Virus record (IMG/VR): IMGVR_UViG_3300006056_000038
Coordinates: 1 to 64,000 of that record
DNA from: a virus
Length of the DNA stretch: 64,000 bases
Direction: 5' to 3' (one strand)
In this document: positions 1 through 64,000 of the stretch, in pieces
Layout of the letters: every line of letters begins with the position of its first letter
Position numbering within the stretch: position 1 is the first letter of the stretch
Program-made: the position numbers and the translations under genes
Notes under the pieces: model-generated
Told to the model about the DNA's origin: nothing
Databases searched by the model: none
What the model saw: only the letters and a program-made list of their open reading frames with translations

Positions 1-675
1 TATTTCCCCACGCAGGATGTCATCCACCCAGAATTCGACCGAATCCTGACCTATCACGATGAGATAGTGGTTCACATCGTTCGGGTTCGGCGTATATATG
101 TTGGCCACTTGTATCTCAGTGCCATTGTTGTTCATTACACCATTTACCTGACCTCCTGAAACACGGAAGAACACTCCATCGGTAGGAGCGGTCGTAGTGG
201 TGGCGTAACCAAGACCGAACTCTATAACGCTGCTCGCTTGAAGTGTATTGGAGAACTTCAATTGCATGTCCACATAAAGCGGATACGTGTTGAATATGGA
301 AAAGGTTCTGAACGTCTGTATCCTTGACACAGCACCTGATGCGACCGATCCGCCTGCATTCATCTTCAGGAACCCGCCCGCCAATGTGACCGTCTGCGTA
401 GATGTCACGCCAACGTATTTCGATGTATTCAATACGGTGTGATTGAATGTATCCTGCCATAGGATCTTATCCATTCCGACCCTCGTACGATAGTCCTGCG
501 AAGCATCCGATTGACGCTGCAACCTGACCCCGGTAACATTACCCGCATCGACCTCAGATACGATGGATACATATCCTGCGCCCGACAGTATGGTCGGAAG
601 GTTCACCTTCAAATTACCGTCCTGATCGACATCAGCAAGCGTGTTGGACGTTGCTCCCCTGATTATTACGCTCAT
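1..675 (-). CDS. Partial ORF (at least 225 codons, continues beyond window start), probable virion structural protein (tail fibre or baseplate associated)
   Basis: Manual translation of the minus strand from the ATG at 675-673 gives an uninterrupted 225-codon frame (MSVIIRGATSNTLADVDQDGNLKVNLPTILSGAGY...) that is not in the supplied ORF track because it runs off the edge. It is preceded by a CTATTTATCC motif (688-697) and lies directly downstream of the tail-fibre-like gene. Confidence 0.5.
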   Translation of the reverse strand, partial: MSVIIRGATSNTLADVDQDGNLKVNLPTILSGAGYVSIVSEVDAGNVTGVRLQRQSDASQDYRTRVGMDKILWQDTFNHTVLNTSKYVGVTSTQTVTLAGGFLKMNAGGSVASGAVSRIQTFRTFSIFNTYPLYVDMQLKFSNTLQASSVIEFGLGYATTTTAPTDGVFFRVSGGQVNGVMNNNGTEIQVANIYTPNPNDVNHYLIVIGQDSVEFWVDDILRGEI

Positions 676-699
676 GCTGTTGTTTTGGGATAAATAGAT

Positions 700-2052
700 T
701 CAGTTGATGATTCTATAGACTATGTTGTACTGACCCCAAGTGCCTCTTTCGGCGTATCCGTTTATGGTAAAACTCGCCCCATCGACAATATCGCTATTCG
801 CGAAAGAAACCTCGTCCAAAAGCGCCTCGCCGACCTCGGGATGATCATTTGAAGCAACAATCCCGATCAATATGATCGAATTGGTCCTTACACTGGAATT
901 ACTGACGGTGGTGGATGTAAAGTCGCCCTCTCCTCCTGAAGAAAAACCAAAATCCACGATAGTTGTTCCAGTGGTCGGGTTCAACAGGAAAATTGAGGAT
1001 ATATCCGCCGAACCGGAAAATATTGTTGATGCGGAAAGGGATGAAGCCGATAGCGACGCGAACGAAGGCGAAACAACAACATCCACCGTTTGCGCCCCGA
1101 AGGTTCCGCCCGTCACAAGATTGCTCCCCGGAATTATCCTCGTTCTCGATTGCTGAATGATCGTCGATAAGTCCGTTCCGCCCGAAAGAATCAGACCTCC
1201 GTTGATCGTTTGCGATCCGAGGCTCGTTGCGTTGACGGTTCCAACGAGCAACGAAGAAGCGGTCACGTCGGTAAACGTGGGATCCGCCACTACGTCCACC
1301 GTGGGACGGGTTATCGTTCCTCCGGTCGTTGTGTTGGTTCCGTTCTGGACGTAGGTCGGGGCGATGAACTCCTCCGCCTGATCGCCCACGTAGAGGTGTT
1401 TCTTTACGGTGAGATTATCGACGGAGATTTTTGTGGCCTCGATTTCGTTGAACGCCCCAACGTTGGCCCCGATATATTCCGCTTCGATCTGCGGGGAGGA
1501 GAGCAGCGTTAAGGCCTTCAATGTGTTCACGTTCACATCAACGAACGTCGGGTTATCGACGACGTTCACCGATGGGCGTGACGGCGTTCCTCCTGTGAAC
1601 GTGTTGCTTCCGTTTTGGACGTAGGTCGGCGTTCCTCCGGTCATATATCTGGACAAATCGGTCCCCGCGCTATAGAACGTGGTGGCGGAAACAGCCACAG
1701 CGAACATCGAAGCGAAGGAAGGCGACAACACGATGTTGATCGTTGGTCGTGATGGCGTCCCACCTGTGAACGTGTTGTTTCCATCTTGTACAAACGTAGA
1801 TGTTCCGCCCATGAGCAAGCTCAAATCGGTGGACCCGCTGTAGAACGTGGTGGCAGACACCGCGCTACCTCCCGAATAGAGCGCCCGTAGGAAATCGTAC
1901 TGCAAGGGACCAACGTGGTAGTACACCTGCTCCTCGCCGCCCAATAACGATGTCAATCCACTATGTGAGGGCGATGGTCGAAGATAGATGGACATGCTTG
2001 CTTTTGGCGCAGAACGGAGAAAATCAGCGCCTCCGCAATAAATAGAATACAA
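700..2052 (-). CDS. Tail-fibre-like repeat protein; the probable true start is the ATG at 1995 (the track start at 2052 is TTG)
   Basis: Three tandem ~50-aa repeats (YVQ[ND]G[NST]NTFTGGTPSRP[TS][IV]N[IV]V ... FYS[GA][GS]TDLS). Gly/Thr/Ser-rich beta-type composition typical of fibre or receptor-binding proteins. Position is next to the tail tube gene. Confidence 0.55.
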   Translation of the reverse strand: MYSIYCGGADFLRSAPKASMSIYLRPSPSHSGLTSLLGGEEQVYYHVGPLQYDFLRALYSGGSAVSATTFYSGSTDLSLLMGGTSTFVQDGNNTFTGGTPSRPTINIVLSPSFASMFAVAVSATTFYSAGTDLSRYMTGGTPTYVQNGSNTFTGGTPSRPSVNVVDNPTFVDVNVNTLKALTLLSSPQIEAEYIGANVGAFNEIEATKISVDNLTVKKHLYVGDQAEEFIAPTYVQNGTNTTTGGTITRPTVDVVADPTFTDVTASSLLVGTVNATSLGSQTINGGLILSGGTDLSTIIQQSRTRIIPGSNLVTGGTFGAQTVDVVVSPSFASLSASSLSASTIFSGSADISSIFLLNPTTGTTIVDFGFSSGGEGDFTSTTVSNSSVRTNSIILIGIVASNDHPEVGEALLDEVSFANSDIVDGASFTINGYAERGTWGQYNIVYRIIN

Positions 2053-2087
2053 ACGGGCCCGGAAAAATATTCCACCGCTTATTTATG
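2036..2087. promoter_or_regulatory. Divergent regulatory region carrying two copies of the CTATTTATGG-family motif, one per orientation
   Basis: CAATAAATAG (2036-2045; reads CTATTTATTG on the minus strand) and CTTATTTATG (2078-2087), between the divergent genes 700-1995(-) and 2111(+). Confidence 0.5.
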
Positions 2088-2110
2088 AGAAATCTAACAA
2101 ACAGAAACAC

Positions 2111-2599
2111 ATGGCAGATATGTTCCGTCCCGTGCCGATCGATCAGGAGCCGCTCCTCCAGAACAGGTTCGCACTTGAATTCCCGACCGAACTGGGCATC
2201 GACCAGTTCATTGTTCAGACGGCCAAGAAGCCGAGCTTGAACATCAACGCCGTTGAGATCCCTTACATGAACGGGATGAACTTCGTAGCTGGCCGCGCTG
2301 TGTGGCAGCCGATGGAGATCAGCTTCATCGACGTGATCGGCCCCTCCACCACCCAGAAGGTCATGGAATGGGTGAACCTTCACTACGAAAGCTCCACGGG
2401 CCGTGCAGGCTATGCCGTTGGTTACAAGAAGAACCTTGTACTGAAGGCTCTTGACGGCCCGGGCGTAGAGGTGCAGAAATGGACTTTGATCGGTTGCCAG
2501 ATCGTCACCGCCGATTGGGGCGACTTCGATTACGGCGCGGACGAGGTGGTTCGTATCAACCTCACCATCCAGCCCGATCGTTGCATCCTGAGCAACTAA
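2111..2599 (+). CDS. gp19: Tail tube protein, T4 gp19-like
   Basis: 162 aa. The segment IPYMNGMNFVAGRAVWQP...D matches the T4 gp19 pattern IPVGFMNRKINVAGDRTFDDW...D, with a similar C-terminal D/W/Y-rich end. T4 gp19 is 163 aa. Confidence 0.6.
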   Translation: MADMFRPVPIDQEPLLQNRFALEFPTELGIDQFIVQTAKKPSLNINAVEIPYMNGMNFVAGRAVWQPMEISFIDVIGPSTTQKVMEWVNLHYESSTGRAGYAVGYKKNLVLKALDGPGVEVQKWTLIGCQIVTADWGDFDYGADEVVRINLTIQPDRCILSN

Positions 2600-2612
2600 A
2601 CGTTCTCCTTCC

Positions 2613-3035
2613 ATGGCGAACCTGTTGCGCGTCTATCGGAGGTTCTATCGCATCAGCATCGCTGACGACCTGACCTCATCGTATACGCTCATCGACCCAT
2701 ACTTCCTGACGGCCACCGTAAGGAATGTATCGCAAGGGAACGTCATCGTTGAGGCATCGGCTACCACGGTGAACACATTGGTCGGCATTTATTATGCCGA
2801 CCTTTCTGTTTCCCTCTACAACACCGATGACGAATACGAGATCGATTGGCAGGTCAGCTACTCCGCGCTCTCCCCGATAAAACATCTGCACACGCAGTTC
2901 CGCTTCCCCGACCGCGCTGTATCCACCGGTAATGTCATCCGGGAGCTCGACGTGGAACTTGTGAACCAACCGTCACTGGACGTTGCCGTCGAAAAACATA
3001 CGTTCAACTATTCCATCGAACCCAACAATCCCTGA
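2613..3035 (+). CDS. Hypothetical protein
   Basis: 140-aa ORF packed directly after the tube gene; no recognisable motif. Confidence 0.4.
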   Translation: MANLLRVYRRFYRISIADDLTSSYTLIDPYFLTATVRNVSQGNVIVEASATTVNTLVGIYYADLSVSLYNTDDEYEIDWQVSYSALSPIKHLHTQFRFPDRAVSTGNVIRELDVELVNQPSLDVAVEKHTFNYSIEPNNP

Positions 3036-3039
3036 ACCC

Positions 3040-3399
3040 ATGCCATTGACCAAACGTGATTTCGCCATGAAGAGGAACGATACGCTCCCCTCCTTGCGGT
3101 TGAACGTATTGGACCGTGGATGTTTGGGCCAGAGCGAACGCTTCGACATGACGGGCGCCACGGGCGTGACCTTCACCATGACGGACTCCTCGGGCAACTA
3201 CAAGATCGCAAAAAAGGACGGCATCATCGTTTCCTCCTCCGGGGGCACCATTCAATATGATTGGGACCAAGAGGACACCAACGAAGAAGGCATCTTCACG
3301 GCCGAGTTCCAGATCAACTACGCGGGCGGCGGGAGGCTCACTGTGCCGCAACAGGGGTTCCTGACCATTGAGATCTATCGGGACATAACGTTCGATTGA
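3040..3399 (+). CDS. Hypothetical protein (start chosen at the internal Met to avoid overlap)
   Basis: ORF 2983-3399; the second Met (MPLTKRDF...) follows the stop of the upstream gene. Confidence 0.4.
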   Translation: MPLTKRDFAMKRNDTLPSLRLNVLDRGCLGQSERFDMTGATGVTFTMTDSSGNYKIAKKDGIIVSSSGGTIQYDWDQEDTNEEGIFTAEFQINYAGGGRLTVPQQGFLTIEIYRDITFD

Positions 3400-4409
3400 T
3401 GCAACATCTGCGGCGCCTTATCCGTACAACCATCTTGGAAATGGCAATGACGGGACCCAAACGTATCGCTCTCCTGCGTCAGATGCAGGACCCTGATGTC
3501 CAGCGCTTCATCGCGATGGTGGACGCGGCGCAGAGTGAAAAGGAACTGCGCACCATCGACCAATACGCAATCATCCCGGGATTGGGACAACGACCCGAAA
3601 TGATCGGAGATGCCCAACTATATTGGGCCGTTAGCGAACTCCATCACGCAAAGGAAGCAGAGCTTCGCCGGGAGGTGAAGGCCCGCGAGCGCGCCGCCAT
3701 CGACGCCCGCAAGGCCGAACGCCAACAGAAGAAGGACACCGTGGTCGCCAAGATCCGTCACGGCCTGAGCAATCCAGTCCTGAAGGCAGCGCTCGATAAG
3801 ATCGGCGACGGATTCCATGCCCAACTCAAGGCGCGGATTGTCGAGCGGGAGACCTCCATGGTCGAACGCTACTTCACCGATGGCGTGTTCAATCTCGTTG
3901 ACCCGGATCCATACGGTATGAAGGGGAGAGACCCTGTGATCAGAGCGGAGAGGGATGAATACCGTAAGGTCCGCCAAATGCTCATGTGGTTCTTCAAAAG
4001 AGACATGAACAACACCTATAGCGAACGGGAAAACAGCAATGTCCTTGTGGACAATTGGAAAGAAGTCATCGACGCGCACGGCCAGCGTTATGCCGACGGC
4101 ATCGTGAACTCGTGGAAGGAGAAGATGTCCCTGAAGCTCGGAGAGGTCATCGACCGCAAGGGCGGAGCGGAAATTGAACTGCAAGGCCAGCTTTGGAGCG
4201 AATACATGACCTTCGCATTCGCGGACGGCTCTTCCTTCGACATGAAGACCCAACAGGTATACGCCAGAAGCAAGTTGGGAACGGACTTCGTTCGCTTCCC
4301 CACCACGTTCCACAACGTACGCTTCGTCGATGGCACCGCCATGGCAAAGCCTTCGTCGAACAAGATGCAGGACGAATTCGGGATATCCGACGCTACAGCA
4401 TCGAAATAG
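3396..4409 (+). CDS. Hypothetical protein with CTS-like N-terminus; internal/packaged protein candidate
   Basis: N-terminus MQHLRRLIRTTILE matches the M-D-I-R-R-x-I-R-x-x-I-x-E N-terminal family described in the findings. 337 aa, charged and helical. Confidence 0.5.
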   Translation: MMQHLRRLIRTTILEMAMTGPKRIALLRQMQDPDVQRFIAMVDAAQSEKELRTIDQYAIIPGLGQRPEMIGDAQLYWAVSELHHAKEAELRREVKARERAAIDARKAERQQKKDTVVAKIRHGLSNPVLKAALDKIGDGFHAQLKARIVERETSMVERYFTDGVFNLVDPDPYGMKGRDPVIRAERDEYRKVRQMLMWFFKRDMNNTYSERENSNVLVDNWKEVIDAHGQRYADGIVNSWKEKMSLKLGEVIDRKGGAEIELQGQLWSEYMTFAFADGSSFDMKTQQVYARSKLGTDFVRFPTTFHNVRFVDGTAMAKPSSNKMQDEFGISDATASK

Positions 4410-4423
4410 TGCTCTATTTATGG
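4405..4423 (+). promoter_or_regulatory. Palindromic CTATTTATGG motif (GAAATAG tg CTCTATTTATGG), 14 nt upstream of the ATG at 4438
   Basis: Inverted repeat AAATAG/CTATTT overlapping the TAG stop of the upstream gene. Confidence 0.5.
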
Positions 4424-4437
4424 GGACAATTTCTCCC

Positions 4438-5028
4438 ATGGATAACACCCTGAACGACCAGCGCCGCGAACAACTCATTGAACGCGCCCTCCAGTTGCAC
4501 GAACAACAAAAGGACCTCGAACAGGAGTTTTCCCCAGAGGAATTGCAGGAACTTTGGAGCGGCCTGAAGCACCTCGCCTCACGCGGAGCTGAAGCTTTAG
4601 GGGGAGCCATGCAAAGGGTCGGAAACAATGTGGCGAACAAGATAGATTCGGCCGCCAATGCCGTCGGGAACGCCGTATACGACAACACCATCGGGGTCGC
4701 CAAGAATGCCGCATCGGCCGTCAAAGGAGCCGTAGGAAATGCAGCAACTGCCACCAAACAAGCTGCTCAAGGGGTTCAGAACAAAGTGGTGGACACCTAC
4801 CGTCAAGGCGAGATCAATGGCATCGTACAGCGGATCCATGACCTGAACAACAAGTACAAGGAACTCACCGGGAAGAGCTTCGTACGCCAATTCAGCGCCG
4901 CCTCCGCTCCCACTCCGAACGCCCAGAAACGCGCAGCCTCGCAGTCTGCGACCCAAGCCAAGATGGCAATGGCGGAATGTCAGCGCATGCAGAAGCTCGC
5001 AGGCTTGATTACCGAGTCGGAGGATTGA
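4438..5028 (+). CDS. Hypothetical protein
   Basis: 196-aa ORF starting MDNTLNDQRREQLIE; Ala/Gly/Asn-rich middle. Track ORF 4330-5028 trimmed to the ATG after the motif. Confidence 0.45.
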   Translation: MDNTLNDQRREQLIERALQLHEQQKDLEQEFSPEELQELWSGLKHLASRGAEALGGAMQRVGNNVANKIDSAANAVGNAVYDNTIGVAKNAASAVKGAVGNAATATKQAAQGVQNKVVDTYRQGEINGIVQRIHDLNNKYKELTGKSFVRQFSAASAPTPNAQKRAASQSATQAKMAMAECQRMQKLAGLITESED

Positions 5029-5274
5029 TCACCTCGCGCTTTCGTAGAAACGGAAGATTGCTATTCCCACGAAGGCCACTCCAAAGAGCGCCAAGCAGAA
5101 CTTCTGAACGAAGGTCGCCATGGGCGCTGGGTCCCATTGCAGGATGACAGGGTCCGGGCCGATCTGAACGAATACCGACATAAGCACCAATAGGAACAAG
5201 GCGCCGAAGACGGCCCATCCGTGCTTGAAGAAGATGTATATCCAGTTCATGGTTTTTGGGTTTAGCGGTTTCAC
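5029..5274 (-). CDS. Small membrane protein (two predicted TM helices)
   Basis: 81 aa; hydrophobic stretches WAVFGALFLLVLMSVFVQI and FCLALFGVAFVGIAIF. Confidence 0.45.
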   Translation of the reverse strand: MKPLNPKTMNWIYIFFKHGWAVFGALFLLVLMSVFVQIGPDPVILQWDPAPMATFVQKFCLALFGVAFVGIAIFRFYESAR

Positions 5275-5741
5275 TTAGCGGGACCCCAACGCGGCCCATG
5301 GTAAGGACACGGATCGCAATTGCATGCGGCTCCGGCTTGCGGAACCTGCTTATTGCGTTGATGGCGGCGCGATTTCTGCACCTCACTGATGCCGATGGCC
5401 ACGGCCGTGGTGCCAACCAGCGCAGGGACCGGGGACTTGGCGGCCGCTCCCTGCACGCCACCTACCACCTCGCCGAGCACTTGAGGCTTGACGGTGGATT
5501 GATAGACGGCCTTTGAGGTGCCTACGATACCGGCGTTCCAGATGTCATCCCACACTGATGTGGACTTCTGGTAGGGACAATAGCAGCCGTGCTTTTCCTG
5601 TTGCCGACGGACCTTACGCGAGGGGCGATGGGCCTCATGGTTCTCGGCGGCGGGAGGGACCGAATCCGGGTCGTAATAGTCGGATTGGGCAAATGAGGTA
5701 ATGGATGCAAGCAACGAAAGGGCTAGAATGAGATGCTTCAT
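5271..5741 (-). CDS. Secreted Cys-rich protein with N-terminal signal peptide
   Basis: From MKHLILALSLLASITSFAQ^SDYY...: a classical signal peptide with an ...SFAQ cleavage region of the kind common in Bacteroidota. Eight Cys residues in the mature part. Confidence 0.45.
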   Translation of the reverse strand: MKHLILALSLLASITSFAQSDYYDPDSVPPAAENHEAHRPSRKVRRQQEKHGCYCPYQKSTSVWDDIWNAGIVGTSKAVYQSTVKPQVLGEVVGGVQGAAAKSPVPALVGTTAVAIGISEVQKSRRHQRNKQVPQAGAACNCDPCPYHGPRWGPAK

Positions 5742-5764
5742 GTTCCTTTTTACGAAAGGTAACG

Positions 5765-7606
5765 TCATTTTGTTGCAGGCGTCCACGAGAAGCGCATATT
5801 ACCGCAATCCCAGATGCGGTCCATGCCGAGGAGTTGGGCGAGTTCCCATTCCTTCATGGAAAGCGCGTCCTCTATACTCATCAACTGGGCTTCCGCGACT
5901 TTTTTGGCAACGACATCTTTTCGATATTGGAATCGATGATGACGATTCCAATAGTTGCCTTTTTTGAAATACCAATAGTTGGGCTTACTGAAGCCTTCGA
6001 ATTTGAACCCGTTCTTGACATATACGGTTCTATCTGGATCGTTGCCGCTCCATCCTATGTCAGCGAACGTGGCTATTTCCTTTGGATTATGTTCAGTGAT
6101 GAAATACGACAGCAATTTCGAAAAAGCTCCCACCACATTATATCCGATTAGGCTGGAAAAACGTATCAACTCAAAAACTCCCTCCTTATCCTCCTTGGTA
6201 CCCAGCGCTCTTCGCCTTCCCCCGAAAGACATTGCCGATACGATCTCATTCTCGTACATGAGACCAAATGTAATTCTTGATGGGGCATCACCTTGTATGT
6301 GGTTTTTTTCGAAGAAGTCGCGCTTATCGACGAATTCCAATGGTACCACCCTGCATTTTCTGGCGCCCAATTTGACTTCACATATACCGATGGACGACAA
6401 TATTCTTGAGATTACCACATCCGGACGGTCCACTATTTCATCTTCGAATACATGGATCAATCTTAATCCACTCTCTTGCGCCATCTTGGTCTTCATCAAG
6501 TGGTATTCCTTTGTTTTACCTCCTCCACGTTCTGCATGATAGTAATTTCCGTTGAATTCTATCGCTATCCCATGGTCTTCCAACACAAAATCCAATTCAT
6601 ATTTCTTGATGTGTCTTCTGGAATTCTCTACGAATTTTATCTCTCTCTCAATCAATGCTTTTCTCAATGCGTTATGCGTCATTGGACTTGTTGGAGAAGG
6701 GAAGCATTTTCTACATATGGGAATGGTTGGACTACAGAATTTTCTCTTGAATTCATTGCTACAGACTAAGCATCGAAATTCATACTCTTTATATCCAATG
6801 CTATCTCTGAATCCAGTGAATTCACCCATGAGCTCTATGTCGTTCGCATTCAGTTGCTGTATCAATGCATACTGCTTTGTACTTTCTATTTTTGAGAACC
6901 ATGCTTCCGTCACCTTTGCTTTATATTCAGATGTTTGAGAATAATACTCCACACCATATCTCTCCTTCGATGTTTTTTTTGCCCTATCCAATATTTCTTC
7001 GCTCTTAAGCGGAACATCAACACCATAATTATTCATCAGGGTTTCCTTGGCTTTCTCCTGAAAATCCAACCGCTTCATTGCATGCGTCTCGCCATAAAGA
7101 TCCATCATTGTCTCTGCGGCCTTCTCTCTATTATTGTAGTTCTCATCCCCATGCACCTCTGATTTTGTTTCACGATTCTGGGGCATGTTGTTGTAATTCT
7201 CGTCCCCGTACTTCTCCAATTTCGTTGCCTTGATCTTTGCTGTTCTTTCATCTCCATGTTCATTCAGCGTATTACGCATGGCTTCCGCAGCCTTCTCTTG
7301 GATCTCCTTCACCATGAACGCGCTCTCCACTCCGTACTTCTCCAAGACCGCCTCCTTGGTTCGTTCCATGCGCGCGGCGATGTTCTCCGGACGTCCCTGC
7401 CAGTCCAAGCGGCATGGTTCGGAACAGAACCTGCGCTCGCGTTTGATGCGTTCTTCGAATTGGGTCGAACACACAGGGCACGTCCGGGTCTCGTAGGTCT
7501 TCCCTCGTTTTATTACGTTCGAGCATTCGCGTGAGCAGGTCTCGCTCTTCGGGAATTTCTTCGTTCCGCCGCATACGGCGCATCCATTTGTTATTTCATT
7601 TGACAT
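5765..7606 (-). CDS. Multidomain protein: N-terminal zinc ribbons, six tandem ~24-aa YG[VD]E..EK.KET repeats, and a Vsr/DUF559-like (PD-(D/E)xK) endonuclease-type domain; homing-endonuclease-like
   Basis: CAVCGG...CSRECSN and CPVCST...CSEPC zinc ribbons. Repeats KYGVESAFMVKEIQEKAAE / KYGDENYNNMPQNRETKSE / VHGDENYNNREKAAET / LYGETHAMKRLDFQEKAKET / NYGVDVPLKSEEILDRAKKT / RYGVEYYSQTSEYKAKVTE. YELDFVLEDHGIAIEFNGNYYH resembles the Vsr-like endonuclease core. Confidence 0.5.
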   Translation of the reverse strand: MSNEITNGCAVCGGTKKFPKSETCSRECSNVIKRGKTYETRTCPVCSTQFEERIKRERRFCSEPCRLDWQGRPENIAARMERTKEAVLEKYGVESAFMVKEIQEKAAEAMRNTLNEHGDERTAKIKATKLEKYGDENYNNMPQNRETKSEVHGDENYNNREKAAETMMDLYGETHAMKRLDFQEKAKETLMNNYGVDVPLKSEEILDRAKKTSKERYGVEYYSQTSEYKAKVTEAWFSKIESTKQYALIQQLNANDIELMGEFTGFRDSIGYKEYEFRCLVCSNEFKRKFCSPTIPICRKCFPSPTSPMTHNALRKALIEREIKFVENSRRHIKKYELDFVLEDHGIAIEFNGNYYHAERGGGKTKEYHLMKTKMAQESGLRLIHVFEDEIVDRPDVVISRILSSIGICEVKLGARKCRVVPLEFVDKRDFFEKNHIQGDAPSRITFGLMYENEIVSAMSFGGRRRALGTKEDKEGVFELIRFSSLIGYNVVGAFSKLLSYFITEHNPKEIATFADIGWSGNDPDRTVYVKNGFKFEGFSKPNYWYFKKGNYWNRHHRFQYRKDVVAKKVAEAQLMSIEDALSMKEWELAQLLGMDRIWDCGNMRFSWTPATK

Positions 7607-7665
7607 TGTACCTACAAGTATTGCTGTTTATAAGTACAAATATATGAAATATTACTTAATAATAG

Positions 7666-7700
7666 AAAAGGCGTCTGACATCAGACGCCTTTTCTATTTA
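7666..7700. terminator. Bidirectional intrinsic terminator downstream of the sheath gene
   Basis: Perfect 13-bp stem AAAAGGCGTCTGA/TCAGACGCCTTTT with a 2-nt loop, flanked by a T-run on both strands (TTTTCTATTT on plus; TTTTCTATTATT on minus). Confidence 0.7.
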
Positions 7701-7712
7701 ATTGACTGGTTA

Positions 7713-10121
7713 TCAGAACTCTTCGAAGTTCGCGCCAGTGGGCAGGATTTGGTATGAGATGTCAATGAATTCTGCCACTCTTGTCGGCTTGATCTGGATC
7801 TTACCGATCAACATGTTCCGGTCGATCGTATCGGCGGTGTTGTTGCTCGCATCCATCGTTACCTTGAAGCCCACCAGACCTCTTTGGTTCTGGATCTGGA
7901 GCAACAGCGGCTCGACCTTTGCAAGGAACTGATCGCGCAGGGTCTGGTCGTTCTGTTCGAACACCAAGGTGATAGCGGCTGCGGACACCAAGCGCTCGAT
8001 GGTCAAGAGCAATCTGCGAACGTTGATACGGTCCAGAGCGCTCTCCTTCACCTGCAAGGTCTTCTGACCCCAGATCAACACACCGTTCTGGGTGCTGTCC
8101 ATGATCGGATTGATACGTCCGGCATACAACACGTCACGTTGAGTCTTGGACAGGCGCACATCGGCGCGGATCACGTTGCTCGGCATTTCACCACGGTTGG
8201 TACCAGCAACACCGTTCCAGCTCTTGTACTTGTTGTCGGTGTAAGCGATGGCGCGGGCCACGGCGAAGCTCGGTGGCAGATAGATCTGACGGCTACTGCT
8301 GACGTCCGATACTTGCACCCAAGGCCAGTAAGTGGCGCCGTAGGTGGTGTCGATACCGGTGAGATCAAGCGCTTCCACGGCCTCGTCAGGAGTTCCCTTG
8401 GTCTGACCAACGGTCAGGCGTGGGGAGTCGATGACGTAGAACAGATCGGCGCGTTCCTCGACCATTTCCAAGGCATACTTCACCAGTTCTTCGTTGTTCT
8501 GGTAATCGATACCCGATGTGCTCAGGACGTTCACGTCCACGCTGGCATCGCTGGCGAAGCAGTCGATCGCATCCTTGTAGGCCTGCACGTTCGACAGTTC
8601 ACCTTCAGCGAATTCTTCGTATGCATTGTCGTACTTCTTGTACTTGTCCCATCCATCGAAACCACCGTAAGGCACAACGGTGAACTTGAGCTTCGCGCGG
8701 TCCAGAGCACCTGCGGAGTTGGTGTAAGCCGTCAAGGAATTCTTGTTGCCGGATGCGAATTCAGTAGGCAACACGGTGTTCTCCATGTGGAAACCGAGCG
8801 TGGTGGTCTTACCGGTGGTGATGGCGCCTTGGAATTGGAACAGGTCATGCTCCACGTTCTGAGCGGCGTTGCGCACACCCACGGCGGAAGAGGTCAGCGC
8901 GGTGTAGCCCAGCTCGGAAACGCCCAAGTAGGTCTTTGGCACAGAGTCCCCCGAGAAGTATGTGGTCTTGTAATAGATGTTCGGACGGATCGTCGCGGTG
9001 TCAGCCCCCACGGAAGTCGTGGTGGAACGAAGCTCGTAACCACGGAAACCGGCAGGAACGGTATCGACAGGGAAACTGTCGGCCATTTCGATCTCGATGA
9101 AGTTTGACTTGCGCACGTACGGCTCATCACCAACGGTACCGATCATGCGGGCGATGAAGCGCGAGTTGTCGACATCCAATGAGAGACGATTGTGGCGCTC
9201 AACGATCGTGAAGGACGTGGCGTCGCTACTATCGTAGTAACGTACAACGATGTCGAACAACTTGTTGTTGAGGTCGATGTTGGCGATGGAGATCTTGACC
9301 TCCCTGTTGGAGGCGTCACCATCGCTGCGGGTGTGGACACGGAACAGGTTCTTCACCGCTCCGCCGATCACGCGCGATACGATCCAAGGCGTCACCGCAT
9401 TGGTGTATCCTGTAGCGTAGTTGGCAAAGTCAGGATTGGTGTCCGGTACGTAGATGAGCGAGGCATTGATGCCGACGATCTCACCACGAGCGGAGGCTTC
9501 TCTCACGAAGTGTGGGAAGATACTCTCGACATACAGGTTAGTGGTATCGGGAATGATCTTCGGGCTCTTGCCGATGGCCTTCGCCAAGTAGTCCGTACGG
9601 GTCTCATCCAACGAAACGCTGAGCGTATTGGCGCTCATCAGGCCGGTGGTACCGCACAGGACGAATGACGAAAGGGCCGAACCTGTGACCGACTGCCAGT
9701 TGCCGAGGACCACATCGGTGGAAGCGCTGAAATACGGAACACCCGAGGCGTCCTTCTTTGAGCGAATGACGGCGAGGGTGGTACCGGACTTCGAACCGCC
9801 CCCTGTGGTACCCGTGAGATTCGCCACCAACAGCCATGCGGGCGAGTTGGTGAAACCCACCTTACCGAGGACCCGGCTGACGAACAACTCGCTCGACTGG
9901 GTCAGGAAGGCATCGGTGGTGTAAGTAGCCGGGAACTCGTAGTTCGTCCCACCGAAACGCAGTACGTTCTCATCTGCGGTGGAGATCTTGATGGCCTCAA
10001 AGGCCGGACCCTTGGGGAATTTACCAACGACCGCGAGCTTGGTGATACCAATTCGCGAGGCGAAGGCGGTGAAGTCCTGTTCGGTTGTGTACACACCGGG
10101 GGAGACGAATACTGTTGCCAT
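7713..10121 (-). CDS. gp18: Tail sheath protein, T4 gp18-like
   Basis: 802 aa. The C-terminal region LDRINVRRLLLTIERL...ADTIDRNMLIGKIQIKPTRVAEFIDISYQILPTGANFEEF aligns with T4 gp18 FDRINVRRLFNMLKTNIG...PSVIDRNEFVATFYIQPARSINYITLNFVATATGADFDEL. Confidence 0.8.
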   Translation of the reverse strand: MATVFVSPGVYTTEQDFTAFASRIGITKLAVVGKFPKGPAFEAIKISTADENVLRFGGTNYEFPATYTTDAFLTQSSELFVSRVLGKVGFTNSPAWLLVANLTGTTGGGSKSGTTLAVIRSKKDASGVPYFSASTDVVLGNWQSVTGSALSSFVLCGTTGLMSANTLSVSLDETRTDYLAKAIGKSPKIIPDTTNLYVESIFPHFVREASARGEIVGINASLIYVPDTNPDFANYATGYTNAVTPWIVSRVIGGAVKNLFRVHTRSDGDASNREVKISIANIDLNNKLFDIVVRYYDSSDATSFTIVERHNRLSLDVDNSRFIARMIGTVGDEPYVRKSNFIEIEMADSFPVDTVPAGFRGYELRSTTTSVGADTATIRPNIYYKTTYFSGDSVPKTYLGVSELGYTALTSSAVGVRNAAQNVEHDLFQFQGAITTGKTTTLGFHMENTVLPTEFASGNKNSLTAYTNSAGALDRAKLKFTVVPYGGFDGWDKYKKYDNAYEEFAEGELSNVQAYKDAIDCFASDASVDVNVLSTSGIDYQNNEELVKYALEMVEERADLFYVIDSPRLTVGQTKGTPDEAVEALDLTGIDTTYGATYWPWVQVSDVSSSRQIYLPPSFAVARAIAYTDNKYKSWNGVAGTNRGEMPSNVIRADVRLSKTQRDVLYAGRINPIMDSTQNGVLIWGQKTLQVKESALDRINVRRLLLTIERLVSAAAITLVFEQNDQTLRDQFLAKVEPLLLQIQNQRGLVGFKVTMDASNNTADTIDRNMLIGKIQIKPTRVAEFIDISYQILPTGANFEEF

Positions 10122-10185
10122 ATCTGTTCTGGTTTTCTTGGGTTGTGGGTTCTATCCTCGGAACGACCGCTCAGGTCGCATTGAA

Positions 10186-10195
10186 CATAAATAGG
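10186..10195 (-). promoter_or_regulatory. CTATTTATG motif upstream of the sheath gene
   Basis: CATAAATAGG on plus (reads CCTATTTATG on the minus strand), between the terminator at 10221-10260 and the sheath ATG at 10121. Confidence 0.45.
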
Positions 10196-10220
10196 CTTGT
10201 TTTTCTCGGAACATCACGGA

Positions 10221-10260
10221 AGAGAAAAAAAGAAAGCGGAACCTTGTTCGTTCCGCTTTC
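10221..10260 (-). terminator. Intrinsic terminator (minus strand) after the 102-aa gene
   Basis: Minus strand reads GAAAGCGGAAC-gaacaag-GTTCCGCTTTC followed by TTTTTTTCTCTT. Confidence 0.7.
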
Positions 10261-10283
10261 TTTGCCTTTCATGCTATTGTGGA

Positions 10284-10592
10284 TCAGTTGTATTTGATCT
10301 CGAAACGCCCTTTGACTTGCTTGGTCTCGGAGATCCCTTTGCGGTGATCGCTCGAAGCAGTAGCCACCGATAGGCCATCCTTGTAGGGATTGGTGATGTT
10401 GGTGGTGGTGGCGCTCATGGACACCGGCTTGGCGGTGAAATTGCTGATGGTCATCACGTTCTTCACCGCGTTGATATCAACGAGCCCAGCGACGTTCAAA
10501 CTCTCGAACGGCTTGAGCTTCACTTTTTGCATCTTGCCTCCCACCTTGTAGTGGAATGTGGTCGACTTGGCTCTGTTGTTGGTGACTTTCAT
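10284..10592 (-). CDS. Hypothetical small protein (structural module)
   Basis: 102 aa; preceded by CTATTTATGG (10615-10624 on plus as CCATAAATAG) about 22 nt upstream. Confidence 0.45.
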   Translation of the reverse strand: MKVTNNRAKSTTFHYKVGGKMQKVKLKPFESLNVAGLVDINAVKNVMTISNFTAKPVSMSATTTNITNPYKDGLSVATASSDHRKGISETKQVKGRFEIKYN

Positions 10593-10638
10593 AGGGTTGG
10601 TTTTATGGTTGTCCCCATAAATAGCAGGGCAATGATGG

Positions 10639-11350
10639 TCAGTCGCGGTTTTCGGAGATTTTTATCGAAACACGCGTCACGGCGTTCACTTTCTCGAACT
10701 GCTTGGGGTCAACGAGCTTCCCGAACACCGTGATGGGGATGGCGATCTGGAATATCCGCTCGTCGTTCACTTCGATCTTATTGTCCTCCGAAGGGTCCTG
10801 CATGGTGCTGCGAATCTGGTACCCGTTGATGTTCATGTAGGCCTGACCGCTGGTGTAGTGGTCGCGCATCACGATCTCGTAGAACTTGTTGACGTCCTCC
10901 ATGTAGGAGGAAACGAAGCGGAGTTCGTACTCCACATCGACATAACTGGGTTGAGGAATTTTGTACAAGTCGTATTCCTTGGTGGATCCATTGAATTTGG
11001 GCACCTTCCGGAACACGAACTTGCGCTTCACTGGAATGGTGCGCTTGAGCGGGGACGTTCCCTGCTTCACGCCTCGTCGTGCAATGGCGATGAAGGGACG
11101 GGAGATCTCCTCCCCCTGTTCATTGGTCATGATGTGCCAATGCTGTTTGCGCTCGGCCCAAAGCTCCTGACCCACCCAGATGACAGGTACGGTGCGCATG
11201 TTGTTCCCGTTATCCAACGCGAAGCCCGCAGCATTGAACAGCTCGAACAAACCGTGATCGAAATCCTCTATCTCCAACTTCTGCGGGAGATATCCGGCAT
11301 TCTCGAAGCTCTTGTCCAATTGCGATCCAATATTGTCGGATATGCTCATG
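10639..11350 (-). CDS. Hypothetical structural-module protein (the track start at 11364 is TTG; an ATG lies 4-5 codons in)
   Basis: About 237 aa; CTATTTACC motif 3 nt upstream of the ATG. Note: hand-counted coordinates near 11341 disagree with the track by 1 nt. Confidence 0.45.
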
Positions 11351-11848
11351 CAGGTAAATAGCAAGGCGCATGGAACGATGCGGCATCATTCAAAACCACT
11401 TCCCCTCTTTCCTTCCGAATGAAAGGATTTCCATATCAATCCGGCATTCAAGGCGGATCATCAATTATTTTCTTCCTAGAACTTGACTTTGTCAAAAGAG
11501 AACGTATCTTTGCCTCGCTTTTGCCGCCCTATAAAGCTGTTTCTTTTTGAGGGGATTTGATCAGATGGGCGGACTTTGTACTGCAAGCGCAAGTTGCGAG
11601 CAGGGCAAAATTCAAACCAACCAACTCACGTAAAAAATCGTGGGGAGGAAAGGAGGGGGTTTGAATTTTGGAACTCTTCGAGTTCTTTTCCCTGACTTCG
11701 CAAGATCTCCCTTCTGGAATTCTTCTACTACAGAATATCATCCAGAAAAGAGAGAGAAATTTAATACTTGATGTAGAAGAATTCTACATCATAACAAGGG
11801 AAAAAATCGATGTTAGAGTTGCTCTCCATGCAGAAGGAAAATTCCCTC

Positions 11849-12409
11849 TCACCTTGCCTTGAAGACATCCTCGTCGACCTCGTTCGCTTTTATCGTAATG
11901 GCAAATCTTCTGTCCCCTCCGTACGAGAACTCATTGTTCAATTGGGAGAACCCATCATCGACGATCTTGAAGTACTGACCTTTGAACATGATGAAGTCCC
12001 CAACCTTCAGGTCCAACTGCACATGTTGTCCATCCCGTTTGATGAGAAGACCCAATTCCACCAGATGTTCGAGATACACATGGGCCGTCATTGCGCCCGG
12101 ACCGCGTTTCATGATGCCTCCCGCTGTTTGCTGGCTTACGGGATTTGATTCGATGTCCAATCTTCCGTAAACCTCCACGTGTTCCTTGTAGACCTTGCGT
12201 TTGCTCTCCCCGTAGAAATTGGGAACGGTCTTCTTCAGATCGACGCGGTACAAGAGAAAGCTCTCCTTGAGCCAACTTTCGGAGAGTTCTCGACCAACGG
12301 ATGACAGGAAGGCAACATCCTCCTCTCCCAAGAACAGCTCAATGCCCTTGGGCTTGTGTTCATGAGCATCTTGCTCTTGTGGTTGCCCTTGTATCTCGTT
12401 GATGTCCAT
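11849..12409 (-). CDS. Hypothetical protein (tail/baseplate module)
   Basis: 186 aa; translationally coupled to the upstream 389-aa gene (12410). Confidence 0.45.
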   Translation of the reverse strand: MDINEIQGQPQEQDAHEHKPKGIELFLGEEDVAFLSSVGRELSESWLKESFLLYRVDLKKTVPNFYGESKRKVYKEHVEVYGRLDIESNPVSQQTAGGIMKRGPGAMTAHVYLEHLVELGLLIKRDGQHVQLDLKVGDFIMFKGQYFKIVDDGFSQLNNEFSYGGDRRFAITIKANEVDEDVFKAR

Positions 12410-13579
12410 TTAGTCGACGTATATGCCCATTGGAGTGAATCCAAGCGTCTTGCTGATGGATTCCTGCACCGAGGCGCGGTTCTCCATGATCTTCTGATAG
12501 GAGAGTTCCGAAAGGTCATCTTCTAGCTTCTTGAACAGCCGATCCCGTTCCTCGTTGAAGAAGGAACGAAGAGCCTCGGCGTTGAGAGTAACCTTGTCGC
12601 CCGGAATGGGTACTTCGCTGAACTTGCCGCGCACGAACGACAGAATGATGGCGCAACGGGCGAGGGCGTAATTGAATACCCAGTTCTGGGCCACGGAGTT
12701 CATCTGGGCGTAGGAGATGGTGCGAAGCTGCGCGTCGGCGGGGCTGGATACCAATCCGTTCCCGAATTCCGTACTTCCGGTGTATCCGGGGTTGGCGGAA
12801 GTTCCCGAGAAGAGCGGGTTCCCATAATAGCCCGCTCGGTCGTAGTAGTAATAGAACACCGTACCGGGCGTGCTGGCGCCTCCTCCGATGCCGAAGGATG
12901 CAGCGGCCAGCCCGTTGTTGCTCCGTGGCACGGGATACACACGAAGCTTGCGTTGTCCGTCCGGACCGCCATGAAGGGAGTAAGAATATTCCGACCCCCT
13001 TACGCGGTTGCGCAATTCAGCCGCTTGGGCCGTCAGGATCGTATCGAACACCGGCATGACGTGATAGAGCGAATGTCCGGCGAAGGATGCCCCGAACTCC
13101 GAGAAGGCGATATTGGTGTTGGCGTGTGGGTCCATGCCGAACAGGTTGATGAAGGACGGGGTATGCCAGAGCACCTCGTTCACTTCCCTTCCGGCCGGAA
13201 TGAGATAATCCTGCGTGCCTCCCGAAAGGAGAATGGACCCGAGCTTCAGTTCACGTTGTGAATTGGCGCCCAACCCGACCTGTTCGGCAAGGTGGGTGGA
13301 GAAGCTCTGTTCGAAGTACAGCGAGTTGGAGACGTACTTCATGGTGAAGTCGATCTCGCTGGGCAACCCTAGCATCTCCCCGAGCTTGTTGCGCAGGAAC
13401 CAATCGTTGATGAAGGTGGAATACTCCGAAATTGACGTGCATAGAGCGGACTCGATCTGCTGGTCATCCAGTTCGACCTTCACTACGGGAGCGCCGAAGA
13501 ACAGCCTCACCTTGTTGATGATGGCGCTCTTCTGGGATTCCGTTACCCCTGAGAGGCATCCTTCGATCTGGCAGCTCAT
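12410..13579 (-). CDS. Hypothetical structural protein (tail/baseplate module)
   Basis: 389 aa; the Gly/Tyr-rich segment GIGGGASTPGTVFYYYYDRAGYYGNPLFSGTSANPGYTGSTEFGNG is typical of fibre or baseplate proteins. Same strand and operon as the sheath. Confidence 0.45.
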   Translation of the reverse strand: MSCQIEGCLSGVTESQKSAIINKVRLFFGAPVVKVELDDQQIESALCTSISEYSTFINDWFLRNKLGEMLGLPSEIDFTMKYVSNSLYFEQSFSTHLAEQVGLGANSQRELKLGSILLSGGTQDYLIPAGREVNEVLWHTPSFINLFGMDPHANTNIAFSEFGASFAGHSLYHVMPVFDTILTAQAAELRNRVRGSEYSYSLHGGPDGQRKLRVYPVPRSNNGLAAASFGIGGGASTPGTVFYYYYDRAGYYGNPLFSGTSANPGYTGSTEFGNGLVSSPADAQLRTISYAQMNSVAQNWVFNYALARCAIILSFVRGKFSEVPIPGDKVTLNAEALRSFFNEERDRLFKKLEDDLSELSYQKIMENRASVQESISKTLGFTPMGIYVD

Positions 13580-13583
13580 GGGA

Positions 13584-13859
13584 TCAGTTTGACTTTATTT
13601 GGGTCAGTGCGCCCATGTTGTTGGGCGAGAAGCCACAGAAAGTACCACTGCTGACGTTGATGCCGGAACAGAGTAGTTCAATGCTTTGTCCGGCCGTCAA
13701 CGATACGGTAAGCGATCCACCTCCGATGGCGGTCACCGTGACGCTCCCTGCGGTCATGCAGAACACCTCATGAACGATCGGGCGTGTAGCCGTTCCGAAG
13801 GGTCCATTGGTGCCACCGGAAAGGGAGACGATCTTGTAGTTGGAGTTCGCTGTGGCCAT
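13584..13859 (-). CDS. Hypothetical small beta-rich protein
   Basis: 91 aa, Gly/Ser/Thr-rich. Confidence 0.4.
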   Translation of the reverse strand: MATANSNYKIVSLSGGTNGPFGTATRPIVHEVFCMTAGSVTVTAIGGGSLTVSLTAGQSIELLCSGINVSSGTFCGFSPNNMGALTQIKSN

Positions 13860-13870
13860 GTTCGTTTTTG

Positions 13871-13889
13871 CTATTTGAACCTAAATAGG
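13871..13889. promoter_or_regulatory. Divergent motif pair CTATTTGAAC / CTAAATAGG between 13859(-) and 13932(+)
   Basis: Inverted repeat CTATTT-gaacc-TAAATAG, a variant of the CTATTTATGG family. Confidence 0.4.
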
Positions 13890-13931
13890 ATGGGGTTCGT
13901 TCCTCATCGGCCCTTTCAAATCGAAAACAAC

Positions 13932-14333
13932 ATGAAAAAGAGCAAATTCTCCAAATTGTTGAACGGCGAGGGAAAACACATCCTGTTCTTCGATGGCGAC
14001 GTCTCACGTATCGGCCGCGTGGTGGAAGCGGCCGATACGGATACCGTAGTGGTGCAGATCGATGAGCGAGAGAAGAAGAAGGTCAAGCGTCCCGATGTGA
14101 TCGGGAAGGTGAAGCGTTATAGTTGGTTCCCCATGGACCGCATGCCTCCGGAGAACAAGCAGCTCCTATTGGAGCATAAGGACGGGAGCATCCGCATGGG
14201 AAAACTCCTTGGTCCGGACGCGGCGGAGTTCTACGAAGTGGACCGGACCCATTTCCACGACCCGTATTGGCATCGGCCGTTCCCGATGAGCGACTTCACC
14301 CATTGGTGCTTGGTTCAGGGTCGAAAGCCTTGA
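13932..14333 (+). CDS. Hypothetical protein
   Basis: 134 aa from MKKSKFSKLLNGEG... Confidence 0.4.
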   Translation: MKKSKFSKLLNGEGKHILFFDGDVSRIGRVVEAADTDTVVVQIDEREKKKVKRPDVIGKVKRYSWFPMDRMPPENKQLLLEHKDGSIRMGKLLGPDAAEFYEVDRTHFHDPYWHRPFPMSDFTHWCLVQGRKP

Positions 14334-14377
14334 AATTCGGCTTCTGAGCCATTATCATTCCAAAAACAACTAGAACC

Positions 14378-14623
14378 ATGCAAGAACAAACAATAGGCGA
14401 ACAGAGAGTGCGTACGGCGTTCAATCCGAGCTTGGAGGGCATCGTCGACCAGATCAAGCAGAAGTCGGCAGAGTTGATCAACATGTGCGAAAGTTTGAAA
14501 GAGCCGTATTCCGGGGTCCCAAGCGAAAAGAACCGTCTTTGTGCCATTGCGCAAACGGAATATGAATCGGCGTGCATGTGGGCGGTCAAGGCGGCAACAA
14601 CTCAATTACCGCCAAAGTCATAA
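14378..14623 (+). CDS. Hypothetical small protein
   Basis: 81-aa ORF, charged and helical. Confidence 0.3.
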   Translation: MQEQTIGEQRVRTAFNPSLEGIVDQIKQKSAELINMCESLKEPYSGVPSEKNRLCAIAQTEYESACMWAVKAATTQLPPKS

Positions 14624-14627
14624 GCGC

Positions 14628-14930
14628 ATGTTCGTCGAACTATTCGTCCACGGTCCGTTGACCGATGCCGACAAACGCTACGAAGTATTCGGCCGTCCCG
14701 TCCCATACATGGCGCCCGACACTGCCAGTGGGTTCCGGGAGGACTCCCCGGTGGACGGCGTTGATTATCCTTTATTGGTGACCGAGCCATCCTCGATGGT
14801 ACACGGCGGGACCGTTATAATCCATCAAGACGAACTTCGCCTGCTTGAGGAGTACGGGCTCAGGAGCCATCTTCCTCGGGAAGTCGTGCTCATGAGCAGC
14901 AAGAGAGCGTGGGCGATGCTTCGGCGTTGA
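14628..14930 (+). CDS. Hypothetical small protein
   Basis: 100 aa from MFVELFVHGPLTDADKRYEV...; start trimmed from track ORF 14541-14930. Confidence 0.3.
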   Translation: MFVELFVHGPLTDADKRYEVFGRPVPYMAPDTASGFREDSPVDGVDYPLLVTEPSSMVHGGTVIIHQDELRLLEEYGLRSHLPREVVLMSSKRAWAMLRR

Positions 14931-14933
14931 TGA

Positions 14934-15452
14934 TCAAAGATCGCTCCCCGGCATTTCCCTTCCCGGGTTCTTCACGACCTTCATGGTCACTTGAGGCGCC
15001 GTCCTGTCGTGGGTCCCGTCGATGTTCGCGACATATCCGGCATCATGCGCCATGGCTTGGGCGTGGATGATGAAATCACGGTCCACCAAGATCGTGAACT
15101 TCGTGTTTCCGAGCGCGCCCTTGAAGTGGACCTTGTCGCCCAATGCGTCGGCGAACATGTTCTCGGCCGCCGACAACGGTCCGGGCTTTTGGTAATGGGC
15201 CAAGAAATCGTACATCACGGTTTCCTCGTCCCCGCTCAGCGGTTCGTTGAATCGCTTCTCGTAGGCCGCCAAGGCGTAACGATAAACGGCCATCTTGTCG
15301 CTTCCATGTTCCAGCGAGAACTGATAGGTCCCCGCATCCTGCTGGGCGAACAAAATGAGCCCGTGCGCCTGAGGCGTCAATGCGCCGGTCGGGAATCGCA
15401 TGTTGCCGAGCTCTTCCGAGATGACGGTACGAATAAGAGAACGGACATCCAT
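14934..15452 (-). CDS. CTS-family protein (putative packaged/internal protein); paralogue of 16444-16956
   Basis: N-terminus MDVRSLIRTVISEE. The C-terminal part (EETVMYDFLAHYQK...) is similar to 16444-16956 (EEAVFYDFAAHYDK...). Confidence 0.5.
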   Translation of the reverse strand: MDVRSLIRTVISEELGNMRFPTGALTPQAHGLILFAQQDAGTYQFSLEHGSDKMAVYRYALAAYEKRFNEPLSGDEETVMYDFLAHYQKPGPLSAAENMFADALGDKVHFKGALGNTKFTILVDRDFIIHAQAMAHDAGYVANIDGTHDRTAPQVTMKVVKNPGREMPGSDL

Positions 15453-15456
15453 TGGT

Positions 15457-15479
15457 CATAAATAGCTCTCTATTTATGG
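15457..15479. promoter_or_regulatory. Palindromic motif CATAAATAG-ctct-CTATTTATGG in the divergent region
   Basis: Serves the start of 15452(-) (about 4 nt) and 15496(+) (16 nt). Confidence 0.5.
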
Positions 15480-15495
15480 CGAGACATCCACGCCC

Positions 15496-16443
15496 ATGAG
15501 CTTCATCATCACCGCCCGGAACCCCGCAGGAGAAATCTATTTCTATCCCGCCAGCGGACGATGGACTAAGGAATCCGACAAAGCCGCCATCTATGATGAC
15601 AAGGCGGAGGTGGACCGGGTCAGCGCGCAACTCCAACATCAATGGAAGGGTCTTACGTTGAAGGTCGAACCGTCCGCCAAGGTCCCGGGCGTGCAACTCA
15701 AACTTTCCGCCCTCTCCGAAGGTCTCCGCCAAGAGGTGAAAAAGCACATGAAGGAAGGGAAAGCGAAACTTTCCGCCATGCCCACAGACCTCAAAGAGCG
15801 CATCTTGAAGGAAACCGGCGAATGGGACAACAGCGATGAGGGTATGGTGGCTTGGAAAGAACAATTAAGGACCGACATCCTCGACATCATCGACGCCGTT
15901 GGGACCAGAATGGAGCTTGTCTCGGTCCATGGATTTGACGTCTATCAAGGACCGTACGCGTGGGTGAAGATCGACGGAAAGCCATACAAGGTATGGACGC
16001 AAGATGGGGACCTATGGATCGAGAAATACAAGGTCGACAACACGTCGATGCACGATAAGCTTCCCGGGTTCCAAGGGACGCCCGATGAGATCGCCCACAT
16101 GCTGTCGACCGATCACATGATGTCGAGCGAGTTCGGGCTCAATGAATTGCGTAATGAGATAAGCGGCGCAATAAAAGAGGGATTGGGAGGAACGATGCCA
16201 GCGGAGACGAAATCGCTATGGGCGGTCTTGGGGATCAAGGACATGAAGGAACTTCCTCAATCGCCAGCTCTACCGGAGATCATGCAAATGTTGCATGATA
16301 ACGGAATCACCGGACCCTTCAAGTACGGCAGGTTCGGTACCGACGGCTTGATTTACATAATGGGCAATGGCGGCAAGATCGGCATTGGATTGCATAATGG
16401 AAAACTCGAAGCCTTGTCCGCTGGTATGCTTTGGGACCTTTGA
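15496..16443 (+). CDS. Hypothetical protein carrying one copy of the KLSALSEGLRQEVKKHMKEGKAKLSAMP module
   Basis: 315 aa; the module is shared with 18069-19611. Confidence 0.5.
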   Translation: MSFIITARNPAGEIYFYPASGRWTKESDKAAIYDDKAEVDRVSAQLQHQWKGLTLKVEPSAKVPGVQLKLSALSEGLRQEVKKHMKEGKAKLSAMPTDLKERILKETGEWDNSDEGMVAWKEQLRTDILDIIDAVGTRMELVSVHGFDVYQGPYAWVKIDGKPYKVWTQDGDLWIEKYKVDNTSMHDKLPGFQGTPDEIAHMLSTDHMMSSEFGLNELRNEISGAIKEGLGGTMPAETKSLWAVLGIKDMKELPQSPALPEIMQMLHDNGITGPFKYGRFGTDGLIYIMGNGGKIGIGLHNGKLEALSAGMLWDL

Positions 16444-16956
16444 TCAGCGCATCTCCAGCTCCACCGGGGACACCACAAGGGCAATAGCGCCCAAGCTCTC
16501 CATGCGTTCGCCCGCGCGGCACCACCATCCGAATTGACGGACGCAATCCTTGGCTTGTTGCAATTGGTCGTCCTTCACCGAGACGATCATGAAGCGTTCG
16601 TAACAGGTCGGGTTGGCATCGACGCCGCCGTCGTAACCCCATAGGTCTCCGAATATCTTCTCGCCCATCCTCTTCCAATAACCATTGCCCTTGTCATAGT
16701 GGGCGGCGAAGTCATAAAAGACCGCTTCTTCGTCCTCTTGGTTGTCCGCAAGAGGGCTTCTTCCTTGATGGCGGAAGATGTCCAAGATCATGTCGAACAG
16801 CGCGCGTAGGTCGCCCTTCGTGTCGGACATCTTCTGGTCGCACGTGAACCTCGCGCCTTTGGCCCAATCGAGCATCTCGCGCGCCGTGCGCGTCTTTGCG
16901 CGGGAAGCCGTAAGGACAGCTTCCGTTATCATGGAGCGGATGAGGCGATGGAAGTT
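16444..16956 (-). CDS. CTS-family protein (start at the internal Met MNFHRLIRSMITE)
   Basis: Track ORF 16444-17133 overlaps the upstream gene. A Met at residue 60 gives an N-terminus matching the family and removes the overlap. Confidence 0.45.
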   Translation of the reverse strand, partial: NFHRLIRSMITEAVLTASRAKTRTAREMLDWAKGARFTCDQKMSDTKGDLRALFDMILDIFRHQGRSPLADNQEDEEAVFYDFAAHYDKGNGYWKRMGEKIFGDLWGYDGGVDANPTCYERFMIVSVKDDQLQQAKDCVRQFGWWCRAGERMESLGAIALVVSPVELEMR

Positions 16957-16970
16957 CATTCTAAGGCGGG

Positions 16971-18030
16971 TCAAGCCACGTAATGGGTCAACTCGAATGA
17001 GTTGTTCATGCCGTACACTTGAATATTGAGCGTCTTGTTCGCGGGCTTTCCATTGAAGGTCAGTCCAATGGCTGTCGAGAATGTATCCCCAACGGCAGGC
17101 TTTCCGGGTCCTGTCGTTATCTGGTTGAACCAATCCTGCTCGTCCACCACGAACCCCTTCTTCTCCGCCGTGTCCTTGGCGTGCTGAACGGCTGCGCTGA
17201 AGGTGGGAAAGTAGATGTTGGCGTTGTGCTTTGCGGAGTAAGCCTCTGCGTACACTTTTGTTGCCAAACCATCGAGGTCGGGTTTGCCCAATCTCGCCGG
17301 GTCATAGATGCCGCACTTGTAGCCTTCATGGTCATACACCGTGATCACCGATGTCCCATCGCGGACCTCGACCGCCCGGAACGTCAATGGTTCACCGTCT
17401 TCATCTTCATATCTCGACTTGTCCGTCAATAGTTGGGCCAGTTTGTTGGCATAATCGGTCGGAAGATGGATGGACAACTCCCGTACAGCATCCGAATTCT
17501 CCTCCATTACAGGCTCGGCCTCCAGTCCGTTATCGGCGTTCTGTTCGTCGCTCTTCAAGGCCGATACCATGCTCTTGGTCAACGCCCCATGGACCTCCGG
17601 CCCGAAGCGCTCCATAACACCGTTCCGCTCGCGCATGTCGAACAATTCGCCTCCGCACAGAAAGGCAAGGACGTTATCGAGCTTGAAGTTCCTGAAGCTT
17701 CCTTTGGCGGCCAAAGCCGCGTCCCCGGACTCCCTCTTGAGCTTGATGAAGACATTGGTGTCGTAGGCCGTCATCAGGTTGTTGTTCTGCAACTTGTTGG
17801 CTTGGGCGTCGGTCTTCTCGACGTCGCTGCGGATGTAAGCGGTCAAGCTCCTGCGGAAGGCCATGTGGCGCACCGTTCCGTCCTTCTTGACGAAGGCCAC
17901 GCTGATGGTGATGTTGCGCCTGTAGTAGTCCTTCACCTTCTGGGGCAGGTCGTCGAAGGTGAGGGCCGATCCTGAAATGCCTTCATAGGCTTCTTGGACC
18001 AATTTTCGGATGATGCGGCGGATATCCATG
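16971..18030 (-). CDS. CTS-family protein
   Basis: From MDIRRIIRKLVQEAYE (trimmed from the track start at 18059); 353 aa. Confidence 0.5.
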
Positions 18031-18034
18031 AACG

Positions 18035-18055
18035 TAAATAGAGCACTATTTATGT
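18035..18055. promoter_or_regulatory. Palindromic motif GTAAATAG-agca-CTATTTATG in the divergent region
   Basis: 3 nt upstream of the ATG of 18030(-) and 14 nt upstream of 18069(+). Confidence 0.5.
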
Positions 18056-18068
18056 TCAAACCTCATTC

Positions 18069-19611
18069 CATGTCGAAGCGCACCATCAAACTCTCCTCCC
18101 TCTCCGAGGGCCTCCGCAAAGAAGTCAAGAAGCACCTCAAGGAGGGAAGGACCAAGTTGGGTCAGATGCCTACTCGTCTGAGAAAACTTATTGAATCAGA
18201 GGCTTTCTATGGCACTGACTCTGACGAGTACAGACCGGATATGGAAAGTTCTTCCCGAGCCATCCCTAAGTTCACGCTGAAACCACGCAAAAATGCAGGC
18301 GAGTTTGAGGGGGAGAGCGGGCCATGGAAGGTGTGGATTTATACATATAACGATGGTAAGAAGTTCGGATGGACGCTACTCCATCGAGGCGAGTCTCTCG
18401 TTGGGGGAGAAGGGCATAGCTCGCTAAAGGCCGCTTGTAAGGCTGCGGAGAAAGAGGCGACACTAGATCGTTACCAGCACCTCAAGGAGGGCAGGACGAA
18501 GATGAGCCAGATGCCGCCGAAGCTGAAGCGGTTGATAGAGAATGAGACTGTAGGCAAAAAAGAATTCATTAAGAATTTAGGAAATGCTGGTGTTTATGGA
18601 AAGCCAGATATGTATTATGATCATTCTAAAAATATGGCTATAGCTGTTAATGTGTATGATAGGACAGGTCAAAAAACTGAAGATACATCGCCTCGATATC
18701 CATATCCATTACCTCAAGTCGCAGGCGTGACGCACCAAATCGATAAAGAAAACAGAGAGAAGTTTATGGATAAAAGATGCGAATGGTGTGTTTATAGCTC
18801 CGCACATTCCGAGTTAATTCACGAAATTGGAGTGCTACAAAACAACGGTCCATCAGCAACCAACGCTATGAATGCTAGAGCAAGCGATGATGAAGGTGGA
18901 TATTTTGAAGAACAAAAAACCATCAACCTCTCATCCCTCTCCGAGGGTCTCCGCAAGGAAGTCAAGAAGCACCTCAAGGAGGGCAGGACGAAGATGTCCA
19001 TGCTGCCATCTAAGTTGGCAAACAAGATCTTGATTGAGATGGAACATGACAGTTCAGGAAACCCCATTGCTCCTTGGGATAGAAAAGGACCCAAATCGCC
19101 TCATGGAAGTGATTTGCCGTATGTCCCTCATTCGCGCATCAACGCAGGAACCTATGATATAGATGGCGAATTTAGTAGCAGCGACGATATTGGCGATGAT
19201 GACAATTTCAATGTCAATGTCGATGATACTGAACTACTGAGCGCAATGGAGGATGCAAAAATGCAAAGCGAAAACGGATATGTCGTCCATGTGAACAAGT
19301 CACCAAAAGGCGACTACGAATTGAGCGACTGGTATGACGACGAATCGACTGTTGCAAGCTATGAAAATGGAAGAAAGCTCAACGAAAACAAACGTGCCAG
19401 CATGAAAAACAAGCAGATCAAACTCTCCTCCCTCTCCGAGGGCCTACGCAAGGAAGTGAAGAAGCACCTCAAGGAGGGCAGGACCAAATTGGGACAGATG
19501 CCGCCGAAGTTGGCAAACGAGATCTTGAGCGAAATGAATGACATGGGGTCACAATTTGATAGCTCAGGAAATCCCATTCTTCCTTGGGGAAGCAATGGTT
19601 CTAGCAAATAG
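18069..19611 (+). CDS. Modular repeat protein with four or more copies of KLSSLSEGLRKEVKKHLKEGRTK[LM][GS]QMP.KL
   Basis: Start MSKRTIKLSSL after the motif. Protein-level repeats at about residues 1, 140, 300 and 470. The underlying DNA repeats (about 18087, 18474, 18912, 19410) are roughly 85% identical. A second repeat, SSGNPI[AL]PW, is also present. Confidence 0.55.
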
Positions 19612-19713
19612 TTCCGTCGTTCATTGCTTTTTATGACAAAGAGCGACATTATTTTCCTTCTTCATGGACGGCACCGTTAGCGTGTTTGATGATATGGTGG
19701 ATGTTCTGGGTGA

Positions 19714-20013
19714 TCATACGCGCTGGCTCAGCGCGCCACGGATTATCGAGCGGAGGAACCGCTCGTTCACCACAGGGGTTCCCATCCGCTTTTGAACGGC
19801 GGCATCGTATTGTTGCTTGATGTTGTCGGAGGACATCTCGTATTGTTCGTCAGTCAATTTATGTCCACTCTCCGCCGTCTTCAACGCATACTGAAGTCGT
19901 ATGATAAAGGAACCTGCCCGTTCTGTACGACTCCAAAATGATCGATCGTACGAGGCGGCGTAATTCCATTGGCCATAAATATGGCCATATTTAGCTTTGA
20001 TGGACATTCGACG
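19714..20013 (-). CDS. Doubtful small ORF (would contain the 19973-19994 motif inside its coding sequence)
   Basis: Track ORF 19714-20073; low-complexity, W/Y-rich. Confidence 0.2.
   Translation of the reverse strand, partial: RRMSIKAKYGHIYGQWNYAASYDRSFWSRTERAGSFIIRLQYALKTAESGHKLTDEQYEMSSDNIKQQYDAAVQKRMGTPVVNERFLRSIIRGALSQRV
19973..19994. promoter_or_regulatory. Palindromic motif CCATAAATATGG-CCATATTTAG
   Basis: Perfect inverted repeat ending 5 nt before the ATG of 20000(+). Confidence 0.5.
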
Positions 20014-20632
20014 TATGATCAGGAACATCCTCTTGGAGGAAGCGTCCGGCATCGCCTTCGAAACGCAACACACGGCCAGCTATCACGGCCAGAGCAATTT
20101 CACGCTTCGTCTTCTGGCGAACGGAAGAGAGGTTGCGCATTTGGATTACACCATCTTTCAAGGCGAGACGCAGATCGCCATGGTGGAGGTCCCGCGTCCG
20201 GAGGACAAGCGAAAGGGATACGGCCGCATGCTGGTGGACCGCTTGGCGCAGGAGCGCGGCGGATACGATAAGATCCAATGGGGCTCCATGACCCCCGATG
20301 GCGCGGCGCTGCAACAGGCCATGGACCGCGAAAAGAACTTCGACCGGGAGGAGCACGAGAACCTGCATTATCGGCAAGAGGACATGATCGCTCTCATCTC
20401 GAAGAAAGGCAAGAACGCGGCCGGGTTCTTTCGGGACACATGCGCAATAGGATACGAGGCGGCATGGCAGAAATGGGCCGCCAACATCAAGGATTCCCAC
20501 ATTGACGGGATCGATCAGAGCGACCTCAGCGACCTAGCCGAATGGACGCGTGGATCGGTCGAGAACCATCATCCCAAGGATTGGGAACCTCAGGATTGGG
20601 TGCAGCGGTTCGTGGCGGAGTTGAGGGCTTGA
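20000..20632 (+). CDS. GNAT-family N-acetyltransferase with CTS-like N-terminus
   Basis: N-terminus MDIRRMIRNILLEE. Motif-A-like segment QIAMVEVPRPEDKRKGYGRMLVDRLAQERG (R-x-x-G-x-G). Confidence 0.55.
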   Translation: MDIRRMIRNILLEEASGIAFETQHTASYHGQSNFTLRLLANGREVAHLDYTIFQGETQIAMVEVPRPEDKRKGYGRMLVDRLAQERGGYDKIQWGSMTPDGAALQQAMDREKNFDREEHENLHYRQEDMIALISKKGKNAAGFFRDTCAIGYEAAWQKWAANIKDSHIDGIDQSDLSDLAEWTRGSVENHHPKDWEPQDWVQRFVAELRA

Positions 20633-20683
20633 TCGAGATCAAACCATTCCGGTTTGGATGGCATTATCGCCATATTTATGTAC

Positions 20684-21604
20684 ATGGATATCAAGAAGTT
20701 GATCAAGAACATGATAGCAGAGGTAGCGGGCGTGCAATTGAACGTAAAACGCCTGTCCGAGATAATGGCGGACGTGACCATTGACCATATTATATCAACC
20801 GCCCAAAAGAGAAAGGACATATTGGACGGGGAACATTGGAATGTTCCATTTGGATATGAACCACCAGCCATGATATCAGGAGACACATGGATAAGGACGG
20901 TCGAAGTGTCGGTCGAATTCTGCAACTCACCAAGGGAAGAGCCGACAGGGTCATTCCAATCCAGCAAGACCAAGAAGCACAGCAAGCCGGAGTCCTCCTA
21001 TTCCATATCCATAGGACTTGTTGTTCATGTTCCAATAGCGGAATTGAAGAACGAAAGAACAGCACTGCGATCGATATTCGCCCACGAGCTCAACCACGCC
21101 TTCGTGTTCATCCACGACGTGAACAAAAAGTCGGCCGTCTTGAACGCCAAAAACAGGCGCATTGGCGCAGCCTACAGCGAGGACCCCGGAGTCCAATTGT
21201 TGAATAAGGCCATCTACCTCTCCAACCCCATGGAGATACAAGCAAGAATTCAAGACATCGGCGGTCTGGTGGACGACTTGATGAGCACCACCGCAGAGGA
21301 CGCTCTTTCTGAGCTTCTATTGTACCAGCCGATGCGAGAGTTGTCAGAACTGAACAACATGGACTTCAGAAAGATCGAGCGCACGCAGGCCGTTCAGGAC
21401 TTCGCGCGCAAAATGGGCGGAGATGACGTTATGCAATTCATTTCGGACCTCAACAGAAAGCGCAAGACATCGGCATTCCAAGCCTTGAAGAAAGTCTATC
21501 GCCTCGTCTCGGACCGATACAGCGTCAACGAGGAGTTCTGGATCGATGCCGAAGCGTATAGCATCATCCATGAGAGCGATTGGCCGCCGAGGGAACTCCT
21601 ATGA
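20684..21604 (+). CDS. HExxH zinc-metallopeptidase-like protein with CTS-like N-terminus
   Basis: N-terminus MDIKKLIKNMIAE. HExxH motif in IFAHELNHAFVFIHD. CATATTTATG motif (20671-20680) 3 nt upstream. Confidence 0.5.
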   Translation: MDIKKLIKNMIAEVAGVQLNVKRLSEIMADVTIDHIISTAQKRKDILDGEHWNVPFGYEPPAMISGDTWIRTVEVSVEFCNSPREEPTGSFQSSKTKKHSKPESSYSISIGLVVHVPIAELKNERTALRSIFAHELNHAFVFIHDVNKKSAVLNAKNRRIGAAYSEDPGVQLLNKAIYLSNPMEIQARIQDIGGLVDDLMSTTAEDALSELLLYQPMRELSELNNMDFRKIERTQAVQDFARKMGGDDVMQFISDLNRKRKTSAFQALKKVYRLVSDRYSVNEEFWIDAEAYSIIHESDWPPRELL

Positions 21605-23008
21605 GGACTTTTCCTTCTTTTCGCCAAGCAATTTGTCCAGCACGGCCCTGCCCTCATCCGTTGAGGCCATGCCCGTCAGCATACCGGCGATGTCGACGCC
21701 TCCGCCCGGATTGAACATCCCCATAATGCCCTTCACGCTGCCGGGGATGTTCCCGCCGCTCCCCACGATCTTGATATCGGCTTTCTCCAGCGCTACCGCC
21801 ATTGCCTTTCCTACAACTTCGTTGGCCTCTACCTGACGGTTGTCGATCAAGTATTTCTGGTATTCTGGAGATCCAGCGATCTTCTCGGCCAACTTGATCT
21901 GAGCGTCCACTGGAGCCATCAGCTTCGCCTTCTCGGCCTCTCCCTCCGCCTTGCCTTTAGCGGCAATGCCCTCGGCGTTCTTGAGCGAAGCGAACAGCAT
22001 GCCTTCGGCCAACGTCTGAGTGGCGGCCTTTTCGCCGTCCGCCTTTACCGTCATCACCTCCTTCTCTTGTTGGGCGTTCACCACCGCAACGTTCTTGTTT
22101 TGTTCCGCCAACACTTCAGCGGCCTTCTTGCTGATCTCCGCCTTGCGGACGGTGTTGATGGATAGCACCTCCATCTCCTTTACCGTCGTGATGGCCGTCT
22201 GTTCCTGCACGGACTGTGTGGCCTTTTCCTTTGCGATGCCTATCTCCCGCACCCGCTCAGCCTCACGAATACCAACAGCTTGTAATGCCTGTTGGTCTTG
22301 AATGTCGATCTCGCGTTTGGCCGATATCTCCGCAAGCTTTGCGATACGACCGTGATCGGCCACCTGAACGCGGCTTTCTTGATCGATGCGCGCCTGTTCC
22401 TTGGCCATGATGTTATGGATGACGTTCGACTTCTGTTCCGTAGAATCCCGCAGGTCCATGAACTCGATCATCTTGACGGTCTGAACGCCCCACTCCTTGA
22501 TGTTGTCGTCTACTTCGTCGGTGAACTGCTTCCCCAAGGTGGAACGTTGATGCATGATCTCCTCCAATTGATTGGTAGCGAGGATCCGGCGGACGGCACC
22601 TTGCAACACGGAATGCAATTGCGTTTCCAATTCCCTGAAAGATGCCACCCGCTGCGCGGCGGTATCGGAATTCGCTATCCTGAAGAATGCGGATACATCC
22701 ACCACGAACGGAAGTCTGGCCGAATCGTAAGCTTCATAATTCGCAAGGCTGACCTGAAAGACACTTTCAGGCATCTCAACTTTGGTCACACCAATAATGG
22801 GGAACCACGTAGGCCATTCATAATAGACGTTCCCGCTATCCCTTCCTCGTCCATACGAGGTGGTCTTTTTGCCCGTCTGCACGATGTGGACCGTGTTGGT
22901 CGGGACCACGCGGCGCAAAAAGAGAGCGGAAAAGAGCCCGATGGCGAGGGCGATAACGCCGATCACAATGAGGATGGTCGGCCAATTGGAGAATAGGTTC
23001 TGTATCAT
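21599..23008 (-). CDS. SPFH/band-7 (flotillin/prohibitin-like) membrane protein
   Basis: N-terminal TM helix (WPTILIVIGVIALAIGLFSALFL), then SPFH-type core and a long Ala/Glu/Lys coiled-coil tail (AEISKKAAEVLAEQNKNVAVVNAQQEKE...). Confidence 0.65.
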   Translation of the reverse strand: MIQNLFSNWPTILIVIGVIALAIGLFSALFLRRVVPTNTVHIVQTGKKTTSYGRGRDSGNVYYEWPTWFPIIGVTKVEMPESVFQVSLANYEAYDSARLPFVVDVSAFFRIANSDTAAQRVASFRELETQLHSVLQGAVRRILATNQLEEIMHQRSTLGKQFTDEVDDNIKEWGVQTVKMIEFMDLRDSTEQKSNVIHNIMAKEQARIDQESRVQVADHGRIAKLAEISAKREIDIQDQQALQAVGIREAERVREIGIAKEKATQSVQEQTAITTVKEMEVLSINTVRKAEISKKAAEVLAEQNKNVAVVNAQQEKEVMTVKADGEKAATQTLAEGMLFASLKNAEGIAAKGKAEGEAEKAKLMAPVDAQIKLAEKIAGSPEYQKYLIDNRQVEANEVVGKAMAVALEKADIKIVGSGGNIPGSVKGIMGMFNPGGGVDIAGMLTGMASTDEGRAVLDKLLGEKKEKSS

Positions 23009-23048
23009 GGCGCCAAAGATAACAAAAGAAATGTCAACTTGTAGCGGG

Positions 23049-23065
23049 CCCGATATTATCGGCGT
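23049..23065. promoter_or_regulatory. Palindrome GCCGATAATATCGGC next to a TTGACA and a TATCTTTG (TAnnTTTG-like) element upstream of the SPFH gene
   Basis: The minus strand reads ...GCCGATAATATCGGGCCCGCTACAAGTTGACATTTCTTTTGTTATCTTTGGCGCCATG. Confidence 0.35.
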
Positions 23066-23081
23066 CCGTAATGTGAAACGG

Positions 23082-25880
23082 TCATTGGTTGGAAGTTTGT
23101 TTATTGCATGTGATCAATGCCTGTCTTTTTTCCTGACCTCCACTACGCATGTAATGCGACTTCTTCACACCATAGTACTCTGTTGAAACAATGGTGAACC
23201 CTGCGTTCAACAGGCAATGAGAAAGTTCAACGACATACTTCTCGTTCATATCCAGAACCATCTTTCCGCTCGTCTTCAGATAGGCATGACAGTTTACAAG
23301 GACGGGGAGTAATTCCTTTGCGAACCATGTCTGGGTGTCCAAACCTTTTGGAGTTTCGCTATACGAATACAGTTCATCGTAATAGAAAGGAGGAGATGTG
23401 AAGATGAAATCCACCCTCCCCTTCAAACTCTCTTGGTACACCTTGGAGTCACCGAATGTCACCGTGCAATTCTTCAGGTCCTTTTCCTTGATGATGCGTT
23501 CATATCCATCCTTAAGATGGAGGTTTATGTCATTGCCGACGTAATGTGCTCCTCGTTCGCAGCAAGCGAGCATGCGGCTGCCCCAGCCAGCATATGGGTC
23601 ATACACCACATCGTCGTATTGCACATTGTTCTGATATACGCCCCTTGCTTGCTCGATAGGGAATACCCCCACGTTGTACACGGTTCTCACCGCAATACCG
23701 CGATACAACTGCATGATGGAGACATCGAACAGCTCCTTCTTCTTGTTCAGCCCCAGACGGTACTTCACCACTTCCCTTAAAACACCCTTGTCTTGAAATA
23801 TGTCAAATAACCCCTTCTCTCTCTTATGAGAACGATAATAGGAATCGGCGAACACGCCTTTCAACCACGATACTGTAGTGGGTCTCTTCGATAGATCGAT
23901 ACAATCCTTTATGTACTTCTCCGGAGGGTAGAACGTGGTCCAGAATTCCAGAAGAGTGTCAACTAGATCTTCATTCTTCAGCATCTCATCTCTGCCTCTT
24001 TCGCAATACTCCTTGCTGAATATTATGTCATGCTCTTTAAGGCGCAACAGCGGATGGTCTTGAAGATTGATTTCGTATCTATCCAAGAATGTGATCAAGT
24101 CATTCTCTGAATTGAATTTTTGTGGCGCATGCTGCTTCACGTCTTTCTCACGAATGCGGTAAAGGCGATAGCCGCTTTCTTTTGCTACTTCGTCTTTCTT
24201 GACGTCACGGACGAAATTCAATATCTGCTTGAAATGATATCCTCCCTTGCTGACATATCCGTGCCAGTAATCCCCATCCAATTCTATCAATATCTTCCTG
24301 TCTTCCAAGCACCAATCGAACATGAACTTACCAACAGATTTCTGCTTCCGTATTCCTTGAAGTTCGCAAGTGGCTTCACGGAATGCTCGTTCCAGTTTGT
24401 TCTCCTTATATGTCTGCTTGGTTTTGTTGTACAATATGGCGGTATCTGACATTTTCTTCGATGTCGTACTGTTGAATATGCCCTTAGCTCCATACTTCTC
24501 TTTGTACATCGTATGGTCCATACCATGGACTGCCAAATGTGTTTGGGTTATGGCTCTCAATTTCTCTCCACAAACACCACACTCTACCCAATTTTGAGGA
24601 TTGACCTGCATGTCGATTGCGTTCGCCTTTTTCTGTTCGATACGCTCAAGCTCTGTTTTGAATAGCAGGCTTTCTTCTTCATGAATTTTCACGTGTTCCT
24701 CTACTGTAAGGTTATGCACACTTACAATGTGTGTGGTATACCATCCGCTGGCATTTGAGAGATCATTGGTGGTCCAATCGCAGTACGCGCATTTCCTCTT
24801 TTCTTGTACAACATTATCTACTTCATTGAAATCGAAATGTTCGTAGTACCACGGCTTTCCTGTGGTCTTGAAAAACTCGCGCTTCTTTGTGTTGGTCTCA
24901 TGCTCCATATCGGGCATTATCCTCTCAAGGTGCCTCGTTATGATGCCGGATGCATTCAAGTAATCAGGAAAACGTTCTCCGGTCTGCCTACAAATCGCCA
25001 CATAATTCTTCCCTTCTTCGAAGAAGGATGGCATCCCCTTCTTGTCGAAACGGATGTTCTGCTTGGCTTTTTCTGACCTCAAACGTTTGTACTCCTCAAG
25101 GCGCTCATGTTTGTTGGGCCAATCCTCCAACGGAGGGAATGGAACGAACATGTTCCACTCCATAAGCACGCGATGAATGAGACTTGAGCTCATACCGACC
25201 GCTTCTTCCAGCGCGCGCATGGAAAGGCCGTCCTCCAAATATCCTTTCTTGATGACCGTGAACTGCGCTTCGGTGATCTCCGCGCGTGGCTGATACTGAT
25301 ATGTGCGCGCCTCCTTTGGCTGCGGTTGGATGAATTCGAAGTGGTCCACGAACCATGGTCGCCCTTGTTCGGTTTGGAACTTCTTCTTTTTGAAGTCGCT
25401 CTGGTCCGCCATGGGGACCCTCAGTTTTCTCAAATGTGCCGTAAGGGCCCCGGATGCGTTACGGAAGTCATCAAACTCCTTTCCTGTGGCCTTACATACG
25501 GCCACATACTCGACGCCCGGTTTGAAGAACGGTGCGGGCACGGTAATGAGAGGGTTACCGTGATTCCATTTCCTGTCGCGCTCTTCATCGGAACCATCGG
25601 CGCCAACATATAACCCAACCTCTTGAAGTGTTTTCGTACACCACATGAGGCTTCGCCCCATTTCGGTCGCCATCCGACTCAATGGTAATTTGTCTTTCAG
25701 ATGTAAACGGGCCAGATTCAGGATGTCCTCCGATGTGGCTTCTACTTTTTTGATGCTTCCTCCCATGCAACAAAGGTAGTACATCAATTCATATATTCCA
25801 AATTTGCCGAATGACTTTACTCCATCTAAAGGAATTATGACGATCTTTCTTGAAATATAACAAAAGAGAAAGGCGACCAT
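23082..25880 (-). CDS. Fusion protein: triplicated Cys-motif DNA-binding repeats + Vsr/DUF559-like endonuclease domain + C-terminal DNA (N6-adenine/N4-cytosine-type) methyltransferase
   Basis: Three repeats of C..TG..F.D..NASG..T.HL (VCKATGKEFDDFRNASGALTAHL, ICRQTGERFPDYLNASGIITRHL, CAYCDWTTNDLSNASGWYTTHI). RKILIELDGDYWHGY matches the Vsr-like PD-(D/E)xK core. The MTase segment has motif I VVYDPYAGWGSR and motif IV FIFTSPPFYYDEL. Confidence 0.65.
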   Translation of the reverse strand: MVAFLFCYISRKIVIIPLDGVKSFGKFGIYELMYYLCCMGGSIKKVEATSEDILNLARLHLKDKLPLSRMATEMGRSLMWCTKTLQEVGLYVGADGSDEERDRKWNHGNPLITVPAPFFKPGVEYVAVCKATGKEFDDFRNASGALTAHLRKLRVPMADQSDFKKKKFQTEQGRPWFVDHFEFIQPQPKEARTYQYQPRAEITEAQFTVIKKGYLEDGLSMRALEEAVGMSSSLIHRVLMEWNMFVPFPPLEDWPNKHERLEEYKRLRSEKAKQNIRFDKKGMPSFFEEGKNYVAICRQTGERFPDYLNASGIITRHLERIMPDMEHETNTKKREFFKTTGKPWYYEHFDFNEVDNVVQEKRKCAYCDWTTNDLSNASGWYTTHIVSVHNLTVEEHVKIHEEESLLFKTELERIEQKKANAIDMQVNPQNWVECGVCGEKLRAITQTHLAVHGMDHTMYKEKYGAKGIFNSTTSKKMSDTAILYNKTKQTYKENKLERAFREATCELQGIRKQKSVGKFMFDWCLEDRKILIELDGDYWHGYVSKGGYHFKQILNFVRDVKKDEVAKESGYRLYRIREKDVKQHAPQKFNSENDLITFLDRYEINLQDHPLLRLKEHDIIFSKEYCERGRDEMLKNEDLVDTLLEFWTTFYPPEKYIKDCIDLSKRPTTVSWLKGVFADSYYRSHKREKGLFDIFQDKGVLREVVKYRLGLNKKKELFDVSIMQLYRGIAVRTVYNVGVFPIEQARGVYQNNVQYDDVVYDPYAGWGSRMLACCERGAHYVGNDINLHLKDGYERIIKEKDLKNCTVTFGDSKVYQESLKGRVDFIFTSPPFYYDELYSYSETPKGLDTQTWFAKELLPVLVNCHAYLKTSGKMVLDMNEKYVVELSHCLLNAGFTIVSTEYYGVKKSHYMRSGGQEKRQALITCNKQTSNQ

Positions 25881-25895
25881 TTCTGATCGCCTTTC
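25868..25895 (-). terminator. Intrinsic terminator after the capsid gene; its hairpin loop contains the ATG of the MTase fusion gene
   Basis: GAAAGGCGA-ccatttctga-TCGCCTTTC; on the minus strand it is followed by TCTTTTGTTATATTTC. The start codon at 25878-25880 sits in the loop. Confidence 0.55.
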
Positions 25896-25924
25896 TTTCT
25901 GCGGAAACCTGCGTCGCTCTAGGC

Positions 25925-27565
25925 TTAGTAGGTGTTGATGTTGTCGATGTACACTACACCGTAGAAGCGGTTGTTGACCATCTTCTTAGCATACCTTGTC
26001 ATGATCCCCTTACGCGGAGTAAAGTCATTCGGATCATAGATCGTCTGCGTCAATTGCAGCGGGATGTATGGGGCGTAGATGTAACCAGCCTCCAAGAAGG
26101 TGTTACCCTTGTGACCCAACAGCACGATCTGCGCAGGCAGGTACGGATCCTTGTAGACCACGTAACGGCTACCCAACTGACCGATCTTCTCGATACCGAG
26201 GTTGTACTTCTCCGACTCAGGGGAAGCACTGCCATCGACGTGGAAGTATTCCAGATCATCGAAGATCGCACCGGCCTCAGCCGAGCACACGATCCAGTTC
26301 GCACCACCTCTCAAGGTTGCCTTGTGGATCTGGGCGCTGAGCTCGTTCACACGGGTGATCAGCGTTTGGTTCCAGTCCTTTTGGGTACCGAAGAAGTTCG
26401 CGTTGTTCTGGAGACCTTGGTAGTCCCAACGAGCACGGAAAGGTGCGCCGTTGATGAGGTCCGTCAGGATCTCGCGGTCGATCTCAGCAGCAACGTGCTC
26501 GGAGAGAAGAGCGGTCAGCTCAGCCTCGGCATCAATGCTGTGGTAGGCCTCAAGATCTTGGGCCAATTCAGGGGTCCAGTGAGCGCGGAGCTTACGGGTC
26601 ACGGTGTTCACGGTCACGCTGGAGAAGCGGATCGAGATCTCGGACATTTCACCCTTCGCTTCCAAGTCGTTGTAGACCTCGAATGCAGGAGTGACGGTCA
26701 GGGCGAACTGAGTACCGAAGTTGGTACCGTTGTTCAACATCGCGGAGTTGAAGTCCGAACCGTAAACGCTCGGTGGACGAAGGTCCAACACGATGTTCGA
26801 GGTGGAACCTTGGAACTGGTCGGTTCCCCATGCTTGCACGTTCGCGAACACAGGAACGCTTCCGCCAGCGGCAACGAGCAGGATGTTGCTCGATCCAGCG
26901 CTGTAGTAGATAGCGGTGGTCGAGGAGTACCTCAAGGAAGCAGAAGACTGCTGCTTGGAGGTGTCGAAGCCCGTGAGGGTGAAAGCACCCGGATCGTACA
27001 AACCATTGCTGAAGCTGTCAGCGGAGAAGGTCTTGGAAACGCCAAGAGCCGTTTCGCCCGTACCGAAGGACAGATCGAAACCACGGTTGTTGTAGAAACG
27101 CTCGTAGGCAGAGGTGTCCGCGAACACAGGGCCACCTTGACCGTTCGCGGTATTCTTGGGGTTCACCTTGTTCATGCGTGCGATTTCCTGAGCACGCGTG
27201 ATCGACGTGTCGAAGGTGTTGTCACTACCGTTGAACGATACACGCGCGTCCATGTAGAACAACAGACCGGTAGGGAGCGCCAAAGGCTGCACCGAAACCA
27301 GTTCATTGGCCAACAGACGCGAGAATACGCGACGAACGATAGGGAACGCCACCGTATCGAAACGTCCAGCGGACGCGTCGAGGGTTACCTCGTTCAGCAT
27401 CGAAGCAGCCTGCGACTCCAGCAACTGCGCGATGTTGGAACGCTTGGGTCCCTTCAGGCCTTTGAGCAGGCCAGACTCCTCCCAGTTCGCAACGATAGCG
27501 TTGCGCTGTTCTGCGAGGTTCTTCAAAGTGGTAAGGCCGACCTTACCGGTTCTGAGTAATTCCAT
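25925..27565 (-). CDS. gp23: Major capsid protein, T4 gp23-like
   Basis: 546 aa. RRVFSRLLANELVSVQPLALPTGLLFYMD aligns with T4 RRAIPNLIAFDICGVQPMNSPTGQVFALR. ELAQDLEAYHSIDAEAELTALLSEHVAAEIDREILTDLI aligns with ELAQDLRAVHGMDADAELSGILATEIMLEINREVVDWI. AGYIYAPYIPLQLT aligns with AGIYYAPYVALTPL. Confidence 0.85.
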   Translation of the reverse strand: MELLRTGKVGLTTLKNLAEQRNAIVANWEESGLLKGLKGPKRSNIAQLLESQAASMLNEVTLDASAGRFDTVAFPIVRRVFSRLLANELVSVQPLALPTGLLFYMDARVSFNGSDNTFDTSITRAQEIARMNKVNPKNTANGQGGPVFADTSAYERFYNNRGFDLSFGTGETALGVSKTFSADSFSNGLYDPGAFTLTGFDTSKQQSSASLRYSSTTAIYYSAGSSNILLVAAGGSVPVFANVQAWGTDQFQGSTSNIVLDLRPPSVYGSDFNSAMLNNGTNFGTQFALTVTPAFEVYNDLEAKGEMSEISIRFSSVTVNTVTRKLRAHWTPELAQDLEAYHSIDAEAELTALLSEHVAAEIDREILTDLINGAPFRARWDYQGLQNNANFFGTQKDWNQTLITRVNELSAQIHKATLRGGANWIVCSAEAGAIFDDLEYFHVDGSASPESEKYNLGIEKIGQLGSRYVVYKDPYLPAQIVLLGHKGNTFLEAGYIYAPYIPLQLTQTIYDPNDFTPRKGIMTRYAKKMVNNRFYGVVYIDNINTY

Positions 27566-27593
27566 TTTCTTGTTTGGTTGTTTTTGTTAACGA

Positions 27594-28967
27594 TCAATCT
27601 TGGTCAGGAGCATCGAGACCCGCGAGTACACGGTTCCGTTTTGCTTCAGCACTTTCGTAAATAGGCTGCTTTTTTGGTTGTGCCACTGGAATGGCGGAGG
27701 ATTTGATCACACCCTTGTCTTTTGGCATGCTCTTTTCGCTGATGATCTCTTTGTAGATGCGCTCAGCTTCCTCTGCACTCGTTGCGGCTTCGAAGCGTTC
27801 GGAGATCCGAACCTTCTCCTTTTCCGTCAAGCCCCCATTGGATACCACGCGGTATGCAAGCGCCAACTTCTTGTTGAACGTCTGCACCTCGTTGTAGTGC
27901 TCCCGGAGTTCGATGAAGGCGCTTTTGAATTCGCCTATCTGACCCTTCAAACTTTTGTTTTCCTTCTTTAGCTCGGCGATGATCGCCTCATGGTGAGCTT
28001 CTTCTTTCTTGGTATTCTCGTTCACTGCACCCGTGCGGGTACGGTTGTCAACGGCCACCTTGGGCGCGGTGTGCGGTCCTGCGGTGCGGTTGACGGTATG
28101 CGATTGACCCATGGCCTTTACTTCGTCCACGAGCGCTTCGTCCTCTTCCATTTCGAGTTCGATGAGATCATCGTCCTCGTCCAGCTCGATCATTTCCTCC
28201 ATGGCAGGGGCCATTTCAGGGGCGGGCGCTGGAGCTTCTGCGGCAGGAGCAACAGCTCCGGCCTCGTCGTCCACGATGTCCACTTCGTCACCATCGCTGG
28301 TGGGAGCGGCGCCGGTCTGTTGGGCGATCATCTTCTTGATGACGTCCGCCAACTGGGCGGTGAGATCTTCTTGGGGAGCAGCTTCTGGAGCCACCTCAGG
28401 TGCAACCTCTGGGGCTGGAGCTGGGGCGGCTTCTGGAGCGGCGGGTGCGGGTTGTTCCATGTTGGGTTGTGTTTGTTCTTCTTCCGCAGTGATCTGGATC
28501 TCATCCTCATCGGAGGAGAGCTCGATCTGCTCGTCATCGCCCACCGCATCAACAGCGACGGGAGTAGGTGCGACTGACGTAGGCGCCACCGGAGCGGCAG
28601 GAGTGGCATCGACCGGGGTCTGGGTAACGGCGTCGACGGGGGTCTCGGGGACCTCACCGGCTTCGGGTTCCTTGAATTCGTTCTTGATGGAACCATCGTC
28701 GTCGATCGTCACCTTCTGGGTGTCGGTCTCCACCTTGATGGTCTCCGAAACGATCTCAACGGGGACCTTCGTCTCTTCGACGGGCTCCTCGTTGTTCACT
28801 TCATCGATGGCATCTTCGACCAATCGTTGGATCCTCTCTTGGTTCTCCTTGAGAAGATTGTCCTGAGCCAGCTTGACGATGGAGTCGATGTCCACCTTTG
28901 CTTGTTGAAGAATATTCTTTTCCTTGCTCATATCGCTGATCTTCGATTTTGAATAAATAATGCACAA
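27594..28967 (-). CDS. Scaffolding/prohead core protein (gp22-like by position), acidic coiled-coil with a Pro/Ala/Glu low-complexity region
   Basis: Sits between the protease and MCP genes as in T4 (21-22-23). Very acidic, with the AAPEAAPAPAPEVAPEVAPEAAP repeat region and coiled-coil ends. Antisense ORFs here (e.g. 28111-28866+) are repeat artefacts. Confidence 0.55.
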   Translation of the reverse strand: MCIIYSKSKISDMSKEKNILQQAKVDIDSIVKLAQDNLLKENQERIQRLVEDAIDEVNNEEPVEETKVPVEIVSETIKVETDTQKVTIDDDGSIKNEFKEPEAGEVPETPVDAVTQTPVDATPAAPVAPTSVAPTPVAVDAVGDDEQIELSSDEDEIQITAEEEQTQPNMEQPAPAAPEAAPAPAPEVAPEVAPEAAPQEDLTAQLADVIKKMIAQQTGAAPTSDGDEVDIVDDEAGAVAPAAEAPAPAPEMAPAMEEMIELDEDDDLIELEMEEDEALVDEVKAMGQSHTVNRTAGPHTAPKVAVDNRTRTGAVNENTKKEEAHHEAIIAELKKENKSLKGQIGEFKSAFIELREHYNEVQTFNKKLALAYRVVSNGGLTEKEKVRISERFEAATSAEEAERIYKEIISEKSMPKDKGVIKSSAIPVAQPKKQPIYESAEAKRNRVLAGLDAPDQD

Positions 28968-28987
28968 AAACGCATTTTCCGTTTCAG

Positions 28988-30811
28988 TTAGAGCGATTTC
29001 CAGAATTTGTTGTTCTGCATTTCCTTCAAGTCGGAATATTTCCCGCTCTTCGACACCTGTTCGATGCCTCCGATCTTGAGCATTTTCATGCTGCGCGATT
29101 CACGGAAAAGGAATGCTCCGGGGGTCGATGGGGACGATACGAAGTCGAATGCGATGAGTTCGAAGTCCTCTTGGACAACGTCATGGCCGTTCTGCGATTT
29201 CACAGATCCGACGCCACGACTGGAGATGCCCAGTTTGAATCCGGTCTTGAGAAGACCTTTCAATGTGTCGCCCGCTTTTGTTTCGGCGATCTGCACCTTG
29301 CCGTACAGGGTGTCGCCGTCCCACCATAGATCGAGTACCTTGTGGGAGACGTTGGTAAGAGAAATAACTGCGGAGTTTCCGGTCCAGTGCGCCTTGCCAT
29401 TGCGCATGGTGTAGAAATTTCCGTTCTTGACACGTACGCAATACACACGATCATTGTATGCTACCTTTTCGATCTTCATCATTCTCTTGTCGAGATAGAT
29501 GAATTCGGTGGATGAGATGTTGAGGTTGTATTGCAGAACAGAGTTCTCTGCCTTGATGGTCCTCGGGATCATGACCTCCGTTCTTACGAGGCTGAGCGTG
29601 CCATCGCCGTTGTCAACCTCATTGACAACTTCTTTCCATTCATTGATGACCCTATCCTTAGGTTGCCATTCACTGATGTTTCCACAACCGCCTATCTTCA
29701 CAAGTACTTCTTGCAGATCATATATGAGCTGCTTGGACGTGGAGAAGACAGATTGCTTCTCCCACTGCCCATTTGGTCCCTGCTTTACATTGCGCCCGTC
29801 ACCTTTCATGAAGGCGTCGAACATGATCTTCAAAAGACGTGGAGATGCCTTCTTGAGCTCTTCAGGAATGTATTTGTTGTGCGAATTGCCAAGTGGCTTG
29901 AGGTATTCATGCAGTCTGAGGTCGGTGAACCTGAATGACGCTTTGCCATTCTTTTCATACACCGACTTTCGGAATGGGAGCCTTTCTTGCAGCGCACGGA
30001 TCTCTTCCTTGGGTCCGTTTTTCACTTGATGGATGGAAACCGAGTAATTACGCGCAGCTTCATAGTCGTATCCCTCGGATCCGGTAACATGACCCTCAGC
30101 AAGCCACCATCCCATGAATTCAAACCAATCCTCCGCTTTGACTTTGATGTCCTGCTCTTGTTCCTTTATGAAGTAGTCATGGGACTTGCGGTTTGACATA
30201 TCCATGCCGGGAATGGTGAAGAATTCCATTTCCTCCCCGATCCAATCGCCCTTTTTCGGGAGTTTCCACTTATTGTCACGATACTCATAGAGTTCGGCTG
30301 CCGTTTTGTAGAACCGTTTGCCGTTCCTATCTTCAATGAGAAACCTATGGTTTGGTGTGACCATTTGATCGATGTTCTTTCCTGTGAAATGGAACATCTC
30401 TCCCTTGTAGTGCTGGTCAATGCGTTTTTCTATCTTCTGGTATTCGATCTCATTGGTCTCTACGTTCAGTGTGGCGACCACCTCATTATCGGTCACATCC
30501 CTCCATGATTTCCATCCTTGAGATGTGAGTATCATACTCATAAAGTCCTGACAATCAGGGTGGTCTAGCTCCCCTCCGGCCGTATTATCCCTCACAGAAG
30601 CAAGGTATTTCTCCACTTCTCTCTCAAGGATTGCCCTTGGATAAACTCTCCCATTTTTGTTCAGTGCATTCGCCTTTTGCATAATGCCCGACATGATGAT
30701 GGGCTGGTTGGTTTTCTCAGCTTCTATGATCAATTCCCGACTGGTACCGAATTCATAGAATTCACTGATGACCATTCTTTCATCCAACGGGTTCAATGGG
30801 GTAATCTCCAT
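28988..30811 (-). CDS. Prohead protease (T4 gp21-like extein, 91+128 aa) interrupted by a 388-aa Hint/LAGLIDADG intein
   Basis: Extein PIIMSGIMQKANALNKNGRVYPRAILEREVEKYLASVRDNTAGGELDHPD ... SAVISLTNVSHKV...LGISSRGVGS...; spliced size 219 aa (T4 gp21 is 212 aa), positioned before scaffold and MCP. Intein evidence: block A SMILTSQGW, block B TPNH, two LAGLIDADG-like motifs (FMGWWLAEGHV; LKIMFDAFMKGDG), terminal ...HWTGN|S. Confidence 0.6.
   Translation of the reverse strand: MEITPLNPLDERMVISEFYEFGTSRELIIEAEKTNQPIIMSGIMQKANALNKNGRVYPRAILEREVEKYLASVRDNTAGGELDHPDCQDFMSMILTSQGWKSWRDVTDNEVVATLNVETNEIEYQKIEKRIDQHYKGEMFHFTGKNIDQMVTPNHRFLIEDRNGKRFYKTAAELYEYRDNKWKLPKKGDWIGEEMEFFTIPGMDMSNRKSHDYFIKEQEQDIKVKAEDWFEFMGWWLAEGHVTGSEGYDYEAARNYSVSIHQVKNGPKEEIRALQERLPFRKSVYEKNGKASFRFTDLRLHEYLKPLGNSHNKYIPEELKKASPRLLKIMFDAFMKGDGRNVKQGPNGQWEKQSVFSTSKQLIYDLQEVLVKIGGCGNISEWQPKDRVINEWKEVVNEVDNGDGTLSLVRTEVMIPRTIKAENSVLQYNLNISSTEFIYLDKRMMKIEKVAYNDRVYCVRVKNGNFYTMRNGKAHWTGNSAVISLTNVSHKVLDLWWDGDTLYGKVQIAETKAGDTLKGLLKTGFKLGISSRGVGSVKSQNGHDVVQEDFELIAFDFVSSPSTPGAFLFRESRSMKMLKIGGIEQVSKSGKYSDLKEMQNNKFWKSL
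29375..30538 (-). mobile_element. Intein (Hint + double-motif LAGLIDADG homing endonuclease) inside the prohead protease gene
   Basis: Boundaries inferred from alignment with the free-standing paralogue and from the intein blocks: Ser at +1 of the N-junction (DCQDFM|SMILT), C-terminal Asn followed by Ser (HWTGN|SAVIS). In-frame, with no stops. Confidence 0.6.
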
Positions 30812-30830
30812 ATTATCTGAAGTGTTTGCC

Positions 30831-30873
30831 CTATAAATAGAGAAGGGCTCTGCATTTCCGCAGAGCCCTTCTC
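30831..30873. promoter_or_regulatory. CTATTTATAGG motif (30831-30840) plus a perfect 14-bp-stem hairpin (30840-30873) between the HEG and protease genes
   Basis: GAGAAGGGCTCTGC-atttcc-GCAGAGCCCTTCTC; an A7 run follows on plus and a T7 run precedes on minus. Confidence 0.5.
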
Positions 30874-30893
30874 AAAAAAACATCATCACACAC

Positions 30894-32081
30894 TCATTCC
30901 ATGCCGCCTATCCAATGTACCTTGTAATTGTACATCACGCAATAATTCCCCTGTTCTGTCTTGAAGTCATACATCATTCCCTTATGACGCACCTTATCCA
31001 CAGACATCATTCTATTATCCAGATAGATGTACTCCGTAGATGCTACATTGAGATTGAATTGCAGATGAGAATTCTCTGCCTTGATCTCTCTTGTGACTTT
31101 ATTCCTTGTAACGACTTCTACCATTTCACTGCCATTATCCACTTCTTCAACAACATCTTTCCATTCATTGATAACCCTGTCTTTTGGTTGCCATTCGCTA
31201 ATATTTCCTGAACCGCCCATCTTCATTAGTATTTCTTGCATGTCATATACGAGCTGACGTGACGTGGAGAATACTGATTGCTTTTTGTATTGACCCTTGT
31301 CTCCTTGCGTTACATCACGCCCGTCGCCTCTCATGAAAGCATCGAACATGAGTTTCAGCAAATGAATAGGGACTTGTTTCAATTCCTTAGGAACGTATTT
31401 TACATGCGAATGTCCAAGCGGTAACAGATAGCCGTGAAGTCTCGCATCGGTGATAACAAATTGTATTGATCTTCCATCAGAAGTATGCTCACGATATGTT
31501 TCAAATGGCATGGCCATCATGGTATCGCGTATTTCTTGTTTATTATCTCCATCCTTCACCTGTGCAATATGTACTCTATATGCCTTCGTTTTTGATCCTG
31601 CGGTCCCAACTGCGTAACCTTCCGACAAATACCATCCCATGAACCGGAACCATACTTCCGCAGGAATTTCCACATCCTTTGAATAAGCGTCTCTCAAATC
31701 TTCAGGGGCTCGATTTGATATCGTAGCCCCATCCAACTTGAACGTCTCCATCTCCTCTCCGACCCATTTGCATTTCTTCAGCACCTTCCACTTGTTGCTC
31801 CTATACTTCAGCAACTCACCTGACGTGCTATAGAACTGCTTCCCCTGTCGGTTCTCCAGCAAGAACCGATGGTCCGGCGTGGTCAACTGTTCCAAGTTCT
31901 TTCCGTGGAACCGAACGGCATGTCCATCATAATTCTCCTTCTTCACTTCCGTGACGGGATGGTACACAAGAAACCCTTCCCCGTTCAGCGTGGCCAGCTC
32001 ATCGCCAACGTTCACATCCGCGACGTTCCTCCATCCCGACTTCGTCAATACCAACGCTTTTTCTGCTATCATAACAAGCAA
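30894..32081 (-). mobile_element. Free-standing Hint/LAGLIDADG homing-endonuclease gene, a degenerate paralogue of the protease intein
   Basis: 395 aa, collinear with the intein (about half of the residues identical by eye; e.g. QGKQFYSTSGELLKYRSNKWKVLKK.. versus NGKRFYKTAAELYEYRDNKWKLPKK..). It has no exteins, begins M..EK-ALVLT (Ala where an intein would have Ser/Cys) and ends HWIGGME* (Gly where the intein has its terminal Asn). Confidence 0.6.
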
Positions 32082-32120
32082 AAATAAGGAATTACAATAA
32101 GTTCTGCAAATAGAAATTCC

Positions 32121-32651
32121 TCACCGATTGCTCCTTCTCACCTCGAAACCCTTCCGATCTGTCATCAATTCGCTGCTCACAAATGCCTCCGCGACCTTCA
32201 ACGCCGATCCGTACAATGGGCTCTTCACCATCAATGGCACCTTCTCTCGATCCTTGACGTTCGAGGTATGCAGGTACAATTCGAGGTTCACATAGTTGCG
32301 CTTCTCGTTGTAGGCGAAGTTCTCGGGGATGTTGACGATGAAAATGTTGTTCTTACGGTCCGGAAAGGCCGGGTTCGCATCGATGTGCTTTCCCTCCACC
32401 GCTCCATAGCATTCCCCTATCGCATTCTCCAATCGCTTGCGTGCATTGGTGATGTCCCCGATGGGACGCGTCCAGAAGCCCATGGAGATGTAGATCGTGC
32501 TGGGGGACTCCCGGTTTTCCATCGCCCCGATCTGCACGGAAACGTTCTCGTTCGACAATTCGAACGGCTTTACTTTTATCTCTCTTGCGGTTCTGATCAT
32601 TTTTGTTATATTTCTCCCGGAGAATATAAACAAAAACGACTGCCGAACCAA
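32121..32651 (-). CDS. Hypothetical protein
   Basis: 176-aa ORF with good coding character, no motif. Confidence 0.45.
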   Translation of the reverse strand: MVRQSFLFIFSGRNITKMIRTAREIKVKPFELSNENVSVQIGAMENRESPSTIYISMGFWTRPIGDITNARKRLENAIGECYGAVEGKHIDANPAFPDRKNNIFIVNIPENFAYNEKRNYVNLELYLHTSNVKDREKVPLMVKSPLYGSALKVAEAFVSSELMTDRKGFEVRRSNR

Positions 32652-32667
32652 GCGCGCAAGTGCCGGG

Positions 32668-33495
32668 TCAGCGCGCCATCAGCGTGCCCTTGAGCTCGAA
32701 CAGCGAAAGGAGGTATTCATCGCTGGCGGTCTTCTCGACCGGAACCTCCTTTTTCACCTTGCCAAGGAAGGTCTCCAGAATGACGGTGTCCTCTTGGTTG
32801 TCGCTCTTCTTGATGCGTTCGCTCAGCATGGATGAAAGCTCATCGCGAAGCCGCTCGGCCGCCTCTGTCTTTTCCTTCCTGTCCCCGATGAGCGCCTTGA
32901 ACATGGTGCGCTCGTCCTCGCTGAGCGCTTCGTATCGTTCGTTGAAATACCCCAACGCGTTCTTGGTGACATAGCGCCACATCTTGTTGAGCTCCGGACG
33001 CTCCTTCTCTTGGTTCATCTCCTCCACGGGTACCTTGCGGGTCATGTGTTCCACCAGTTCTCCATAAGCCTTCGCATCCTTGTCGAAATGCTTGAAGTTC
33101 TTGTTGAGTTTGGCCTCGATGATCGTGTTGAGGTTCTCGAAGAGCTGCTCATTGTCCTTCGACGCCATGACGGTAGCCTCGTCGGGACCGCCCAGCAGGT
33201 TCTGGCGAAGATGTGCATTGGCGTCCTGTAGCTGAGGCCACGACACCTCGTTCATGAGCTGGAGGTTCTGTTCGATGAAACGCTCGGCCAAACGCGCGCT
33301 CTCAAAGGGCTTGGTGCGCTCGAAGTTCTTGTAGAGCAGGAACTGCTTCTTGAGCACGGGACTTTTCTTCACCGCCTCCATGAAGTCCACGAGGGTCGCG
33401 TTCCGATTGTCCCGCGCCATCTCGATGGCGGCTTTCTTGGTGATCGAGTCCTTGAGCGCCCCGAAGTTCAATGTGGTCTTCATCTCTTGCTTCAT
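32668..33495 (-). CDS. Hypothetical helical protein
   Basis: 275 aa, Lys/Glu-rich; CATAAATAG (33501-33509) 5 nt upstream of the start. Confidence 0.45.
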   Translation of the reverse strand: MKQEMKTTLNFGALKDSITKKAAIEMARDNRNATLVDFMEAVKKSPVLKKQFLLYKNFERTKPFESARLAERFIEQNLQLMNEVSWPQLQDANAHLRQNLLGGPDEATVMASKDNEQLFENLNTIIEAKLNKNFKHFDKDAKAYGELVEHMTRKVPVEEMNQEKERPELNKMWRYVTKNALGYFNERYEALSEDERTMFKALIGDRKEKTEAAERLRDELSSMLSERIKKSDNQEDTVILETFLGKVKKEVPVEKTASDEYLLSLFELKGTLMAR

Positions 33496-33537
33496 TTACA
33501 CATAAATAGCCTCCTTTCCCGAAGGAATTGATTATCT

Positions 33538-35883
33538 TTGCAAGACAAATTACAAACAAACATGTTGAAGGAGAAAGCAAAATTGGACTTAGGGAAATAT
33601 TCCCTCATTCGTGTATCGGCGGCCGGGCCCGCCAAAAAGGAGGATGTCGTCCCGCGCGGCGTCCACCACATCTTCGTGTTGGACTGCTCGGGATCGATGA
33701 CCTACCAACTGGGGCAGATACGGACGGACCTCTACAACAAGGCGTCCACCCTGCTCAAACCGGGGGACTCCCTCACCATCGTATGGTTCTCCTCGAAGGG
33801 GGAGTTCGGCGTCGTTCTGGAGGACTTCCGCCTGAAGTCCGACGTCAGCATGTCCCAGCTTCGCACGGTCATCGAACGGGAACTACGCCCTCGCGGCCTG
33901 ACGGCCTTCAAGGACCCTCTGGTGGAGACCAAGAAGATCATCGCCCGGGTATCGGCGCGAGACGCGGACCTCGCTCATTCGCTGTTCTTCCTCACCGATG
34001 GGCATGACAACCAATATTCGGAGAAGGAGATCGTAGCGGCCATTGGCGAACTGCGTTCCTTGGTGGCATCGGCCGCCATCGTGGAGTACGGCTATTATTG
34101 CAATCGGAAGCTGCTCAGCGAGATGAGCATGGAGGTGGGCGGCGTCCACGTGTTCTCATCGGACTTCCAAGACTACGAACCCTACCTCAAAAAGCAGTTC
34201 GATCAACAGATCCGCTCCGAACGTAAGAAGGTCACCTTCGGAAAGACGCACGGCAACATCGTGTTCGCCAAGAGCGGCGATGACGTTCTCACTTACAAGG
34301 TGGATGATAACGGAGACGCCTTGATTGACGCCGATGGCGGGGACCTGTTCTATCTGGTTCCATCCGCATCGAAGGAAGTTCCGGCTTCCACGGCCGATTT
34401 CTTCGCCGGAATGACAAAAGGGAATGCTTCGAAGGAAGATACGGAAATGGCGCAAGCCGCATATGCGGCCATGTTCGCCTTCTCTCGTAAGAGCGACTAC
34501 GCCACGATCAGCGATATCCTGCGCGCGGTGGGCGACGCCTATTTCATCCGCAAGAAGGCCAACACCTTCGGAACCCAGAAGATCAACGAATTGGAATCGG
34601 AATTCCTAGCGGCCGCCAGCAACAGCGACGCCATGTTCGTGGACGGCTACGATCCTTCGCTTGAACCGCGCGAGGATGCCTACTGCGTCATGGACATGAT
34701 CGATGACCTGATGGAGCATGATGACAACCTATGGTATCCCAACCATCCGGCCTTCTCCTATCAGCGCATCGGCCGCAAGGCCGTCTTGGCGGGCAAGAAA
34801 GCCTCGAAGGACCAGAAGGACGAGCTCAAGTTGCTGATCGAGAACGGCGACACGGCCGAGGCCCTCAAGAAGTTGCAGGAGCTTGCGGAAGAGCCCGCCA
34901 CGCTCAAGTTCGAGATCACGGATAAGGACAAGGGCCAGCCCATCCATAACCTCGTGTGGAACAACTCGCGCGCCAACCTCTCGGTGCAAGTGACCTTTGA
35001 CGGGACGGTGGAACTCCCCGAAAATTCCTTCGCCAAACTGCCCAAGATCTTCCCCACTAAGAAGTTCCGGAACTTCACGATCATCAAGGACGGCATCATC
35101 AACACCTATCGTTTGCCCGTTTCCTTGAACAAGGAAACCTTCGACAAACTGCAAGCGAACGACCTGTTGACGGGCGAGACCTACGAAGCCGGTAAGGTCT
35201 ACGTGCTGGACTTCTCCGCCCTTCCCGTCATCAACCAGAAGATGGTCAAGGAAACTTCCGCGAAGGAACTCTTCGAGAACCAATTCAAGCTTTTGGGCGT
35301 GCAGGCGCGCAACACGGTGTTCAACCACCTGAAGAAGGCCTACTTCGGCAACGTGTCCATCGACTTCGCCGCCCAATACGGGGAGGACGCCGCCGCGTGG
35401 CTCAAAGAGATCGGCATCACGCCCAACGGTTTCGCGCCGAAGGTGACGCTGGAACCCTCCACGGAAGAGGCCGTGGTGAACACCTTGTCGGTGAAGGTCG
35501 ACAAGATGACCGTGCCCACGGCCAAGAAGGACTTCGACGCCATCCTGTCCAAAATGGACAAGGGCATGGGATTGACGCCTCGCGAGAAGCTGCTGGAACG
35601 CCCGATCTTGGAGTTCAAGGCCTTCGAGAAGTTGTCCGATGGTACCAGCGATGATGCCAAGAAAACGCTCATTGAGACGTGGCTCACCGCCCGTAGCAAG
35701 GAGATCCGCAAAGAGAAGTCCAAGCTCATGAACGGCATCTCCCGGACCCAGTTCGTGACGATCGTCGGGAAGAGTTGGTTTACCGATTTGGGAAGCCGCG
35801 ATGAGAAGGAAATGTTGCTGGAGATCGACGGCGAGGAACGCAAGTTCATAATCGAGGATGCGATGGAGACCATCAAGATCTGA
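33538..35883 (+). CDS. von Willebrand factor A (vWA) domain protein, 781 aa
   Basis: N-terminal MIDAS-type motif HIFVLDCSGSMTY ... TIVWFSS ... FFLTDGHDN; long C-terminal region of unknown function. Confidence 0.6.
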   Translation: MQDKLQTNMLKEKAKLDLGKYSLIRVSAAGPAKKEDVVPRGVHHIFVLDCSGSMTYQLGQIRTDLYNKASTLLKPGDSLTIVWFSSKGEFGVVLEDFRLKSDVSMSQLRTVIERELRPRGLTAFKDPLVETKKIIARVSARDADLAHSLFFLTDGHDNQYSEKEIVAAIGELRSLVASAAIVEYGYYCNRKLLSEMSMEVGGVHVFSSDFQDYEPYLKKQFDQQIRSERKKVTFGKTHGNIVFAKSGDDVLTYKVDDNGDALIDADGGDLFYLVPSASKEVPASTADFFAGMTKGNASKEDTEMAQAAYAAMFAFSRKSDYATISDILRAVGDAYFIRKKANTFGTQKINELESEFLAAASNSDAMFVDGYDPSLEPREDAYCVMDMIDDLMEHDDNLWYPNHPAFSYQRIGRKAVLAGKKASKDQKDELKLLIENGDTAEALKKLQELAEEPATLKFEITDKDKGQPIHNLVWNNSRANLSVQVTFDGTVELPENSFAKLPKIFPTKKFRNFTIIKDGIINTYRLPVSLNKETFDKLQANDLLTGETYEAGKVYVLDFSALPVINQKMVKETSAKELFENQFKLLGVQARNTVFNHLKKAYFGNVSIDFAAQYGEDAAAWLKEIGITPNGFAPKVTLEPSTEEAVVNTLSVKVDKMTVPTAKKDFDAILSKMDKGMGLTPREKLLERPILEFKAFEKLSDGTSDDAKKTLIETWLTARSKEIRKEKSKLMNGISRTQFVTIVGKSWFTDLGSRDEKEMLLEIDGEERKFIIEDAMETIKI

Positions 35884-35902
35884 AGTGATCCAAAACGAAA
35901 CA

Positions 35903-35932
35903 AGAAAGGGCGTCCGGATGGACGCCCTTTTC
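35903..35932. terminator. Intrinsic terminator after the vWA gene
   Basis: GAAAGGGCGTCC-ggat-GGACGCCCTTTTC followed by TTTGTTG. Confidence 0.7.
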
Positions 35933-35998
35933 TTTGTTGACGTGTCTTTCCGGTTGTCCAGAAAGCGCATGTCCGGATGTGTCCGGATGATGTCCGGT

Positions 35999-36151
35999 TC
36001 AGATCAAGATCTCCTTCCCGTCCTCGGTGAACGTCTTCTTGTCGTTGCGTTCAACGATGTCGTTCTTCTTCTTTACGACCTTCTTGGGGTCGATCGAATC
36101 CGGCGTGGACTGGTCCAGTTTATTCGGGTCGATGAGTTTCTCTTGGCTCAT
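35999..36151 (-). CDS. Small hypothetical protein (50 aa)
   Basis: MSQEKLIDPNKLDQ...; CGCTATTTATGG motif 14 nt upstream (36166-36175 on plus). Confidence 0.3.
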   Translation of the reverse strand: MSQEKLIDPNKLDQSTPDSIDPKKVVKKKNDIVERNDKKTFTEDGKEILI

Positions 36152-36198
36152 GGTGCTTGTGTTTTCCATAAATAGCGCGGATCTCCCAAAATGGGAAA

Positions 36199-36990
36199 TC
36201 ATGCCTTTTGTTCCTTGCGGTAACGCTTCATCAGGTCGATGAGTATCTCGCTTCTCACGATGTCATCTTCAGTGAATTCGAAGAATCCTACGCCCTTTAC
36301 GCCTTTGAAACGGTTAAATGCATCGGCCAGACCATGGATCTCATTGCTGCGAAGCATGAGGTCCGTCTGGTCGGTGTCCCCGATGATGATCATCTTGGAG
36401 GTCTCCCCTATCCTCGATACAAAAAGCTTCATTGCGATCGGCGTGGTGTTCTGGGCCTCATCCAAGATCGATACTGATCTTCTGAATGTATTTCCACGTA
36501 TGAACGACAACGGCATTGCTTCGATAACGCCTGCGGCGATAAGGTTCCTTGTGGCCTCCTTCCCGATAAGCTCTTTTATGTTATCTTCGAAAGACTTCAT
36601 ATAAGGTTGCGTCTTCTCGTCTGCATCACCCGGAAGGAATCCGATCGATTCCCCCGCCTCCACGATGGGCTTAGTGAGGGTTATTTTGTTGATGTTGTTC
36701 CCCGTGTCCTGAAGCACTTCAATTGCCGCTTTTAACGCCATTAGCGTTTTTCCTGTGCCCGCCGATCCCTTGATGAACACGATCTGGTTCTCATGGATCA
36801 GCTTCACCAGATCCTTCTGTTTTGCGTTCTTGTATTTGATTGACTTGTTGATGGTGGCCTTGCGGATCATCTCGCTCTTTTGCTCATCCTCCCGCTGTTC
36901 GGTGGTCCTGACGATCGAGTCCAACTGCTCTTCCTCGTACTGCTGCTTGGCGGAACGTTTGTCCCTGCCCTTCCCGTTATATTTCTTCAT
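36199..36990 (-). CDS. phoH: PhoH-like ATPase
   Basis: Walker A FIKGSAGTGKTLMAL and LDEAQNTTPIAMKLFVSRIGETSKMIIIGDTDQTDL, as in PhoH. Start taken at MKKYNGKG, after the CATATTTAG motif (37008-37018). Confidence 0.75.
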   Translation of the reverse strand: MKKYNGKGRDKRSAKQQYEEEQLDSIVRTTEQREDEQKSEMIRKATINKSIKYKNAKQKDLVKLIHENQIVFIKGSAGTGKTLMALKAAIEVLQDTGNNINKITLTKPIVEAGESIGFLPGDADEKTQPYMKSFEDNIKELIGKEATRNLIAAGVIEAMPLSFIRGNTFRRSVSILDEAQNTTPIAMKLFVSRIGETSKMIIIGDTDQTDLMLRSNEIHGLADAFNRFKGVKGVGFFEFTEDDIVRSEILIDLMKRYRKEQKA

Positions 36991-37007
36991 GATGGTTTCG
37001 TCCACAA

Positions 37008-37047
37008 CTAAATATGGGTGACTTCTCCGCAAAACCATCTATTTATG
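37008..37047. promoter_or_regulatory. Divergent motif pair CTAAATATGGG (for phoH) and CTATTTATGAG (for 37060+)
   Basis: Two motif copies, one per orientation, in a roughly 70-bp divergent intergenic region. Confidence 0.45.
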
Positions 37048-37059
37048 AGAAAGAAACCG

Positions 37060-37986
37060 ATGAAAGTGAGCGACGAACAGTTGGGGACGATAATCGCCAA
37101 CAAGATCAAGGAGAGCGGTCTCAACGGCGTTTTCGATCCTTCGGTATTGGAGTCCATTAAGCAAAAGGTGAAGGCCGAATACAAAAAGCTTCGCGCCATT
37201 CCGCTCCCCGAGGGGGAATATCGCCCATCGGGCGACACCTTCCCTTACGGGGAGGATCCCGTAGAAACGGCCGCTCCTTCGGTTCCGCTCGACGTCGCTC
37301 CGGCCATGGAAGCCGGGTCCGAACCAACCGATCAACCCTATGCTCCCACGGTGTACACACCTGATCTCCCCGAGGTACTTCGTAATGTGGAACCCGCCAA
37401 GTTGGTGGTGTTGGAACTCAATGACATCATCGAGAACGGGGAGAACCTCGCAAACAAACCACTGCGCACCATGGACAATCTCGATTGCACCAAGAGCATG
37501 CAGATGCTCTGGAGCTCCGACGGGGTCACCAAGGCGGAGGTATTCCAGATCAAGTTCGAACGCATCGGCGAGATGACCTTCGACTATGCCAGCGGAACGG
37601 CGATGTTCACGGAAACGCCCGCTCCCATGGAGGTCGGTACCGCTGAGCCTTTTCGCGACAATCCATATAAGGAAGCGCCCGTCGTGGATGGCATCGCTGC
37701 TTCGCCCAGCGCGCAGGACATCGAAACCTACGTGAAGACATCCGTCAATGTGGAGGACATCATCAAGAAGGTCGCCATCGATCTTATGGCCAAGGCCTAT
37801 GAGGAAAAAGCCGGAATTGATGCCAAGGAGCACATGGGGCTGGGTCCCGCTTTGGTGCCTACGGAGATATACGAATCGTATCAACTCGGAAATGCCGTTC
37901 CCGGAGTTGAATTCCTCGGTTCCCAGAATGGGTCGAGCATCTATGCATTCAAAGGCAGGACGTACATCATGGGCAAAACGGCTTGA
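37060..37986 (+). CDS. Hypothetical protein
   Basis: 309 aa from MKVSDEQLGTIIANKIKE; Pro/Glu-rich middle. Confidence 0.45.
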   Translation: MKVSDEQLGTIIANKIKESGLNGVFDPSVLESIKQKVKAEYKKLRAIPLPEGEYRPSGDTFPYGEDPVETAAPSVPLDVAPAMEAGSEPTDQPYAPTVYTPDLPEVLRNVEPAKLVVLELNDIIENGENLANKPLRTMDNLDCTKSMQMLWSSDGVTKAEVFQIKFERIGEMTFDYASGTAMFTETPAPMEVGTAEPFRDNPYKEAPVVDGIAASPSAQDIETYVKTSVNVEDIIKKVAIDLMAKAYEEKAGIDAKEHMGLGPALVPTEIYESYQLGNAVPGVEFLGSQNGSSIYAFKGRTYIMGKTA

Positions 37987-38027
37987 ATTATCCAATCAAC
38001 AAACACTAAAATTGAACATGAGCAATT

Positions 38028-38305
38028 ACTGGAAGATCTCCAATACACAATCGGTGCCCACCAAGGTGGCCATCGCCACGGCGAGCAACGGGTCCATCGG
38101 GCTTATCCTTCAGCCGAACCAATTCTGCCTCTCTCTTGACCAGATGACCAAGATGGTCGATGCGCAGGAGAAGCGCGGCTTCATCGCCGTCGACCGTGCA
38201 TACGCCAACGAGTACAACTTGGAGACAGGATTGGTGTTCGACGAGGGATATGTTCCCGAAGGTCACGCCAAGACGAAAGTGAACGAGTATAAGGCGGCGA
38301 ACTGA
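38028..38305 (+). CDS. Hypothetical small protein
   Basis: 92 aa from MSNYWKISNTQ; followed by a terminator. Confidence 0.35.
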
Positions 38306-38326
38306 GAAAACTCTCTTCATGACAAC

Positions 38327-38360
38327 GTCGGGCCTTTCGGGGCCCGATTTGTTTTTGTTG
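38327..38360 (+). terminator. Intrinsic terminator
   Basis: TCGGGCC-tttcgg-GGCCCGA followed by TTTGTTTTTGTTGTTG. Confidence 0.65.
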
Positions 38361-38371
38361 TTGCCGGAACT

Positions 38372-39679
38372 ATGTTGTTCCATATGAGCAACAAAATAAA
38401 GATATTGGTGTGCCCCTCGGATCGACAAGGTGTAGGATTCTGGAGATCCATATGGCCAACTCAACATTTGAAGCGTACGCACTCTGATGAGGTCGACATT
38501 CATTTGGATCTCAGCCCAAACACGGCAGACATCGATTATCTCTCCAAGTTCGACATCATCCATTTCCACCGAGCGCTCGGACCATACGATGGTTCTGAAG
38601 TATTGTTCTCAGAGCTGAGAAGACGTGGCGTGAAATTGGTGATGGACATCGATGACTATTGGATGCCGCCGCCAACACACCATCTGTATGCCATCATCAT
38701 CGCCGACAAGATGGATAAACAGATCGAGAACAATCTACGTCTCGTGGATTGTGTCACCACGACGACCGACATCTTTGCCGAGGAGATCCGGAAGTTCAAC
38801 CCCAATGTCGTGGTTCTGCCCAACGCCATCAATCGGGAAGAGTCAATGTGGGCATCCCAAACGGTTCCAGACCCATTGGGAAGAGTAAGGGTTGGATGGG
38901 CAGGAGGAAGTTCGCACAGTCATGACCTTATCAAACTCAAGGATTCCATGGCTCTTCTTTCGAATGATAACGGAATCCATGACAAGTTCCAATTCGTGAT
39001 GTCTGGTTTTGATGTTCGAGGGTCCATCACCGAGATCAATGGGAGCGAACGTAGAGTGCGACCCATCCATAAGCATGAGACCATCTGGCTTGAATTCGAG
39101 AAGATCTTCACCAATGACTACGCGTTGATCGATGATCCGGAGTACAAGAAATGGCTCCTGAAGATCGAGAACAAGGATTATCCGAACATGTACGAGAAGA
39201 ACTACGTGCGACGCTGGACGCTTCCCCTATCCCAATACGCCAAGCACTACGACTACTGCGACATCTGCTTGGCCCCGCTCGCGGAGACCTATGAGCATCG
39301 CGGACCTACGAATCCAAAGACCGGAGCTCCGGGGCCCATGTCCTATCGGGAACACACCTTCAATAAGGTAAAGAGCGAGATAAAGATCGTAGAGGCCGGA
39401 ATGAAGAAAAAGACCCTCATTGCGCAGGATTTCGGCATCTACAGCGAGCTGATAGAGGACGGAGTGAACGGTATCCTCGTCAACAAGTCCGATGACAAGA
39501 AAGGTTGGTACAAGGCCATCAAGCGCCTGATCAACGACCCGGAGCTGCGCCAGAGCATGGCCGAAAACCTACATGAGATGGTCAAGGACCGCTATGACAT
39601 CAATACGGTCAACGTCGCTCGCCTTGACTTCTACCGCTCGCTCGTAGGCGCCCACAAGGAAGCCGTCGCGCACGAATGA
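38372..39679 (+). CDS. Glycosyltransferase, GT-B fold (GT4/group-1-like)
   Basis: C-terminal E-x7-E-type motif KSEIKIVEAGMKKKTLIAQDFGIYSELIEDGVNGILV; 435 aa; first gene of the glycan cluster. Confidence 0.6.
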   Translation: MLFHMSNKIKILVCPSDRQGVGFWRSIWPTQHLKRTHSDEVDIHLDLSPNTADIDYLSKFDIIHFHRALGPYDGSEVLFSELRRRGVKLVMDIDDYWMPPPTHHLYAIIIADKMDKQIENNLRLVDCVTTTTDIFAEEIRKFNPNVVVLPNAINREESMWASQTVPDPLGRVRVGWAGGSSHSHDLIKLKDSMALLSNDNGIHDKFQFVMSGFDVRGSITEINGSERRVRPIHKHETIWLEFEKIFTNDYALIDDPEYKKWLLKIENKDYPNMYEKNYVRRWTLPLSQYAKHYDYCDICLAPLAETYEHRGPTNPKTGAPGPMSYREHTFNKVKSEIKIVEAGMKKKTLIAQDFGIYSELIEDGVNGILVNKSDDKKGWYKAIKRLINDPELRQSMAENLHEMVKDRYDINTVNVARLDFYRSLVGAHKEAVAHE

Positions 39680-39692
39680 ACATCCCCAAAAC

Positions 39693-39724
39693 AAAGAAGG
39701 GCGCTCAATTGAGCGCCCTTCTTT
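39693..39724. terminator. Bidirectional intrinsic terminator
   Basis: AAAGAAGGGCGCTC-aatt-GAGCGCCCTTCTTT with T-runs on both sides. Confidence 0.7.
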
Positions 39725-39742
39725 GTTTTGGGATTGCGGAAC

Positions 39743-40444
39743 TTAGATCCCGGACAACCGGGCCATTCTGCTGAGCTCCTTGGACAGGAGCGGGTTTGCT
39801 TTCTTGCCGAGACGATCCACACCTTCGTTCACCAAGGCGGTGCCACGAACGCTATGTTGTTCTCCTGCCTCATCGACAGCGACCTCATCGATCTCGATCT
39901 CGTCTTCTTCCTTTTCTTCTTCCGGAGCATCTTCGGTGGCTGCGTCTTCAGCAGGAGCCTCTTCGGTCTCCGCGTCATCACCCAGTTCGATAGCAGGCTC
40001 GTCCGTCACGTCATCGGTAACTTCCATGTCGTCCATTCCGGCGCCCACGGCTCCGTCCAGCTTCATGTCCAGTTCACGTCCAATGGCGGCCATCTTGGCT
40101 TCGAAGGTCTCAGGAGCCATTTCGGCATCCAAACCACCTTCCAAGTCAGCGTCCATGTCGCCATCCAGCTCAACGGTGTCATCCGATGGGAATTCGTCGG
40201 TCATCGGGTCCTCTTCCTTCAGGTGGGTTCCCTTCTTTTCGAACTTGGCGACCGGGGTACCTTTCTCGTACCACTCCTCGCCGGAGGCTGTTCCGCCCAC
40301 TTCGACTTCGTCGAGTTTGGCCAGTTCCTCGTTCACAGCGGCCAAGCGCGCCTTGATCTGGTCGATCTTGCGGATCTTGGCGATCTCTTCATTGATCATC
40401 CTGTCGATATCCGCGACCTTGATCTTGTTGGTTTTGTTCGTCAT
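39743..40444 (-). CDS. Highly acidic protein (possible prohead core/internal protein)
   Basis: 233 aa, more than 35% Asp/Glu (DDAETEEAPAEDAATEDAPEEEKEEDEIEIDE); N-terminal coiled-coil with EELAKLDEV, similar to TELAALNEV in the next gene. Confidence 0.45.
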   Translation of the reverse strand: MTNKTNKIKVADIDRMINEEIAKIRKIDQIKARLAAVNEELAKLDEVEVGGTASGEEWYEKGTPVAKFEKKGTHLKEEDPMTDEFPSDDTVELDGDMDADLEGGLDAEMAPETFEAKMAAIGRELDMKLDGAVGAGMDDMEVTDDVTDEPAIELGDDAETEEAPAEDAATEDAPEEEKEEDEIEIDEVAVDEAGEQHSVRGTALVNEGVDRLGKKANPLLSKELSRMARLSGI

Positions 40445-40454
40445 GGGTGTTGGT

Positions 40455-40811
40455 TTAGATGGTAGGGTTCAATTGGGTCTTCAACTTTTCCAGCTCAAGA
40501 CGAAGGGTTTCGTTCTCCTCCTTCAAGGCTTTCGCTTCGTCCAATGCGTCCACGACGGGCTCCTCCTTGAGGTCGTCCATGAGGCGTTTCACGTTCGAGA
40601 GGGCTTGTGGTTCCACAAAACCTGTCTTGGTGATGTTGCTGACGTCGTTCGGGGTTGCGAATCCGAATGAACCGACCATGCCTACCTCGTTCAGGGCGGC
40701 CAGTTCGGTATCGAATTTCTTCAGTTCCTCGAAGATCTCTCGTTTGCGCTTGATCGCCTTCGCTTCAGCGATGATGGCTTCCTGCACAAGGCTTGGGCTG
40801 ATTTTCTTCAT
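40455..40811 (-). CDS. Small coiled-coil protein
   Basis: 118 aa; TTATTTATGG motif (40849-40858 on plus) upstream. Confidence 0.45.
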   Translation of the reverse strand: MKKISPSLVQEAIIAEAKAIKRKREIFEELKKFDTELAALNEVGMVGSFGFATPNDVSNITKTGFVEPQALSNVKRLMDDLKEEPVVDALDEAKALKEENETLRLELEKLKTQLNPTI

Positions 40812-40945
40812 GATGGGTTACTTTCTTGGGTGCGCTCTTTACGCACATCCATAAATAACAGGAAAAACCAGAAATGCCTTTTTGATCCTATCGGGAAGAA
40901 AAAATATCTTCCGTCGTTGGATGTGATTTCTCTTGGTTTAGCTTT

Positions 40946-41308
40946 GTGCGAGCATATTTATTGTTCTACGCACCCTTCATGGACAACATCTTCACCGGCA
41001 CGTTGGACAACTTCAAGGAGCTGGTAGGTACGCAGGACAAGGTCATTATAGTGGATTTCTATGCCGAATGGTGCGGACCGTGCCGTGGACTGAGCGTCGC
41101 GATAGATGCGGTGGCCGAGAAATACGGGGAGATCATGGTGATCAAGGTGGACGTCGATAAGAACGGGGAGCTCGGCCGGTCCGCTCCTTACAACGTAAAG
41201 GGTATTCCCCAGATGTTCTTCATCAAGAACGGGGAGGTCATGGAAAAGACCGTGGGCCTGCAATCCATCGAGCGGATCAGCTCATTGATCGATCCGTTGC
41301 TGAACTGA
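40946..41308 (+). CDS. trx: Thioredoxin (probable start at MDNIFTG, about 40979)
   Basis: DFYAEWCGPCRGLS with the WCGPC active site, and the overall thioredoxin-fold order. Confidence 0.75.
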   Translation: MRAYLLFYAPFMDNIFTGTLDNFKELVGTQDKVIIVDFYAEWCGPCRGLSVAIDAVAEKYGEIMVIKVDVDKNGELGRSAPYNVKGIPQMFFIKNGEVMEKTVGLQSIERISSLIDPLLN

Positions 41309-41357
41309 TTGGATTCTATTTCTTCTTTTTCCTATCTTTGCGTCCTGACGGACCCGA

Positions 41358-42836
41358 ATGATAAGGCATATCCTTTTCTCTTCCAACGAAGCGTTCAAGC
41401 TCAATGAATTCGTTCTACGCGCCGAACGTTATATGCCCGCACCATTCGACCTGATCATCGATTGCAAGGGCAATGATGTATCGGAGGCGGCGTACGACAA
41501 GGTCATTTCGGAGTTGTACCTCGAAGATCGTTTCGGTTCCATCCAGAAAATGGACGGTGGATCGATAGCTGACGCGGTGAACGACGTCATGGAGGGATAC
41601 GACCCGGAAGACATCGTATGTCTCATCACAACCGATGAGATGCTTGTGGATGTCGTGGATGAAAACGCCATCGAGGAGGCGTTCAAGGAGAAGATGCTTA
41701 TGGCGTTCTCCCTACGGTTGGGAAAGAACATCACCAAGAACAGCATGGTCGGAATGGCCAATTTGGTGGTTCCTGTCCGGGAAGACGACACCATCATGGT
41801 GTGGGATTGGGACAAGCACTACGTGGACTTCTCCGGACCGTTGTCGGTCCATGGTCATTACTTCCGGGTCAAGGAGATCGCTCGAATGATCAAAAGGGCG
41901 GGCGGAAGTTCCTACGACGAACTGGAGGAGAACCTTCAGGTGTTCATGAACTTCCCCAAGAAACTCATGGCGTCCTTTGTCCAGAACAAGGCCTATTCGA
42001 TCGATCCACTCCTGCATGGGACCCATCGTGAAGATGTGAGCCGAGCGGCCGAGAAGCGCCTTCTGGACAACAATCCCGTTGCCATCGAGGTATCGGGCGA
42101 ACACAACGAAATCCATTTCAATCCATTCTTGGAGCTCATGTCGGAACTATATGCATGGCAACGAAGTCCCATTTTGTTCAAATTCCCCGCTCGTGGTCGT
42201 CGAGATAAGCTTTTGACGACCCTCAAGGCTTACCATGAACATCTGATCAACAAAGAGGATTTTCAATTCCTCATCAGCATCGATGAGGACGACTTGGAAC
42301 TCAACAACGACGAGACAAGGGCGGCGCTGGAGGCCAACAAGAACACAAAGGTCGTGGTGGGACCATCCATCGGAAAGATCGGAGCGGTGAACCGCGATAT
42401 GGACCAAGCTGCACCGTGGGATATCGTGGTGCTCCTGAGCGACGACATGATCCCGAAGATCAAAGGCTTCGACATGCTCATCCGCAAGGACATGCACAAG
42501 GCGTTCCCGGACGGTGACGGTGTATTGTGGTACAACGACGGGCATCAGGGAGACAAACTCAATACGTTGTGCATCCTCGGGAAGAAGTACTACGACCGCT
42601 TCGGCTGGATCTACTATCCCGGATATAAGAGCCTCTTTTCGGATAATGAATTCATGGAGACCTCCCAGCGTCTGGGGCGGGTGAAGTACAACTCGCTCTG
42701 CATCATCGAGCATCAACATTGGGTCTGGGGATACGGCGCCATGGACGACCTGTATATCGAGAACGAGAAGTACTTCAAAGAGGATAGCGAGCTGTTCCAA
42801 AAGCGCATGGCGGAAAACTTTGGACTTACAGCATGA
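41358..42836 (+). CDS. Two-domain putative glycosyltransferase (GT-A-like)
   Basis: 492 aa; the C-terminal half has D-rich motifs (ISIDEDDLE, LLSDDMIP) and a GT-A-like beta/alpha pattern. Assignment by pattern only. Confidence 0.4.
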   Translation: MIRHILFSSNEAFKLNEFVLRAERYMPAPFDLIIDCKGNDVSEAAYDKVISELYLEDRFGSIQKMDGGSIADAVNDVMEGYDPEDIVCLITTDEMLVDVVDENAIEEAFKEKMLMAFSLRLGKNITKNSMVGMANLVVPVREDDTIMVWDWDKHYVDFSGPLSVHGHYFRVKEIARMIKRAGGSSYDELEENLQVFMNFPKKLMASFVQNKAYSIDPLLHGTHREDVSRAAEKRLLDNNPVAIEVSGEHNEIHFNPFLELMSELYAWQRSPILFKFPARGRRDKLLTTLKAYHEHLINKEDFQFLISIDEDDLELNNDETRAALEANKNTKVVVGPSIGKIGAVNRDMDQAAPWDIVVLLSDDMIPKIKGFDMLIRKDMHKAFPDGDGVLWYNDGHQGDKLNTLCILGKKYYDRFGWIYYPGYKSLFSDNEFMETSQRLGRVKYNSLCIIEHQHWVWGYGAMDDLYIENEKYFKEDSELFQKRMAENFGLTA

Positions 42837-43561
42837 ACATGTGGCCGCCATTTTTTGTCGACCCCTATCAAGATGATATGACTCCGGATACGCCGCAGAA
42901 CAATATTCGAAATACAGTGAAAATGGAAAAGCTTGATGTATCAAAGGTCTTCGTGACCCATTGGGATGCGCTCACCGAAAGAAGAGCGTTCATGGAGGGC
43001 CAACTCCAAAAGAGCGGCATAAAGGACGTGGAATGGGTGACCTCCTTCCCGGTCCCGGAACTGGACAATGAGGAGTTGATCGCGAAGTACCCTGTTGTCT
43101 TCGCCCGAGGAAAGATGGACGCCCGCCTGAGTCCTCCTGTGACCTCTCTTCTTCTCAAGCATTGTTATGTCATCGAGGAGATGGTAAAGCACCAATATGA
43201 GTCCGCGCTCATCTTGGAGGACGACGCCATCCTCGCCAGCAACTTCGCCTCCAAGTTCAACCTCTATAAAAGCCAGCTTCCGGAGGAGTGGGACCTTTTG
43301 TGGGTGGGCACCTGTTGCAATATACATGCGCCCTATCAGCGAGGTAGCAACATCTATGAAGGAGATAGGTCGAGGTGTACCCATTGCTTTTTGATAAGCC
43401 TCAAGTGCGCCCAGAAAATACATGATGACATGTATTCCATCGATATGCCAATCGATTGGTATTATAATGCAATGATCAAGAGGCATTCTCTTCGGAACTA
43501 TTGGGCCGAGCCTCCATTGTCGATGCAGAGCAAGTCATTCAAAACCACCCTGCAACTATGA
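42833..43561 (+). CDS. Glycosyltransferase family 25-like (LPS glycosyltransferase type)
   Basis: THWDALTERRAFMEGQLQKSGIKDVEWV and the overall length fit the GT25 signature (..RR..M..QL...GI....F.A.DG). Confidence 0.45.
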   Translation: MNMWPPFFVDPYQDDMTPDTPQNNIRNTVKMEKLDVSKVFVTHWDALTERRAFMEGQLQKSGIKDVEWVTSFPVPELDNEELIAKYPVVFARGKMDARLSPPVTSLLLKHCYVIEEMVKHQYESALILEDDAILASNFASKFNLYKSQLPEEWDLLWVGTCCNIHAPYQRGSNIYEGDRSRCTHCFLISLKCAQKIHDDMYSIDMPIDWYYNAMIKRHSLRNYWAEPPLSMQSKSFKTTLQL

Positions 43562-44445
43562 GCATCAAGATAGCCTTCTTGGACTTCTGGGGCGACTTCG
43601 ATCCTCACAACAATTTCTTCAAAGACCTGTTGGCATCCATATCGGATGTTGAGGTAACGGATCCGCATGCCTGCGACGTGCTTTTCTTCTCGTGTTTCGG
43701 TCAACAAAATCTGGCCTATCGTAACAAGAAGCGCATCTACTTTACGGGCGAGAACCTTCGTCCGAGCTACGACGTTGATCGGGTGGACCACCGTGGATTC
43801 CGCTCGGACAAATGCGATTATTCCCTCTCCTTCGACTTCAGCGAAGACCCACGCAACATCCGTCTTCCGTTGTGGATGCTCCAGATCGACTGGTTCAACA
43901 AGAAGGGTTACGTCAATCCGAAATTCGTGATGCCGTACGATCAGCTCCACGACAATCTTCTGATGCGGAGGGAGCGTACGGAATTCTGCTCCTTCGTCTA
44001 CAACAATGACGCTCCGCATCGCAAGGAGATCGTACAGGAGCTGTCCCGCTACAAGAAAGTGGATTGCTTCGGGAAGCCGCACGGCAATTGGTTCTACGGC
44101 GAAGACAACAAGCTTGCCACTTTGTCGAGGTACAAGTTCAACATCTGTTTCGAGAACTCCATCCATCCGGGCTATTACACCGAGAAGCCGATCCATGCGA
44201 AGTACGCCGGGTGCGTTCCGGTCTATTGGTCCGACGCCGACATGGGCATCGACTTCAATGCTGCGGCATACTTGAACCTGAACGACTTTGCTGGCATTAA
44301 GGAGCTATGCGAACGGATTGTCGAGTTGGACCAAGACGACCAGCAATACGAAGCGCTGCGTTCCCGACCGATGTTCACGCTGCAACAGGACCCCAAGCAT
44401 TTGCTTGATGCAATTGTCGATCAACTAAAGCCCATTCTGACATGA
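43558..44445 (+). CDS. Glycosyltransferase family 10-like (alpha-1,3-fucosyltransferase motif)
   Basis: [34 protein letters not shown] matches the GT10 signature (F/Y)xLAFENS...(D/G)YxTEK...AL..G.VPV. Start taken at MSIKIAF, overlapping the previous stop. Confidence 0.6.
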
Positions 44446-45533
44446 AGACGGCATTGATCACAGGTTCAGCGGGGCTCATTGGCTCCCAAGCGTGTCGTTT
44501 CTTCCACGATAGGGGCTATCGCATCATCGGTATCGACAACAACATGCGTGCCTACTTCTTCGGAGAGGAAGCATCCACCATGGCCTCGCGCAACGGATTG
44601 GAGGCCTCCCTGTCGAACTACCAACACTACGTCACCGACATCCGCGACCACGCTTCCTTGGAACGATTGTTCCGGGCGTATTCCTCGGACATCGACATCA
44701 TCATCCATACCGCCGCGCAGCCATCGCACGACTGGGCCGCCAAGGAACCATTGACGGACTTCAGCGTCAACGCCACAGGCACCATGAACCTGTTGGAGTT
44801 GACCCGACTGCACTGCCCCAAGGCCACCTTCATCTTCACCTCCACCAACAAGGTGTACGGCGATCGACCGAACTATCTGGAGCTAGTAGAAATGGAGAAA
44901 CGCTGGGAGCTTGACCATGAGCTCCACGAGTTGTCATCGCATCTGGAGGGCGCCAGCATCAATGGCATCGATGAGCGCATGTCCATTGACCGCATCACCC
45001 ACTCGGTGTTCGGGGCCTCCAAGGTGGCCGCTGACATCATGTGCCAAGAGTACGGGAGGTACTTCGGGATGAACGTTGGCGTGTTCCGGGGCGGATGCCT
45101 CACGGGCCCCAACCATGCCGGAACGGAGCTTCACGGCTTCCTGTCGTATTTGGTGAAATGCATCGTCCACGACAAGCCGTACACGATATTCGGGTACAAG
45201 GGCAAGCAGGTTCGCGATAACATCCACAGCGCCGATCTGATCGCCATGTTTTGGGAGTTCCACAAGAACCCGAGGCCGGGCGCCGTATACAATGCTGGAG
45301 GCGGAAGGGAGAATTCCACGTCCATTCTGGAGGCCATCGATTCGATCAATGAAATCGCCGGAACACAGTGGAGCAACTACACGGTCTCGAAGGACAACCG
45401 TATCGGAGATCACATCTGGTACATCAGCGACCTGACGCGCTTCAAGCTGGACTACCCGAAGTGGAGAATGAACATCAACCTGAAGGAGACCATCAAGCAA
45501 ATGGTGGAAGTTGAAAAAATAAGTACGAGATGA
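44442..45533 (+). CDS. NAD-dependent nucleotide-sugar epimerase/dehydratase (extended SDR); the catalytic YxxxK reads FGASK
   Basis: GSAGLIGS Rossmann motif; [10 protein letters not shown]; ...[13 protein letters not shown] aligns with PYGASKAAAD of CDP-paratose-epimerase / UDP-Glc-4-epimerase-type enzymes, but with Phe at the Tyr position. Confidence 0.65.
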
Positions 45534-46174
45534 TATATCCAAGACAAACCGACCTTCCATACCCGCAGCCTTGGGAGTTTGTTTATGAGAACTTCTTCAA
45601 AGACAAAAAAGATTTGTTTTATGTCGATGTTGGCGCGAATGACGGACTTTTGGTCTCAAATACAGCTTTTTTCGAACTTGACATGAACTGGATAGGCATA
45701 TGTATAGAGCCTCATCCTCTTGCATTTTCAAAGCTGGAGACCAATAGAAAGTGTGTAAAATACAACTGTTGCATTAGCGATGAATCAACCACCTTGGAGT
45801 ATAACAAGGTTTCTGGATATGCCGAAATGCTGAGCGGCATAAGATCCGTTCAGGACGATCAACACATGAGAAGGATAATGAGCGAAATACAAAAGCATGG
45901 TGGCACTCTTGAAGTGATCAATGTTGAGTCAAAGAGATTGGATGCCATCTTGAATGAAAACAACATACAACATGTCGACTACCTGTCGATAGACACAGAA
46001 GGCGCAGAAATGAAGGTGCTTTCAAGTTTGGACCTGACTGCTTTTGATATAAAAGTTATAAGTGCAGAGAATTCAGATACGAATGCAACTGTACGGGATT
46101 TCCTGAACTCAAAGGGGTATGACTTTATCACCAAAGTTTGTTCAGATGAAATCTTTGTAAAGCGAAATCCATGA
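45530..46174 (+). CDS. FkbM-family SAM-dependent methyltransferase
   Basis: [19 protein letters not shown]...IEPHP...[12 protein letters not shown] matches the FkbM domain pattern. First gene of the AT-rich island; its start overlaps the stop of the upstream gene (ATGA). Confidence 0.55.
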
Positions 46175-47118
46175 AAATAGCATTCCACGATAACTCGATC
46201 AGTTTGAGAGGCACGACCGTTGCTGTTTTTGACTATGCCTATTGGACTAGGAAAATACTAGGCAATGAGTCCATAATATTGTACAACAAGAACCATTCAG
46301 CCAATTCACCTGATGTGTACAACAAGTTTGCAAAGGAATTCGACATATTTTCCTATGATAACGCGTCTGAAATAGACAGCATCCTTTCAAAGAATGGCTG
46401 TGATGTCTTTTTCATGGAAAAAGCAGGCAAACAAGATGGTGTGATATCGAATGTTTGTGAAAATTGGGTTCACGCCATCGGCATATGCAACAAAGGCAAT
46501 ATACATGGAGACAAGTTCGCCTTAGGTTCAAGGTGGCTTTCAAAAATTGTCAACTTTGACATACCGTATGTGCCATATATGGTCTCTCTTCCGGATCACG
46601 ACGAGAACATGAGAGCGGAATTGAACATACCGGGTGACGCATTTGTATTTGGTAGGAATGGTGGTATTGAGACGTTTGATATTCCTTGGGTCAAACAGAT
46701 GATAATTGAATCCCTAAGATTAAGGAATGATGTCTGGTATGTTTTTCAATTCACCGAACAGTTCGTTCAACATGAGCGGGTCATCCATCTGAATGGCAGT
46801 TCGGACCTGAACGCAAAAACCAAGTTTATCAATACGTGTGACGCCATGTTGCATGCCCGATCGGTTGGTGAATCCTTCGGCCTTTCTTGTGCAGAGTTCT
46901 CAATAAGAAACAAGCCAGTTGTAACTTGGCATGGCTCGCCAGAAAGGAGTCACATCGACATTCTTGGAGATACCGGGATATACTATAATGGCCAGAACGA
47001 TTTGCTTGATATTCTCTTAAGCATGAAGAAAGAAGATGTGGCCAACAAGGATTGGAACTGCTATAAGGACTACTCACCTGAAATAGTGATTGAAAAATTC
47101 AAACAAGTTTACCTATGA
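46171..47118 (+). CDS. Glycosyltransferase, GT-B fold (C-terminal GT4-like motif)
   Basis: VGESFGLSCAEFSIRNKPVVTW, i.e. the E-x-FG...E...G-PVV motif. Confidence 0.45.
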   Translation: MKIAFHDNSISLRGTTVAVFDYAYWTRKILGNESIILYNKNHSANSPDVYNKFAKEFDIFSYDNASEIDSILSKNGCDVFFMEKAGKQDGVISNVCENWVHAIGICNKGNIHGDKFALGSRWLSKIVNFDIPYVPYMVSLPDHDENMRAELNIPGDAFVFGRNGGIETFDIPWVKQMIIESLRLRNDVWYVFQFTEQFVQHERVIHLNGSSDLNAKTKFINTCDAMLHARSVGESFGLSCAEFSIRNKPVVTWHGSPERSHIDILGDTGIYYNGQNDLLDILLSMKKEDVANKDWNCYKDYSPEIVIEKFKQVYL

Positions 47119-47753
47119 CGATAGAACATTATTTGCTTACAATGAGAAACAATGGATATGTTCCAAATTCTATTTTGGACATTGGGGCCAATGTTGGGCA
47201 TCTTTCCATGTTCTGCAAAGGTTTGTGGCCAACGGCCAAAATCCTGATGATGGAAGGCAATGAAAATTGTGAACCAGATCTGCTGCAAACAGGGCTGGAC
47301 TACAAAATATGTCTATTGGGAGATTCCAATAAGGAAGTTGAATTCTTTATGAACAAGAAGAACCCAAAATGCACTGGAGGGTCTTACTACAAGGAGGTGA
47401 CACGACACTATTCAGACAGCGTTGTTATCACAAAACAACTTTCAAAACTCGATGATCTGGTCGATGACGGTTATGACATCATAAAAATAGACACTCAAGG
47501 ATCTGAATTGGACATAATGAAGGGCGGCCCAAGAACCATATCAAATTCTCAATTTGTCATACTTGAGGTCGCAACAAAACAGTACAATCAAGGGTCGCCA
47601 ATGTATGACGAGGTGGTATCATACATGACAAGTATCGGGTTTGACAATAGAGAAGAGATAGAGCGACACTATTGGATGGATGACGACTACGAAAACTTTA
47701 AGAAGGGAGACATTTTTCAAGTGGACATTGTCTTCAGCAGAAACAAAGCATGA
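47115..47753 (+). CDS. FkbM-family SAM-dependent methyltransferase (second copy)
   Basis: ILDIGANVGHLS ... IIKIDTQGSELDIMKG. Confidence 0.55.
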   Translation: MTIEHYLLTMRNNGYVPNSILDIGANVGHLSMFCKGLWPTAKILMMEGNENCEPDLLQTGLDYKICLLGDSNKEVEFFMNKKNPKCTGGSYYKEVTRHYSDSVVITKQLSKLDDLVDDGYDIIKIDTQGSELDIMKGGPRTISNSQFVILEVATKQYNQGSPMYDEVVSYMTSIGFDNREEIERHYWMDDDYENFKKGDIFQVDIVFSRNKA

Positions 47754-48505
47754 AAGTCGCAGTTTGTTTATACGGCTATCCCAGACATGCTCAAATCGGA
47801 GCCAGATCTCTTGGGCACTTTTTTGATGGGATCGAACATGACTTCTTCATACATGCTTGGTACGATCCGAACGAATCAATTGCTTCACTTGATTCTACCC
47901 AAAATGAAATAAGCGGCCTATTCAAGCCAGTGGAATTTGTACTCCAAAAGCAATTGGAGTTCAAGAAGACATTTGATTTCCCGCATGACCTTAGCTGCCT
48001 AAAACCGGAACTGGTCAACCAGAACATTGGTGTTTCCACGTTTTTGTCCATGCTATATTCCATGAAGCAAGTCGGTGAGCTTCTTCAAAGATCACCCAAT
48101 GACTATGAGCTTGTTGTACTGACGAGAACTGATGTTTTCTCTCATAATCAACTTAAAAATTACACCTTCAATTCGTATGATGAAATATACTCATCTTTTT
48201 GTCATGGCGGCATTTGGGATCTTAACAACGGAGGCGAGGCAATAGACACTAAAATGATATCATCAAATAGAAAGAATATGGAGTCACTGATGAACATTTA
48301 TGAGTTCGTCGAAGACTACATAGCTTTTGATAAGATCAAAGTGTGCCATCATAGAATTCTTGCGCATCATCTGAAAAAAATGAATCAAAAGTTTCATATG
48401 ATGTTTCCCGAAAGTGGAAATTGGTTTTACTTAAGAAGCAATGGTCTGTTACATGGAGAAAAATATGATTCTGACATATCGAATTATGCGAACGTCTTCA
48501 AATGA
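47750..48505 (+). CDS. Hypothetical protein, paralogue A (similar to 49233-50027)
   Basis: MKVAVCLYGYPRHAQ... versus MRIALCVSGQMRTFD...: shared N-terminus and similar length. Possibly a glycosyltransferase-like fold; not assignable. Confidence 0.45.
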   Translation: MKVAVCLYGYPRHAQIGARSLGHFFDGIEHDFFIHAWYDPNESIASLDSTQNEISGLFKPVEFVLQKQLEFKKTFDFPHDLSCLKPELVNQNIGVSTFLSMLYSMKQVGELLQRSPNDYELVVLTRTDVFSHNQLKNYTFNSYDEIYSSFCHGGIWDLNNGGEAIDTKMISSNRKNMESLMNIYEFVEDYIAFDKIKVCHHRILAHHLKKMNQKFHMMFPESGNWFYLRSNGLLHGEKYDSDISNYANVFK

Positions 48506-49236
48506 ACATTTTATTTCCAATAGCAGGGGAGGGCAAAAGGTTTCAAAACCAATCCCACATCCCAAAGCCATTGATTGAGATCAATGGAAAGCCAATGTTG
48601 TGGTGGGCGATAAAGACGCTCAACTTGGAAGGCAACTATATTTTCGTTATCCTCAACTATCATGATGACTCTTTCAACGAAAAGATGTCACTTATCCTGA
48701 GTGAAGTCAAAAATGCCAAAATCATAAAGGTAGATCGACCAACAAAAGGTTCGGCCTTCACTTGTCTCTTAGCTGAAGAATACATAGACAATGATGACTC
48801 ATTACTGGTGACGAATTGTGATCAATATCTGAATTGGAAATCAAAAGAGTTTCTTGAGTTCGTCAGCCAAGAGCATTTGGATGCATGCGTTTCCATATAT
48901 GACCATGGAGACATAACAGTAGGAGAAAAAAGCCCTTACTGCTTCGTGGATATCGATGCAGATGGCAAAATAACGAAGTTCTGCGAGAAGCTCGCCATCT
49001 CGAAGCATTCGATGAATGGCATACATTACTGGCGGAAAGGAAAGGATTTTGTTGCTGGTTGTAAGAAAATGATCGAAGACAAGGTGACGGTGAATGGAGA
49101 ATTCTACTTCTCCAGCAGCTTCAATTATTTGATTGAGGACAAGAAGAAAATACTACCTTTCTTTATGAGAAGACATGAGTACATATCACTCGGCACACCG
49201 GAAGACGTTCAAAATAACATTCAAAAGATAAGATGA
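48502..49236 (+). CDS. Sugar-phosphate nucleotidyl(cytidylyl)transferase, IspD/TarI-like
   Basis: MNILFPIAGEGKRFQNQSHIPKPLIEINGKPMLWWAIKTL matches the IspD/TarI N-terminal signature (P-A-G-x-G-x-R ... PKQ(F/Y)L.I.GKP(I/M)L.H). Confidence 0.6.
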   Translation: MNILFPIAGEGKRFQNQSHIPKPLIEINGKPMLWWAIKTLNLEGNYIFVILNYHDDSFNEKMSLILSEVKNAKIIKVDRPTKGSAFTCLLAEEYIDNDDSLLVTNCDQYLNWKSKEFLEFVSQEHLDACVSIYDHGDITVGEKSPYCFVDIDADGKITKFCEKLAISKHSMNGIHYWRKGKDFVAGCKKMIEDKVTVNGEFYFSSSFNYLIEDKKKILPFFMRRHEYISLGTPEDVQNNIQKIR

Positions 49237-50027
49237 GAATAGCTTTATGTGTTTCCGGGCAAATGAGAACTTTTGACAATCCGGGGATAATCGATTTGAA
49301 CAGAAAACTGGTGAAACAATTTTCATGTGATGTTTTTATATCCACATGGAGCAATAGAGGCGTATCATTGTGGAGTCAAGTGGCGTTGCCAAATTTGAAG
49401 AATTTACATGACGTTTCGTTGATTGACCCAATCACAGAGAACATGATACTCAATTCATTTGACAATGTTAAATCTATTGAGATTGAAAATTATGACGATT
49501 TTACCAACCAAATTGAAAGTGTTCGCGTCAAAAACTTGCTGAATGGTGACACAAAATCAATGTTCAATAGCAAGGTGACAAGTTATCCTGAAATGTACAA
49601 AGTATACAAGGCAAATCGTTTGAAAAAAAACCATGAGGATGTTGGACAATTCAAGTATGATGTTGTAATAAGAACTCGACCGGATGTGGCGCACATCAAC
49701 ACCGACATCGATGTTCACTTTCATGATTTGAATGACTCCATATATCACATGAATACCGACTTGACTTTCTTCCAATTGCCAAGGATATACTCTATTTTCT
49801 TTTTTGGGAACTCAAAAACCATGGATGTCATCTCTGATTCCTACAGCGTTTTTCTTGAATTGGCTGACATGGATTCATGCAATCACCTGACTCAATTTGA
49901 TTCGCCCAGATTGTTCTATAATCAATGCACAAAAAATGGCATAGTCGTAAAGACAATACAGAAAACCGTTGGAGATGTGTTCAGAATGGAAGAAGATTTG
50001 GATGAGTATGTTTCAAGATTCAAATGA
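49233..50027 (+). CDS. Hypothetical protein, paralogue B (similar to 47750-48505)
   Basis: See paralogue A. Confidence 0.45.
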   Translation: MRIALCVSGQMRTFDNPGIIDLNRKLVKQFSCDVFISTWSNRGVSLWSQVALPNLKNLHDVSLIDPITENMILNSFDNVKSIEIENYDDFTNQIESVRVKNLLNGDTKSMFNSKVTSYPEMYKVYKANRLKKNHEDVGQFKYDVVIRTRPDVAHINTDIDVHFHDLNDSIYHMNTDLTFFQLPRIYSIFFFGNSKTMDVISDSYSVFLELADMDSCNHLTQFDSPRLFYNQCTKNGIVVKTIQKTVGDVFRMEEDLDEYVSRFK

Positions 50028-50037
50028 CTCAGTCACC

Positions 50038-50736
50038 ATGAGAAAGTTGTTCATGTCCTTTGCGGATTATCGCTATCAATCAAAGCAGGCGGATCTATCA
50101 AGGTCGGCGCAGGCCTATTTTCATACTGTTTATTCTTTTGGCCCGAATGACATTGATCCTGATTTCTTTGAAGAGAACAAGTCAATTCTTATCCATCCAA
50201 AAGGGGCTGGGTACTGGGTGTGGAAGCCTTATTTCTTGCTCAAATGCTTTGAAAGCATGAGTGATGGAGACGTTCTATTCTATGCAGATGCTGGCAATAC
50301 CATAGTTAATGACTTCCGTCCACTTTTCGATCTATTGGAAAGTACGCCCACAAAAACGCTGCTGTTCTTTAATCGCGGCGAAAATGACAAGGCATTTACC
50401 AATAGGTGGTATACCAAATACGACTGCTTTCATTTAATGGATTGTTTAGGCGAAGAGTTCTTTGATGGTGATCATGCGGATGCCGCCTATCAAGTTTATG
50501 AAAAGAACGAGTTCAATAAGAACTTCTTGGAGGAATACTTGAAGTACTGCCTGAATTGGCAAATAATATCAGATTCAAAGAGCATACATGGACAAGAATT
50601 CCAAGACTATCGTGATCATAGGCATGACCAGTCAGTTTTATCCAATCTTGCAATAAAGTACAAAATTCACTTACACCCTCAGCCTGATCAATACGGCATT
50701 AAGGATTACCTGAACGTTTTTGACCACCATAGATAA
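50038..50736 (+). CDS. Hypothetical protein (possible nucleotide-sugar-dependent transferase)
   Basis: Start MRKLFMSF, 11 nt after the upstream stop. Conserved-looking block ILIHPKGAGYWVWKPYFLLKCF...VLFYADAGN. Confidence 0.4.
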   Translation: MRKLFMSFADYRYQSKQADLSRSAQAYFHTVYSFGPNDIDPDFFEENKSILIHPKGAGYWVWKPYFLLKCFESMSDGDVLFYADAGNTIVNDFRPLFDLLESTPTKTLLFFNRGENDKAFTNRWYTKYDCFHLMDCLGEEFFDGDHADAAYQVYEKNEFNKNFLEEYLKYCLNWQIISDSKSIHGQEFQDYRDHRHDQSVLSNLAIKYKIHLHPQPDQYGIKDYLNVFDHHR

Positions 50737-50749
50737 AATACACTGAAGC

Positions 50750-51859
50750 ATGAATACAAGAACAACTTGCGTCATATGCCAGCACGATATATTGCGCGAA
50801 TTCCATAAGCTGAATTCAATGCCAGTTTTCATGGGAACTGTACCCAGTGAGATGGAATACAAGTTTCAAGAAATGTCCTTTGTCGAATGTCTTTCTTGTG
50901 GAGAAATTCAACTTGGATCATATCCCAGCATATCTGACCTCTACCTAAGAAACCACAATGTTGATGTGGTTGGACAGCTATGGAATTCACACTTCGACTC
51001 ATTCGCGAACTTTATCGGAAACGTTGAGAACAAAAGGGTTCTGGAAATAAGCGACCCCAGCGCTAAGGTTGCCAAAAAATGCAGCAAGTTCAAAAAGTGG
51101 ACCATAGTAGAGATGAACCCATTTTTTGAAACCACCGACAACATAGATGTGATAAAGGGCTATTTCTCGTATGATCTCTCAATCGACATTGATGTCGATA
51201 TAATAGTCCATTCGCACTTTTTCGAGCACTCGCTTGATCCCAACCGCGACCTTAAGAAGATGTGGGAAACCCTTCCTGAGGATGGTGAAATGTTTTTTTC
51301 GATACCAGACATCCCATCTTTGATCGAACATTCCAATTCGCCAACCGCTTTGAACTTTGAACACACCTACTACTATGATCTGGAACTGTTATCCTTCCTT
51401 CTTGAAAGGAATGGATTTCAAGTGGTCAGAGTAGATGGTTTTAAGAGCCATTCCATATTCATACATGTAAAAAAACTGCCACATCCCATGCCGCAAACAA
51501 GCATTGGTTACAGGGATAGGAAAAAAATATTCATAGATTGCTTTGTATTTCACAAAAATAGTATAACTTGCATTAACAATGCTTTAGAGAAACAAGAAAA
51601 CACGTTCATATACGGGTCACACGTAACAAGCCAGTTTTACATGTTCAATGGACTGAACATAAGTCTTGTCGGAGTTCTGGATAGGTCAAACTCAAAAAAC
51701 AGCGAACTTCTATACGGCACAAATCTGAGAACGTTTTATCCAGAAGAATTGCGAAACCACAATGAACCCAATGTCATAGTTTCTCATTCAAGCATCTACA
51801 AAAATGAGATCATAGACGACATAAGGTCCTTCGCTGGCGATAAGGTCAAATTCTTCTAA
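50750..51859 (+). CDS. SAM-dependent C-methyltransferase-type enzyme with N-terminal zinc ribbon (TylCIII/NDP-hexose C-methyltransferase-like architecture)
   Basis: CVICQHDIL...CLSCGEIQL Cys4 ribbon, followed by a methyltransferase-like core (LEISDPSAK; HSHFFEHSLDP) and a C-terminal domain. Confidence 0.5.
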   Translation: MNTRTTCVICQHDILREFHKLNSMPVFMGTVPSEMEYKFQEMSFVECLSCGEIQLGSYPSISDLYLRNHNVDVVGQLWNSHFDSFANFIGNVENKRVLEISDPSAKVAKKCSKFKKWTIVEMNPFFETTDNIDVIKGYFSYDLSIDIDVDIIVHSHFFEHSLDPNRDLKKMWETLPEDGEMFFSIPDIPSLIEHSNSPTALNFEHTYYYDLELLSFLLERNGFQVVRVDGFKSHSIFIHVKKLPHPMPQTSIGYRDRKKIFIDCFVFHKNSITCINNALEKQENTFIYGSHVTSQFYMFNGLNISLVGVLDRSNSKNSELLYGTNLRTFYPEELRNHNEPNVIVSHSSIYKNEIIDDIRSFAGDKVKFF

Positions 51860-51869
51860 CAAAAACAAA

Positions 51870-52484
51870 GTGAAAATGAACAAAGTAGACCAAGTAATAC
51901 AAGACATTAAAAATGGCAAACCCGTCATCATAGTTGATGATTATGACCGAGAGTTTGAAGGGGACATCATGCTCGCAGCAGAGATGGCAGATAAGTACAA
52001 TCTCATTTTCTCTATGAGGCACGCCAAAGGCCTTATGTGTCTCCCTTGCTTGCAGGAGCGTTGTGATCGATTGGATATCCCCATGATGAGAACAAACAAC
52101 AATGACAAATTTGGTACGCCATTTACAGTATCAATTGATGCCATTGAAGATACGACCACGGGTATGTCTGTTTTTGACAGACTGAAGACCATATCTGTTT
52201 TTCTTGATGAAAGCTCAAGCCCGAAACAGCTTGCTCAGCCCGGACACTTATTTCCACTTCGAGCAAGACCCGGACTCCTGAAAGAGAGAAGGGGACATAC
52301 GGAAGGCTCAATTGAATTGTGCCTGCTATCCGGGCTAAAACCTGTAGCGGTCATAATCGAGATTATGAACGAAGATGGAACCATGATCAAAGGCGAGCAG
52401 CTTGAGGACTTCTCCAAGATATACAACTTGAGCATAATCTCAATAGAAGAGATCCATAATGCAGTTTATAACAAGGGCCTATAA
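51870..52484 (+). CDS. ribB: 3,4-dihydroxy-2-butanone-4-phosphate synthase (RibB)-like enzyme
   Basis: Collinear with E. coli RibB: IIVDDYDREFEGDIMLAAE (VLDDEDRENEGDMIFPAE), MRHAKGLMCLPC (IRHGSGIVCLCI), FGTPFTVSIDA (YGTGFTVTIEA), PGHLFPLRARPGLLKERRGHTEGSIEL ([27 protein letters not shown]), MNEDGTM (TNDDGTM). Confidence 0.75.
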   Translation: MKMNKVDQVIQDIKNGKPVIIVDDYDREFEGDIMLAAEMADKYNLIFSMRHAKGLMCLPCLQERCDRLDIPMMRTNNNDKFGTPFTVSIDAIEDTTTGMSVFDRLKTISVFLDESSSPKQLAQPGHLFPLRARPGLLKERRGHTEGSIELCLLSGLKPVAVIIEIMNEDGTMIKGEQLEDFSKIYNLSIISIEEIHNAVYNKGL

Positions 52485-53418
52485 CAGCTTTGAAATTGAT
52501 AGCTCCAACCTATCAGTTGTCATCAAGAGGTCAAAGGAAACCAGACTCCTTGAGGAAATAGGCTATTATGATAACTTGCCAAAAGAGTTGGCCCCATTCT
52601 TCCCAAGGCATTTCCATTCGGATAAAATCGGGCCAGAGTTTCGCCTTGGCTTAGAATATTATGCATATCAAAATGTTGGCAACAAAATGATATCGCATGA
52701 ATATGATGATGAGTTCTGGAATTCATTTTTCAACATCATAGGGAAGTATTTCAAAGCTTACAAGTCCATTACTGAGTCGCCCAAAAATGAGAATGATTGC
52801 AGGATGATGTTCATTGATAAGACCGAAAAAGAATACCAGTCCTTGGTAGACAATTTCATGTTCTTCGGCGAATTGACCTCTCATGACACCATCAATCTAA
52901 ATGGCAGAAAGCTGCGATCATTTTCTCATGTCTGGCCCAAGGTAAGGTCATACATCGATGGGAGTTGTCTTTCGGAAAAAACGTACTTGATACATGGAGA
53001 CCTTTGCTTCAGCAACATTCTATTTGGACAGAACCCAATAAACAATGATGTGATAATCAAGCTTATTGACCCAAGGGGCTCCTTCGGCGGTTCAATGCTG
53101 GGGGATATGTACTATGACCTTGCAAAGCTTTCACACTCTTCCAGCGGTGGTTATGAATACTTCATAAACGATAGTTTTGAAGTAAAAAGCGACGGGAACA
53201 AGTGTACTTTGTCTTATGATAACGACAACAAAGACAGAGTGAACGACCTGTTCATCAAATTTGTGGAAGACAATGAGTTTGACATGAAAAAGATCAAGAC
53301 CCTAGAGGGGGCTATTTTTATTGGAATGTGCGCCAGACATTATGATTCACCAGAAAGACAGAAAGCAATGTTTTTGACTGGCCTGAGAATTCTAAATGAT
53401 ATCTATGAAACAGTTTAG
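52459..53418 (+). CDS. Protein-kinase-like-fold phosphotransferase (APH/choline-kinase/sugar-kinase family)
   Basis: Brenner motif YLIHGDLCFSNILF (H-x-D-x4-N), followed by IKLIDPRGSFGG (the IDxxG segment that, with the Brenner motif, defines this kinase family). Confidence 0.5.
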   Translation: MQFITRAYNSFEIDSSNLSVVIKRSKETRLLEEIGYYDNLPKELAPFFPRHFHSDKIGPEFRLGLEYYAYQNVGNKMISHEYDDEFWNSFFNIIGKYFKAYKSITESPKNENDCRMMFIDKTEKEYQSLVDNFMFFGELTSHDTINLNGRKLRSFSHVWPKVRSYIDGSCLSEKTYLIHGDLCFSNILFGQNPINNDVIIKLIDPRGSFGGSMLGDMYYDLAKLSHSSSGGYEYFINDSFEVKSDGNKCTLSYDNDNKDRVNDLFIKFVEDNEFDMKKIKTLEGAIFIGMCARHYDSPERQKAMFLTGLRILNDIYETV

Positions 53419-53776
53419 GTATTGCTTCGATCTGGATGGTACAATATGCGAAACCAAATCACTTGGACAAAGCTATGCAGATGTCAACCCTCTTCCCGGC
53501 GCAGTAGAAACACTGAAAAAACTAAGAACCCAAGGGCACTACATAATAATTCTCACCGCGAGGAACATGTCAACCTATGACAATAATTTGGGAAAAGTCA
53601 TTGCAAATCAGGCGCCAATTGTCCTAGATTGGCTGAGAAAATACGAAATCCCATATGATGAGTTGTTGTTCGGAAAGCCGAATGCGGACTTCTTCATTGA
53701 TGATAAAGGGGTTCAATTCACCAACTGGAATGAGCTAAACCAAAAACTGCTTATAGATGAGAAAATTTCTAATTGA
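53396..53776 (+). CDS. HAD-superfamily phosphatase
   Basis: Motif I FDLDGTI, motif II IILTAR, motif III K....FFIDD; 126 aa. Confidence 0.6.
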   Translation: MISMKQFRYCFDLDGTICETKSLGQSYADVNPLPGAVETLKKLRTQGHYIIILTARNMSTYDNNLGKVIANQAPIVLDWLRKYEIPYDELLFGKPNADFFIDDKGVQFTNWNELNQKLLIDEKISN

Positions 53777-54563
53777 TACAGCCAATCAGGACTACATACG
53801 AAACCTTTGGAAATCCTTAAACGGCACCGTTGATAACAAGCTTGTTCAAGGAATAACAACCAATCCAAATGCGTTTTTCAAAACGAACGAATTGCACCTG
53901 AAGGACTGGGAGAAATCTCTCCCGAAGCTTTGTGAAATTGTATCAGAGATAAGACAGGACGACGCTGGATATGTGCATATTCAAGCTCCGAATTCATCCA
54001 TGAATGGAGATGCTATGTTGAGATATGCCGAGCATGTCCATAAACTAACCGATGGAAATACCAAGATCGCCATAAAAATTCCACCATTTGTTCGAGCGCT
54101 GAAAGCGGTAGACCAACTAAGGGAAATGGTCAAGATCAACGTCACTGGAATAGCAGACTGCTCAACTGCTTTGAAATGCATCACGTATGGTGTTGACTTT
54201 GTCAGTATCATACCCGGAAGAATGGAGGAGGTCGGGATAGATGCCAAAAAGCAGATATCCTTCATCCTGCAATCATGCAGGAAGAATTCTGAAATAATCA
54301 CAGGGTCTATGAGAACAATAGACGGATTGATATGGGTTTTTCAGTATGATACCATACCCACGATTGGGGAGAAGGTTTGGAATATTCTACTGGAAAACAA
54401 CAACCTTCAAAAAGTCATTGACATTGACTATAGCATGGCGCACGATGATAGTGAATTTTCTCCAGAGATCAATGAGTTGAATTCCAACCTGTCAAATTCC
54501 TTTTTCCAACAAATGGATGAATGTGGGAGAACGTGTTTTGAAGACTGGAAAAAATCATCATAA
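53757..54563 (+). CDS. Transaldolase/fructose-6-phosphate-aldolase (TalC/Fsa) family enzyme
   Basis: FLIDTANQDYI...GITTNPNAF matches the L(Y/F)LDT..(L/V)..I...G(V/I)TTNP signature. KIAIKIPPFVRALKAV aligns with the Schiff-base lysine region (VVKVPVTAEGLAAIKML of E. coli Fsa). Confidence 0.6.
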   Translation: MRKFLIDTANQDYIRNLWKSLNGTVDNKLVQGITTNPNAFFKTNELHLKDWEKSLPKLCEIVSEIRQDDAGYVHIQAPNSSMNGDAMLRYAEHVHKLTDGNTKIAIKIPPFVRALKAVDQLREMVKINVTGIADCSTALKCITYGVDFVSIIPGRMEEVGIDAKKQISFILQSCRKNSEIITGSMRTIDGLIWVFQYDTIPTIGEKVWNILLENNNLQKVIDIDYSMAHDDSEFSPEINELNSNLSNSFFQQMDECGRTCFEDWKKSS

Positions 54564-54575
54564 AGCTCATTTAAC

Positions 54576-55394
54576 ATGTTGGGCGTACAAGCAGGCAATG
54601 AAGCCATAAAGAACCTGATCCGGTCAGGAAAGCCATTCCTCGTGAACCGCATGCGGTCCGAGGTGGATGTCATTTTCAAATCCATCAAAGGTCTCCCTCT
54701 GAACAAGGAGAACCACGATGACCTGTACATCAAATGCGGCGTATACCCCTATGGGGACATGGAGCAAATTGGGCCCTTCATCCGGGAGACCATCACCTCG
54801 ATGAACTTGGCCGACGCATGGGGCTATTGCACATTCTACTGCCCCTATCAGGACTGGCTCATCAAGAACGTATCCCGGACCCAATGCGTGTTCGACTTCG
54901 TTGCCCTTGAGCCGATCTACCATGAAGTACCATGGACCCTTGAGCTTGCAGGTAAGAAAGTGCTCATCGTCCATCCTTATGTGGATACAATGAAACGGCA
55001 GGAATCGAAGCTTCTGGAGATCGCAGGCGGCAAGGAACAGTTCAGGGACGTGGAGTTCAAGTACATCAAGGCGGTGCAGTCGATGACCGGAAATGCCCCG
55101 CACGGGTCGTGGAGCGAATCCTACCAAACAATGAAGGATGAGATCGCCGACGCAGACTTCGACGTGGCCCTTCTGGGGTGCGGCGGATACGGCATGCCAC
55201 TGAGCGGATACATCAAGTCCATCGGCAAGAGCGCTGTGTACATCGGAGGCGGGCTTCAATTGATCTTCGGCATCAAAGGGAAGCGATGGGACGACTCGGA
55301 CATGTCCAAACATTACAACGAACACTGGGTGCGCCCCTCCGTGGAAGAAACCCCGGAGAACTACATGCTCCACGAAAACGGAGCGTATTTTTGA
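54576..55394 (+). CDS. Hypothetical protein (possible glycosyltransferase-like)
   Basis: 272 aa; GC content returns to the backbone level here; conserved-looking block FDVALLGCGGYGMPLSGYIK. Confidence 0.4.
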   Translation: MLGVQAGNEAIKNLIRSGKPFLVNRMRSEVDVIFKSIKGLPLNKENHDDLYIKCGVYPYGDMEQIGPFIRETITSMNLADAWGYCTFYCPYQDWLIKNVSRTQCVFDFVALEPIYHEVPWTLELAGKKVLIVHPYVDTMKRQESKLLEIAGGKEQFRDVEFKYIKAVQSMTGNAPHGSWSESYQTMKDEIADADFDVALLGCGGYGMPLSGYIKSIGKSAVYIGGGLQLIFGIKGKRWDDSDMSKHYNEHWVRPSVEETPENYMLHENGAYF

Positions 55395-56050
55395 TGAAGC
55401 TCCTCTGCTATTTCACCCCGTCCCACAAGGACATGTTCGAGGGCTTCCTCAAACGAAGCTGCGACCTATTTGGGGAGCATGAGATTATCGCCTTCATGGA
55501 CCAAGAGCAGTTGTCCGACGACGGCTCATTCTACAGCAAGGGATTCCACGAGACGGTGGTCAAGAAGATGGATTTCATTCTTGGTTCCAACGCGTGGGAT
55601 GACACGGAGCATTTCATCTTTTCGGATGCTGACGTCATTTTCACGGCGCCCACCCAAGAGTACTTTCTGGAGCAGATCGCCGAGCATGACATCGTGTTCC
55701 AAAGCGACCAGACCACTTACAACAGCGGGCTGTACGTGTTCCGCAATAACTCCAAGGTCAAGGCGATGTTCGAAGAGGCGGTCCGCGTAAAGGACCAACA
55801 CTTCGGGGACCAGTTGTGCATCGATGCTGCCCTGCGCGCCGTTCCGCTCAAGTGCAAGGCGTTTGACAAGACCATCTTCAACATCTCCTTCTACATGGGA
55901 GGAAGTCTTTGGGACAACGCCAGCACCATTCATTTCCCCAAGCACATGCGAGCCTACCATGCCAACTTCATCGTCGGTGTGGACAACAAGATAAAAGCGC
56001 TGACCCAAGCCCATGACCGATTCGTTGCGCCCAAGCTCAGCCACGCATAA
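55394..56050 (+). CDS. Putative GT-A nucleotide-diphospho-sugar transferase (DxD type)
   Basis: Start MKLLCYFTP (trimmed from track ORF 55178-56050). FIFSDADVIF (DxD), ...DQTTYNSGLYVFR. Confidence 0.45.
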   Translation: MKLLCYFTPSHKDMFEGFLKRSCDLFGEHEIIAFMDQEQLSDDGSFYSKGFHETVVKKMDFILGSNAWDDTEHFIFSDADVIFTAPTQEYFLEQIAEHDIVFQSDQTTYNSGLYVFRNNSKVKAMFEEAVRVKDQHFGDQLCIDAALRAVPLKCKAFDKTIFNISFYMGGSLWDNASTIHFPKHMRAYHANFIVGVDNKIKALTQAHDRFVAPKLSHA

Positions 56051-56849
56051 GTACCCGTTCTACCACGAGGGGCTTTACTTGGAGGAATACTTCCACCGCC
56101 ATCGGAAGCGCCATGACGGGCGGCAATACATCGATGCGTTCTGGACCAACATCTACTCCAACCGCTCCTTTGCTGGCATCCATAGCGTGGATGTGCAATC
56201 GGAGCTCGACAAGCTGGACCCGAACGGGCGATATTTCACCGTATGCCAGAACGACGACGGGGTCTTGGAACGCCTGCCAAAGGACACGCTGAAGTTCTGC
56301 GCCGGAGGCAACAACGTCGATGATGCCACCATCCCCATTCCTCTATTGGCGTCGCCCATTCCCGGCATTGACCTTTCCCGGGAGAAGGACCTGCTGGCGA
56401 GCTTCGTCGGAAGCAACACCCATCCTTTGCGTGCTGAGATGCACAAGACACTTCGTGGTCGTCCGGGATTTTCGGTACAGATGAAGAATTGGTCCCTTGA
56501 ACTTCCGGACGCTTCCGCAAGGCAGTTCATGGACCTGTCATCTCGCTCGAAGTTCATGCTCGCCCCGAGAGGATATGGAAGGACGAGTTTTCGTCTCTAC
56601 GAGGCCTTCCAGTTCGATTGCATTCCCGTGTATATCAGCGATTCGATGTTCCTTCCTTATTCTGATGTCATAAATTGGAATGATTTTACTATATTGATAA
56701 CTCCCGATAGAATCGGGGACATAGAGAATATCCTTAATGCTTCATTGACGAATGGTGAATATGACAGGATATTGAACAACGTCAAACAAAACAAACATCT
56801 GTTTACCATGGAGTACATGGTCGAATATATCGAAAGCAAAACAACATGA
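56013..56849 (+). CDS. Exostosin-like glycosyltransferase (GT47-type C-terminal domain)
   Basis: SRSKFMLAPRGYGRTSFRLYEAFQFDCIPVYISDSMFLPYSDVINWNDFTILI matches the exostosin/GT47 signature (S.F.L.P.G...S.R..EA...GCIPVI.SD...LPF.D..DW..FS). Confidence 0.5.
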   Translation: MTDSLRPSSATHKYPFYHEGLYLEEYFHRHRKRHDGRQYIDAFWTNIYSNRSFAGIHSVDVQSELDKLDPNGRYFTVCQNDDGVLERLPKDTLKFCAGGNNVDDATIPIPLLASPIPGIDLSREKDLLASFVGSNTHPLRAEMHKTLRGRPGFSVQMKNWSLELPDASARQFMDLSSRSKFMLAPRGYGRTSFRLYEAFQFDCIPVYISDSMFLPYSDVINWNDFTILITPDRIGDIENILNASLTNGEYDRILNNVKQNKHLFTMEYMVEYIESKTT

Positions 56850-57616
56850 GAACATTAGGCATTTCCATCGACGGCGTCATTCGGGACTTCAACTCCCAGT
56901 TCCATAAGACCTACGTCAAGACGTTCATCCATAACGATTCGCTCGTCGCCGCCAATATCCCTTCACATGCCGAAGCGCGCATGAACGGCTTGGGAGATGG
57001 AGACTTCGTGGCACAAGAGACCACCGAAAGTGACGAACTCATGGTGCAGCAGGCTGTTGAGAAAAAGGAAAAGGACCTGATCTCCCTACCCGTCAACAGC
57101 GACGACTTGCTCAACCACTATCGCTTCGAAGAGGGGAAGATGGATTTCATTACCACGGCAGATGGGAAGGAACCCGATAAGATCATCACGCCGAAGGATG
57201 CCTTGAACAAATTCATCTTCGAGGATTATCCGTTCCAGATCTTCGGCATGGCCTCCGAATACGATGGTGCCAATGAAATGGTGAACCGCATCCAAGGCTA
57301 CGGCCGTCAGAAGGAATTCTTCAACGTCGTTCTTCTGTCATCCGCGCAGAAACAGGCCATTCCCGCTACTTACAACTTTTTGGCGCGTTGCCATTCACGC
57401 GCCAAGTCGGTCGTATTCGTGGAGCGTGAAGAAGACAAGTGGGACCACTGCGACGTGCTCATTGATGCGAATCCACGCGCCATCCAAGCGGTGCCAACGG
57501 ACAAGTTCGTCATCCGCATTTTGCGCGACTGGAACCAATATGACGACATCGAGTACACTTATTCCAATCTGAAGGAGGTGCTCAGTTCCGGCGTTCTGGA
57601 CAAGCTGTTCAAGTGA
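56846..57616 (+). CDS. Hypothetical protein
   Basis: 256 aa. The N-terminus ISIDGVIRDF is reminiscent of, but does not satisfy, the HAD DxDGx motif. Confidence 0.4.
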   Translation: MRTLGISIDGVIRDFNSQFHKTYVKTFIHNDSLVAANIPSHAEARMNGLGDGDFVAQETTESDELMVQQAVEKKEKDLISLPVNSDDLLNHYRFEEGKMDFITTADGKEPDKIITPKDALNKFIFEDYPFQIFGMASEYDGANEMVNRIQGYGRQKEFFNVVLLSSAQKQAIPATYNFLARCHSRAKSVVFVEREEDKWDHCDVLIDANPRAIQAVPTDKFVIRILRDWNQYDDIEYTYSNLKEVLSSGVLDKLFK

Positions 57617-57642
57617 GTCGATAACCTCATATCCATTTCTGG

Positions 57643-57668
57643 AATGGGCGACAATATTGTCGCCCATT
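57643..57668 (+). terminator. Intrinsic terminator
   Basis: AATGGGCGACAA-tat-TTGTCGCCCATT followed by TTCTTTTTGC. Confidence 0.65.
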
Positions 57669-57714
57669 TTCTTTTTGCACAAAACTCCCTTTGTTTTCGG
57701 TAGCCTCCCATTCT

Positions 57715-58950
57715 ATGTTTATTCAAAGCGATAATAGCATGGCAGAGAACATGGAAACTACCGAAGCGGTGATGGACGCCCCGACCGGGAATCTATCCCA
57801 CAACGCGTTCATCGATCAGGTGATCGACAAGATCAAGAACAACGATTTCACCGTCCACTTCTATTCCCCGGCGATGAACACGCCAAGTGGTGGCATCGGT
57901 GTATTGCTGCGTCTGGCCCGCGCCCTGAAGGACAATGGACATAGGGTAAAGGTGTGGTATGAGCCACGGTTCGACCAAAAGGCGAGCATGGATGCCTCAA
58001 CAAAGGCCAAGAAGCGCATCGACCTGTTCGACCAGTTCCATCCGAACTGGGTGGACTTCAACATCTCGGACATCGACTTCGTCCCGCTGGGTGATTCGAA
58101 GATCAATTTCGTGAATGGAGAGTCGCAGGAAGCGACGCCGTTGAAAGTGGACACACAGGACATGTTCTTCATCCCTGAGGGTTTCCCCAATATCATGGAA
58201 AAGACGGCGGGTGTGACGTGCAAACGCATTGTGCTGGCCCAAAGCTGGCTCTACGTCCTGTCGGGCATGCAGAACGGTCAGACGTGGCAGAATTTCGGCA
58301 TCAAGGATGTTGTGAGCGTTTCGGACGCCATCACCGAATACTTGGATACGGTAATGCCGGGTCTTTCCATCAAGCAGTTGAAACAAGGGATCAACCGGGA
58401 GATCTTCCATCCCCCCACCAAGCGGTCGGAAAAGTATCCATGTATCGGCTTTGTCAATGGACGTGATTCCATCTCGCAATTGAAGCTGATCAACATGATC
58501 AAGATGTTCTCTTTGGCCTGCCCTCATTTCCGTTGGGTGAAGTTCATCGAGCTATCCAACCTGAGCCGCGAGGAGTTCGCAGAGCGCATCCGTTCCTGCG
58601 CATTCGTGCTCTACGCCGATGACGTGGCTGGCTTCGGCACACTACCTCTTGAGGCCATGGCCTGCGGAACGCACGTGATCGGATGGGCCGCCTTCGGTAG
58701 CAAAGAATACGTACAGAAGGACAATGGCTTCTGGTGCAACAACGGCGACGTGTTCCAGATGGCGGAAATGCTCGGCATTGCGCTGGACAAGTGGTTGAGC
58801 GGTGAGATGGACCTTGAAGACACGCAGGAAACCTATGAGGAAGTCCTCAGCAGGTATACCGTGGAGGGAGAAAAAAGTCGCATTACCGAGATCGTAGAAG
58901 AATATAAAACAGAAAGAACACATGAACTTGAAAGAGCTAAAAAACAGTGA
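57715..58950 (+). CDS. Glycosyltransferase, GT-B fold (GT4-like)
   Basis: Start uncertain (57691/57715/57749). C-terminal E-x7-E-type motif LYADDVAGFGTLPLEAMACGTHVIGWAAFGSKEYV. Confidence 0.55.
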   Translation: MFIQSDNSMAENMETTEAVMDAPTGNLSHNAFIDQVIDKIKNNDFTVHFYSPAMNTPSGGIGVLLRLARALKDNGHRVKVWYEPRFDQKASMDASTKAKKRIDLFDQFHPNWVDFNISDIDFVPLGDSKINFVNGESQEATPLKVDTQDMFFIPEGFPNIMEKTAGVTCKRIVLAQSWLYVLSGMQNGQTWQNFGIKDVVSVSDAITEYLDTVMPGLSIKQLKQGINREIFHPPTKRSEKYPCIGFVNGRDSISQLKLINMIKMFSLACPHFRWVKFIELSNLSREEFAERIRSCAFVLYADDVAGFGTLPLEAMACGTHVIGWAAFGSKEYVQKDNGFWCNNGDVFQMAEMLGIALDKWLSGEMDLEDTQETYEEVLSRYTVEGEKSRITEIVEEYKTERTHELERAKKQ

Positions 58951-59899
58951 CGTTCTGGTGGGCATGTTCGTAAAGAACGTGGTCCACGAAAGCATGCTGC
59001 ACGAATCGCTGTACAGCATTGCCATGCAGCACCTTCCCGTCAATTTGATCATTCTTCATTCGGGTCTTTCCGAAACGGAACTGGACAAATTGAAGGCCAT
59101 CGCCAAAGAGCCTACAGTTCGTATGAAAACGAACAAGAAGATCAAGGTGAAGAACGAGGATGGCACGGAGACCGAACGGGACGAGATCGTCACGGAGAGT
59201 GCAGGTGGTTCATTGAACTACGTCATCCAACAAGTGGAAGTGAACAGCTTCCCGGATGTCTTCAACATCGTATTCCAGACGGCCGTCGAGCATGGGTATA
59301 AGATCATGTCGGTGACCGAACCGGAGGACGTATACTCTCTGCGCTGGTTCGAGCTGGTGGATGAATGGCATAAGGAAAATCCCGAGATTTCCATGTTCCT
59401 TCCGCTGATCAAGCACATGAATTTCGGTACGTTCCAAGGATTCATGAACGAATCGTGCTGGGCCGAGGGCATGGCGGAAGAAGTCGGTAAATACGACAAC
59501 AACCTGTTGTTGAAATTCAACTTCGCCGCACATCCGCTGGGAGCCGCCATGGTCGTCCCAAACATGATGAAGGAAACCGGCGCATACGAACATCGTGGTG
59601 ACCTGACGTATCCGATGAAGAGCAGCATCAAACTGTTCAACTACTACGAGTTCTTCCTGCGATCGGCATACAATGACATCAAGATGATGAACATCCCGAG
59701 GATCGGTTACGAAATGCGGGTCATCGATATCGCCTCATACGATGCGCGGTCCAGCAAGATCCCGACCACACTTCTGAGCTTGCCTTCCGACAAGGGTGGC
59801 ATCACCGCAGGGGAGGCGCAGTTCTGGGCGAAGTATGCGACGGACGCCTACTTCATGGAAGAGGATGATAAAACAGTCACCTATGAACATAGCATCTGA
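58922..59899 (+). CDS. Hypothetical protein (possibly GT-A-like); last gene of the glycan cluster
   Basis: 325 aa; the N-terminus VLVGMFVKN...SLYSIAMQ loosely resembles GT2 N-termini. Weak. Confidence 0.35.
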   Translation: MNLKELKNSDVLVGMFVKNVVHESMLHESLYSIAMQHLPVNLIILHSGLSETELDKLKAIAKEPTVRMKTNKKIKVKNEDGTETERDEIVTESAGGSLNYVIQQVEVNSFPDVFNIVFQTAVEHGYKIMSVTEPEDVYSLRWFELVDEWHKENPEISMFLPLIKHMNFGTFQGFMNESCWAEGMAEEVGKYDNNLLLKFNFAAHPLGAAMVVPNMMKETGAYEHRGDLTYPMKSSIKLFNYYEFFLRSAYNDIKMMNIPRIGYEMRVIDIASYDARSSKIPTTLLSLPSDKGGITAGEAQFWAKYATDAYFMEEDDKTVTYEHSI

Positions 59900-60842
59900 T
59901 GTCTCCACCGGGAATACCATCGTGCCCATCGTGGAGGTCAAAAAGAAGCAAAAGATCTACTGGACTGAGGACACGGAAGCCGCTATAAAGGAGTTCTTGT
60001 CCCTTGACTCGAAACACCTTCAAGGGAAGTATGATGCTTACGTAAAGGCTCAGACCGAATCGGGAACCCATGACCCGACGATCGATGACGGCTATGCCGC
60101 AGAGCTACAGTCGAACATTCGAAAGAGCTCAACGGAAAAGGCCAAACTTCGAAAGGAGGAGATATTCCGTAGCAGGATACGTACGCCGCTCAATTTGTTG
60201 ATCGAGAACATCATCTTCAACTTCAAACTGTTCCGGCACGATGTCGGGGTCAAAACGCTGCACAACGACTGCATGTCACATGTGTACGAGAAGTTCTACA
60301 AGTTCGACCCCGAGAGGAACACCAAGTCGTTCTCTTACTTCGGGACCATTGCCAAACATTATCTTCAGAACCAGAAAAAGGACCTTGATAGCCTGAAGTC
60401 CATCAACCTGAACTATGACGACCATGTGGAAGAGGTTGATTCCTTGGACGGAGACGACGATAATGAAACACAGGCTTCCGATGAAATGCTTGATCTGTTC
60501 AATCACATGATCACGGCGTTCGAAAAGAACATGAGCAACAAGGCTTTGAACGATAACGACAAGAAAGTGTTGGATTCCATTCTGGAGCTCTTCAAGGGCC
60601 ACGGTAGCGGAAGCGACGAAAACCAGAAGGACGGAAAAGGCAAGGTGTTGGCGAACAACTGGAGAAAGAACCACGGAAATGACCTGCTCGACGAAAGCAA
60701 GTACAGCAAAGGGAACATCCTTGACTTCATTGCCGATCGATCCAAGTTGACCAAGGACGAAATGAGCAAAAGCCTCACCAAGTTGCGCAATCTGTACAAG
60801 GAAAAAAGGAAAGACTTCTATAACCGCCCACCGAAACATTGA
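59883..60842 (+). CDS. Late-transcription sigma factor, T4 gp55-like, with a long C-terminal extension
   Basis: Start at MNIASDV (overlaps the upstream stop). KFDPERNTKSFSYFGTIAKHYLQNQKKD aligns with T4 gp55 [32 protein letters not shown]. Upstream, EDTEAAIKEFL aligns with NKELLQAIIDW. 319 aa versus 185 aa in T4. Confidence 0.5.
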   Translation: MNIASDVSTGNTIVPIVEVKKKQKIYWTEDTEAAIKEFLSLDSKHLQGKYDAYVKAQTESGTHDPTIDDGYAAELQSNIRKSSTEKAKLRKEEIFRSRIRTPLNLLIENIIFNFKLFRHDVGVKTLHNDCMSHVYEKFYKFDPERNTKSFSYFGTIAKHYLQNQKKDLDSLKSINLNYDDHVEEVDSLDGDDDNETQASDEMLDLFNHMITAFEKNMSNKALNDNDKKVLDSILELFKGHGSGSDENQKDGKGKVLANNWRKNHGNDLLDESKYSKGNILDFIADRSKLTKDEMSKSLTKLRNLYKEKRKDFYNRPPKH

Positions 60843-61213
60843 CTCTCGAAGAAAAGAAAGAGATCTTCAGGCATCTATTGGGCCTGATATTCTTCGATGA
60901 CTGTCAGGACATCGGGGATGAACGCATCATTAGCTTCTACTTCTATCTTCTCGACAGTCTTGAAACGACGTCAGAGGTCCACATCTCCAAGGAGAACGAC
61001 GACTTCTTCGTGGTGGAATCGGTGGTAAGATTGTTGTCGGATTTCCACAATCTCGACGATTCGGTCCTTCTGCACATCGCCAAGGGGCATGACAATTTCA
61101 AGGAGGCCCTCATGGAGCAGACCGGAATGCCACCGGAGTTCGTGGATGAGGCCATCGAGCGTTTGCTGGGGGATTTCCAAGACATCAAGAACGGCTACCT
61201 CTTCATCGAATAA
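60839..61213 (+). CDS. Hypothetical protein
   Basis: 124-aa acidic ORF, translationally coupled to the upstream gene. Confidence 0.4.
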   Translation: MTLEEKKEIFRHLLGLIFFDDCQDIGDERIISFYFYLLDSLETTSEVHISKENDDFFVVESVVRLLSDFHNLDDSVLLHIAKGHDNFKEALMEQTGMPPEFVDEAIERLLGDFQDIKNGYLFIE

Positions 61214-61221
61214 TGGCCGAT

Positions 61222-61242
61222 CTCTATTTATGGGAAATAGAG
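61222..61242 (+). promoter_or_regulatory. Perfect palindromic motif CTCTATTTATGGGAAATAGAG, 5 nt upstream of the ATG at 61247
   Basis: CTCTATTT-ATGGG-AAATAGAG inverted repeat. Confidence 0.5.
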
Positions 61243-61246
61243 AAAC

Positions 61247-61666
61247 ATGAAAGACGACGCGGATTACAAGAATTCCTTTCCCAAGATCGATGTTGATCAG
61301 GAGGCCATCCTGAAAATGTTGACGAAGGTGGCGGCATTCAAAATGGAAGAGCGGGACCTTGCGTTGGACCGCTTCAAACGTTGTAACGAGGACATGGAGG
61401 ATGACGCCTTCTGGCTGCAAGGCAAAACCGCCATCATGTATCTGGATTCCGCCTCAAAGGCATCCAACTATCTGGGCGACCTAGGACAGAACATGCTCAA
61501 GATGCTACATAAGGATGAACCAACGCCGGAAGCCGGAAGTGGGAACATCGGCCTATCCGATGAAGACAAGAGCAATCTAGCATTGATGGCTGAAAGCCAC
61601 TTGCGTGAAAGAAGACTGAAGGAGAAGGGGTCCCGTTCCAAGAATTCCGACGAATACGACGGCTAA
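61247..61666 (+). CDS. Hypothetical protein
   Basis: 139 aa. Confidence 0.4.
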   Translation: MKDDADYKNSFPKIDVDQEAILKMLTKVAAFKMEERDLALDRFKRCNEDMEDDAFWLQGKTAIMYLDSASKASNYLGDLGQNMLKMLHKDEPTPEAGSGNIGLSDEDKSNLALMAESHLRERRLKEKGSRSKNSDEYDG

Positions 61667-61669
61667 ACA

Positions 61670-62941
61670 ATGTCATTGAAATTACCCACCGAGACGCCTC
61701 TGACCGAATCCCAGAGCGAATTGAATGCCACCATAGGCTCCATCAAGGGTCTGTTGTCGTTCTCGGGCAAGAAGCGTCTCAACATCCCGAAGGGTAACCA
61801 GATATCCACCTATGATTTTTCCAAGAAGCTGCTCAATACATTGGGCTTCAGCCTTGAGCCTTTATTTCTTCTGTTCATTGAAAAGGTGTTCGACCAAGCT
61901 GGCACGTTCTTGGAGCAACAGGTCCTTCGCGGCATGGCGGAATCACTAGCAGCAAAGGGCACGCTTCTGCCGAATACGCAGACCCCGACGGTGGAAATGA
62001 CCCCATTGTTGACCAAACAATACGAGGAAGGCAATCTCGCTTACTTGCTATCGTCCGCTGCTATTCCCGCCAACTTCCTTTCGGTCGCCAAACAACAGAT
62101 AGCGAAAAGTCTTGTTCTGATGATCTTTGGACCCAAGGATGGACCAACGGCCGAATACTTGAACCCGGACCCCGCCGAACGACAACGCTTGATCAGCGAG
62201 GCCGTATGTGGCTCCTTCGCGTTCTCCATGAGCAATGAGCCTATCGTAAGGGACGAGGACCTTGAGTACAACCGTATAGCGCTTGCCAGACAGCTTGAGC
62301 GCGGTAAGGTCATGTTCGAGATTAGTTGTCAGAACGTACATGTCGCCCTGCCGCAGAACCCCGCGATCATATTCGAAGGCGGGGGGCAATACACCATTCC
62401 AAGTCAATCCATCACCCCGGCTCAAAGCTTGAACTTCCTTGTGCAACACGTCGGCAACCAAGTGCAGAACATCAACTCGCAGGCGAACCGGGCATCAGGC
62501 GGCAGAAGCTTCTTTGAGATCATGGTGGAAAAGATGATGGGCTACATGTCATCTCTTGTCCCTCCGTTCCTCAGCCCCGTCATGTCCGCCATCAACGCAA
62601 CGAGCGCCGGGGCGAACTACGTGCAGGGAGACCTTGTTTATTCAACGTGCGACATCCTGAACAGTCCAGAAGACGTCCAAAAGAAGCAATTCGGAAAGAC
62701 GTTGGCGAACTACCTCTACAAGGCGCTTTTGGCGCTCATGCTGTCGACCCTGATAAGGGAGTTCAAGCGCATGGTAGCGAACTATTTCGCCAAGATCGCC
62801 ATTGAGAAACAAAAGCGGAAGCTCGATAGGATCCGTAAACGCTTCAAGCTCTTCGACAAGCTTCCCGAGAAGGCCAAGAAAGCCCAGCGCTATGCGGCCG
62901 CCGTCGCACCTTTGAACACCATATTGACCCAACAGGCCTGA
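61670..62941 (+). CDS. Hypothetical protein (possible baseplate component by position)
   Basis: 423 aa; upstream of the gp5-like gene, same strand. Confidence 0.4.
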   Translation: MSLKLPTETPLTESQSELNATIGSIKGLLSFSGKKRLNIPKGNQISTYDFSKKLLNTLGFSLEPLFLLFIEKVFDQAGTFLEQQVLRGMAESLAAKGTLLPNTQTPTVEMTPLLTKQYEEGNLAYLLSSAAIPANFLSVAKQQIAKSLVLMIFGPKDGPTAEYLNPDPAERQRLISEAVCGSFAFSMSNEPIVRDEDLEYNRIALARQLERGKVMFEISCQNVHVALPQNPAIIFEGGGQYTIPSQSITPAQSLNFLVQHVGNQVQNINSQANRASGGRSFFEIMVEKMMGYMSSLVPPFLSPVMSAINATSAGANYVQGDLVYSTCDILNSPEDVQKKQFGKTLANYLYKALLALMLSTLIREFKRMVANYFAKIAIEKQKRKLDRIRKRFKLFDKLPEKAKKAQRYAAAVAPLNTILTQQA

Positions 62942-63360
62942 TGGCAGCTTTATTCCCCATAGATGATGACAACATGCGGTCCGAAGAGATGGCGGACTTC
63001 CTGTTGTTCCTTCTGAATGAGGACAGGATACCCATTCCTCCGCTCACTCTTCCGCAGATCATTGCGGCGAAGACACGGCCCGGGTTGAGCGCCGATCAGA
63101 TCGCATCCCGGATCATCAGCAGGTTCCCTGAAGCCGGGATACCAGTTGGCCCTTTGAAAGGCGGTACGCAGAACTCCATGGAGCAGCTTATCAAGTTGAT
63201 ATGCGAAGAGTTTGTGGATGCCCTACAGAACGACATGCGCGTAGACATTGCGGTCGACCCCGGAATGATCGGACAAGGTACAGGGGCCAATGCCGCAGGG
63301 CCCGTATTGACCGTTAACACCACCTTGAACCCACACACGGGAACTGGCGTCGCAAGATGA
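62941..63360 (+). CDS. Hypothetical protein
   Basis: 139 aa; ATGA overlap with the upstream gene. Confidence 0.4.
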   Translation: MAALFPIDDDNMRSEEMADFLLFLLNEDRIPIPPLTLPQIIAAKTRPGLSADQIASRIISRFPEAGIPVGPLKGGTQNSMEQLIKLICEEFVDALQNDMRVDIAVDPGMIGQGTGANAAGPVLTVNTTLNPHTGTGVAR

Positions 63361-63554
63361 ACAACAACAGCATTGATCAACTCGAAAGCATCATCGTAGA
63401 AGTGCGCGATATGATCGCCGCCATGTGCGACGATATGGATGCTGCAACTTCCATATTGGAAAAGGAAACGATCAGAGTAGCTATCTTGAAGGAGGAGGAG
63501 CGGTTGCTCGATCTCATCGCACTTCAGAGTCACATGAATACAAAATCCTCCTGA
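63357..63554 (+). CDS. Small hypothetical protein
   Basis: 65 aa, coupled between neighbouring genes. Confidence 0.3.
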   Translation: MNNNSIDQLESIIVEVRDMIAAMCDDMDAATSILEKETIRVAILKEEERLLDLIALQSHMNTKSS

Positions 63555-63557
63555 CCA

Positions 63558-64000
63558 ATGCCGGGATTCGATCATCTATCAAAAGCACTGCACAGGAACA
63601 GCGAGCAGGATAAGACTGCCCAAGAGGGTAGGTCCATTCGTGATAAGTATCCCGCCATCGTCGTTAAGTCCGATGATCCGCTGGACCAAGGCAGGATCAT
63701 TGCACGTATCGTGGATTTCGATGAAACCGGAGCCATAAAAGGCGGGCGTGACCGTGACATACCGGACGACAAACTGCCGTTCGCCGTCCCGTCGTTCCCA
63801 AGCTTTCTTCATGCCCCTCCGCTTGAGGGGGAGATGGTCTACATCTTCTTGGAGAATCCGAACGTCAATACCTCCCCTCGTTATTGGACGGGACCGATCA
63901 TCACCTCGAAGCTGAAGCTGAAGTTCCAATCCATCAATGAGGCCATAAAGGTCTTCAACTACACCCAGTTCGGCCTCAACTCGACGGTCCCCACACGCCC
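63558..64000 (+). CDS. Baseplate hub/spike protein N-terminal OB domain, T4 gp5-like (partial, runs off the window)
   Basis: Manual translation with no stop to the end of the window. PAIVVKSDDPLDQGRIIARIVDFDETG...DIPDDKLPFA is similar to the T4 gp5 N-terminus (VGVVEDVMDPSLIGRVRVRVHGDDPDIPTEDLPWA). Confidence 0.45.
   Translation, partial: MPGFDHLSKALHRNSEQDKTAQEGRSIRDKYPAIVVKSDDPLDQGRIIARIVDFDETGAIKGGRDRDIPDDKLPFAVPSFPSFLHAPPLEGEMVYIFLENPNVNTSPRYWTGPIITSKLKLKFQSINEAIKVFNYTQFGLNSTVPTR

Follow-up and report, generated by a model that had tools for sequence, protein, structure and literature searches.

Translation and promoter signals of a Bacteroidota type in a genome part of an uncultured Far-T4-type myovirus

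Far-T4 phages and the gene content of the window

The Far-T4 phages, represented by RM378, the Lake Pavin contigs (PMC4360716) and the marine TARA genome G405 (PMC7198788), share a gp23-type capsid, T4-like sheath, tube and neck genes, and PhoH, the last being a hallmark accessory gene of Far-T4 contigs (PMC4360716, Table 1). Their hosts were not settled in 2015 (PMC4360716), and in the text of that paper the terms promoter and Shine-Dalgarno are both absent. Bacteroidetes were predicted as hosts in 2020, and until recently Rhodothermus and Flavobacterium were the only cultured ones (PMC7198788). The signals described for Bacteroidota comprise the −33 TTTG and −7 TAnnTTTG elements of the primary sigma factor and initiation independent of Shine-Dalgarno (SD) sites (PMC6847099, PMC3155529, PMC7797042). 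In T4, late transcription is carried out by gp55, gp33 and gp45 on TATAAATA.

The stretch of DNA analysed here (64 kb, below called the window) comes from an uncultured myovirus of the Far-T4 type whose expression signals are probably tuned to a Bacteroidota (Bacteroidia-like) host, a reading to which we give a probability of about 0.78. It contains a T4-like module of head and contractile-tail genes and a 17-kb glycan-biosynthesis island. The following genes were recognised in the T4-like module, together with PhoH:

2111..2599 (+), tail tube (phrog_4542, 1e-24; tblastn)
7713..10121 (−), tail sheath (phrog_23, 2e-64; tblastn)
12410..13579 (−), neck or head-completion protein, gp13-like (phrog_211; faint Phage_T4_gp13)
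25925..27565 (−), major capsid protein of the T4 gp23 type, 546 aa (phrog_138, 1e-65; Pfam Gp23 on public contigs)
28988..30811 (−), prohead protease, Peptidase_S77, split by an intein (phrog_207, 3e-44, in two stretches; Pfam S77 and Intein_splicing)
36199..37005 (−), PhoH-like ATPase (Pfam PhoH, 8e-65)

Good matches of the structural proteins are confined to the group of RM378, Flavobacterium phage vB_FspM_immuto (Immutovirus), Mel-JY01 and LR756508, and the neck protein matches only the last three. Capsid identity to the four is 30–45%, with only 30% to RM378 and about 45% to immuto, there in the C-terminal half only; Mel-JY01 gives the best overall structural-protein matches (34–43%). In the capsid tree the window falls into the clade containing RM378, and not with T4, cyanophage P-HM1 or Mel-JY01. 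The placement of capsid and sheath that the earlier note had proposed as a check thus leads, by the tree and by tblastn, to the Far-T4 group, and membership is assigned from the sequences of capsid, sheath, tube and PhoH. The gene order of immuto (protease, capsid, PhoH, neck, sheath, tube) resembles that of the window.

Several features set the window apart. Its capsid is longer than that of T4 (546 vs 521 aa), and its GC content is 50%, compared with about 30–43% in Far-T4 phages, 30–36% in the closest relatives and 36% in immuto. Neither the glycan island nor the intein in the prohead protease is shared with the Far-T4 phages; an allele of the protease without the intein (214 aa) is present in L001. 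The highest capsid identity to any public relative found is 75%. The two closest capsid relatives from metagenome-assembled genomes (MAGs), at 74–75%, are labelled 'uncultured bacterium' and 'Deltaproteobacteria', and the other bins are similarly mixed (a Prochlorococcus single-cell assembly, Gastranaerophilaceae, Planctomycetales, Bacillota and four Bacteroidota).

Initiation regions

An SD core, defined as GGAG, GAGG or AGGA within −20..−4 of a start, is found at 5 of the 73 starts of the window (6.8%), compared with 217 of 1206 internal ATGs (18%; Fisher p=0.011). SD sites are thus depleted at the starts, beyond mere absence, which is the outcome of the count over all starts that the earlier note had suggested. 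Only one of the hits (55394) has a usable spacing, and the AGGAGG before 33495 lies within a hairpin, upstream of the promoter box. Across the window GGAGG is commoner than expected (178 copies vs 131 +/- 11 in shuffles), so its lack in initiation regions is not an effect of composition. The note had pointed to strongly expressed genes without an AGGAGG-like sequence, and the contexts upstream of capsid (...caaacaagaaaATGG), sheath (...ccagaacagatATGG) and protease (...cttcagataatATGG) all exist as it quoted them. The A-rich character that it ascribed to these regions holds generally, as summarised in a single line:

1..64000 (window-wide), initiation regions without SD, poor in G and rich in A, which peaks at −15..−11

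Over −20..−1, A accounts for 35% and G for 16%, with A reaching 0.40–0.47 at the peak. The peak matches A-12/A-13, which are initiation determinants (PMC6847099). No enrichment is seen in the window for A at −3 (0.33), which acts as a positive determinant of initiation in Flavobacterium johnsoniae. As in Bacteroidota, an A-rich tract lies around −12/−13, SD sites are lacking, and internal GGAGG is not avoided. The ribosomes of F. johnsoniae sequester the anti-SD, and the initiation pattern in that bacterium is like that of the window.

With one gene caller used for all sequences, immuto gave the same picture as the window, with SD below background (6% vs 20.5% and 6% vs 19%) and A-rich, G-poor initiation regions, whereas SD was enriched in T4 (56% and 51%), in Prochlorococcus phage P-HM1 (33% vs 14.5%) and in Microcystis phage Mel-JY01 (44% and 22% of genes vs a background of 4–5%). 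RM378 shows some enrichment (5-mers 17.6% vs 3.4%). All MAG-derived capsid relatives are SD-poor, regardless of their label.

It is scarcely credible that the lack of SD sites is an artefact of misassigned start codons. Starts are predicted, and a few are ambiguous (36169, 37045, 20678, 1944/2052, 5786/5741), but the same caller finds 51–56% SD in T4, and the predicted starts and lengths agree with independent gene calls on six public contigs bearing the same phage. Many genes also overlap by ATGA, so that no alternative start is left.

Host-type and phage-type promoter boxes

The Bacteroidota −7 box, TAnnTTTG, is found upstream of 9 of the 73 genes (shuffles: mean 1.4, maximum 6), and is 34-fold denser in the 60 nt ahead of genes than elsewhere (2.05 vs 0.06 per kb). 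The Bacteroidota-style promoter signal proposed from a single example is therefore real and far stronger than that example suggested. TTG lies 19–21 nt upstream of the box in 6 of 9 intergenic and 0 of 8 intragenic cases (binomial p about 5e-6).

7637..7644 (−), −7 box TATATTTG, 30 nt upstream of 5765-7606, a DUF7487/DUF559 endonuclease-like gene
11483..11512 (+), TTGACT-N19-TATCTTTG, within a 499-nt gene-free gap, with no ORF after it
19969..19999 (+), TTG-N20-TAGCTTTG, 15 nt before gene 20015-20632
23014..23021 (−), −7 box TATCTTTG, 5 nt before the ATG of the SPFH gene, with TTGACA only 10 nt upstream
25771..25801 (−), TTG-N20-TACCTTTG, 4 nt before the ATG of 23082-25766, a Ros/MucR, DUF559 and DNA methylase fusion; leaderless geometry
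32079..32109 (−), TTG-N20-TATTTTTG, 6 nt before the ATG of 30894-32072, a free-standing intein paralogue
33533..33540 (+), −7 box TATCTTTG, 21 nt before the VWA-domain gene 33562-35883
40917..40946 (+), TTG-N19-TAGCTTTG, before the thioredoxin gene 40979-41308
41309..41340 (+), TTG-N21-TATCTTTG, 17 nt upstream of 41358-42836, which opens the glycan-biosynthesis operon

The T, A and TTTG of the box are invariant and TTG is placed 19–21 nt upstream, as in Bacteroidota, although G occupies −10 in two of the nine boxes (TAGCTTTG), as is seldom the case in F. johnsoniae (TAHHTTTG). No single-base variant of the TTTG part is enriched, and TA..TTTA/C/T does not occur upstream of genes. TATAAT is likewise absent upstream of genes (vs nine copies elsewhere in the window), and no enrichment of sigma-70-type sites was found. 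Before the SPFH gene, where the earlier note had read TTGACA and TAnnTTTG as one arrangement, the box stands and TTGACA as its upstream element was rejected, since a non-canonical spacing of 10 nt is too close for either sigma-70 or Bacteroidota −33 geometry.

The genes behind these boxes are accessory or mobile (SPFH, VWA, thioredoxin, the glycan operon, endonuclease-like genes and the intein paralogue), and no recognised virion gene has one. Two of the accessory loci extend as follows:

21599..23008 (−), SPFH/Band_7 membrane protein (Pfam Band_7 on public contigs)
41358..58950 (+), co-directional glycan-biosynthesis island, SD-less throughout

The island encodes GT25, a GT10 fucosyltransferase, an epimerase/dehydratase, two FkbM methyltransferases, an NTP transferase, a RibB-type DHBP synthase, kinase-like, HAD and transaldolase-like proteins, GT47 and GT1; GC is low (39–46%) at 45.5–54.5 kb.

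A second box, CTATTTAT, occurs 13 times without mismatch (0.76 expected), always between genes and in the orientation of the next one; TATTTA occurs within 70 nt upstream of a start in 21 of 27 cases. In the form CTATTTAT(G) it precedes structural genes, without a −33 element; a single position separates it from the host −7 box (TAnnTATG vs TAnnTTTG).

690..697 (−), CTATTTAT, 14 nt before ATG 675
2038..2086 (divergent pair), CTATTTAT (−, 2038-2045) and TTATTTAT (+, 2079-2086), the latter 24 nt before the tail tube gene
4414..4421 (+), CTATTTAT, 16 nt before ATG 4438
10187..10194 (−), CTATTTAT, 65 nt upstream of the sheath ATG and just downstream of a strong terminator hairpin (10229-10263)
10617..10624 (−), CTATTTAT, 24 nt before ATG 10592
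11354..11361 (−), variant CTATTTAC, 4 nt before ATG 11349; leaderless geometry
15458..15477 (divergent palindromic pair), 15458-15465 (−), 5 nt before ATG 15452, and 15470-15477 (+), 18 nt before ATG 15496
18034..18053 (divergent pair), CTATTTAC (−), 4 nt before ATG 18029, and CTATTTAT (+), 16 nt before ATG 18070
20672..20679 (+), variant ATATTTAT, 4 nt before an in-frame second ATG (20684)
28953..28960 (−), variant TTATTTAT, 21 nt before ATG 28931 of the gene between protease and capsid
30833..30840 (−), CTATTTAT, 21 nt before the protease ATG, abutting a terminator hairpin (30840-30873)
33502..33509 (−), CTATTTAT, 6 nt before ATG 33495
36168..36175 (−), CTATTTAT(G), the likely true start being an in-frame ATG 18 nt downstream
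37039..37046 (+), CTATTTAT(G), the likely true start being an in-frame ATG 15 nt downstream
40851..40858 (−), variant TTATTTAT, 39 nt before ATG 40811
40954..40961 (+), variant ATATTTAT, 17 nt before the thioredoxin ATG 40979, downstream of the host-type box
61224..61231 (+), CTATTTAT, 15 nt before ATG 61247

In immuto and RM378, too, the TATTTA core is the top-ranking k-mer upstream of genes, by a method that recovers TATAAATA when applied to T4, and immuto shares with the window a TATTTAT-core box upstream of many genes. By analogy with T4, CTATTTAT(G) is likely a late promoter. In both phages virion genes are headed by one AT-rich, −10-like octamer that has no upstream element and resembles the host −10/−7 element, with non-structural genes on host-type promoters. 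The octamers themselves differ, and the one copy of TATAAATA in the window is a chance occurrence on the wrong strand.

These arrangements suggest how transcription may be divided. TTG-N19-21-TAnnTTTG ahead of accessory and mobile genes would be the −33/−7 promoter of the Bacteroidota primary sigma factor, and these genes are presumably transcribed by unmodified host RNA polymerase. At the phage box, a putative phage factor would probably redirect the host core polymerase, as gp55 does on TATAAATA in T4; no sigma-like, gp55-like or RM378-sigma homologue was found in the window. Eight genes have their ATG 4–6 nt past a box. Because transcription in Bacteroidota starts 4–5 nt past the −7 box, these genes are probably translated from leaderless mRNAs, and the remaining promoter-proximal genes would have leaders of about 10–20 nt. 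Such spacings, at 8 of about 28 promoter-proximal genes, are more frequent than the 5.5% in F. psychrophilum (PMC9723704).

Assignment of the host

A cyanobacterial host, like the one reported for Mel-JY01, a related phage of Microcystis, is very improbable. Cyanobacteria are sparing in SD use, which would explain the absence of SD sites; Mel-JY01 counts as one of the best-matching cultured phages (capsid 43%, sheath 34%, tube 40%), and a capsid relative with 46% identity comes from the Prochlorococcus single-cell assembly. TTG-N19-21-TAnnTTTG is not exclusive: Mel-JY01 has 14 copies, 9 of them upstream of genes, strongly conserved in its 100–150 kb region. The two 50-kb stretches of immuto examined have none upstream of genes. 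However, both cyanophage controls use SD and the window lies below background, and the capsid tree separates the window from Mel-JY01. The boxes of Mel-JY01 also fit sigma-70 geometry (TTGCAT-N17-TATATT), whereas those of the window (TATCTT, TACCTT, TAGCTT) are poor sigma-70 −10 hexamers, and the absence of TATAAT upstream of its genes points the same way. Just as improbable is that SD-less starts and AT-rich boxes belong to the Far-T4 inheritance, with phage-encoded factors to serve them and little information about the host. The capsid relatives are all SD-poor with TATTTA boxes under any MAG label, and Mel-JY01 keeps its TTG-N-TAnnTTTG boxes on a reported non-Bacteroidota host. Within the group, however, SD use follows the reported host (present in Mel-JY01 and partly in RM378, absent from immuto), so lineage does not fix the trait. 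Phages, moreover, rely on host ribosomes, and the window was found to encode neither a phage translation factor nor a ribosomal protein. No tRNA gene that might link the phage to a host was found in the window.

Somewhat less improbable, yet still unlikely, is a host from another SD-poor or related lineage (Rhodothermota, Ignavibacteriota/Chlorobiota or another low-SD phylum) outside the Bacteroidia-type Bacteroidota. RM378, a phage of Rhodothermus, belongs to the same group, the MAG labels are mixed, and a GC content of 50%, atypical for the group, is nearer to higher-GC relatives of Bacteroidia. Against this, TAnnTTTG is unenriched in the stretch of RM378 examined, and the −33/−7 promoter is described as a feature of Bacteroidetes (PMC6847099), as is the Q-rule (Q at +1 after the signal peptide), in the latter case with the words 'not the entire FCB group' (PMC5837995). 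Because RM378 shows some SD enrichment, the 'Rhodothermota-like' part of the host proposed earlier fits less well than a Bacteroidia-like one; the Bacteroidota part agrees with SD depletion, promoters and the Far-T4 group. The signal peptide ending in SFAQ, also put forward as a Bacteroidota marker, is present in a small secreted protein for which no family match was found:

5271..5741 (−), small secreted protein, signal peptide MKHLILALSLLASITSFA|QSDYY, with Q at +1

As a marker it is weak, being a single, non-specific case (n=1); Mel-JY01 likewise has an IFS|Q site.

The observation of the earlier note is thus confirmed and its interpretation supported. Since SD-less genes are combined with Bacteroidota-style promoters, the host, as judged from these signals, is very probably a Bacteroidota bacterium, in agreement with the earlier predictions for Far-T4 phages.

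Gene content and the Far-T4 affiliation

The self-trained codon-model gene call yields 74 genes in the window, their lengths matching independent calls on six public contigs with an identical capsid gene. Samples carrying the phage include ERZ27257534 (contigs k141_596645 and k141_2632613) and SRR13208891; papers searched for the sample accessions with the identical capsid gene gave no match. PHROG and Pfam scans identified the following features, in addition to genes for PhoH, an SPFH/Band_7 protein, a VWA protein and thioredoxin:

2111-2599 (+), tail tube
7713-10121 (-), tail sheath
12410-13579 (-), neck protein, gp13-like
25925-27565 (-), major capsid protein, T4 type
28988-30811 (-), prohead protease (Peptidase_S77), interrupted by an intein
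41358 to about 58950 (+), glycosyltransferase and sugar-modifying genes, all in one direction

Neither the g20 portal nor the g17 terminase was recognised within the window, and both are probably located outside it. No tRNA genes are present in the window, Rfam gives zero matches across it, and Bacteroidota-specific domains (such as the T9SS C-terminal domain) are absent from the Pfam scans of its proteins. The GC content is about 50%, with a trough of 39-46% at 45.5-54.5 kb, compared with 30-36% in the closest capsid relatives.

The T4-like virion module (sheath, tube, neck and prohead protease) and PhoH are features shared with the Far-T4 phages, a group founded on the isolate RM378, in which the capsid protein is longer and PhoH is often present as a marker (PMC4360716). 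The capsid protein of the window has 546 residues, compared with 521 in T4 and 455 in the Prochlorococcus phage P-HM1. In a neighbour-joining tree of capsids, a placement that the earlier note had suggested as a check, the window lies inside the clade containing RM378, apart from T4 and P-HM1, with MAG-binned contigs as its closest neighbours (68-75% identity); the tblastn ranking agrees with this grouping. Among cultured or complete phages, good matches to the structural proteins form a small set, all at 25-45% identity, comprising LR756508 (an uncultured huge phage), Mel-JY01 (reported on Microcystis), vB_FspM_immuto (Flavobacterium sp. LMO8) and RM378 (Rhodothermus). Judged from its proteins, the phage belongs to the Far-T4 group, members of which are common in lakes and oceans.

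The intein of the prohead protease covers about residues 92-478. Directly upstream of the protease, the gene at 30894-32072 (-) encodes a free-standing 392-residue paralogue of this intein, 51% identical over 390 residues, which starts with ...A-LVLTKSGW as compared with S-MILTSQGW in the protease intein. In L001, a variant of this phage from public data, the protease (7934-8578) is intein-less and 214 residues long, and the free-standing paralogue is present. The slot between the capsid and SPFH genes is variable as well; in the window (23082-25766, (-)) it holds an 894-residue fusion of a Ros/MucR zinc finger, a DUF559/Vsr-like nuclease and an N6/N4 DNA methylase, and in L001 (11766-15188) it holds instead genes for 780, 166 and 186 residues. 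A 613-residue DUF7487 + DUF559 protein (5765-7606, (-)), which matches PHROG homing/HNH endonuclease families with E 2e-104, is encoded among the tail genes and is followed downstream by genes for a secreted protein and a small membrane protein.

The 17-kb glycan-biosynthesis island at 41358-58950 (+), with its low-GC core at 45.5-54.5 kb, is found here in a phage of lytic type. It includes a cassette of methyltransferase, RibB-type DHBP synthase, kinase-like, HAD and transaldolase-like genes that is conserved on many metagenomic contigs (RibB 60-98% identity) and that adjoins, on related contigs (L013, L014), NTP-transferase and RuBisCO-large-like genes. The cassette may constitute a pathway to an unusual activated sugar.

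Translation initiation

The earlier note had read an absence of Shine-Dalgarno (SD) sequences from three quoted upstream contexts, all of which proved correct when checked against the sequence. For all starts, a gene was scored as carrying an SD core if GGAG, GAGG or AGGA lay entirely within positions -20 to -4; the 20 nt preceding each internal ATG served as the control. Gene caller and test were identical for the window and for the reference phages, the latter represented by 50-kb stretches.

SD cores at gene starts and before internal ATGs
Window: starts 6.8%; internal ATGs 18%; Fisher p=0.011
immuto (Flavobacterium), two stretches: starts 6% and 6%; internal ATGs 20.5% and 19%
LR756508: starts 10%; internal ATGs 18%
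RM378: starts 19.6%; internal ATGs 10.8%; SD 5-mers 17.6% vs 3.4%
P-HM1: starts 33%; internal ATGs 14.5%
Mel-JY01, two stretches: starts 44% and 22%; internal ATGs 4% and 5%
T4, two stretches: starts 56% and 51%; internal ATGs 8% and 4%

The starts of the window are thus depleted of SD cores, as are those of the Flavobacterium phage, whereas the phages of E. coli and cyanobacteria show the opposite. The result is alike in both halves of the window, only one of the SD-core matches has a workable spacing, and every capsid relative obtained from MAGs is SD-poor. Across the window GGAGG is commoner than expected (178 copies vs 131 +/- 11 in dinucleotide shuffles), so internal SD-like sequences are not avoided, a pattern to be expected of a host whose ribosomes disregard them. 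The upstream regions contain 16% G (0.09-0.20 by position) and an adenine peak of 0.40-0.47 at -15 to -11, reminiscent of A-12/A-13, which are determinants in F. johnsoniae (PMC6847099); adenine reaches only 0.33-0.34 at -3 and -6, with no enrichment at -3.

Two kinds of upstream box

The motif TAnnTTTG is not enriched overall in the window (17 copies vs 22 expected); its placement is distinctive. Of 73 genes, 9 have a co-oriented copy in the 60 nt upstream, where shuffling these regions 200 times gave 1.4 on average and 6 at most, and the density of the motif is 2.05 per kb upstream of genes vs 0.06 per kb elsewhere. A TTG is found exactly 19-21 nt upstream of six of the nine intergenic boxes and of none of the eight intragenic ones (background 0.065, binomial p about 5e-6). 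Base changes in the TTTG part abolish the upstream enrichment (TA..TTTA, TA..TTTC and TA..TTTT do not occur upstream at all), the only other enriched variant being TAttTATG. TATAAT is found nowhere upstream of genes and nine times elsewhere, and sigma-70-type promoters, considered as an alternative, are unenriched in the window and mostly intragenic. In Bacteroidota the primary sigma factor uses a -33/-7 promoter, TTG/TAnnTTTG, from which transcription starts 4-5 nt past the G (PMC6847099), and the TTG-N19-21-TAnnTTTG arrangement of the window is read as this promoter.

Host-type boxes precede the genes for SPFH, VWA and thioredoxin, the glycan operon, two endonuclease-like genes (that at 5765-7606 being one with a box of its own) and the free-standing intein paralogue, which has its own promoter of this type; none of the recognised virion genes in the window has one. 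The box that the earlier note placed before the SPFH gene is real, but the TTGACA cited with it is only 10 nt away and fits neither geometry. A further canonical host-type promoter, TTGACT-N19-TATCTTTG on the + strand, is located in a gene-free gap of 499 nt (11350-11848), which also contains a GGAGG-rich run at 11640-11660, of a kind that the genome elsewhere keeps out of non-coding DNA. This gap yielded no convincing ORF and no Rfam match, and a structured RNA was discarded at a fold z-score of only -1.5.

The virion genes are preceded by a different, AT-rich box. CTATTTAT occurs 13 times in the window, compared with 0.76 expected, each time between genes and in the orientation of the gene that follows; when the one-base variants TTATTTAT, ATATTTAT and CTATTTAC are included, 20 of 23 copies are so placed, and 21 of the 27 TATTTA hexamers in the window lie no more than 70 nt ahead of a start. 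The flanks gained from public loci (about 9.4 kb on the right from L033 and about 1 kb on the left from L037) add three more boxes of this type. Sheath, tube, protease, the scaffold-position gene, and neck-region and baseplate-side genes all follow such a box, which has no upstream TTG. In about two thirds of cases the next base is G, so that the box reads TAttTATG, i.e., the host -7 box with A for T at one position.

Run on other phages, the upstream k-mer method finds TATAAATA in T4, CTAAATA in P-HM1, TATTTAT in immuto and TATTTAA (TTATTTA) in RM378. The T4 late box TATAAATA itself is present once in the window, at chance level, as the reverse complement of a CTATTTAT box. Neither the window, which covers part of the genome, nor related loci gave a tblastn match to P-HM1 gp55 or to the sigma factor of RM378, and no gp55- or sigma-like gene was recognised in the window; a homologue of the RM378 factor is also missing from immuto and Mel-JY01. 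No relevant paper describing CTATTTAT was found in the literature. We infer that the box is a late promoter read through a putative phage factor.

Between the genes of several divergent pairs the boxes are doubled into a palindrome, ATAAATAG-N4-CTATTTAT (15458-15477, 18034-18053 and 2038-2086, as well as 13017-13055 in L033), so that one short palindrome serves both directions. Strong GC-rich hairpin terminators are found at 10229-10263 (-), 30840-30873 (-), 39685-39732 and 35904-35931. Two of the hairpins directly abut a CTATTTAT box, creating terminator-promoter junctions before the sheath and protease genes, and a hairpin with a 20-bp stem separates the convergent genes at 39.7 kb.

For both kinds of box, the spacing between the box end and the ATG is bimodal, with eight genes at 4-6 nt, the rest at 14 nt or more, and none at 7-13 nt. 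Since transcription would start 4-5 nt past the box, the 4-6 nt class would give leaderless mRNAs. We can speculate that Far-T4 phages of Bacteroidota possess a previously undescribed two-tier transcription, a possible arrangement that we regard as rather doubtful. Host-type TTG/TAnnTTTG promoters would drive the accessory genes, while a late box CTATTTATG, one base away from the host -7 box (T to A at -7) and lacking a -33 element, would be read via a putative phage factor unrelated to T4 gp55; its transcripts would often begin exactly at the AUG, yielding leaderless late mRNAs.

The host and its significance

The depletion of SD cores and the -33/-7 promoters argue for a Bacteroidota host, as the earlier note had proposed, with a probability of about 0.8. 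The note's wider wording, Bacteroidota/Rhodothermota-like, holds on the Bacteroidota side, but Rhodothermus fits less well, the signals appearing closer to those of SD-blind Bacteroidia. The signal peptide cited by the note does end in SFA|Q (MKHLILALSLLASITSFA|Q, in the product of 5271-5741), with the Gln at +1 of the signal-peptidase I site that the Q-rule for secreted proteins of Bacteroidota calls for, although it is the only clear one, and a protein of the Microcystis phage Mel-JY01 also shows FS|Q. A heuristic scan of all loci for further signal peptides returned almost only noise ORFs, and the L033 and L037 flanks contain none. The species-representative genomes scanned for the capsid gave fourteen loci with mixed MAG labels, four of them Bacteroidota; such labels were set aside as host evidence, being mixed and untrustworthy for contigs of lytic phages.

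The comparison phages complicate the use of the promoter as a marker. Both stretches of immuto lack a composite TTG/TAnnTTTG box upstream of genes. Mel-JY01 (L032, 100001-150000), despite its SD-enriched genes, has 14 well-conserved TTG-N19-21-TAnnTTTG boxes of its own, resembling the Bacteroidota -33/-7 promoter in the sharply conserved form AAAAGTTC-TTGCATA-N-TATATTTGTA. Unlike the boxes of the window, these also conform to a sigma-70 arrangement (TTGCAT-N17-TATATT); either they are dual-purpose, or the host assignment of Mel-JY01 deserves a second look.

A Bacteroidota host for a Far-T4 phage agrees with the literature and would not surprise a specialist. The hosts of the group were declared unresolved in 2015 (PMC4360716), and in 2020 a Bacteroidetes host was predicted for a marine Far-T4 genome from homologue counts (PMC7198788). 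New here are the explicit map of promoters and initiation and a simple calibrated signal test that also separates related phages of known host. In this GC-rich member of the group the host-type signals stand out from the background, and the expression signals themselves (SD depletion, -33/-7 promoters and no avoidance of internal GGAGG) point to Bacteroidota. The map, with host-type and phage boxes and predicted leaderless starts, can be used once such a phage is cultured. If the two-tier reading is true, it would cast doubt on the reported host of Mel-JY01, and the pair of boxes, together with SD depletion, would allow the host phylum to be assigned from sequence alone for the widespread, host-orphan Far-T4 group.

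Follow-up and report, generated by a model that had tools for sequence, protein, structure and literature searches.

A TATTTA box ahead of virion genes in a T4-like phage is most likely a group-specific form of the T4 late promoter

Introduction

Many genes on both strands of the DNA described here, from an uncultured T4-like phage, are preceded by the same short AT-rich motif, which raises the question of what kind of signal it is and what reads it. In the original prediction, it was regarded as a candidate phage-specific late promoter, served by a gp55-like sigma factor and giving very short leaders or none, and a likeness to a Bacteroidota promoter element and a possible role as the site of a dimeric regulator were also pointed out. 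The motif was followed through the window, which is the whole 64-kb stretch analysed, and through related phages. It is most likely a known kind of signal in variant form, and not a new kind of signal or system.

A hexamer at gene starts

The degenerate 11-mer by which the motif had been described matches only once as written, but it contains the true invariant core, the hexamer TATTTA, which lies within the consensus (C/A)TATTTAT(G) on both strands of the window. The two strands together hold 27 copies of the hexamer, compared with the 7–13 expected from Markov models of order 1–4, and for the 10-mer CTATTTATGG, 5 exact copies stand against an expectation of 0.07. In 22 of the 27 cases, against a background of 21%, an ATG that begins an open reading frame of at least 80 codons follows on the same strand within 50 nt of the hexamer, which ranks first among all 4096 hexamers of the window for this position (p = 2.5e-11). 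The recurrence of the motif at gene starts, far above chance, is thus borne out by the motif scan. All sites originally named are present, but three had been missed: 40955+ (thioredoxin-like gene), 28959- (scaffold), and 27663- (before the capsid gene). The 25 boxes with a gene downstream, and the partial copies beside two of them, are as follows.

691..696, minus strand: TATTTA, 15 nt upstream of the start codon of gene 1-675(-), whose product has 475 aa in the full contig
2039..2044, minus strand: TATTTA, 43 nt before ATG 1995 of a 431-aa gene; divergent with 2080+; start independently called in locus L089
2080..2085, plus strand: TATTTA, 25 nt before the tail tube gene 2111-2599
4404-4409: AAATAG remnant upstream of box 4415+, overlapping the stop codon of the preceding plus-strand gene
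4415..4420, plus strand: TATTTA, 17 nt before gene 4438-5028
10188..10193, minus strand: TATTTA, 66 nt upstream of ATG 10121 of the tail sheath gene, just past a terminator-like hairpin (10263-10229)
10618..10623, minus strand: TATTTA, 25 nt before gene 10284-10592
11355..11360, minus strand: TATTTA, 5 nt before ATG 11349 of a 236-aa gene; leaderless type
13882..13887, minus strand: TATTTA, 22 nt before gene 13584-13859, head of the neck/adaptor unit reaching 11849; AAATAG 5 nt downstream and a variant TATTTG toward the plus-strand gene
15459..15464, minus strand: TATTTA, 6 nt before ATG 15452 of a 172-aa gene (MDVRSLIR... family); leaderless type, paired back to back with 15471+
15471..15476, plus strand: TATTTA, 19 nt before gene 15496-16443
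18035..18040, minus strand: TATTTA, 5 nt before ATG 18029 of a 352-aa gene (MDIRRIIR... family); leaderless type, paired back to back with 18047+
18047..18052, plus strand: TATTTA, 17 nt before gene 18070-19611, a weak match to a virion structural protein
19976..19981, minus strand: TATTTA, 6 nt before ATG 19969 (MELRRLVR...), whose frame is interrupted after 36 codons
19988..19993, plus strand: TATTTA, 6 nt before ATG 20000 (210 aa, MDIRRMIR... family); leaderless type
20673..20678, plus strand: TATTTA, 5 nt before ATG 20684 (306 aa, MDIKKLIK... family); leaderless type
27658..27663, minus strand: TATTTA within the scaffold gene (3' end), 92 nt upstream of ATG 27565 of the major capsid gene; kept in locus L001
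28954..28959, minus strand: TATTTA, 22 nt before ATG 28931 of a scaffold-like gene; kept in locus L001
30834..30839, minus strand: TATTTA, 22 nt before gene 28988-30811 (prohead protease), directly past a G+C-rich hairpin
33503..33508, minus strand: TATTTA, 7 nt before ATG 33495 of a 275-aa gene
36169..36174, minus strand: TATTTA, 17 nt before the small gene 35999-36151
37009..37014, minus strand: TATTTA, 18 nt before phoH (36199-36990); divergent with 37040+
37040..37045, plus strand: TATTTA, 14 nt before gene 37060-37986
40852..40857, minus strand: TATTTA, 40 nt before gene 40455-40811
40955..40960, plus strand: TATTTA, 18 nt before gene 40979-41308 (thioredoxin-like); a host-type TAGCTTTG lies in tandem with it at 40939
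61225..61230, plus strand: TATTTA, 16 nt before gene 61247-61666, head of the baseplate module; inside the hairpin CTCTATTTATGGGAAATAGAG (61222-61242)

The two remaining copies are orphans, one antisense into the sheath gene (7695+) and one antisense within a gene (59493-). From the end of the hexamer to the ATG, the distance is 5–7 nt at seven sites, 14–25 nt at thirteen, and 40–92 nt at five. The boxes head the tail tube, sheath, prohead protease, scaffold, capsid, and baseplate modules on either strand, several of them directly preceded by terminator-like hairpins; phoH, the thioredoxin-like gene, and several genes of no assigned function, which are not obviously structural, also carry one. 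The hexamer is absent from a 13-kb low-GC block of sugar genes, where 3.5–5.6 copies are expected. In 6.8 kb of this genome lying outside the window and serving as a hold-out, where gene starts were taken from independent database calls, three of the four copies lie 15, 16, and 5 nt before gene starts.

The conservation of the core is strict, as none of its single-mismatch variants is enriched in the window. In the logo of 23 sites, the position before the hexamer is C at 16 and A at 5, and the two positions after it are T at 18 and G at 16, while A occupies the sixth and seventh base past the hexamer at 17/23 and 14/23 sites. No -35-like conservation is found upstream, the information content being at most 0.4 bit at each position from -40 to -21, and sigma-70-type promoters show no enrichment in the window.

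The box in related phages

About 80 related contigs carry the box in front of orthologous genes, with diverged sequence on either side of it. It precedes the orthologue of the 275-aa gene (ATG 33495) at 10 of 10 loci, the prohead protease gene at 10 of the 11 closest related loci, and the capsid gene at six AT-rich loci. The nearest cultured relatives infect Flavobacterium and Rhodothermus, and in one of them, Flavobacterium phage immuto_2-6A, TATTTA is again the top hexamer before annotated coding sequences (21/55, p = 2.5e-14), including those for terL, portal, sheath, tube, hub, tape measure, and phoH. In immuto, TATTTA is also found within a different, host-like early cassette, GTTG-N20-TA(TA/TC)TTTAGGTAT, and the hexamer alone is therefore not diagnostic in the AT-rich relatives.

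The 8-mer of AT-rich relatives is TATTTATA, which equals the T4 late box TATAAATA when reverse-complemented, and the likeness noted originally thus holds for these phages. It is not, however, the T4 box placed on the other strand: in gene-strand upstream windows of relatives, TATTTATA outnumbers TATAAATA by 42:5, 167:21, and 11:3, a total of 220 vs 29 (binomial 8e-38), so that the gene-facing orientation is real and the non-template strand carries a different sequence. In the window, TATAAATA occurs once, as the complement of site 30839-.

A candidate reader and a proposed mechanism

A protein that may read the box is encoded within the window.

59883..60842, plus strand: candidate late sigma factor gene, 319 aa, predicted sigma-2-domain protein whose closest PDB fold is T4 gp55

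The identification of this gene as gp55-like is upheld at the level of the predicted fold but not of sequence: its product has no Pfam, PHROG, or PDB sequence match, no sequence similarity to gp55 or sigma region 2 was detected, and an hhalign comparison with a T4-type gp55 was not significant. The AF2 model of the product (pLDDT 75) suggests a sigma-2-like fold, with T4 gp55 as the best match of all PDB chains. The family has at least 188 members, annotated as 'hypothetical', and the order of sigma gene, small ORF, and baseplate genes is the same in phage immuto. A 123-aa ORF adjoining the sigma gene has a conserved hydrophobic C-terminus and non-specific fold matches. No PHROG or Pfam match to gp33 or gp45 turned up among the scanned ORFs of the window, which is part of a genome of more than 100 kb.

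Very probably, (C/A)TATTTAT(G/A) is the -10-like element of the late, virion-gene promoters of this phage, and the TATTTA box is most likely the form that the T4 late promoter takes in this phage group. The original reading of a phage-specific late promoter, a gp55-like sigma factor, and short or missing leaders is favored by the single strand-specific box, the lack of a -35 element, the virion units that it heads, its conservation, and the match of the modeled protein to gp55. As in T4 late promoters, a short AT-rich box placed about a helical turn ahead of the start site would act without a -35 element. A small sigma-2-type factor made by the phage, for which the 319-aa protein is the candidate, would bind the host RNA polymerase core and read the box as single-stranded DNA of the non-template strand. 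The sigma gene sits in a unit headed by a host-type promoter, and the factor would therefore be made before the late genes. Transcription is predicted to start at the conserved A 6–7 nt past the hexamer; where the ATG also lies 5–7 nt past the box, this would leave seven or eight genes to be translated from leaderless mRNAs, the remaining box-headed genes having leaders of about 5–85 nt. Points against this reading are the two orphan copies, the box-bearing genes without an obvious structural role, the lack of a gp33 or gp45 match among the scanned ORFs, the presence of the hexamer in the immuto early cassette, and an excess of AAATAG partners at three non-divergent sites.

A broader proposal, which we hold with even confidence for and against, is that a large, mostly uncultured T4-like clade, with some genomes of 370–540 kb and probably infecting Bacteroidota, uses a 'mirror-image' late promoter, TATTTATA facing the gene, with an enlarged gp55-type sigma factor, unrecognisable by sequence, as its reader, and with a substantial share of the late mRNAs leaderless in a phylum without Shine–Dalgarno pairing.

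Alternative explanations

The box could instead be a variant -7 element for the host primary sigma factor (Bacteroidota sigma-ABfr, TAHHTTTG), in which case these would be ordinary host-type promoters and not a phage-specific class. A Bacteroidota host is probable, as judged from an SD-like 4-mer in only 1 of 55 genes and from the hosts of the nearest cultured relatives, TATTTATG agrees with TAnnTTTG at five of six specified positions, and TATTTA is present in the host-like early cassette of immuto. This explanation is nevertheless unlikely. At each of the 25 sites, an A takes the place of the nearly invariant T-7 of F. johnsoniae promoters (PMC6847099), AT-rich relatives, with boxes that read TATTTATA or TATTTATT, no longer have the final G, the TA two bases upstream that the immuto early cassette needs is found at none of the sites, and there is no -33 conservation. 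Moreover, genuine TAnnTTTG elements are a separate set, heading non-virion units without TATTTA and lying at most 35 nt from ORF starts in 10 of 17 cases (p = 6e-5), and the likeness to the -7 element raised originally is thus discounted.

An operator for a dimeric phage regulator, either repressor or activator, with the motif as its half-site and the palindromes as the functional unit, is a considerably weaker candidate still. It draws on the arrangement TAAATA-N6-TATTTA, which lies inside perfect palindromes of 11–13 bp in three intergenic regions, and on three further, non-divergent sites with an AAATAG partner 5–11 nt away (about 0.43 expected, p about 0.01). Of the six divergent inverted pairs proposed, 15457-15479, 18035-18055, 19973-19994, and arguably 13871-13889 stand, but 4405-4423 and 61222-61242 are flanked by plus-strand genes on both sides and have only AAATAG as the partner arm. 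No inverted partner lies within 30 nt at 14 of the 25 sites, and the position of the partner is inconsistent, being upstream at 4415 and downstream at 13887 and 61225. The box is strictly gene-facing in the window and in relatives (the 220:29 ratio above), as a symmetric operator would not be. Each arm of the tight pairs lies 5–19 nt before its own gene, and the left-hand genes of these pairs are paralogues, so that the geometry is explained by a duplicated divergent promoter module. The tight palindromes would then be two late promoters back to back, and the reading as a dimeric regulator site is set aside.

Least probable, by a small step, is action in RNA, where an AU-rich processing or stability site (e.g., for RNase E-type cleavage) would make the 5' ends of monocistronic late mRNAs by cutting longer precursors. 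The motif is indeed AU-rich and single-stranded in most contexts, and some boxes lie between co-directional genes (4415, 28959, 27663, 61225). However, the boxes of the back-to-back divergent regions lie only 6 nt apart, and a precursor would have to start within the opposite gene; the hairpins directly before several boxes resemble terminators, and the strict identity over 6 nt without a tolerated mismatch, together with the absence of the hexamer from long operons, fits a DNA recognition element better.

Implications

With the box taken as a late promoter, the motif would provide a simple, testable rule by which late transcription units and true start codons could be located in widespread, almost uncultured T4-like phages, and a likely function for the family of 'hypothetical' proteins to which the candidate sigma factor belongs. 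If true, the broader proposal of a 'mirror-image' promoter would amount to a natural specificity switch at -10/-9 of the gp55 system. The promoter contacts of T4 gp55 have been solved, and setting them beside this box offers a natural experiment in which a minimal sigma factor would change its -10 specificity from AA to TT at two positions while the deep-pocket adenines are kept. From the recurrent spacing of 5–7 nt, leaderless late mRNAs are predicted for a host lineage in which translation begins without Shine–Dalgarno pairing.

Relation to known promoters and mRNAs

The T4 late promoter has the same architecture as the TATTTA box (PMC2988020): a single, tightly conserved 8-bp AT-rich box at -10, without a -35 element, on both strands ahead of virion genes, along with a small, highly diverged sigma-2-type protein encoded by the phage. 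T4 gp55 places the non-template A-12, A-9, and A-8 into pockets (PMC7892883), and alignment of the 8-mers shows six of eight positions to be identical, including the deep-pocket adenines -12 and -8 (PMC2988020, PMC7892883). The two boxes differ at -10/-9, which are TT here and AA in T4, giving the consensus TATTTAT(G/A) and not TATAAATA. A T4-type late promoter fires about 6 nt past its box in a gp55-dependent manner, and the feature seen here at that distance is the conserved A 6–7 nt past the hexamer. In contrast to the 185-aa T4 gp55, the sigma candidate has 319 aa and no detectable sequence similarity, and neither the co-activator gp33 nor the gp45 sliding clamp of T4 was identified among the scanned ORFs of the window. 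For KVP40, 44RR, and S-PM2, and for Aeh1 with a/gC at -13/-12, forms of the T4 late box particular to each lineage have been reported in silico (PMC2988020). These variants keep the AAATA core, whereas the core is changed to TTTAT here, and no description of a late promoter with a TTTAT core was found in the literature searched.

The primary promoter of Bacteroidota (-33 TTTG / -7 TAHHTTTG, sigma-ABfr) shares with the box an 8-nt AT-rich element beginning with TA and a similar predicted distance to the start site (PMC6847099), and differs from it in the invariant A at the T-7 position and in the loss of the G-5 equivalent in relatives. In F. johnsoniae, 87% of the leaders exceed 10 nt (PMC6847099), and transcripts of the likely host phylum are mostly leadered.

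Unlike in T4, many ATGs here lie 5–7 nt past the box, implying leaderless mRNAs in a host that is probably a member of the Bacteroidota. Leaderless mRNAs are known from lambda cI transcribed from PRM and from many genes of Actinobacteria and Deinococcus. The likeness lies in a -10-like box that ends 5–7 nt before the ATG, from which the transcript would begin at or beside the start codon; the difference is that here the arrangement, as predicted from sequence, recurs within a phage late-gene class.

The Phage Genome and Its Gene Starts

The window covers part of the genome of an uncultured myovirus that is distantly T4-like and has a G+C content of ~51%, and its gene products include a tail sheath, a tail tube, a gp23-type capsid protein, a prohead protease, PhoH, and a baseplate hub. 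The nearest records (Microcystis phage Mel-JY01, huge metagenomic phages, Rhodothermus phage RM378, and Flavobacterium phage immuto) all share <45% protein identity, and megablast with 25 kb of the window found no close DNA relatives among cultured phages. The same genome is carried by a 102-kb ENA contig and is present in the samples ERZ27257534, SRR13208891, SRR14751626, and SRR20000428; tube-gene contigs extend upstream of the window by only ~1 kb. The upstream regions of 55 window gene starts are rich in A and poor in G, and 30 of them have C at -1; a Shine-Dalgarno-like 4-mer at -20 to -5 is found at one, compared with 13% of random windows. Translation initiation across the window genes is predicted to be Shine-Dalgarno-independent, in the Bacteroidota style.

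The TATTTA Box

The invariant core of the recurrent motif is the hexamer TATTTA (the box), present in 27 copies over both strands, compared with 7–13 expected under Markov models. This core is used in place of the degenerate 11-mer consensus of the original prediction, which has a single match in the window; the 10-mer CTATTTATGG occurs five times (0.07 expected). All 4096 hexamers, none chosen beforehand, were scored for a same-strand ATG ≤50 nt downstream that begins an ORF of 80 codons or more. TATTTA ranks first, with 22 of 27 copies ahead of long ORFs against a background of 21% (p = 2.5e-11), which confirms the proposed enrichment upstream of starts. None of the 18 single-mismatch variants is enriched, and they were dropped as candidate weak promoters. 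The logo of 23 sites reads (C/A)TATTTA-T-G-nnn-A-A and has no conservation at the position of a -35 element, while a scan for sigma-70-type promoters gave 18 (13.9 expected), which is no enrichment.

The closest relative also keeps two further sites (named by coordinate and strand): 28959-, upstream of the scaffold gene, and 27663-, 92 nt upstream of the capsid gene. With these, 25 of the 27 copies are accounted for. The two orphans may be chance occurrences or antisense promoters; one, at 7695-7700(+), is preceded by a strong bidirectional-terminator-like hairpin (7665-7693) and faces the sheath gene in antisense, and the other, at 59488-59493(-), lies within gene 58922-59899 in antisense. 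No copy lies in the low-GC sugar-gene block at 44–57 kb (3.5–5.6 expected). Outside the window, another 6.8 kb of this genome, with gene starts taken from database calls independent of our own, has four copies, three of which are followed by a gene start at distances of 15, 16, and 5 nt; the starts used at 4438, 10592, 11349, and 1995 also match database gene calls.

Conservation and Direction

Conservation in related phages, proposed as a check on the motif, is borne out among 80 related loci collected with the capsid protein as query. In L001, a relative with 91% capsid identity, boxes before the 275-aa gene, the protease gene, and the scaffold gene are retained within unalignable flanks. 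In AT-rich relatives (27–36% G+C), the box lies 15–25 nt upstream of the orthologue of the 275-aa gene at 10 of 10 loci; it precedes the protease gene at 10 of the 11 closest loci and the capsid gene at six AT-rich loci. TATTTA also ranks first among hexamers ahead of annotated CDSs in the structural region of Flavobacterium phage immuto_2-6A (21/55, p = 2.5e-14), and the form cTATTTATAAATAAA precedes terL, portal, sheath, tube, hub, tape measure, and phoH. The relatives have the 8-mer TATTTATA more often than its reverse complement TATAAATA in gene-strand upstream windows (42:5, 167:21, and 11:3; p about 1e-37), and the element is therefore directional, facing the gene.

Paired Boxes and Palindromes

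Of six inverted pairs originally placed in divergent regions, those at 15457-15479, 18035-18055, and 19973-19994 stand: each carries TAAATA-N6-TATTTA within a palindrome of 11–13 bp, with each arm 5–19 nt from its own divergent gene. These three tight palindromes are putative promoters placed back to back, and the left-hand genes of the three regions have a common duplicated N-terminal module. The pairs at 4405-4423 and 61222-61242 do not hold, the genes being co-directional and the partner reading merely AAATAG. Three other divergent box pairs are spaced 20–92 nt apart. Partial partners occur at 4405-4423, 61222-61242, and 13871-13889 (three, with about 0.43 expected; p about 0.01), and this small excess may be what is left of duplicated promoter modules; the 18035 region and 4405-4421 have 17 nt in common. 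A hairpin function for the palindromes was rejected: the stem at 61222-61242 has modest stability (-8.3 kcal/mol, z -2.4), those at 13871 and 4405 do not outperform shuffled sequence, and, as the predicted start site lies inside the right arm, a late transcript could not form the hairpin.

Host-Type Promoter-Like Elements and Alternative Readings of the Box

TAnnTTTG, the Bacteroidota-type -7 element and a second promoter-like class in the window, lies within 35 nt upstream of long-ORF starts in 10 of its 17 copies (p = 6e-5), and heads genes 33562, 41358 (a 20-kb operon with sugar genes and the sigma candidate), 7606, 23008, 25766, and 32075.

TAnnTTTG elements
33533-33540, + strand, TAnnTTTG
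41333-41340, + strand, TAnnTTTG
40939-40946, + strand, TAnnTTTG
11505-11512, + strand, TAnnTTTG
7637-7644, - strand, TAnnTTTG
23014-23021, - strand, TAnnTTTG
25771-25778, - strand, TAnnTTTG
32079-32086, - strand, TAnnTTTG

Four copies read TATCTTTG, and the orthologous regions of L001 and a second relative, L010, carry TATATTTG. The class suggests promoters for host RNA polymerase (early promoters) and a Bacteroidota host. Phage immuto_2-6A (record 60.9–76.3 kb) has at least 16 near-identical host-like early cassettes, aGTTGc-N20-TA(TA/TC)TTTAGGTATcaataattaaaac, also written GTTG-N20-TA(TA/TC)TTTAGGTAT or GTTG-N20-TAnnTTTAGGTAT, each upstream of a small hypothetical ORF, a pattern similar to that of the early promoter modules repeated in T4-type genomes. 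Because these cassettes include the hexamer, the late class in AT-rich relatives has to be defined as TATTTAT(A/T) without a preceding TA; TA directly precedes the box at no window site.

The box itself had been likened to the Bacteroidota -7 element, but a host-sigma reading fails, as the invariant A of the box falls at the nearly invariant T-7 of TAHHTTTG (PMC6847099), and true TAnnTTTG elements form a distinct class, at units without TATTTA. A dimeric regulator site, the other function suggested by the palindromic arrangement, is not the general one because 14 of 25 sites have no inverted partner at all. An RNA-processing site is unlikely, since back-to-back boxes are separated by only 6 nt.

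The Sigma Candidate and Its Neighbor

A gp55-like sigma factor had been assigned to the ORF at 59883-60842(+), which encodes 319 residues. On the sequence side the assignment finds nothing: Pfam, PHROG, and PDB (phmmer and profile search) gave no match, hhalign against the T4-type gp55 of phage REP4 was not significant, and the 188 metagenomic homologues are all unnamed. Fold comparison alone is informative; an AF2 model from 42 homologues (pLDDT 75) retrieves mostly sigma factors in Foldseek, with weak E-values, and T4 gp55 is the closest PDB fold. The immuto homologue, gp118, has the same neighbors, a small ORF and then baseplate genes. In the window, a 123-aa acidic ORF, 60842-61213(+), overlaps the stop codon of the sigma gene. 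All 7 homologues keep its C-terminus, DFQDIKxGYLF, which is tentatively a candidate clamp-binding or co-activator tail; a fold search with this protein gave non-specific results, including weak sigma-4 matches, that do not mark it as gp33-like.

Other Genes and Modules

The products begun at ATGs 15452(-), 18029(-), 19969(-), 20000(+), 20684(+), and about 11744(+) in L001 have a common N-terminal peptide. Five of these proteins (18–28% identity) are otherwise unrelated and have only ~13 N-terminal residues in common, MDIRRxIRxx(I/L/V)xE, finishing in (I/L/V)-x-E; all the genes have leaderless-type box-to-ATG spacing. The peptide resembles the capsid-targeting sequence of T4 internal proteins, which the prohead protease cuts off, and by this analogy the proteins may be packaged internal proteins. 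In 19714-19969(-), the reading frame of the family member begun at 19969 is closed by a stop after 36 codons, and a second ORF that overlaps it runs on in a different frame as far as 19714. Possible explanations are a pseudogene with a frameshift, a programmed frameshift, and an error in the assembly.

Related repeats of ~120 nt (families D1–D4), spaced 495 and 837 nt apart, lie within genes 15496-16443 and 18070-19611(+), whose products are putative repeat-domain virion proteins with a common module.

Internal repeats D1–D4
15697-16251, + strand, internal repeats
18085-19536, + strand, internal repeats

The ~20 co-directional genes of 41358-59899(+) encode glycosyltransferases, a nucleotide-sugar epimerase, transaldolase-like and DHBP-synthase-like proteins, and methyltransferases, and G+C falls to 39–46% at 44–57 kb. 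A strain variant (L083, 1-5500) has another gene cassette at the same location; the block is a swappable sugar or DNA-modification module. Large homing-endonuclease-like/HNH-like ORFs adjoin the sheath gene (5765-7606(-)) and lie directly downstream of the capsid gene (23082-25880(-)), where L001 has a different gene; both are preceded by host-type TAnnTTTG and not by the late box.

Comparison with the T4 Late Promoter

The main interpretation of the original prediction, a phage late promoter, holds on the motif, its conservation, and the fold comparison, as a prediction from sequence. Transcription would start at the conserved A, 6–7 nt past the hexamer. At 11360-, 15464-, 18040-, 19981-, 19988+, 20673+, and 33508-, the ATG lies only 5–7 nt past the box, so that the mRNAs would be leaderless; short spacing is also frequent in the relatives, with 57 of 357 boxes in the 5–9 nt bin. 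A literature search of limited reach found no published description of the TATTTAT(A/G) consensus in phages, and the lineage-specific box is, as far as that literature goes, an undescribed putative variant of the T4 late promoter system.

The T4 late promoter consists of one 8-bp box at -10 and lacks a -35 element; it is used on either strand and read by gp55 (PMC2988020), whose pockets take non-template A-12, A-9, and A-8 (PMC7892883). When TATTTAT(A/G) is aligned with the T4 8-mer TATAAATA, six positions are identical; the clade's box retains A-12 and A-8 and departs from the T4 box at -10 and -9. The box would thus serve as the late promoter of this clade, read by its own diverged gp55-type factor.

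Follow-up and report, generated by a model that had tools for sequence, protein, structure and literature searches.

A T4-like phage with two slot-specific mobile genes that join a Vsr-like nuclease to a predicted DNA-modifying domain

Here we describe two genes of a T4-like phage that share a three-part plan, in which a modular N-terminal array would read a long site, a Vsr-type nuclease would cut DNA and a C-terminal domain would modify a DNA base. Both are on the minus strand of the 64,000-nucleotide stretch that was analysed (hereafter the window). A Hef-type free-standing homing endonuclease gene of 613 aa (5765..7606; ORF, PHROG and tblastn evidence) follows the tail-sheath gene, and a Vsr-nuclease/methyltransferase homing endonuclease gene of 894 aa (23082..25766; ORF and homologue starts) follows the major capsid gene. 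The modifier part would be a Mom-like GNAT in the 613-aa protein and a permuted amino-methyltransferase in the 894-aa protein. On balance, we lean towards the reading that both genes encode free-standing Vsr-like homing endonucleases whose C-terminal modifier marks the genome that carries them, much as a restriction-modification (R-M) system does. The domains, their conserved catalytic residues, the polymorphism of the slots, the chimerism and a repeat upstream of the capsid-slot gene were all observed; from these we infer cleavage, DNA methylation, the target site, the role in immunity and autorepression. An initial annotation, made from the window sequence, had reported both open reading frames, 5765-7606(-) of 613 aa and 23082-25880(-) of 932 aa, and both exist. 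Among the several roles it offered, a selfish module or HEG-MTase chimera fits best: both slots are polymorphic in related phages, and the selfish reading is favoured because of this polymorphism, the low GC of the genes, a PHROG homing endonuclease match and profile matches to I-Bth0305I.

The 613-aa protein is assigned to the typical Hef-type (Vsr-like, EDxHD) free-standing homing endonucleases. It matches PHROG 3339/559 ‘homing endonuclease’ with an E value of 2e-104, the phrog_3339 match spanning residues 146-608. It has 285 homologues; tblastn found related sequences in 433 phage records, including the Campylobacter CP220 Hef and the RaK2 hef, and annotated Hef proteins align to 81-97% of its length. 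This full-length Hef-type similarity includes the domain after the nuclease (...DRIWDCG...) in the 613-aa protein and fails for the 894-aa protein, the C terminus of which is a methyltransferase. Searches of NCBIfam and PADLOC with the 613-aa protein gave no match. Neither gene region has a close annotated relative, since megablast of both against 50,697 phage records returned no match.

The N-terminal DNA-binding region of the 613-aa protein (6887..7582, minus strand; Pfam DUF7487 and regex counts) has two CxxC zinc ribbons at residues 9-70 and seven YG-type DUF7487 repeats at residues 88-240 (Pfam DUF7487 E value 4.6e-29, 4 stretches). The repeats and zinc ribbons noted in the initial annotation are thus present, with four CxxC pairs, and the repeats number seven, not six. 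In the Vsr-like (EDxHD-type) nuclease core (6392..6655, minus strand; Pfam DUF559 and family profile), the motifs YELDF, IEFNGNYYH, HLMKTK and FEDE follow in that order. The core that had been called Vsr-like from IAIEFNGNYYH scores 21.2 bits against Pfam DUF559, above the cutoff of 20.6, and the profile of the 613-aa family (A2) matches I-Bth0305I (3r3p) with an E value of 2e-7. D40, E51 and H58 of the Hef-type nuclease are near-invariant or invariant in 66 homologues. Of the EDxHD residues, D338, N352 (the x position) and H357 are conserved in the 613-aa protein, and a conserved His (YHL) seems to stand in place of the last Asp. The sheath gene and the 613-aa gene are separated by a terminator hairpin (7661..7698, minus strand), with 18-nt arms that are 100% complementary and a T-run after them. 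The GC content is 0.448 in the 613-aa gene and 0.563 in the sheath gene.

Mu Mom (PF25680; PDB 8BV8) has a GNAT fold and adds a glycine-derived group to adenine N6 in DNA through Gly-tRNA. The C-terminal domain of Hef-type proteins is, according to structure modelling, a Mom-like GNAT and a predicted base modifier, which is a new point. In the 613-aa protein, this domain (5777..6379, minus strand; AF2, Foldseek, Pfam and hhalign) has the motifs NHIQG, ELIRF, GAFSKLL, FADIGWSG, VYVKNGF and DRIWDCG. An AF2 model of the Hef C-terminal domain (pLDDT 94.8) has Mu Mom 8bv8 as its top match in a Foldseek search of the PDB (E value 1e-7, as against 5e-5 or higher for generic GNATs). Pfam PF25680 Mom is recorded for about a quarter of the 120 homologues listed, with 30.8 bits (cutoff 27.1) in homologue P0004; hhalign of the domain against Mu Mom gave an E value of only 1e-3. 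The domain was found in all 66 aligned Hef-type proteins, with catalytic equivalents largely conserved: those of Mom H48, R101, D139 and Y149 (231-aa numbering) are each present in 66/66, that of S114 in 58/66 and that of R141 in 60/66. The 613-aa copy and its closest orthologues, L085 and L086, have Gly at the position of the essential Arg141/151 of Mom, and the domain of this copy may therefore be inactive. In the literature searched, the Hef C-terminal domain was nowhere tied to Mom, and no fusion of Mom or of a methyltransferase to a homing endonuclease was found.

The longest open reading frame of the capsid-slot gene (23082-25880(-)) encodes 932 aa. Its database twin P0001 and the orthologues P0002 and P0003 begin with MGG(S/N/K)IK, which corresponds to the ATG at 25766 (M39), and the stretch upstream of M39 is not open in L001 or L003. 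The true protein most likely starts at M39 and has 894 aa; an identical twin is found on other contigs. The initial annotation had placed the start codon in the loop of the capsid-gene terminator and had suggested tight translational control. The hairpin is real (25867..25896, minus strand; 13-bp stem and T-run), but homologues start at M39, so that the ATG at 25880 within it is an artefact of taking the longest frame, and the proposed control falls with it.

The N-terminal DNA-binding array of the 894-aa protein (24483..25766, minus strand; internal duplication, motif positions and Pfam) has two HTH + ‘C..TG..F.D..NASG..T.HL ... PW..HF.F’ modules; a C2H2 finger follows at residue 364 and a MucR/Ros-type finger at residue 434. 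Three zinc-finger-like repeats had been proposed here. The pattern C..[TC]...N.SG..T.H indeed occurs at residues 129, 297 and 364, but repeats 1 and 2 are not complete fingers, since each has a single Cys and is part of an internal duplication of ~66 aa (42% identity, E value 3e-20). The MucR/Ros finger, CGVCGEKLRAITQTHLAVHGMDH, scores 22.2 bits against Pfam ROS_MUCR (PF05443), below the cutoff of 25.4, which homologue P0010 exceeds with 32.2 bits; the profile of the large-protein family matches Ros (2jsp) with an E value of 0.04. The GC content of this gene is 0.466, versus 0.556 in the capsid gene.

The Vsr-like nuclease core of the large protein (24129..24422, minus strand; Pfam DUF559, conservation and profile A1) contains ILIELDGDYWH and scores 25.6 bits against DUF559 (cutoff 20.6). 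Its EDxHD residues (E497, D522, D535 at the x position, H540 and D559 in the 932-aa numbering) are invariant or at least 90% conserved in 18 sequences; in the alignment of these 18 Vsr-MTase proteins, D53, E64, G67 and H71 are invariant and E28, D66, N86, D90 and K93 are at least 90% conserved. Profile A1 matches I-Bth0305I (3r3p) with an E value of 6e-3, and the Pfam Vsr model is above its cutoff in homologue P0020. A helical connector (23676..24128, minus strand; AF2 model and conservation), conserved through the Vsr-MTase family, leads from the nuclease to the methyltransferase. In the AF2 model of the nuclease-connector-MTase fragment (pLDDT 87.9, pTM 0.81), residues 123-263 of the fragment are mostly helices.

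The amino-methyltransferase domain (23106..23675, minus strand; Pfam N6_N4_Mtase, PADLOC, PDB and fold searches) has the motif order X-I-...-IV and no target recognition domain (TRD). Motif I, DPYAGWGSR, is at residues 761-769 (23574-23600, minus strand) and motif IV, DFIFTSPPF, at residues 824-832 (23385-23411, minus strand). The domain scores 27.9 bits against Pfam N6_N4_Mtase (PF01555; cutoff 26.7). PADLOC gave mad2 with an E value of 5e-13, and Type II MTases matched in two permuted pieces. Sequence matches in the PDB are N4C/N6A DNA MTases. The fold is that of class I MTases, and fold searches put tRNA m2G enzymes first; the fusion context argues for DNA as the probable substrate. The initial annotation had combined a Vsr/DUF559 core with a C-terminal amino-methyltransferase in one chain, and both assignments hold up: the Pfam scores are above cutoff and motifs I and IV are present. 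Motifs I (DPYAGWGSR) and IV (TSPPF) are invariant in the 18 Vsr-MTase proteins, and the MTase motifs are at least 90% conserved in 144 representatives. We read the large protein as a circularly permuted amino-methyltransferase (N6-A or N4-C type) behind a Vsr nuclease, with predicted activity. Sixteen homologues span the whole nuclease-MTase module, and 203 cluster representatives were found at E ≤ 1e-10. The clade of the window MTase is also fused to DUF7487, MucR, NUMOD and DUF723 arrays and joined to Vsr, HNH, GIY-YIG and LAGLIDADG nucleases; the clade is interpreted as an accessory of homing endonucleases in general.

Each gene sits just past a late-gene terminator, that of the highly conserved tail-sheath or gp23-like major capsid gene. 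Each has its own promoter-like region, and the GC content is 0.45-0.47 in the two, compared with 0.55-0.585 in the neighbouring genes. In both slots, homology between related phages stops at the stop codon of the conserved gene. Across these phages, both slots are found empty or filled and the capsid slot also with a different allele: it holds a Hef-type gene in L001, L006, L008, L010 and L015, a Vsr-MTase gene in the window and L003, and nothing in L004, L005, L007, L009 and L011-L014. The sheath slot is filled in L085, L086 and L090 and empty in L084, L087 and L088; filled and empty states occur in 96%-identical backgrounds, and L086 has a 2808-bp insert from the sheath stop codon onward that L087 lacks. 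Truncated remnants, with the N terminus only, occupy the sheath slot of L091 and L106. All of the Vsr-MTase genes examined (8/8) lie directly 3' of a gp23-like gene, as do ZnF-Hef genes, whatever comes next. Alleles of the capsid slot are also mixed. The N terminus of the 894-aa protein is 76% identical to that of the Hef-type protein of L001, whereas between the window and L003 the connector and MTase are 79% identical, the nuclease 50% and the N terminus only 30-37%. We interpret the 894-aa protein as a domain-swapped chimera, its DNA-binding half probably coming from same-slot Hef-type genes of close relatives and its nuclease-MTase half from the Vsr-MTase family.

Upstream of the 894-aa gene is an inverted copy of capsid coding sequence (25807..25841, minus strand), a putative operator or target mimic that overlaps a -10-like CATAAT. 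The other arm of this inverted repeat is a capsid-gene segment with the codons DPNDFTPRKGIMT (25998..26032, minus strand), a candidate recognition site. The two 35-nt arms are 83% complementary, and the repeat score of 17 was reached by 0/200 shuffles (8.3±0.9). The 14-mer AATGACTTTACTCC occurs exactly twice in the 64 kb. A 35-40-nt copy of capsid codons is present upstream of the capsid-slot gene in both the window and L001, and related endonuclease genes, too, have the core motif upstream, in one orientation or the other. The core motif is found 3' of the capsid gene in 10/16 loci with the element, versus 1 weak match in 8 loci without it, and is absent in AT-rich relatives whose capsid slot holds a short Hef-type gene. 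Element-carrying genomes keep in their capsid gene the same core 13-mer as some genomes without the element, and divergence of the motif therefore does not explain immunity. The copy at 25807..25841 is probably an operator that mimics the target, and it is the repeat that points to the candidate target site; the real cut could fall in intergenic sequence that the insertion replaces, in which case no immunity would be needed. The repeat could instead act as an RNA duplex in the window clade, in which the predicted read-through RNA folds on it (z -6.65); RNA pairing as a general role is disfavoured by the direct orientation of the core motif in L156 and L159-L161. A sheath-sequence copy was also sought upstream of the 613-aa gene. 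The inverted-repeat search found only the terminator in the window, and the 33-39-nt inverted repeats of L089 and L101 are at shuffle level (10 versus 10.2±1.3). This capsid-sequence copy, the Mom-like domain and the domain swap with Hef-type alleles had all been overlooked in the initial annotation.

The self-marking mechanism that we propose would operate during mixed infection. The array would bind the capsid gene of an element-free phage at a site within the 3' part of that gene, the candidate being the sequence around AATGACTTTACTCC, ~95 nt before the capsid stop codon. The nuclease would cut nearby and recombinational repair would copy the gene in, while the modifier would mark the same intact site on the resident genome and so leave that genome uncut. 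The outcome would be a single-chain, long-site immunity resembling restriction-modification. The further copy of this site, upstream of the 894-aa gene, would probably be the operator through which the protein represses its own gene, as I-TevI does. Immunity of this kind would be needed only where insertion leaves the target unsplit, which fits the intron-borne I-Bth0305I, an enzyme without a modifying domain. More tentatively, and with the odds somewhat against it, free-standing endonucleases with Vsr, HNH, GIY-YIG or LAGLIDADG nucleases may together be gene-drive enzymes of a ‘self-marking’ class that has gone unrecognised, in which an own MTase or Mom-like GNAT immunizes the resident target.

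The large protein could instead be a phage single-chain R-M enzyme of a Type IIG/IIL-like kind, which would cut the DNA of competitor phages or the host at many sites and methylate its own genome, its spread being a by-product. Its order of nuclease, helical connector and methyltransferase is that of Type IIG/IIL enzymes, its MTase sequence is nearest to R-M and defence MTases (mad2 and Type II), and both catalytic centres are conserved. However, membership of Type IIG/IIL, which the initial annotation had suggested, is rejected by domain and fold searches: the protein has neither an MTase domain of the PF02384/Eco57I type nor a TRD at its C terminus, and the top fold matches include no Type IIG enzyme. 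Recognition would fall to long arrays of the homing-endonuclease type, common to Hef-type genes; AATGACTTTACTCC is found at only those two places in 64 kb, and the strict position of 8/8 genes after gp23-like genes, in a slot that is polymorphic for presence, also speaks against this reading, which we consider unlikely. The same arrays bear on the idea that the modifiers are cargo, with an anti-restriction benefit keeping a selfish nuclease gene and the modification unrelated to the nuclease target. Mu Mom works against restriction (PMC7261163, PMC13219725), and stand-alone homologues of the MTase, annotated as DNA methyltransferase and 38% identical, occur in Twort-like Staphylococcus phages. 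Yet the MTase lacks a TRD, and in most of the long relatives that were scanned it is fused to long-site arrays, so that very few sites would be modified; in the phages studied here it recurs with four nuclease classes and not alone, and the Mom-like domain accompanies every one of the 66 aligned Hef-type proteins. With the MTase tied in this way to long-site arrays and a nuclease, anti-restriction as the main role, also raised in the initial annotation, is improbable, and we judge the cargo reading distinctly unlikely.

Another possibility is that the modifier flips or modifies the target base and so creates a distortion for the Vsr-type nuclease, or that it is only a DNA clamp or dimerization domain. 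Vsr itself recognizes a distorted T:G site (PMC3239194), the pTM of 0.81 points to nuclease and MTase being held in a fixed arrangement, and the 613-aa copy lacks one Mom-essential residue and is otherwise intact. But I-Bth0305I cuts normal DNA without a modifying domain (PMC3239194), and the cofactor-binding and catalytic motifs are conserved far past the needs of a clamp, so that we see little chance of either variant. It is hardly credible that both genes are decaying, inactive homing endonuclease remnants kept by chance. Homing endonuclease genes do often decay after fixation, as the N-terminal remnants of L091 and L106 may recall, together with the Gly that replaces Arg in the Mom-like domain of the 613-aa protein; against this, both frames are full length, the nuclease and MTase motif residues are all intact, and the 894-aa protein has its identical twin on other contigs.

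Where the target gene stays intact, the sparing of the resident genome by a free-standing homing endonuclease is usually explained case by case, by target polymorphism. If the self-marking reading is true, a built-in modifier would be a general answer: an element could then target even invariant coding sequence, the capsid gene for example, and the line between homing endonucleases and restriction-modification would blur. Mom-type DNA modification would extend from anti-restriction to the immunity of selfish elements, and the Mom-like GNAT of such enzymes may depend on aminoacyl-tRNA. Modifier cassettes would be exchangeable between alleles of one slot, the capsid and sheath genes of T4-like phages would be explained as recombination hot spots, and modules of a long-site, programmable-looking methyltransferase with a nuclease would be added as possible tools.

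The two proteins resemble known systems in part. I-TevI represses its own expression by binding an operator that looks like the homing site and lies partly over the promoter of the I-TevI gene. Similarly, a copy of sequence from the neighbouring conserved gene lies over a -10-like element upstream of the 894-aa gene; unlike I-TevI, the endonuclease is of another family, the copy in the window clade is inverted and could pair as RNA, and the operator is putative. Hef/EDxHD endonucleases (I-Bth0305I and the Hef proteins of T4-like phage U5, CP220/CPt10 and Klebsiella phage RaK2) have the same Vsr-like core with acidic and His residues; like both genes here, they have a modular N-terminal DNA-binding region and are sporadic and mobile beside conserved phage genes. 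The intron-encoded I-Bth0305I (PDB 3R3P), which has the same nuclease, is 266 aa long and has no C-terminal modifying domain (PMC3239194), whereas both proteins described here carry one; compared with Hef-type proteins, the 894-aa protein has the Hef C-terminal domain swapped for a methyltransferase. Mu Mom stands alone and acts against restriction at short SAS motifs, whereas the Hef-type domain shares its chain with a nuclease and a long-site array, and the 613-aa copy has Gly where Mom has R141. Beta-class N4-C/N6-A MTases (PF01555; M.PvuII-like) and MADS Mad2 are the closest sequence relatives of the methyltransferase, with the motif X-I region and motif IV S/DPP(F/Y) in common; unlike them, the 894-aa MTase has a permuted motif order (I before IV) and no TRD, and its fold searches rank tRNA m2G enzymes first. 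Type IIG/IIL enzymes (for example MmeI, BpuSI and Eco57I) share with the 894-aa protein the single chain of nuclease, helical connector and amino-methyltransferase and possibly self/non-self discrimination by methylation. The 894-aa protein differs from them in its Vsr-type nuclease, in an MTase that is not of the PF02384/Eco57I kind and has no C-terminal TRD, in recognition by N-terminal HTH/zinc-finger arrays, and in being encoded by a slot-specific mobile element.

The window is a segment of a novel T4-like myovirus (megablast against 50,697 phage records gave no match), in which the gp23-like major capsid gene (27565-25925, minus strand; PHROG 138) and the tail-sheath gene (10121-7713, minus strand; PHROG 23) each have a strong terminator hairpin downstream, beyond which comes one of the two open reading frames (ORFs) flagged in the initial annotation. 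The GC content of these two ORFs is 45-47%, compared with 55-58.5% in adjoining genes, and we think, from sequence comparison, that both are free-standing homing endonuclease genes that are active or were so until recently. The ORF in the capsid slot (the position just 3' of the capsid gene terminator; 23082-25880, minus strand) spans 932 codons. Its product almost certainly starts at ATG 25766 (M39) and has 894 residues, because an identical database protein (P0001) has 894 residues, orthologues begin with MGG(N/K)IK, and the extension upstream of M39 is not open in the related loci L001 and L003. On the same three grounds, the terminator-loop ATG at 25880 is ruled out as a start codon; it is thus a longest-ORF artefact, and the earlier idea of a methyltransferase start codon buried in that loop falls with it.

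The motifs initially noted in both proteins were all found in the sequences, and Pfam supported their domain assignments above cutoffs. The 613-aa protein in the sheath slot (5765-7606, minus strand) contains the IAIEFNGNYYH core, four CxxC pairs and tandem YG repeats, which number seven rather than the six first counted. Its Vsr-like core is borne out by DUF559 (21.2 bits, cutoff 20.6); it also matches DUF7487 (E 4.6e-29) and, over nearly its entire length, PHROG 3339 ('homing endonuclease'; E 2e-104). With tblastn, matches were obtained in 433 phage records; Campylobacter phages CP220/CPt10 and Klebsiella phage RaK2 are among them, with proteins annotated as Hef. A profile of 66 homologues matched the nuclease domain of I-Bth0305I (3R3P; E 2e-7). 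Hef-type proteins have already been assigned to the Vsr-like 'EDxHD' family in the I-Bth0305I paper (PMC3239194), and the 613-aa gene is a further member of this known type.

C-terminal to the Hef nuclease lies a domain of ~200 residues, of which we found no discussion in the literature searched. The Pfam Mom family (PF25680) matches one homologue (P0004) above cutoff and, as a precomputed assignment, is carried by roughly a quarter of the 120 homologues listed. The AlphaFold model of residues 300-613 (pLDDT 94.8) has Mu Mom as its best PDB match (8BV8; E 1e-7), with generic GNATs from 5e-5; hhalign of the domain against Mu Mom gives E 1e-3, which is weak because the Mom template is a single sequence. 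In that weak alignment, the equivalents of the functionally critical Mom residues H48, R101, S114, D139, R141 and Y149 (PMC7261163, PMC13219725) are conserved in 66, 66, 58, 66, 60 and 66 of the 66 homologues, respectively. The R141 position is Gly in the window protein and its closest orthologues (L085 and L086) and Arg in L090 and more distant ones, so the Mom-like domain of the window copy may be impaired. The window reads FADIGWSG here (6044-6067, residues 514-521), where 60/66 carry the Arg of ADxRW, at the position of the essential Mom R141/R151.

The large protein (932-aa numbering) has C..T/C...N.SG..T.H repeats at residues 129, 297 and 364 and a probable MucR-type C2H2 finger at residue 434. 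The three repeats had been described as zinc-finger-like; repeats 1 and 2, however, have a single Cys each and lie within a 66-aa internal duplication. The proposed pairing of a Vsr/DUF559-like nuclease with an amino-methyltransferase holds, both DUF559 (25.6 bits, cutoff 20.6) and N6_N4_Mtase (27.9 bits, cutoff 26.7) being matched; the nuclease core is ILIELDGDYWH, and motifs I and IV of the methyltransferase are DPYAGWGSR and DFIFTSPPF. Full-length searches returned only nine relatives, of which P0002-P0008 have the N-terminal half in common with the large protein and end in a Hef-type nuclease and Mom-like domain. The C-terminal 463 residues retrieved 16 proteins of 600-740 residues covering nuclease, connector and methyltransferase; in such relatives nuclease D53, E64, G67 and H71 (also E28, D66, N86, D90 and K93; alignment numbering) and the methyltransferase motifs DPxxGxGxR, DxN, DxxFTxPP, ExY, N and K show little or no variation. 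When 1.84 billion cluster representatives were searched exhaustively with phmmer, 203 matched at E<=1e-10, and about 45 of the best 150 cover both domains. In the predicted model of this C-terminal half (pLDDT 87.9, pTM 0.81), a helical connector joins a Vsr-like alpha/beta domain to a class I methyltransferase, and there is no additional domain.

The top fold matches of the methyltransferase are tRNA m2G enzymes (TrmN, Trm11 and Trm14) and other generic methyltransferases; its nearest sequence relatives are DNA methyltransferases, among them N4-cytosine and N6-adenine enzymes in the PDB, a PADLOC mad2 match (E 5e-13) and a stand-alone 328-aa 'DNA methyltransferase' of Twort-like Staphylococcus phages (38% identity). 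Type II beta-class enzymes match in two pieces of permuted order. Long representatives carrying this methyltransferase clade were scanned with Pfam (79 as one batch and 10 singly). Beside it stood DNA-binding modules typical of homing endonucleases (DUF7487 in 20, MucR in 18; also DUF723, NUMOD3/4 and zf-BED) and nucleases of several classes (Vsr 13, HNH 2 plus P0264, LAGLIDADG 2, GIY-YIG 1 (P0227), PvuRts1I-like N-terminal domain 3). By these domain assignments, the clade is an accessory of homing endonucleases.

Checking presence and absence in related phages, as first suggested, found both slots occupied in some and empty in others. Among relatives with capsid proteins 63-95% identical, the capsid slot holds a Hef-type gene with the same kind of N-terminus in L001, L006, L008, L010 and L015, a gene for a Vsr-like nuclease-methyltransferase fusion (Vsr-MTase) in the window and L003, and nothing related in L004, L005, L007, L009 and L011-L014. 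Empty L007/L009 and occupied L008/L015 have downstream genes in common, and homology between L004 and the window ends 2 nt past the capsid stop codon. At the sheath slot, L086 and L087 are 96% identical either side of a 2808-bp insert in L086 that starts at the sheath stop codon. This insert extends ~870 bp beyond the endonuclease gene (8860-9731) and includes an opposite-strand homologue of window ORF 5029-5274; a passenger gene may thus travel with the mobile unit. In L091 and L106 (about 8568-9401) only the N-terminal (DUF7487) part of the Hef-type gene is left, which suggests that the same element is decaying there.

In 8/8 contigs examined, down to 26% identity, the Vsr-MTase gene has a gp23-like gene immediately 5' of it on the same strand; the genes beyond vary while this neighbour is constant, and ZnF-Hef genes are likewise placed. 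The N-terminal 425 residues of the large protein are 76% identical to the L001 Hef-type protein, whereas identity to the L003 protein is 79% in connector and methyltransferase, 50% in the nuclease and only 30-37% in the N-terminus. The DNA-binding array and the nuclease-modifier cassette therefore have different histories, and the alignments indicate that a cassette of the Mom type can be exchanged for one of the methyltransferase type while the slot and the kind of array ahead of it stay the same.

The prohead protease gene of the window (Peptidase_S77, gp21-like; 28988-30811, minus strand) contains a ~390-aa intein (residues about 87-478) with a LAGLIDADG domain, found in the L001, L004, L159 and L161 orthologues and missing from L003 and L005-L014. 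Directly upstream, a 395-aa ORF (30894-32081, minus strand; GC 0.447; no L001 counterpart) is 51% identical to this intein over 390 residues; having neither exteins nor an N-terminal Cys, it resembles a LAGLIDADG gene that derives from an intein and now stands free. The 46000-54600 region (plus strand) is an 8-kb island with a GC content of 40%. Its genes specify an FkbM-type methyltransferase, a second methyltransferase, a nucleotidyl transferase, a transaldolase and a DHBP synthase (RibB, E 7e-69), suggesting an acquired cluster for auxiliary metabolism or sugar modification. A 533-aa ORF on the strand opposite to its neighbours (18010-19611, plus strand; low GC, 0.465), with no convincing family match in PHROGs or Pfam, may likewise have been acquired.

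An inverted 35-nt copy of capsid codons DPNDFTPRKGIMT (25998-26032), 83% complementary to them, lies at 25807-25841 in the 5' region of the large-protein gene, where it overlaps a -10-like CATAAT. Equivalent copies occur in L001/L002 (40 nt) and L165 (33 nt). Repeat scores were 17 for the window and 20 for L001, against 8.3+-0.9 and 8.6+-1.0 in 200 dinucleotide shuffles (maximum 12); in the 64-kb window the 14-mer AATGACTTTACTCC has exactly two occurrences, one in each arm, and one position co-varies (TTTAC in both window arms, TTCAC in both L001 arms). The core motif TGAYTTTACTCC is present upstream of the gene, in one or two copies, in 10/16 loci with an element, compared with one weak match in 8 loci without (chance expectation ~0.06 per locus). 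The window clade and L003 carry it inverted; L156, L159, L160 and L161 carry it in direct orientation. L003 has two tandem inverted copies upstream of its Vsr-MTase gene (9940-9995; GGAGTCAAGTCAT and GGAGTCAAATCAT), and both L160 and L161 have two in direct orientation; lineages differ in how many copies they have and in which way these run. Read-through RNA in the window would form a helix between the arms (z -6.65); because orientation varies, we favour a putative protein-binding site over an RNA helix. Such a site would be an operator resembling the target, as I-TevI has.

That both genes encode homing endonucleases is very probable. They have a common architecture of array, Vsr nuclease and base modifier, and we lean, by a modest margin, towards a fuller model in which the modifier would confer site-specific self-immunity on the resident genome; taken alone, the self-immunity step is an even bet or somewhat less. 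The 13-mer in the capsid gene is the same in genomes with and some without the element, so that, if it is the recognition site, motif divergence gives the resident no protection. The actual cut site may instead lie in intergenic DNA replaced by the insertion, in which case immunity would be unnecessary. Further weaknesses are the RNA enzymes among the fold neighbours of the methyltransferase and the R-to-G change in the window Mom-like domain. The main rival readings are that the large protein is a restriction-like weapon acting at many sites, that the modifying domains are anti-restriction cargo or serve a mark-then-cut or clamp role, and that the genes are decaying.

Neither Mom-like domains in Hef-type endonucleases, nor the endonuclease-associated methyltransferase clade, nor the capsid-sequence copy was found described in the papers on Mom and on I-Bth0305I or in our full-text searches. 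The initial annotation had offered either a Type IIG/IIL enzyme or a homing endonuclease-methyltransferase chimera for the large protein. The chimera fits best and Type IIG membership is rejected, no Type IIG enzyme being among the top fold matches of the C-terminal half. The 894-aa protein is perhaps similar to Type IIG enzymes in its working but outside their family, and its gene is a variant of new make-up, a Hef-lineage endonuclease bearing a methyltransferase cassette.
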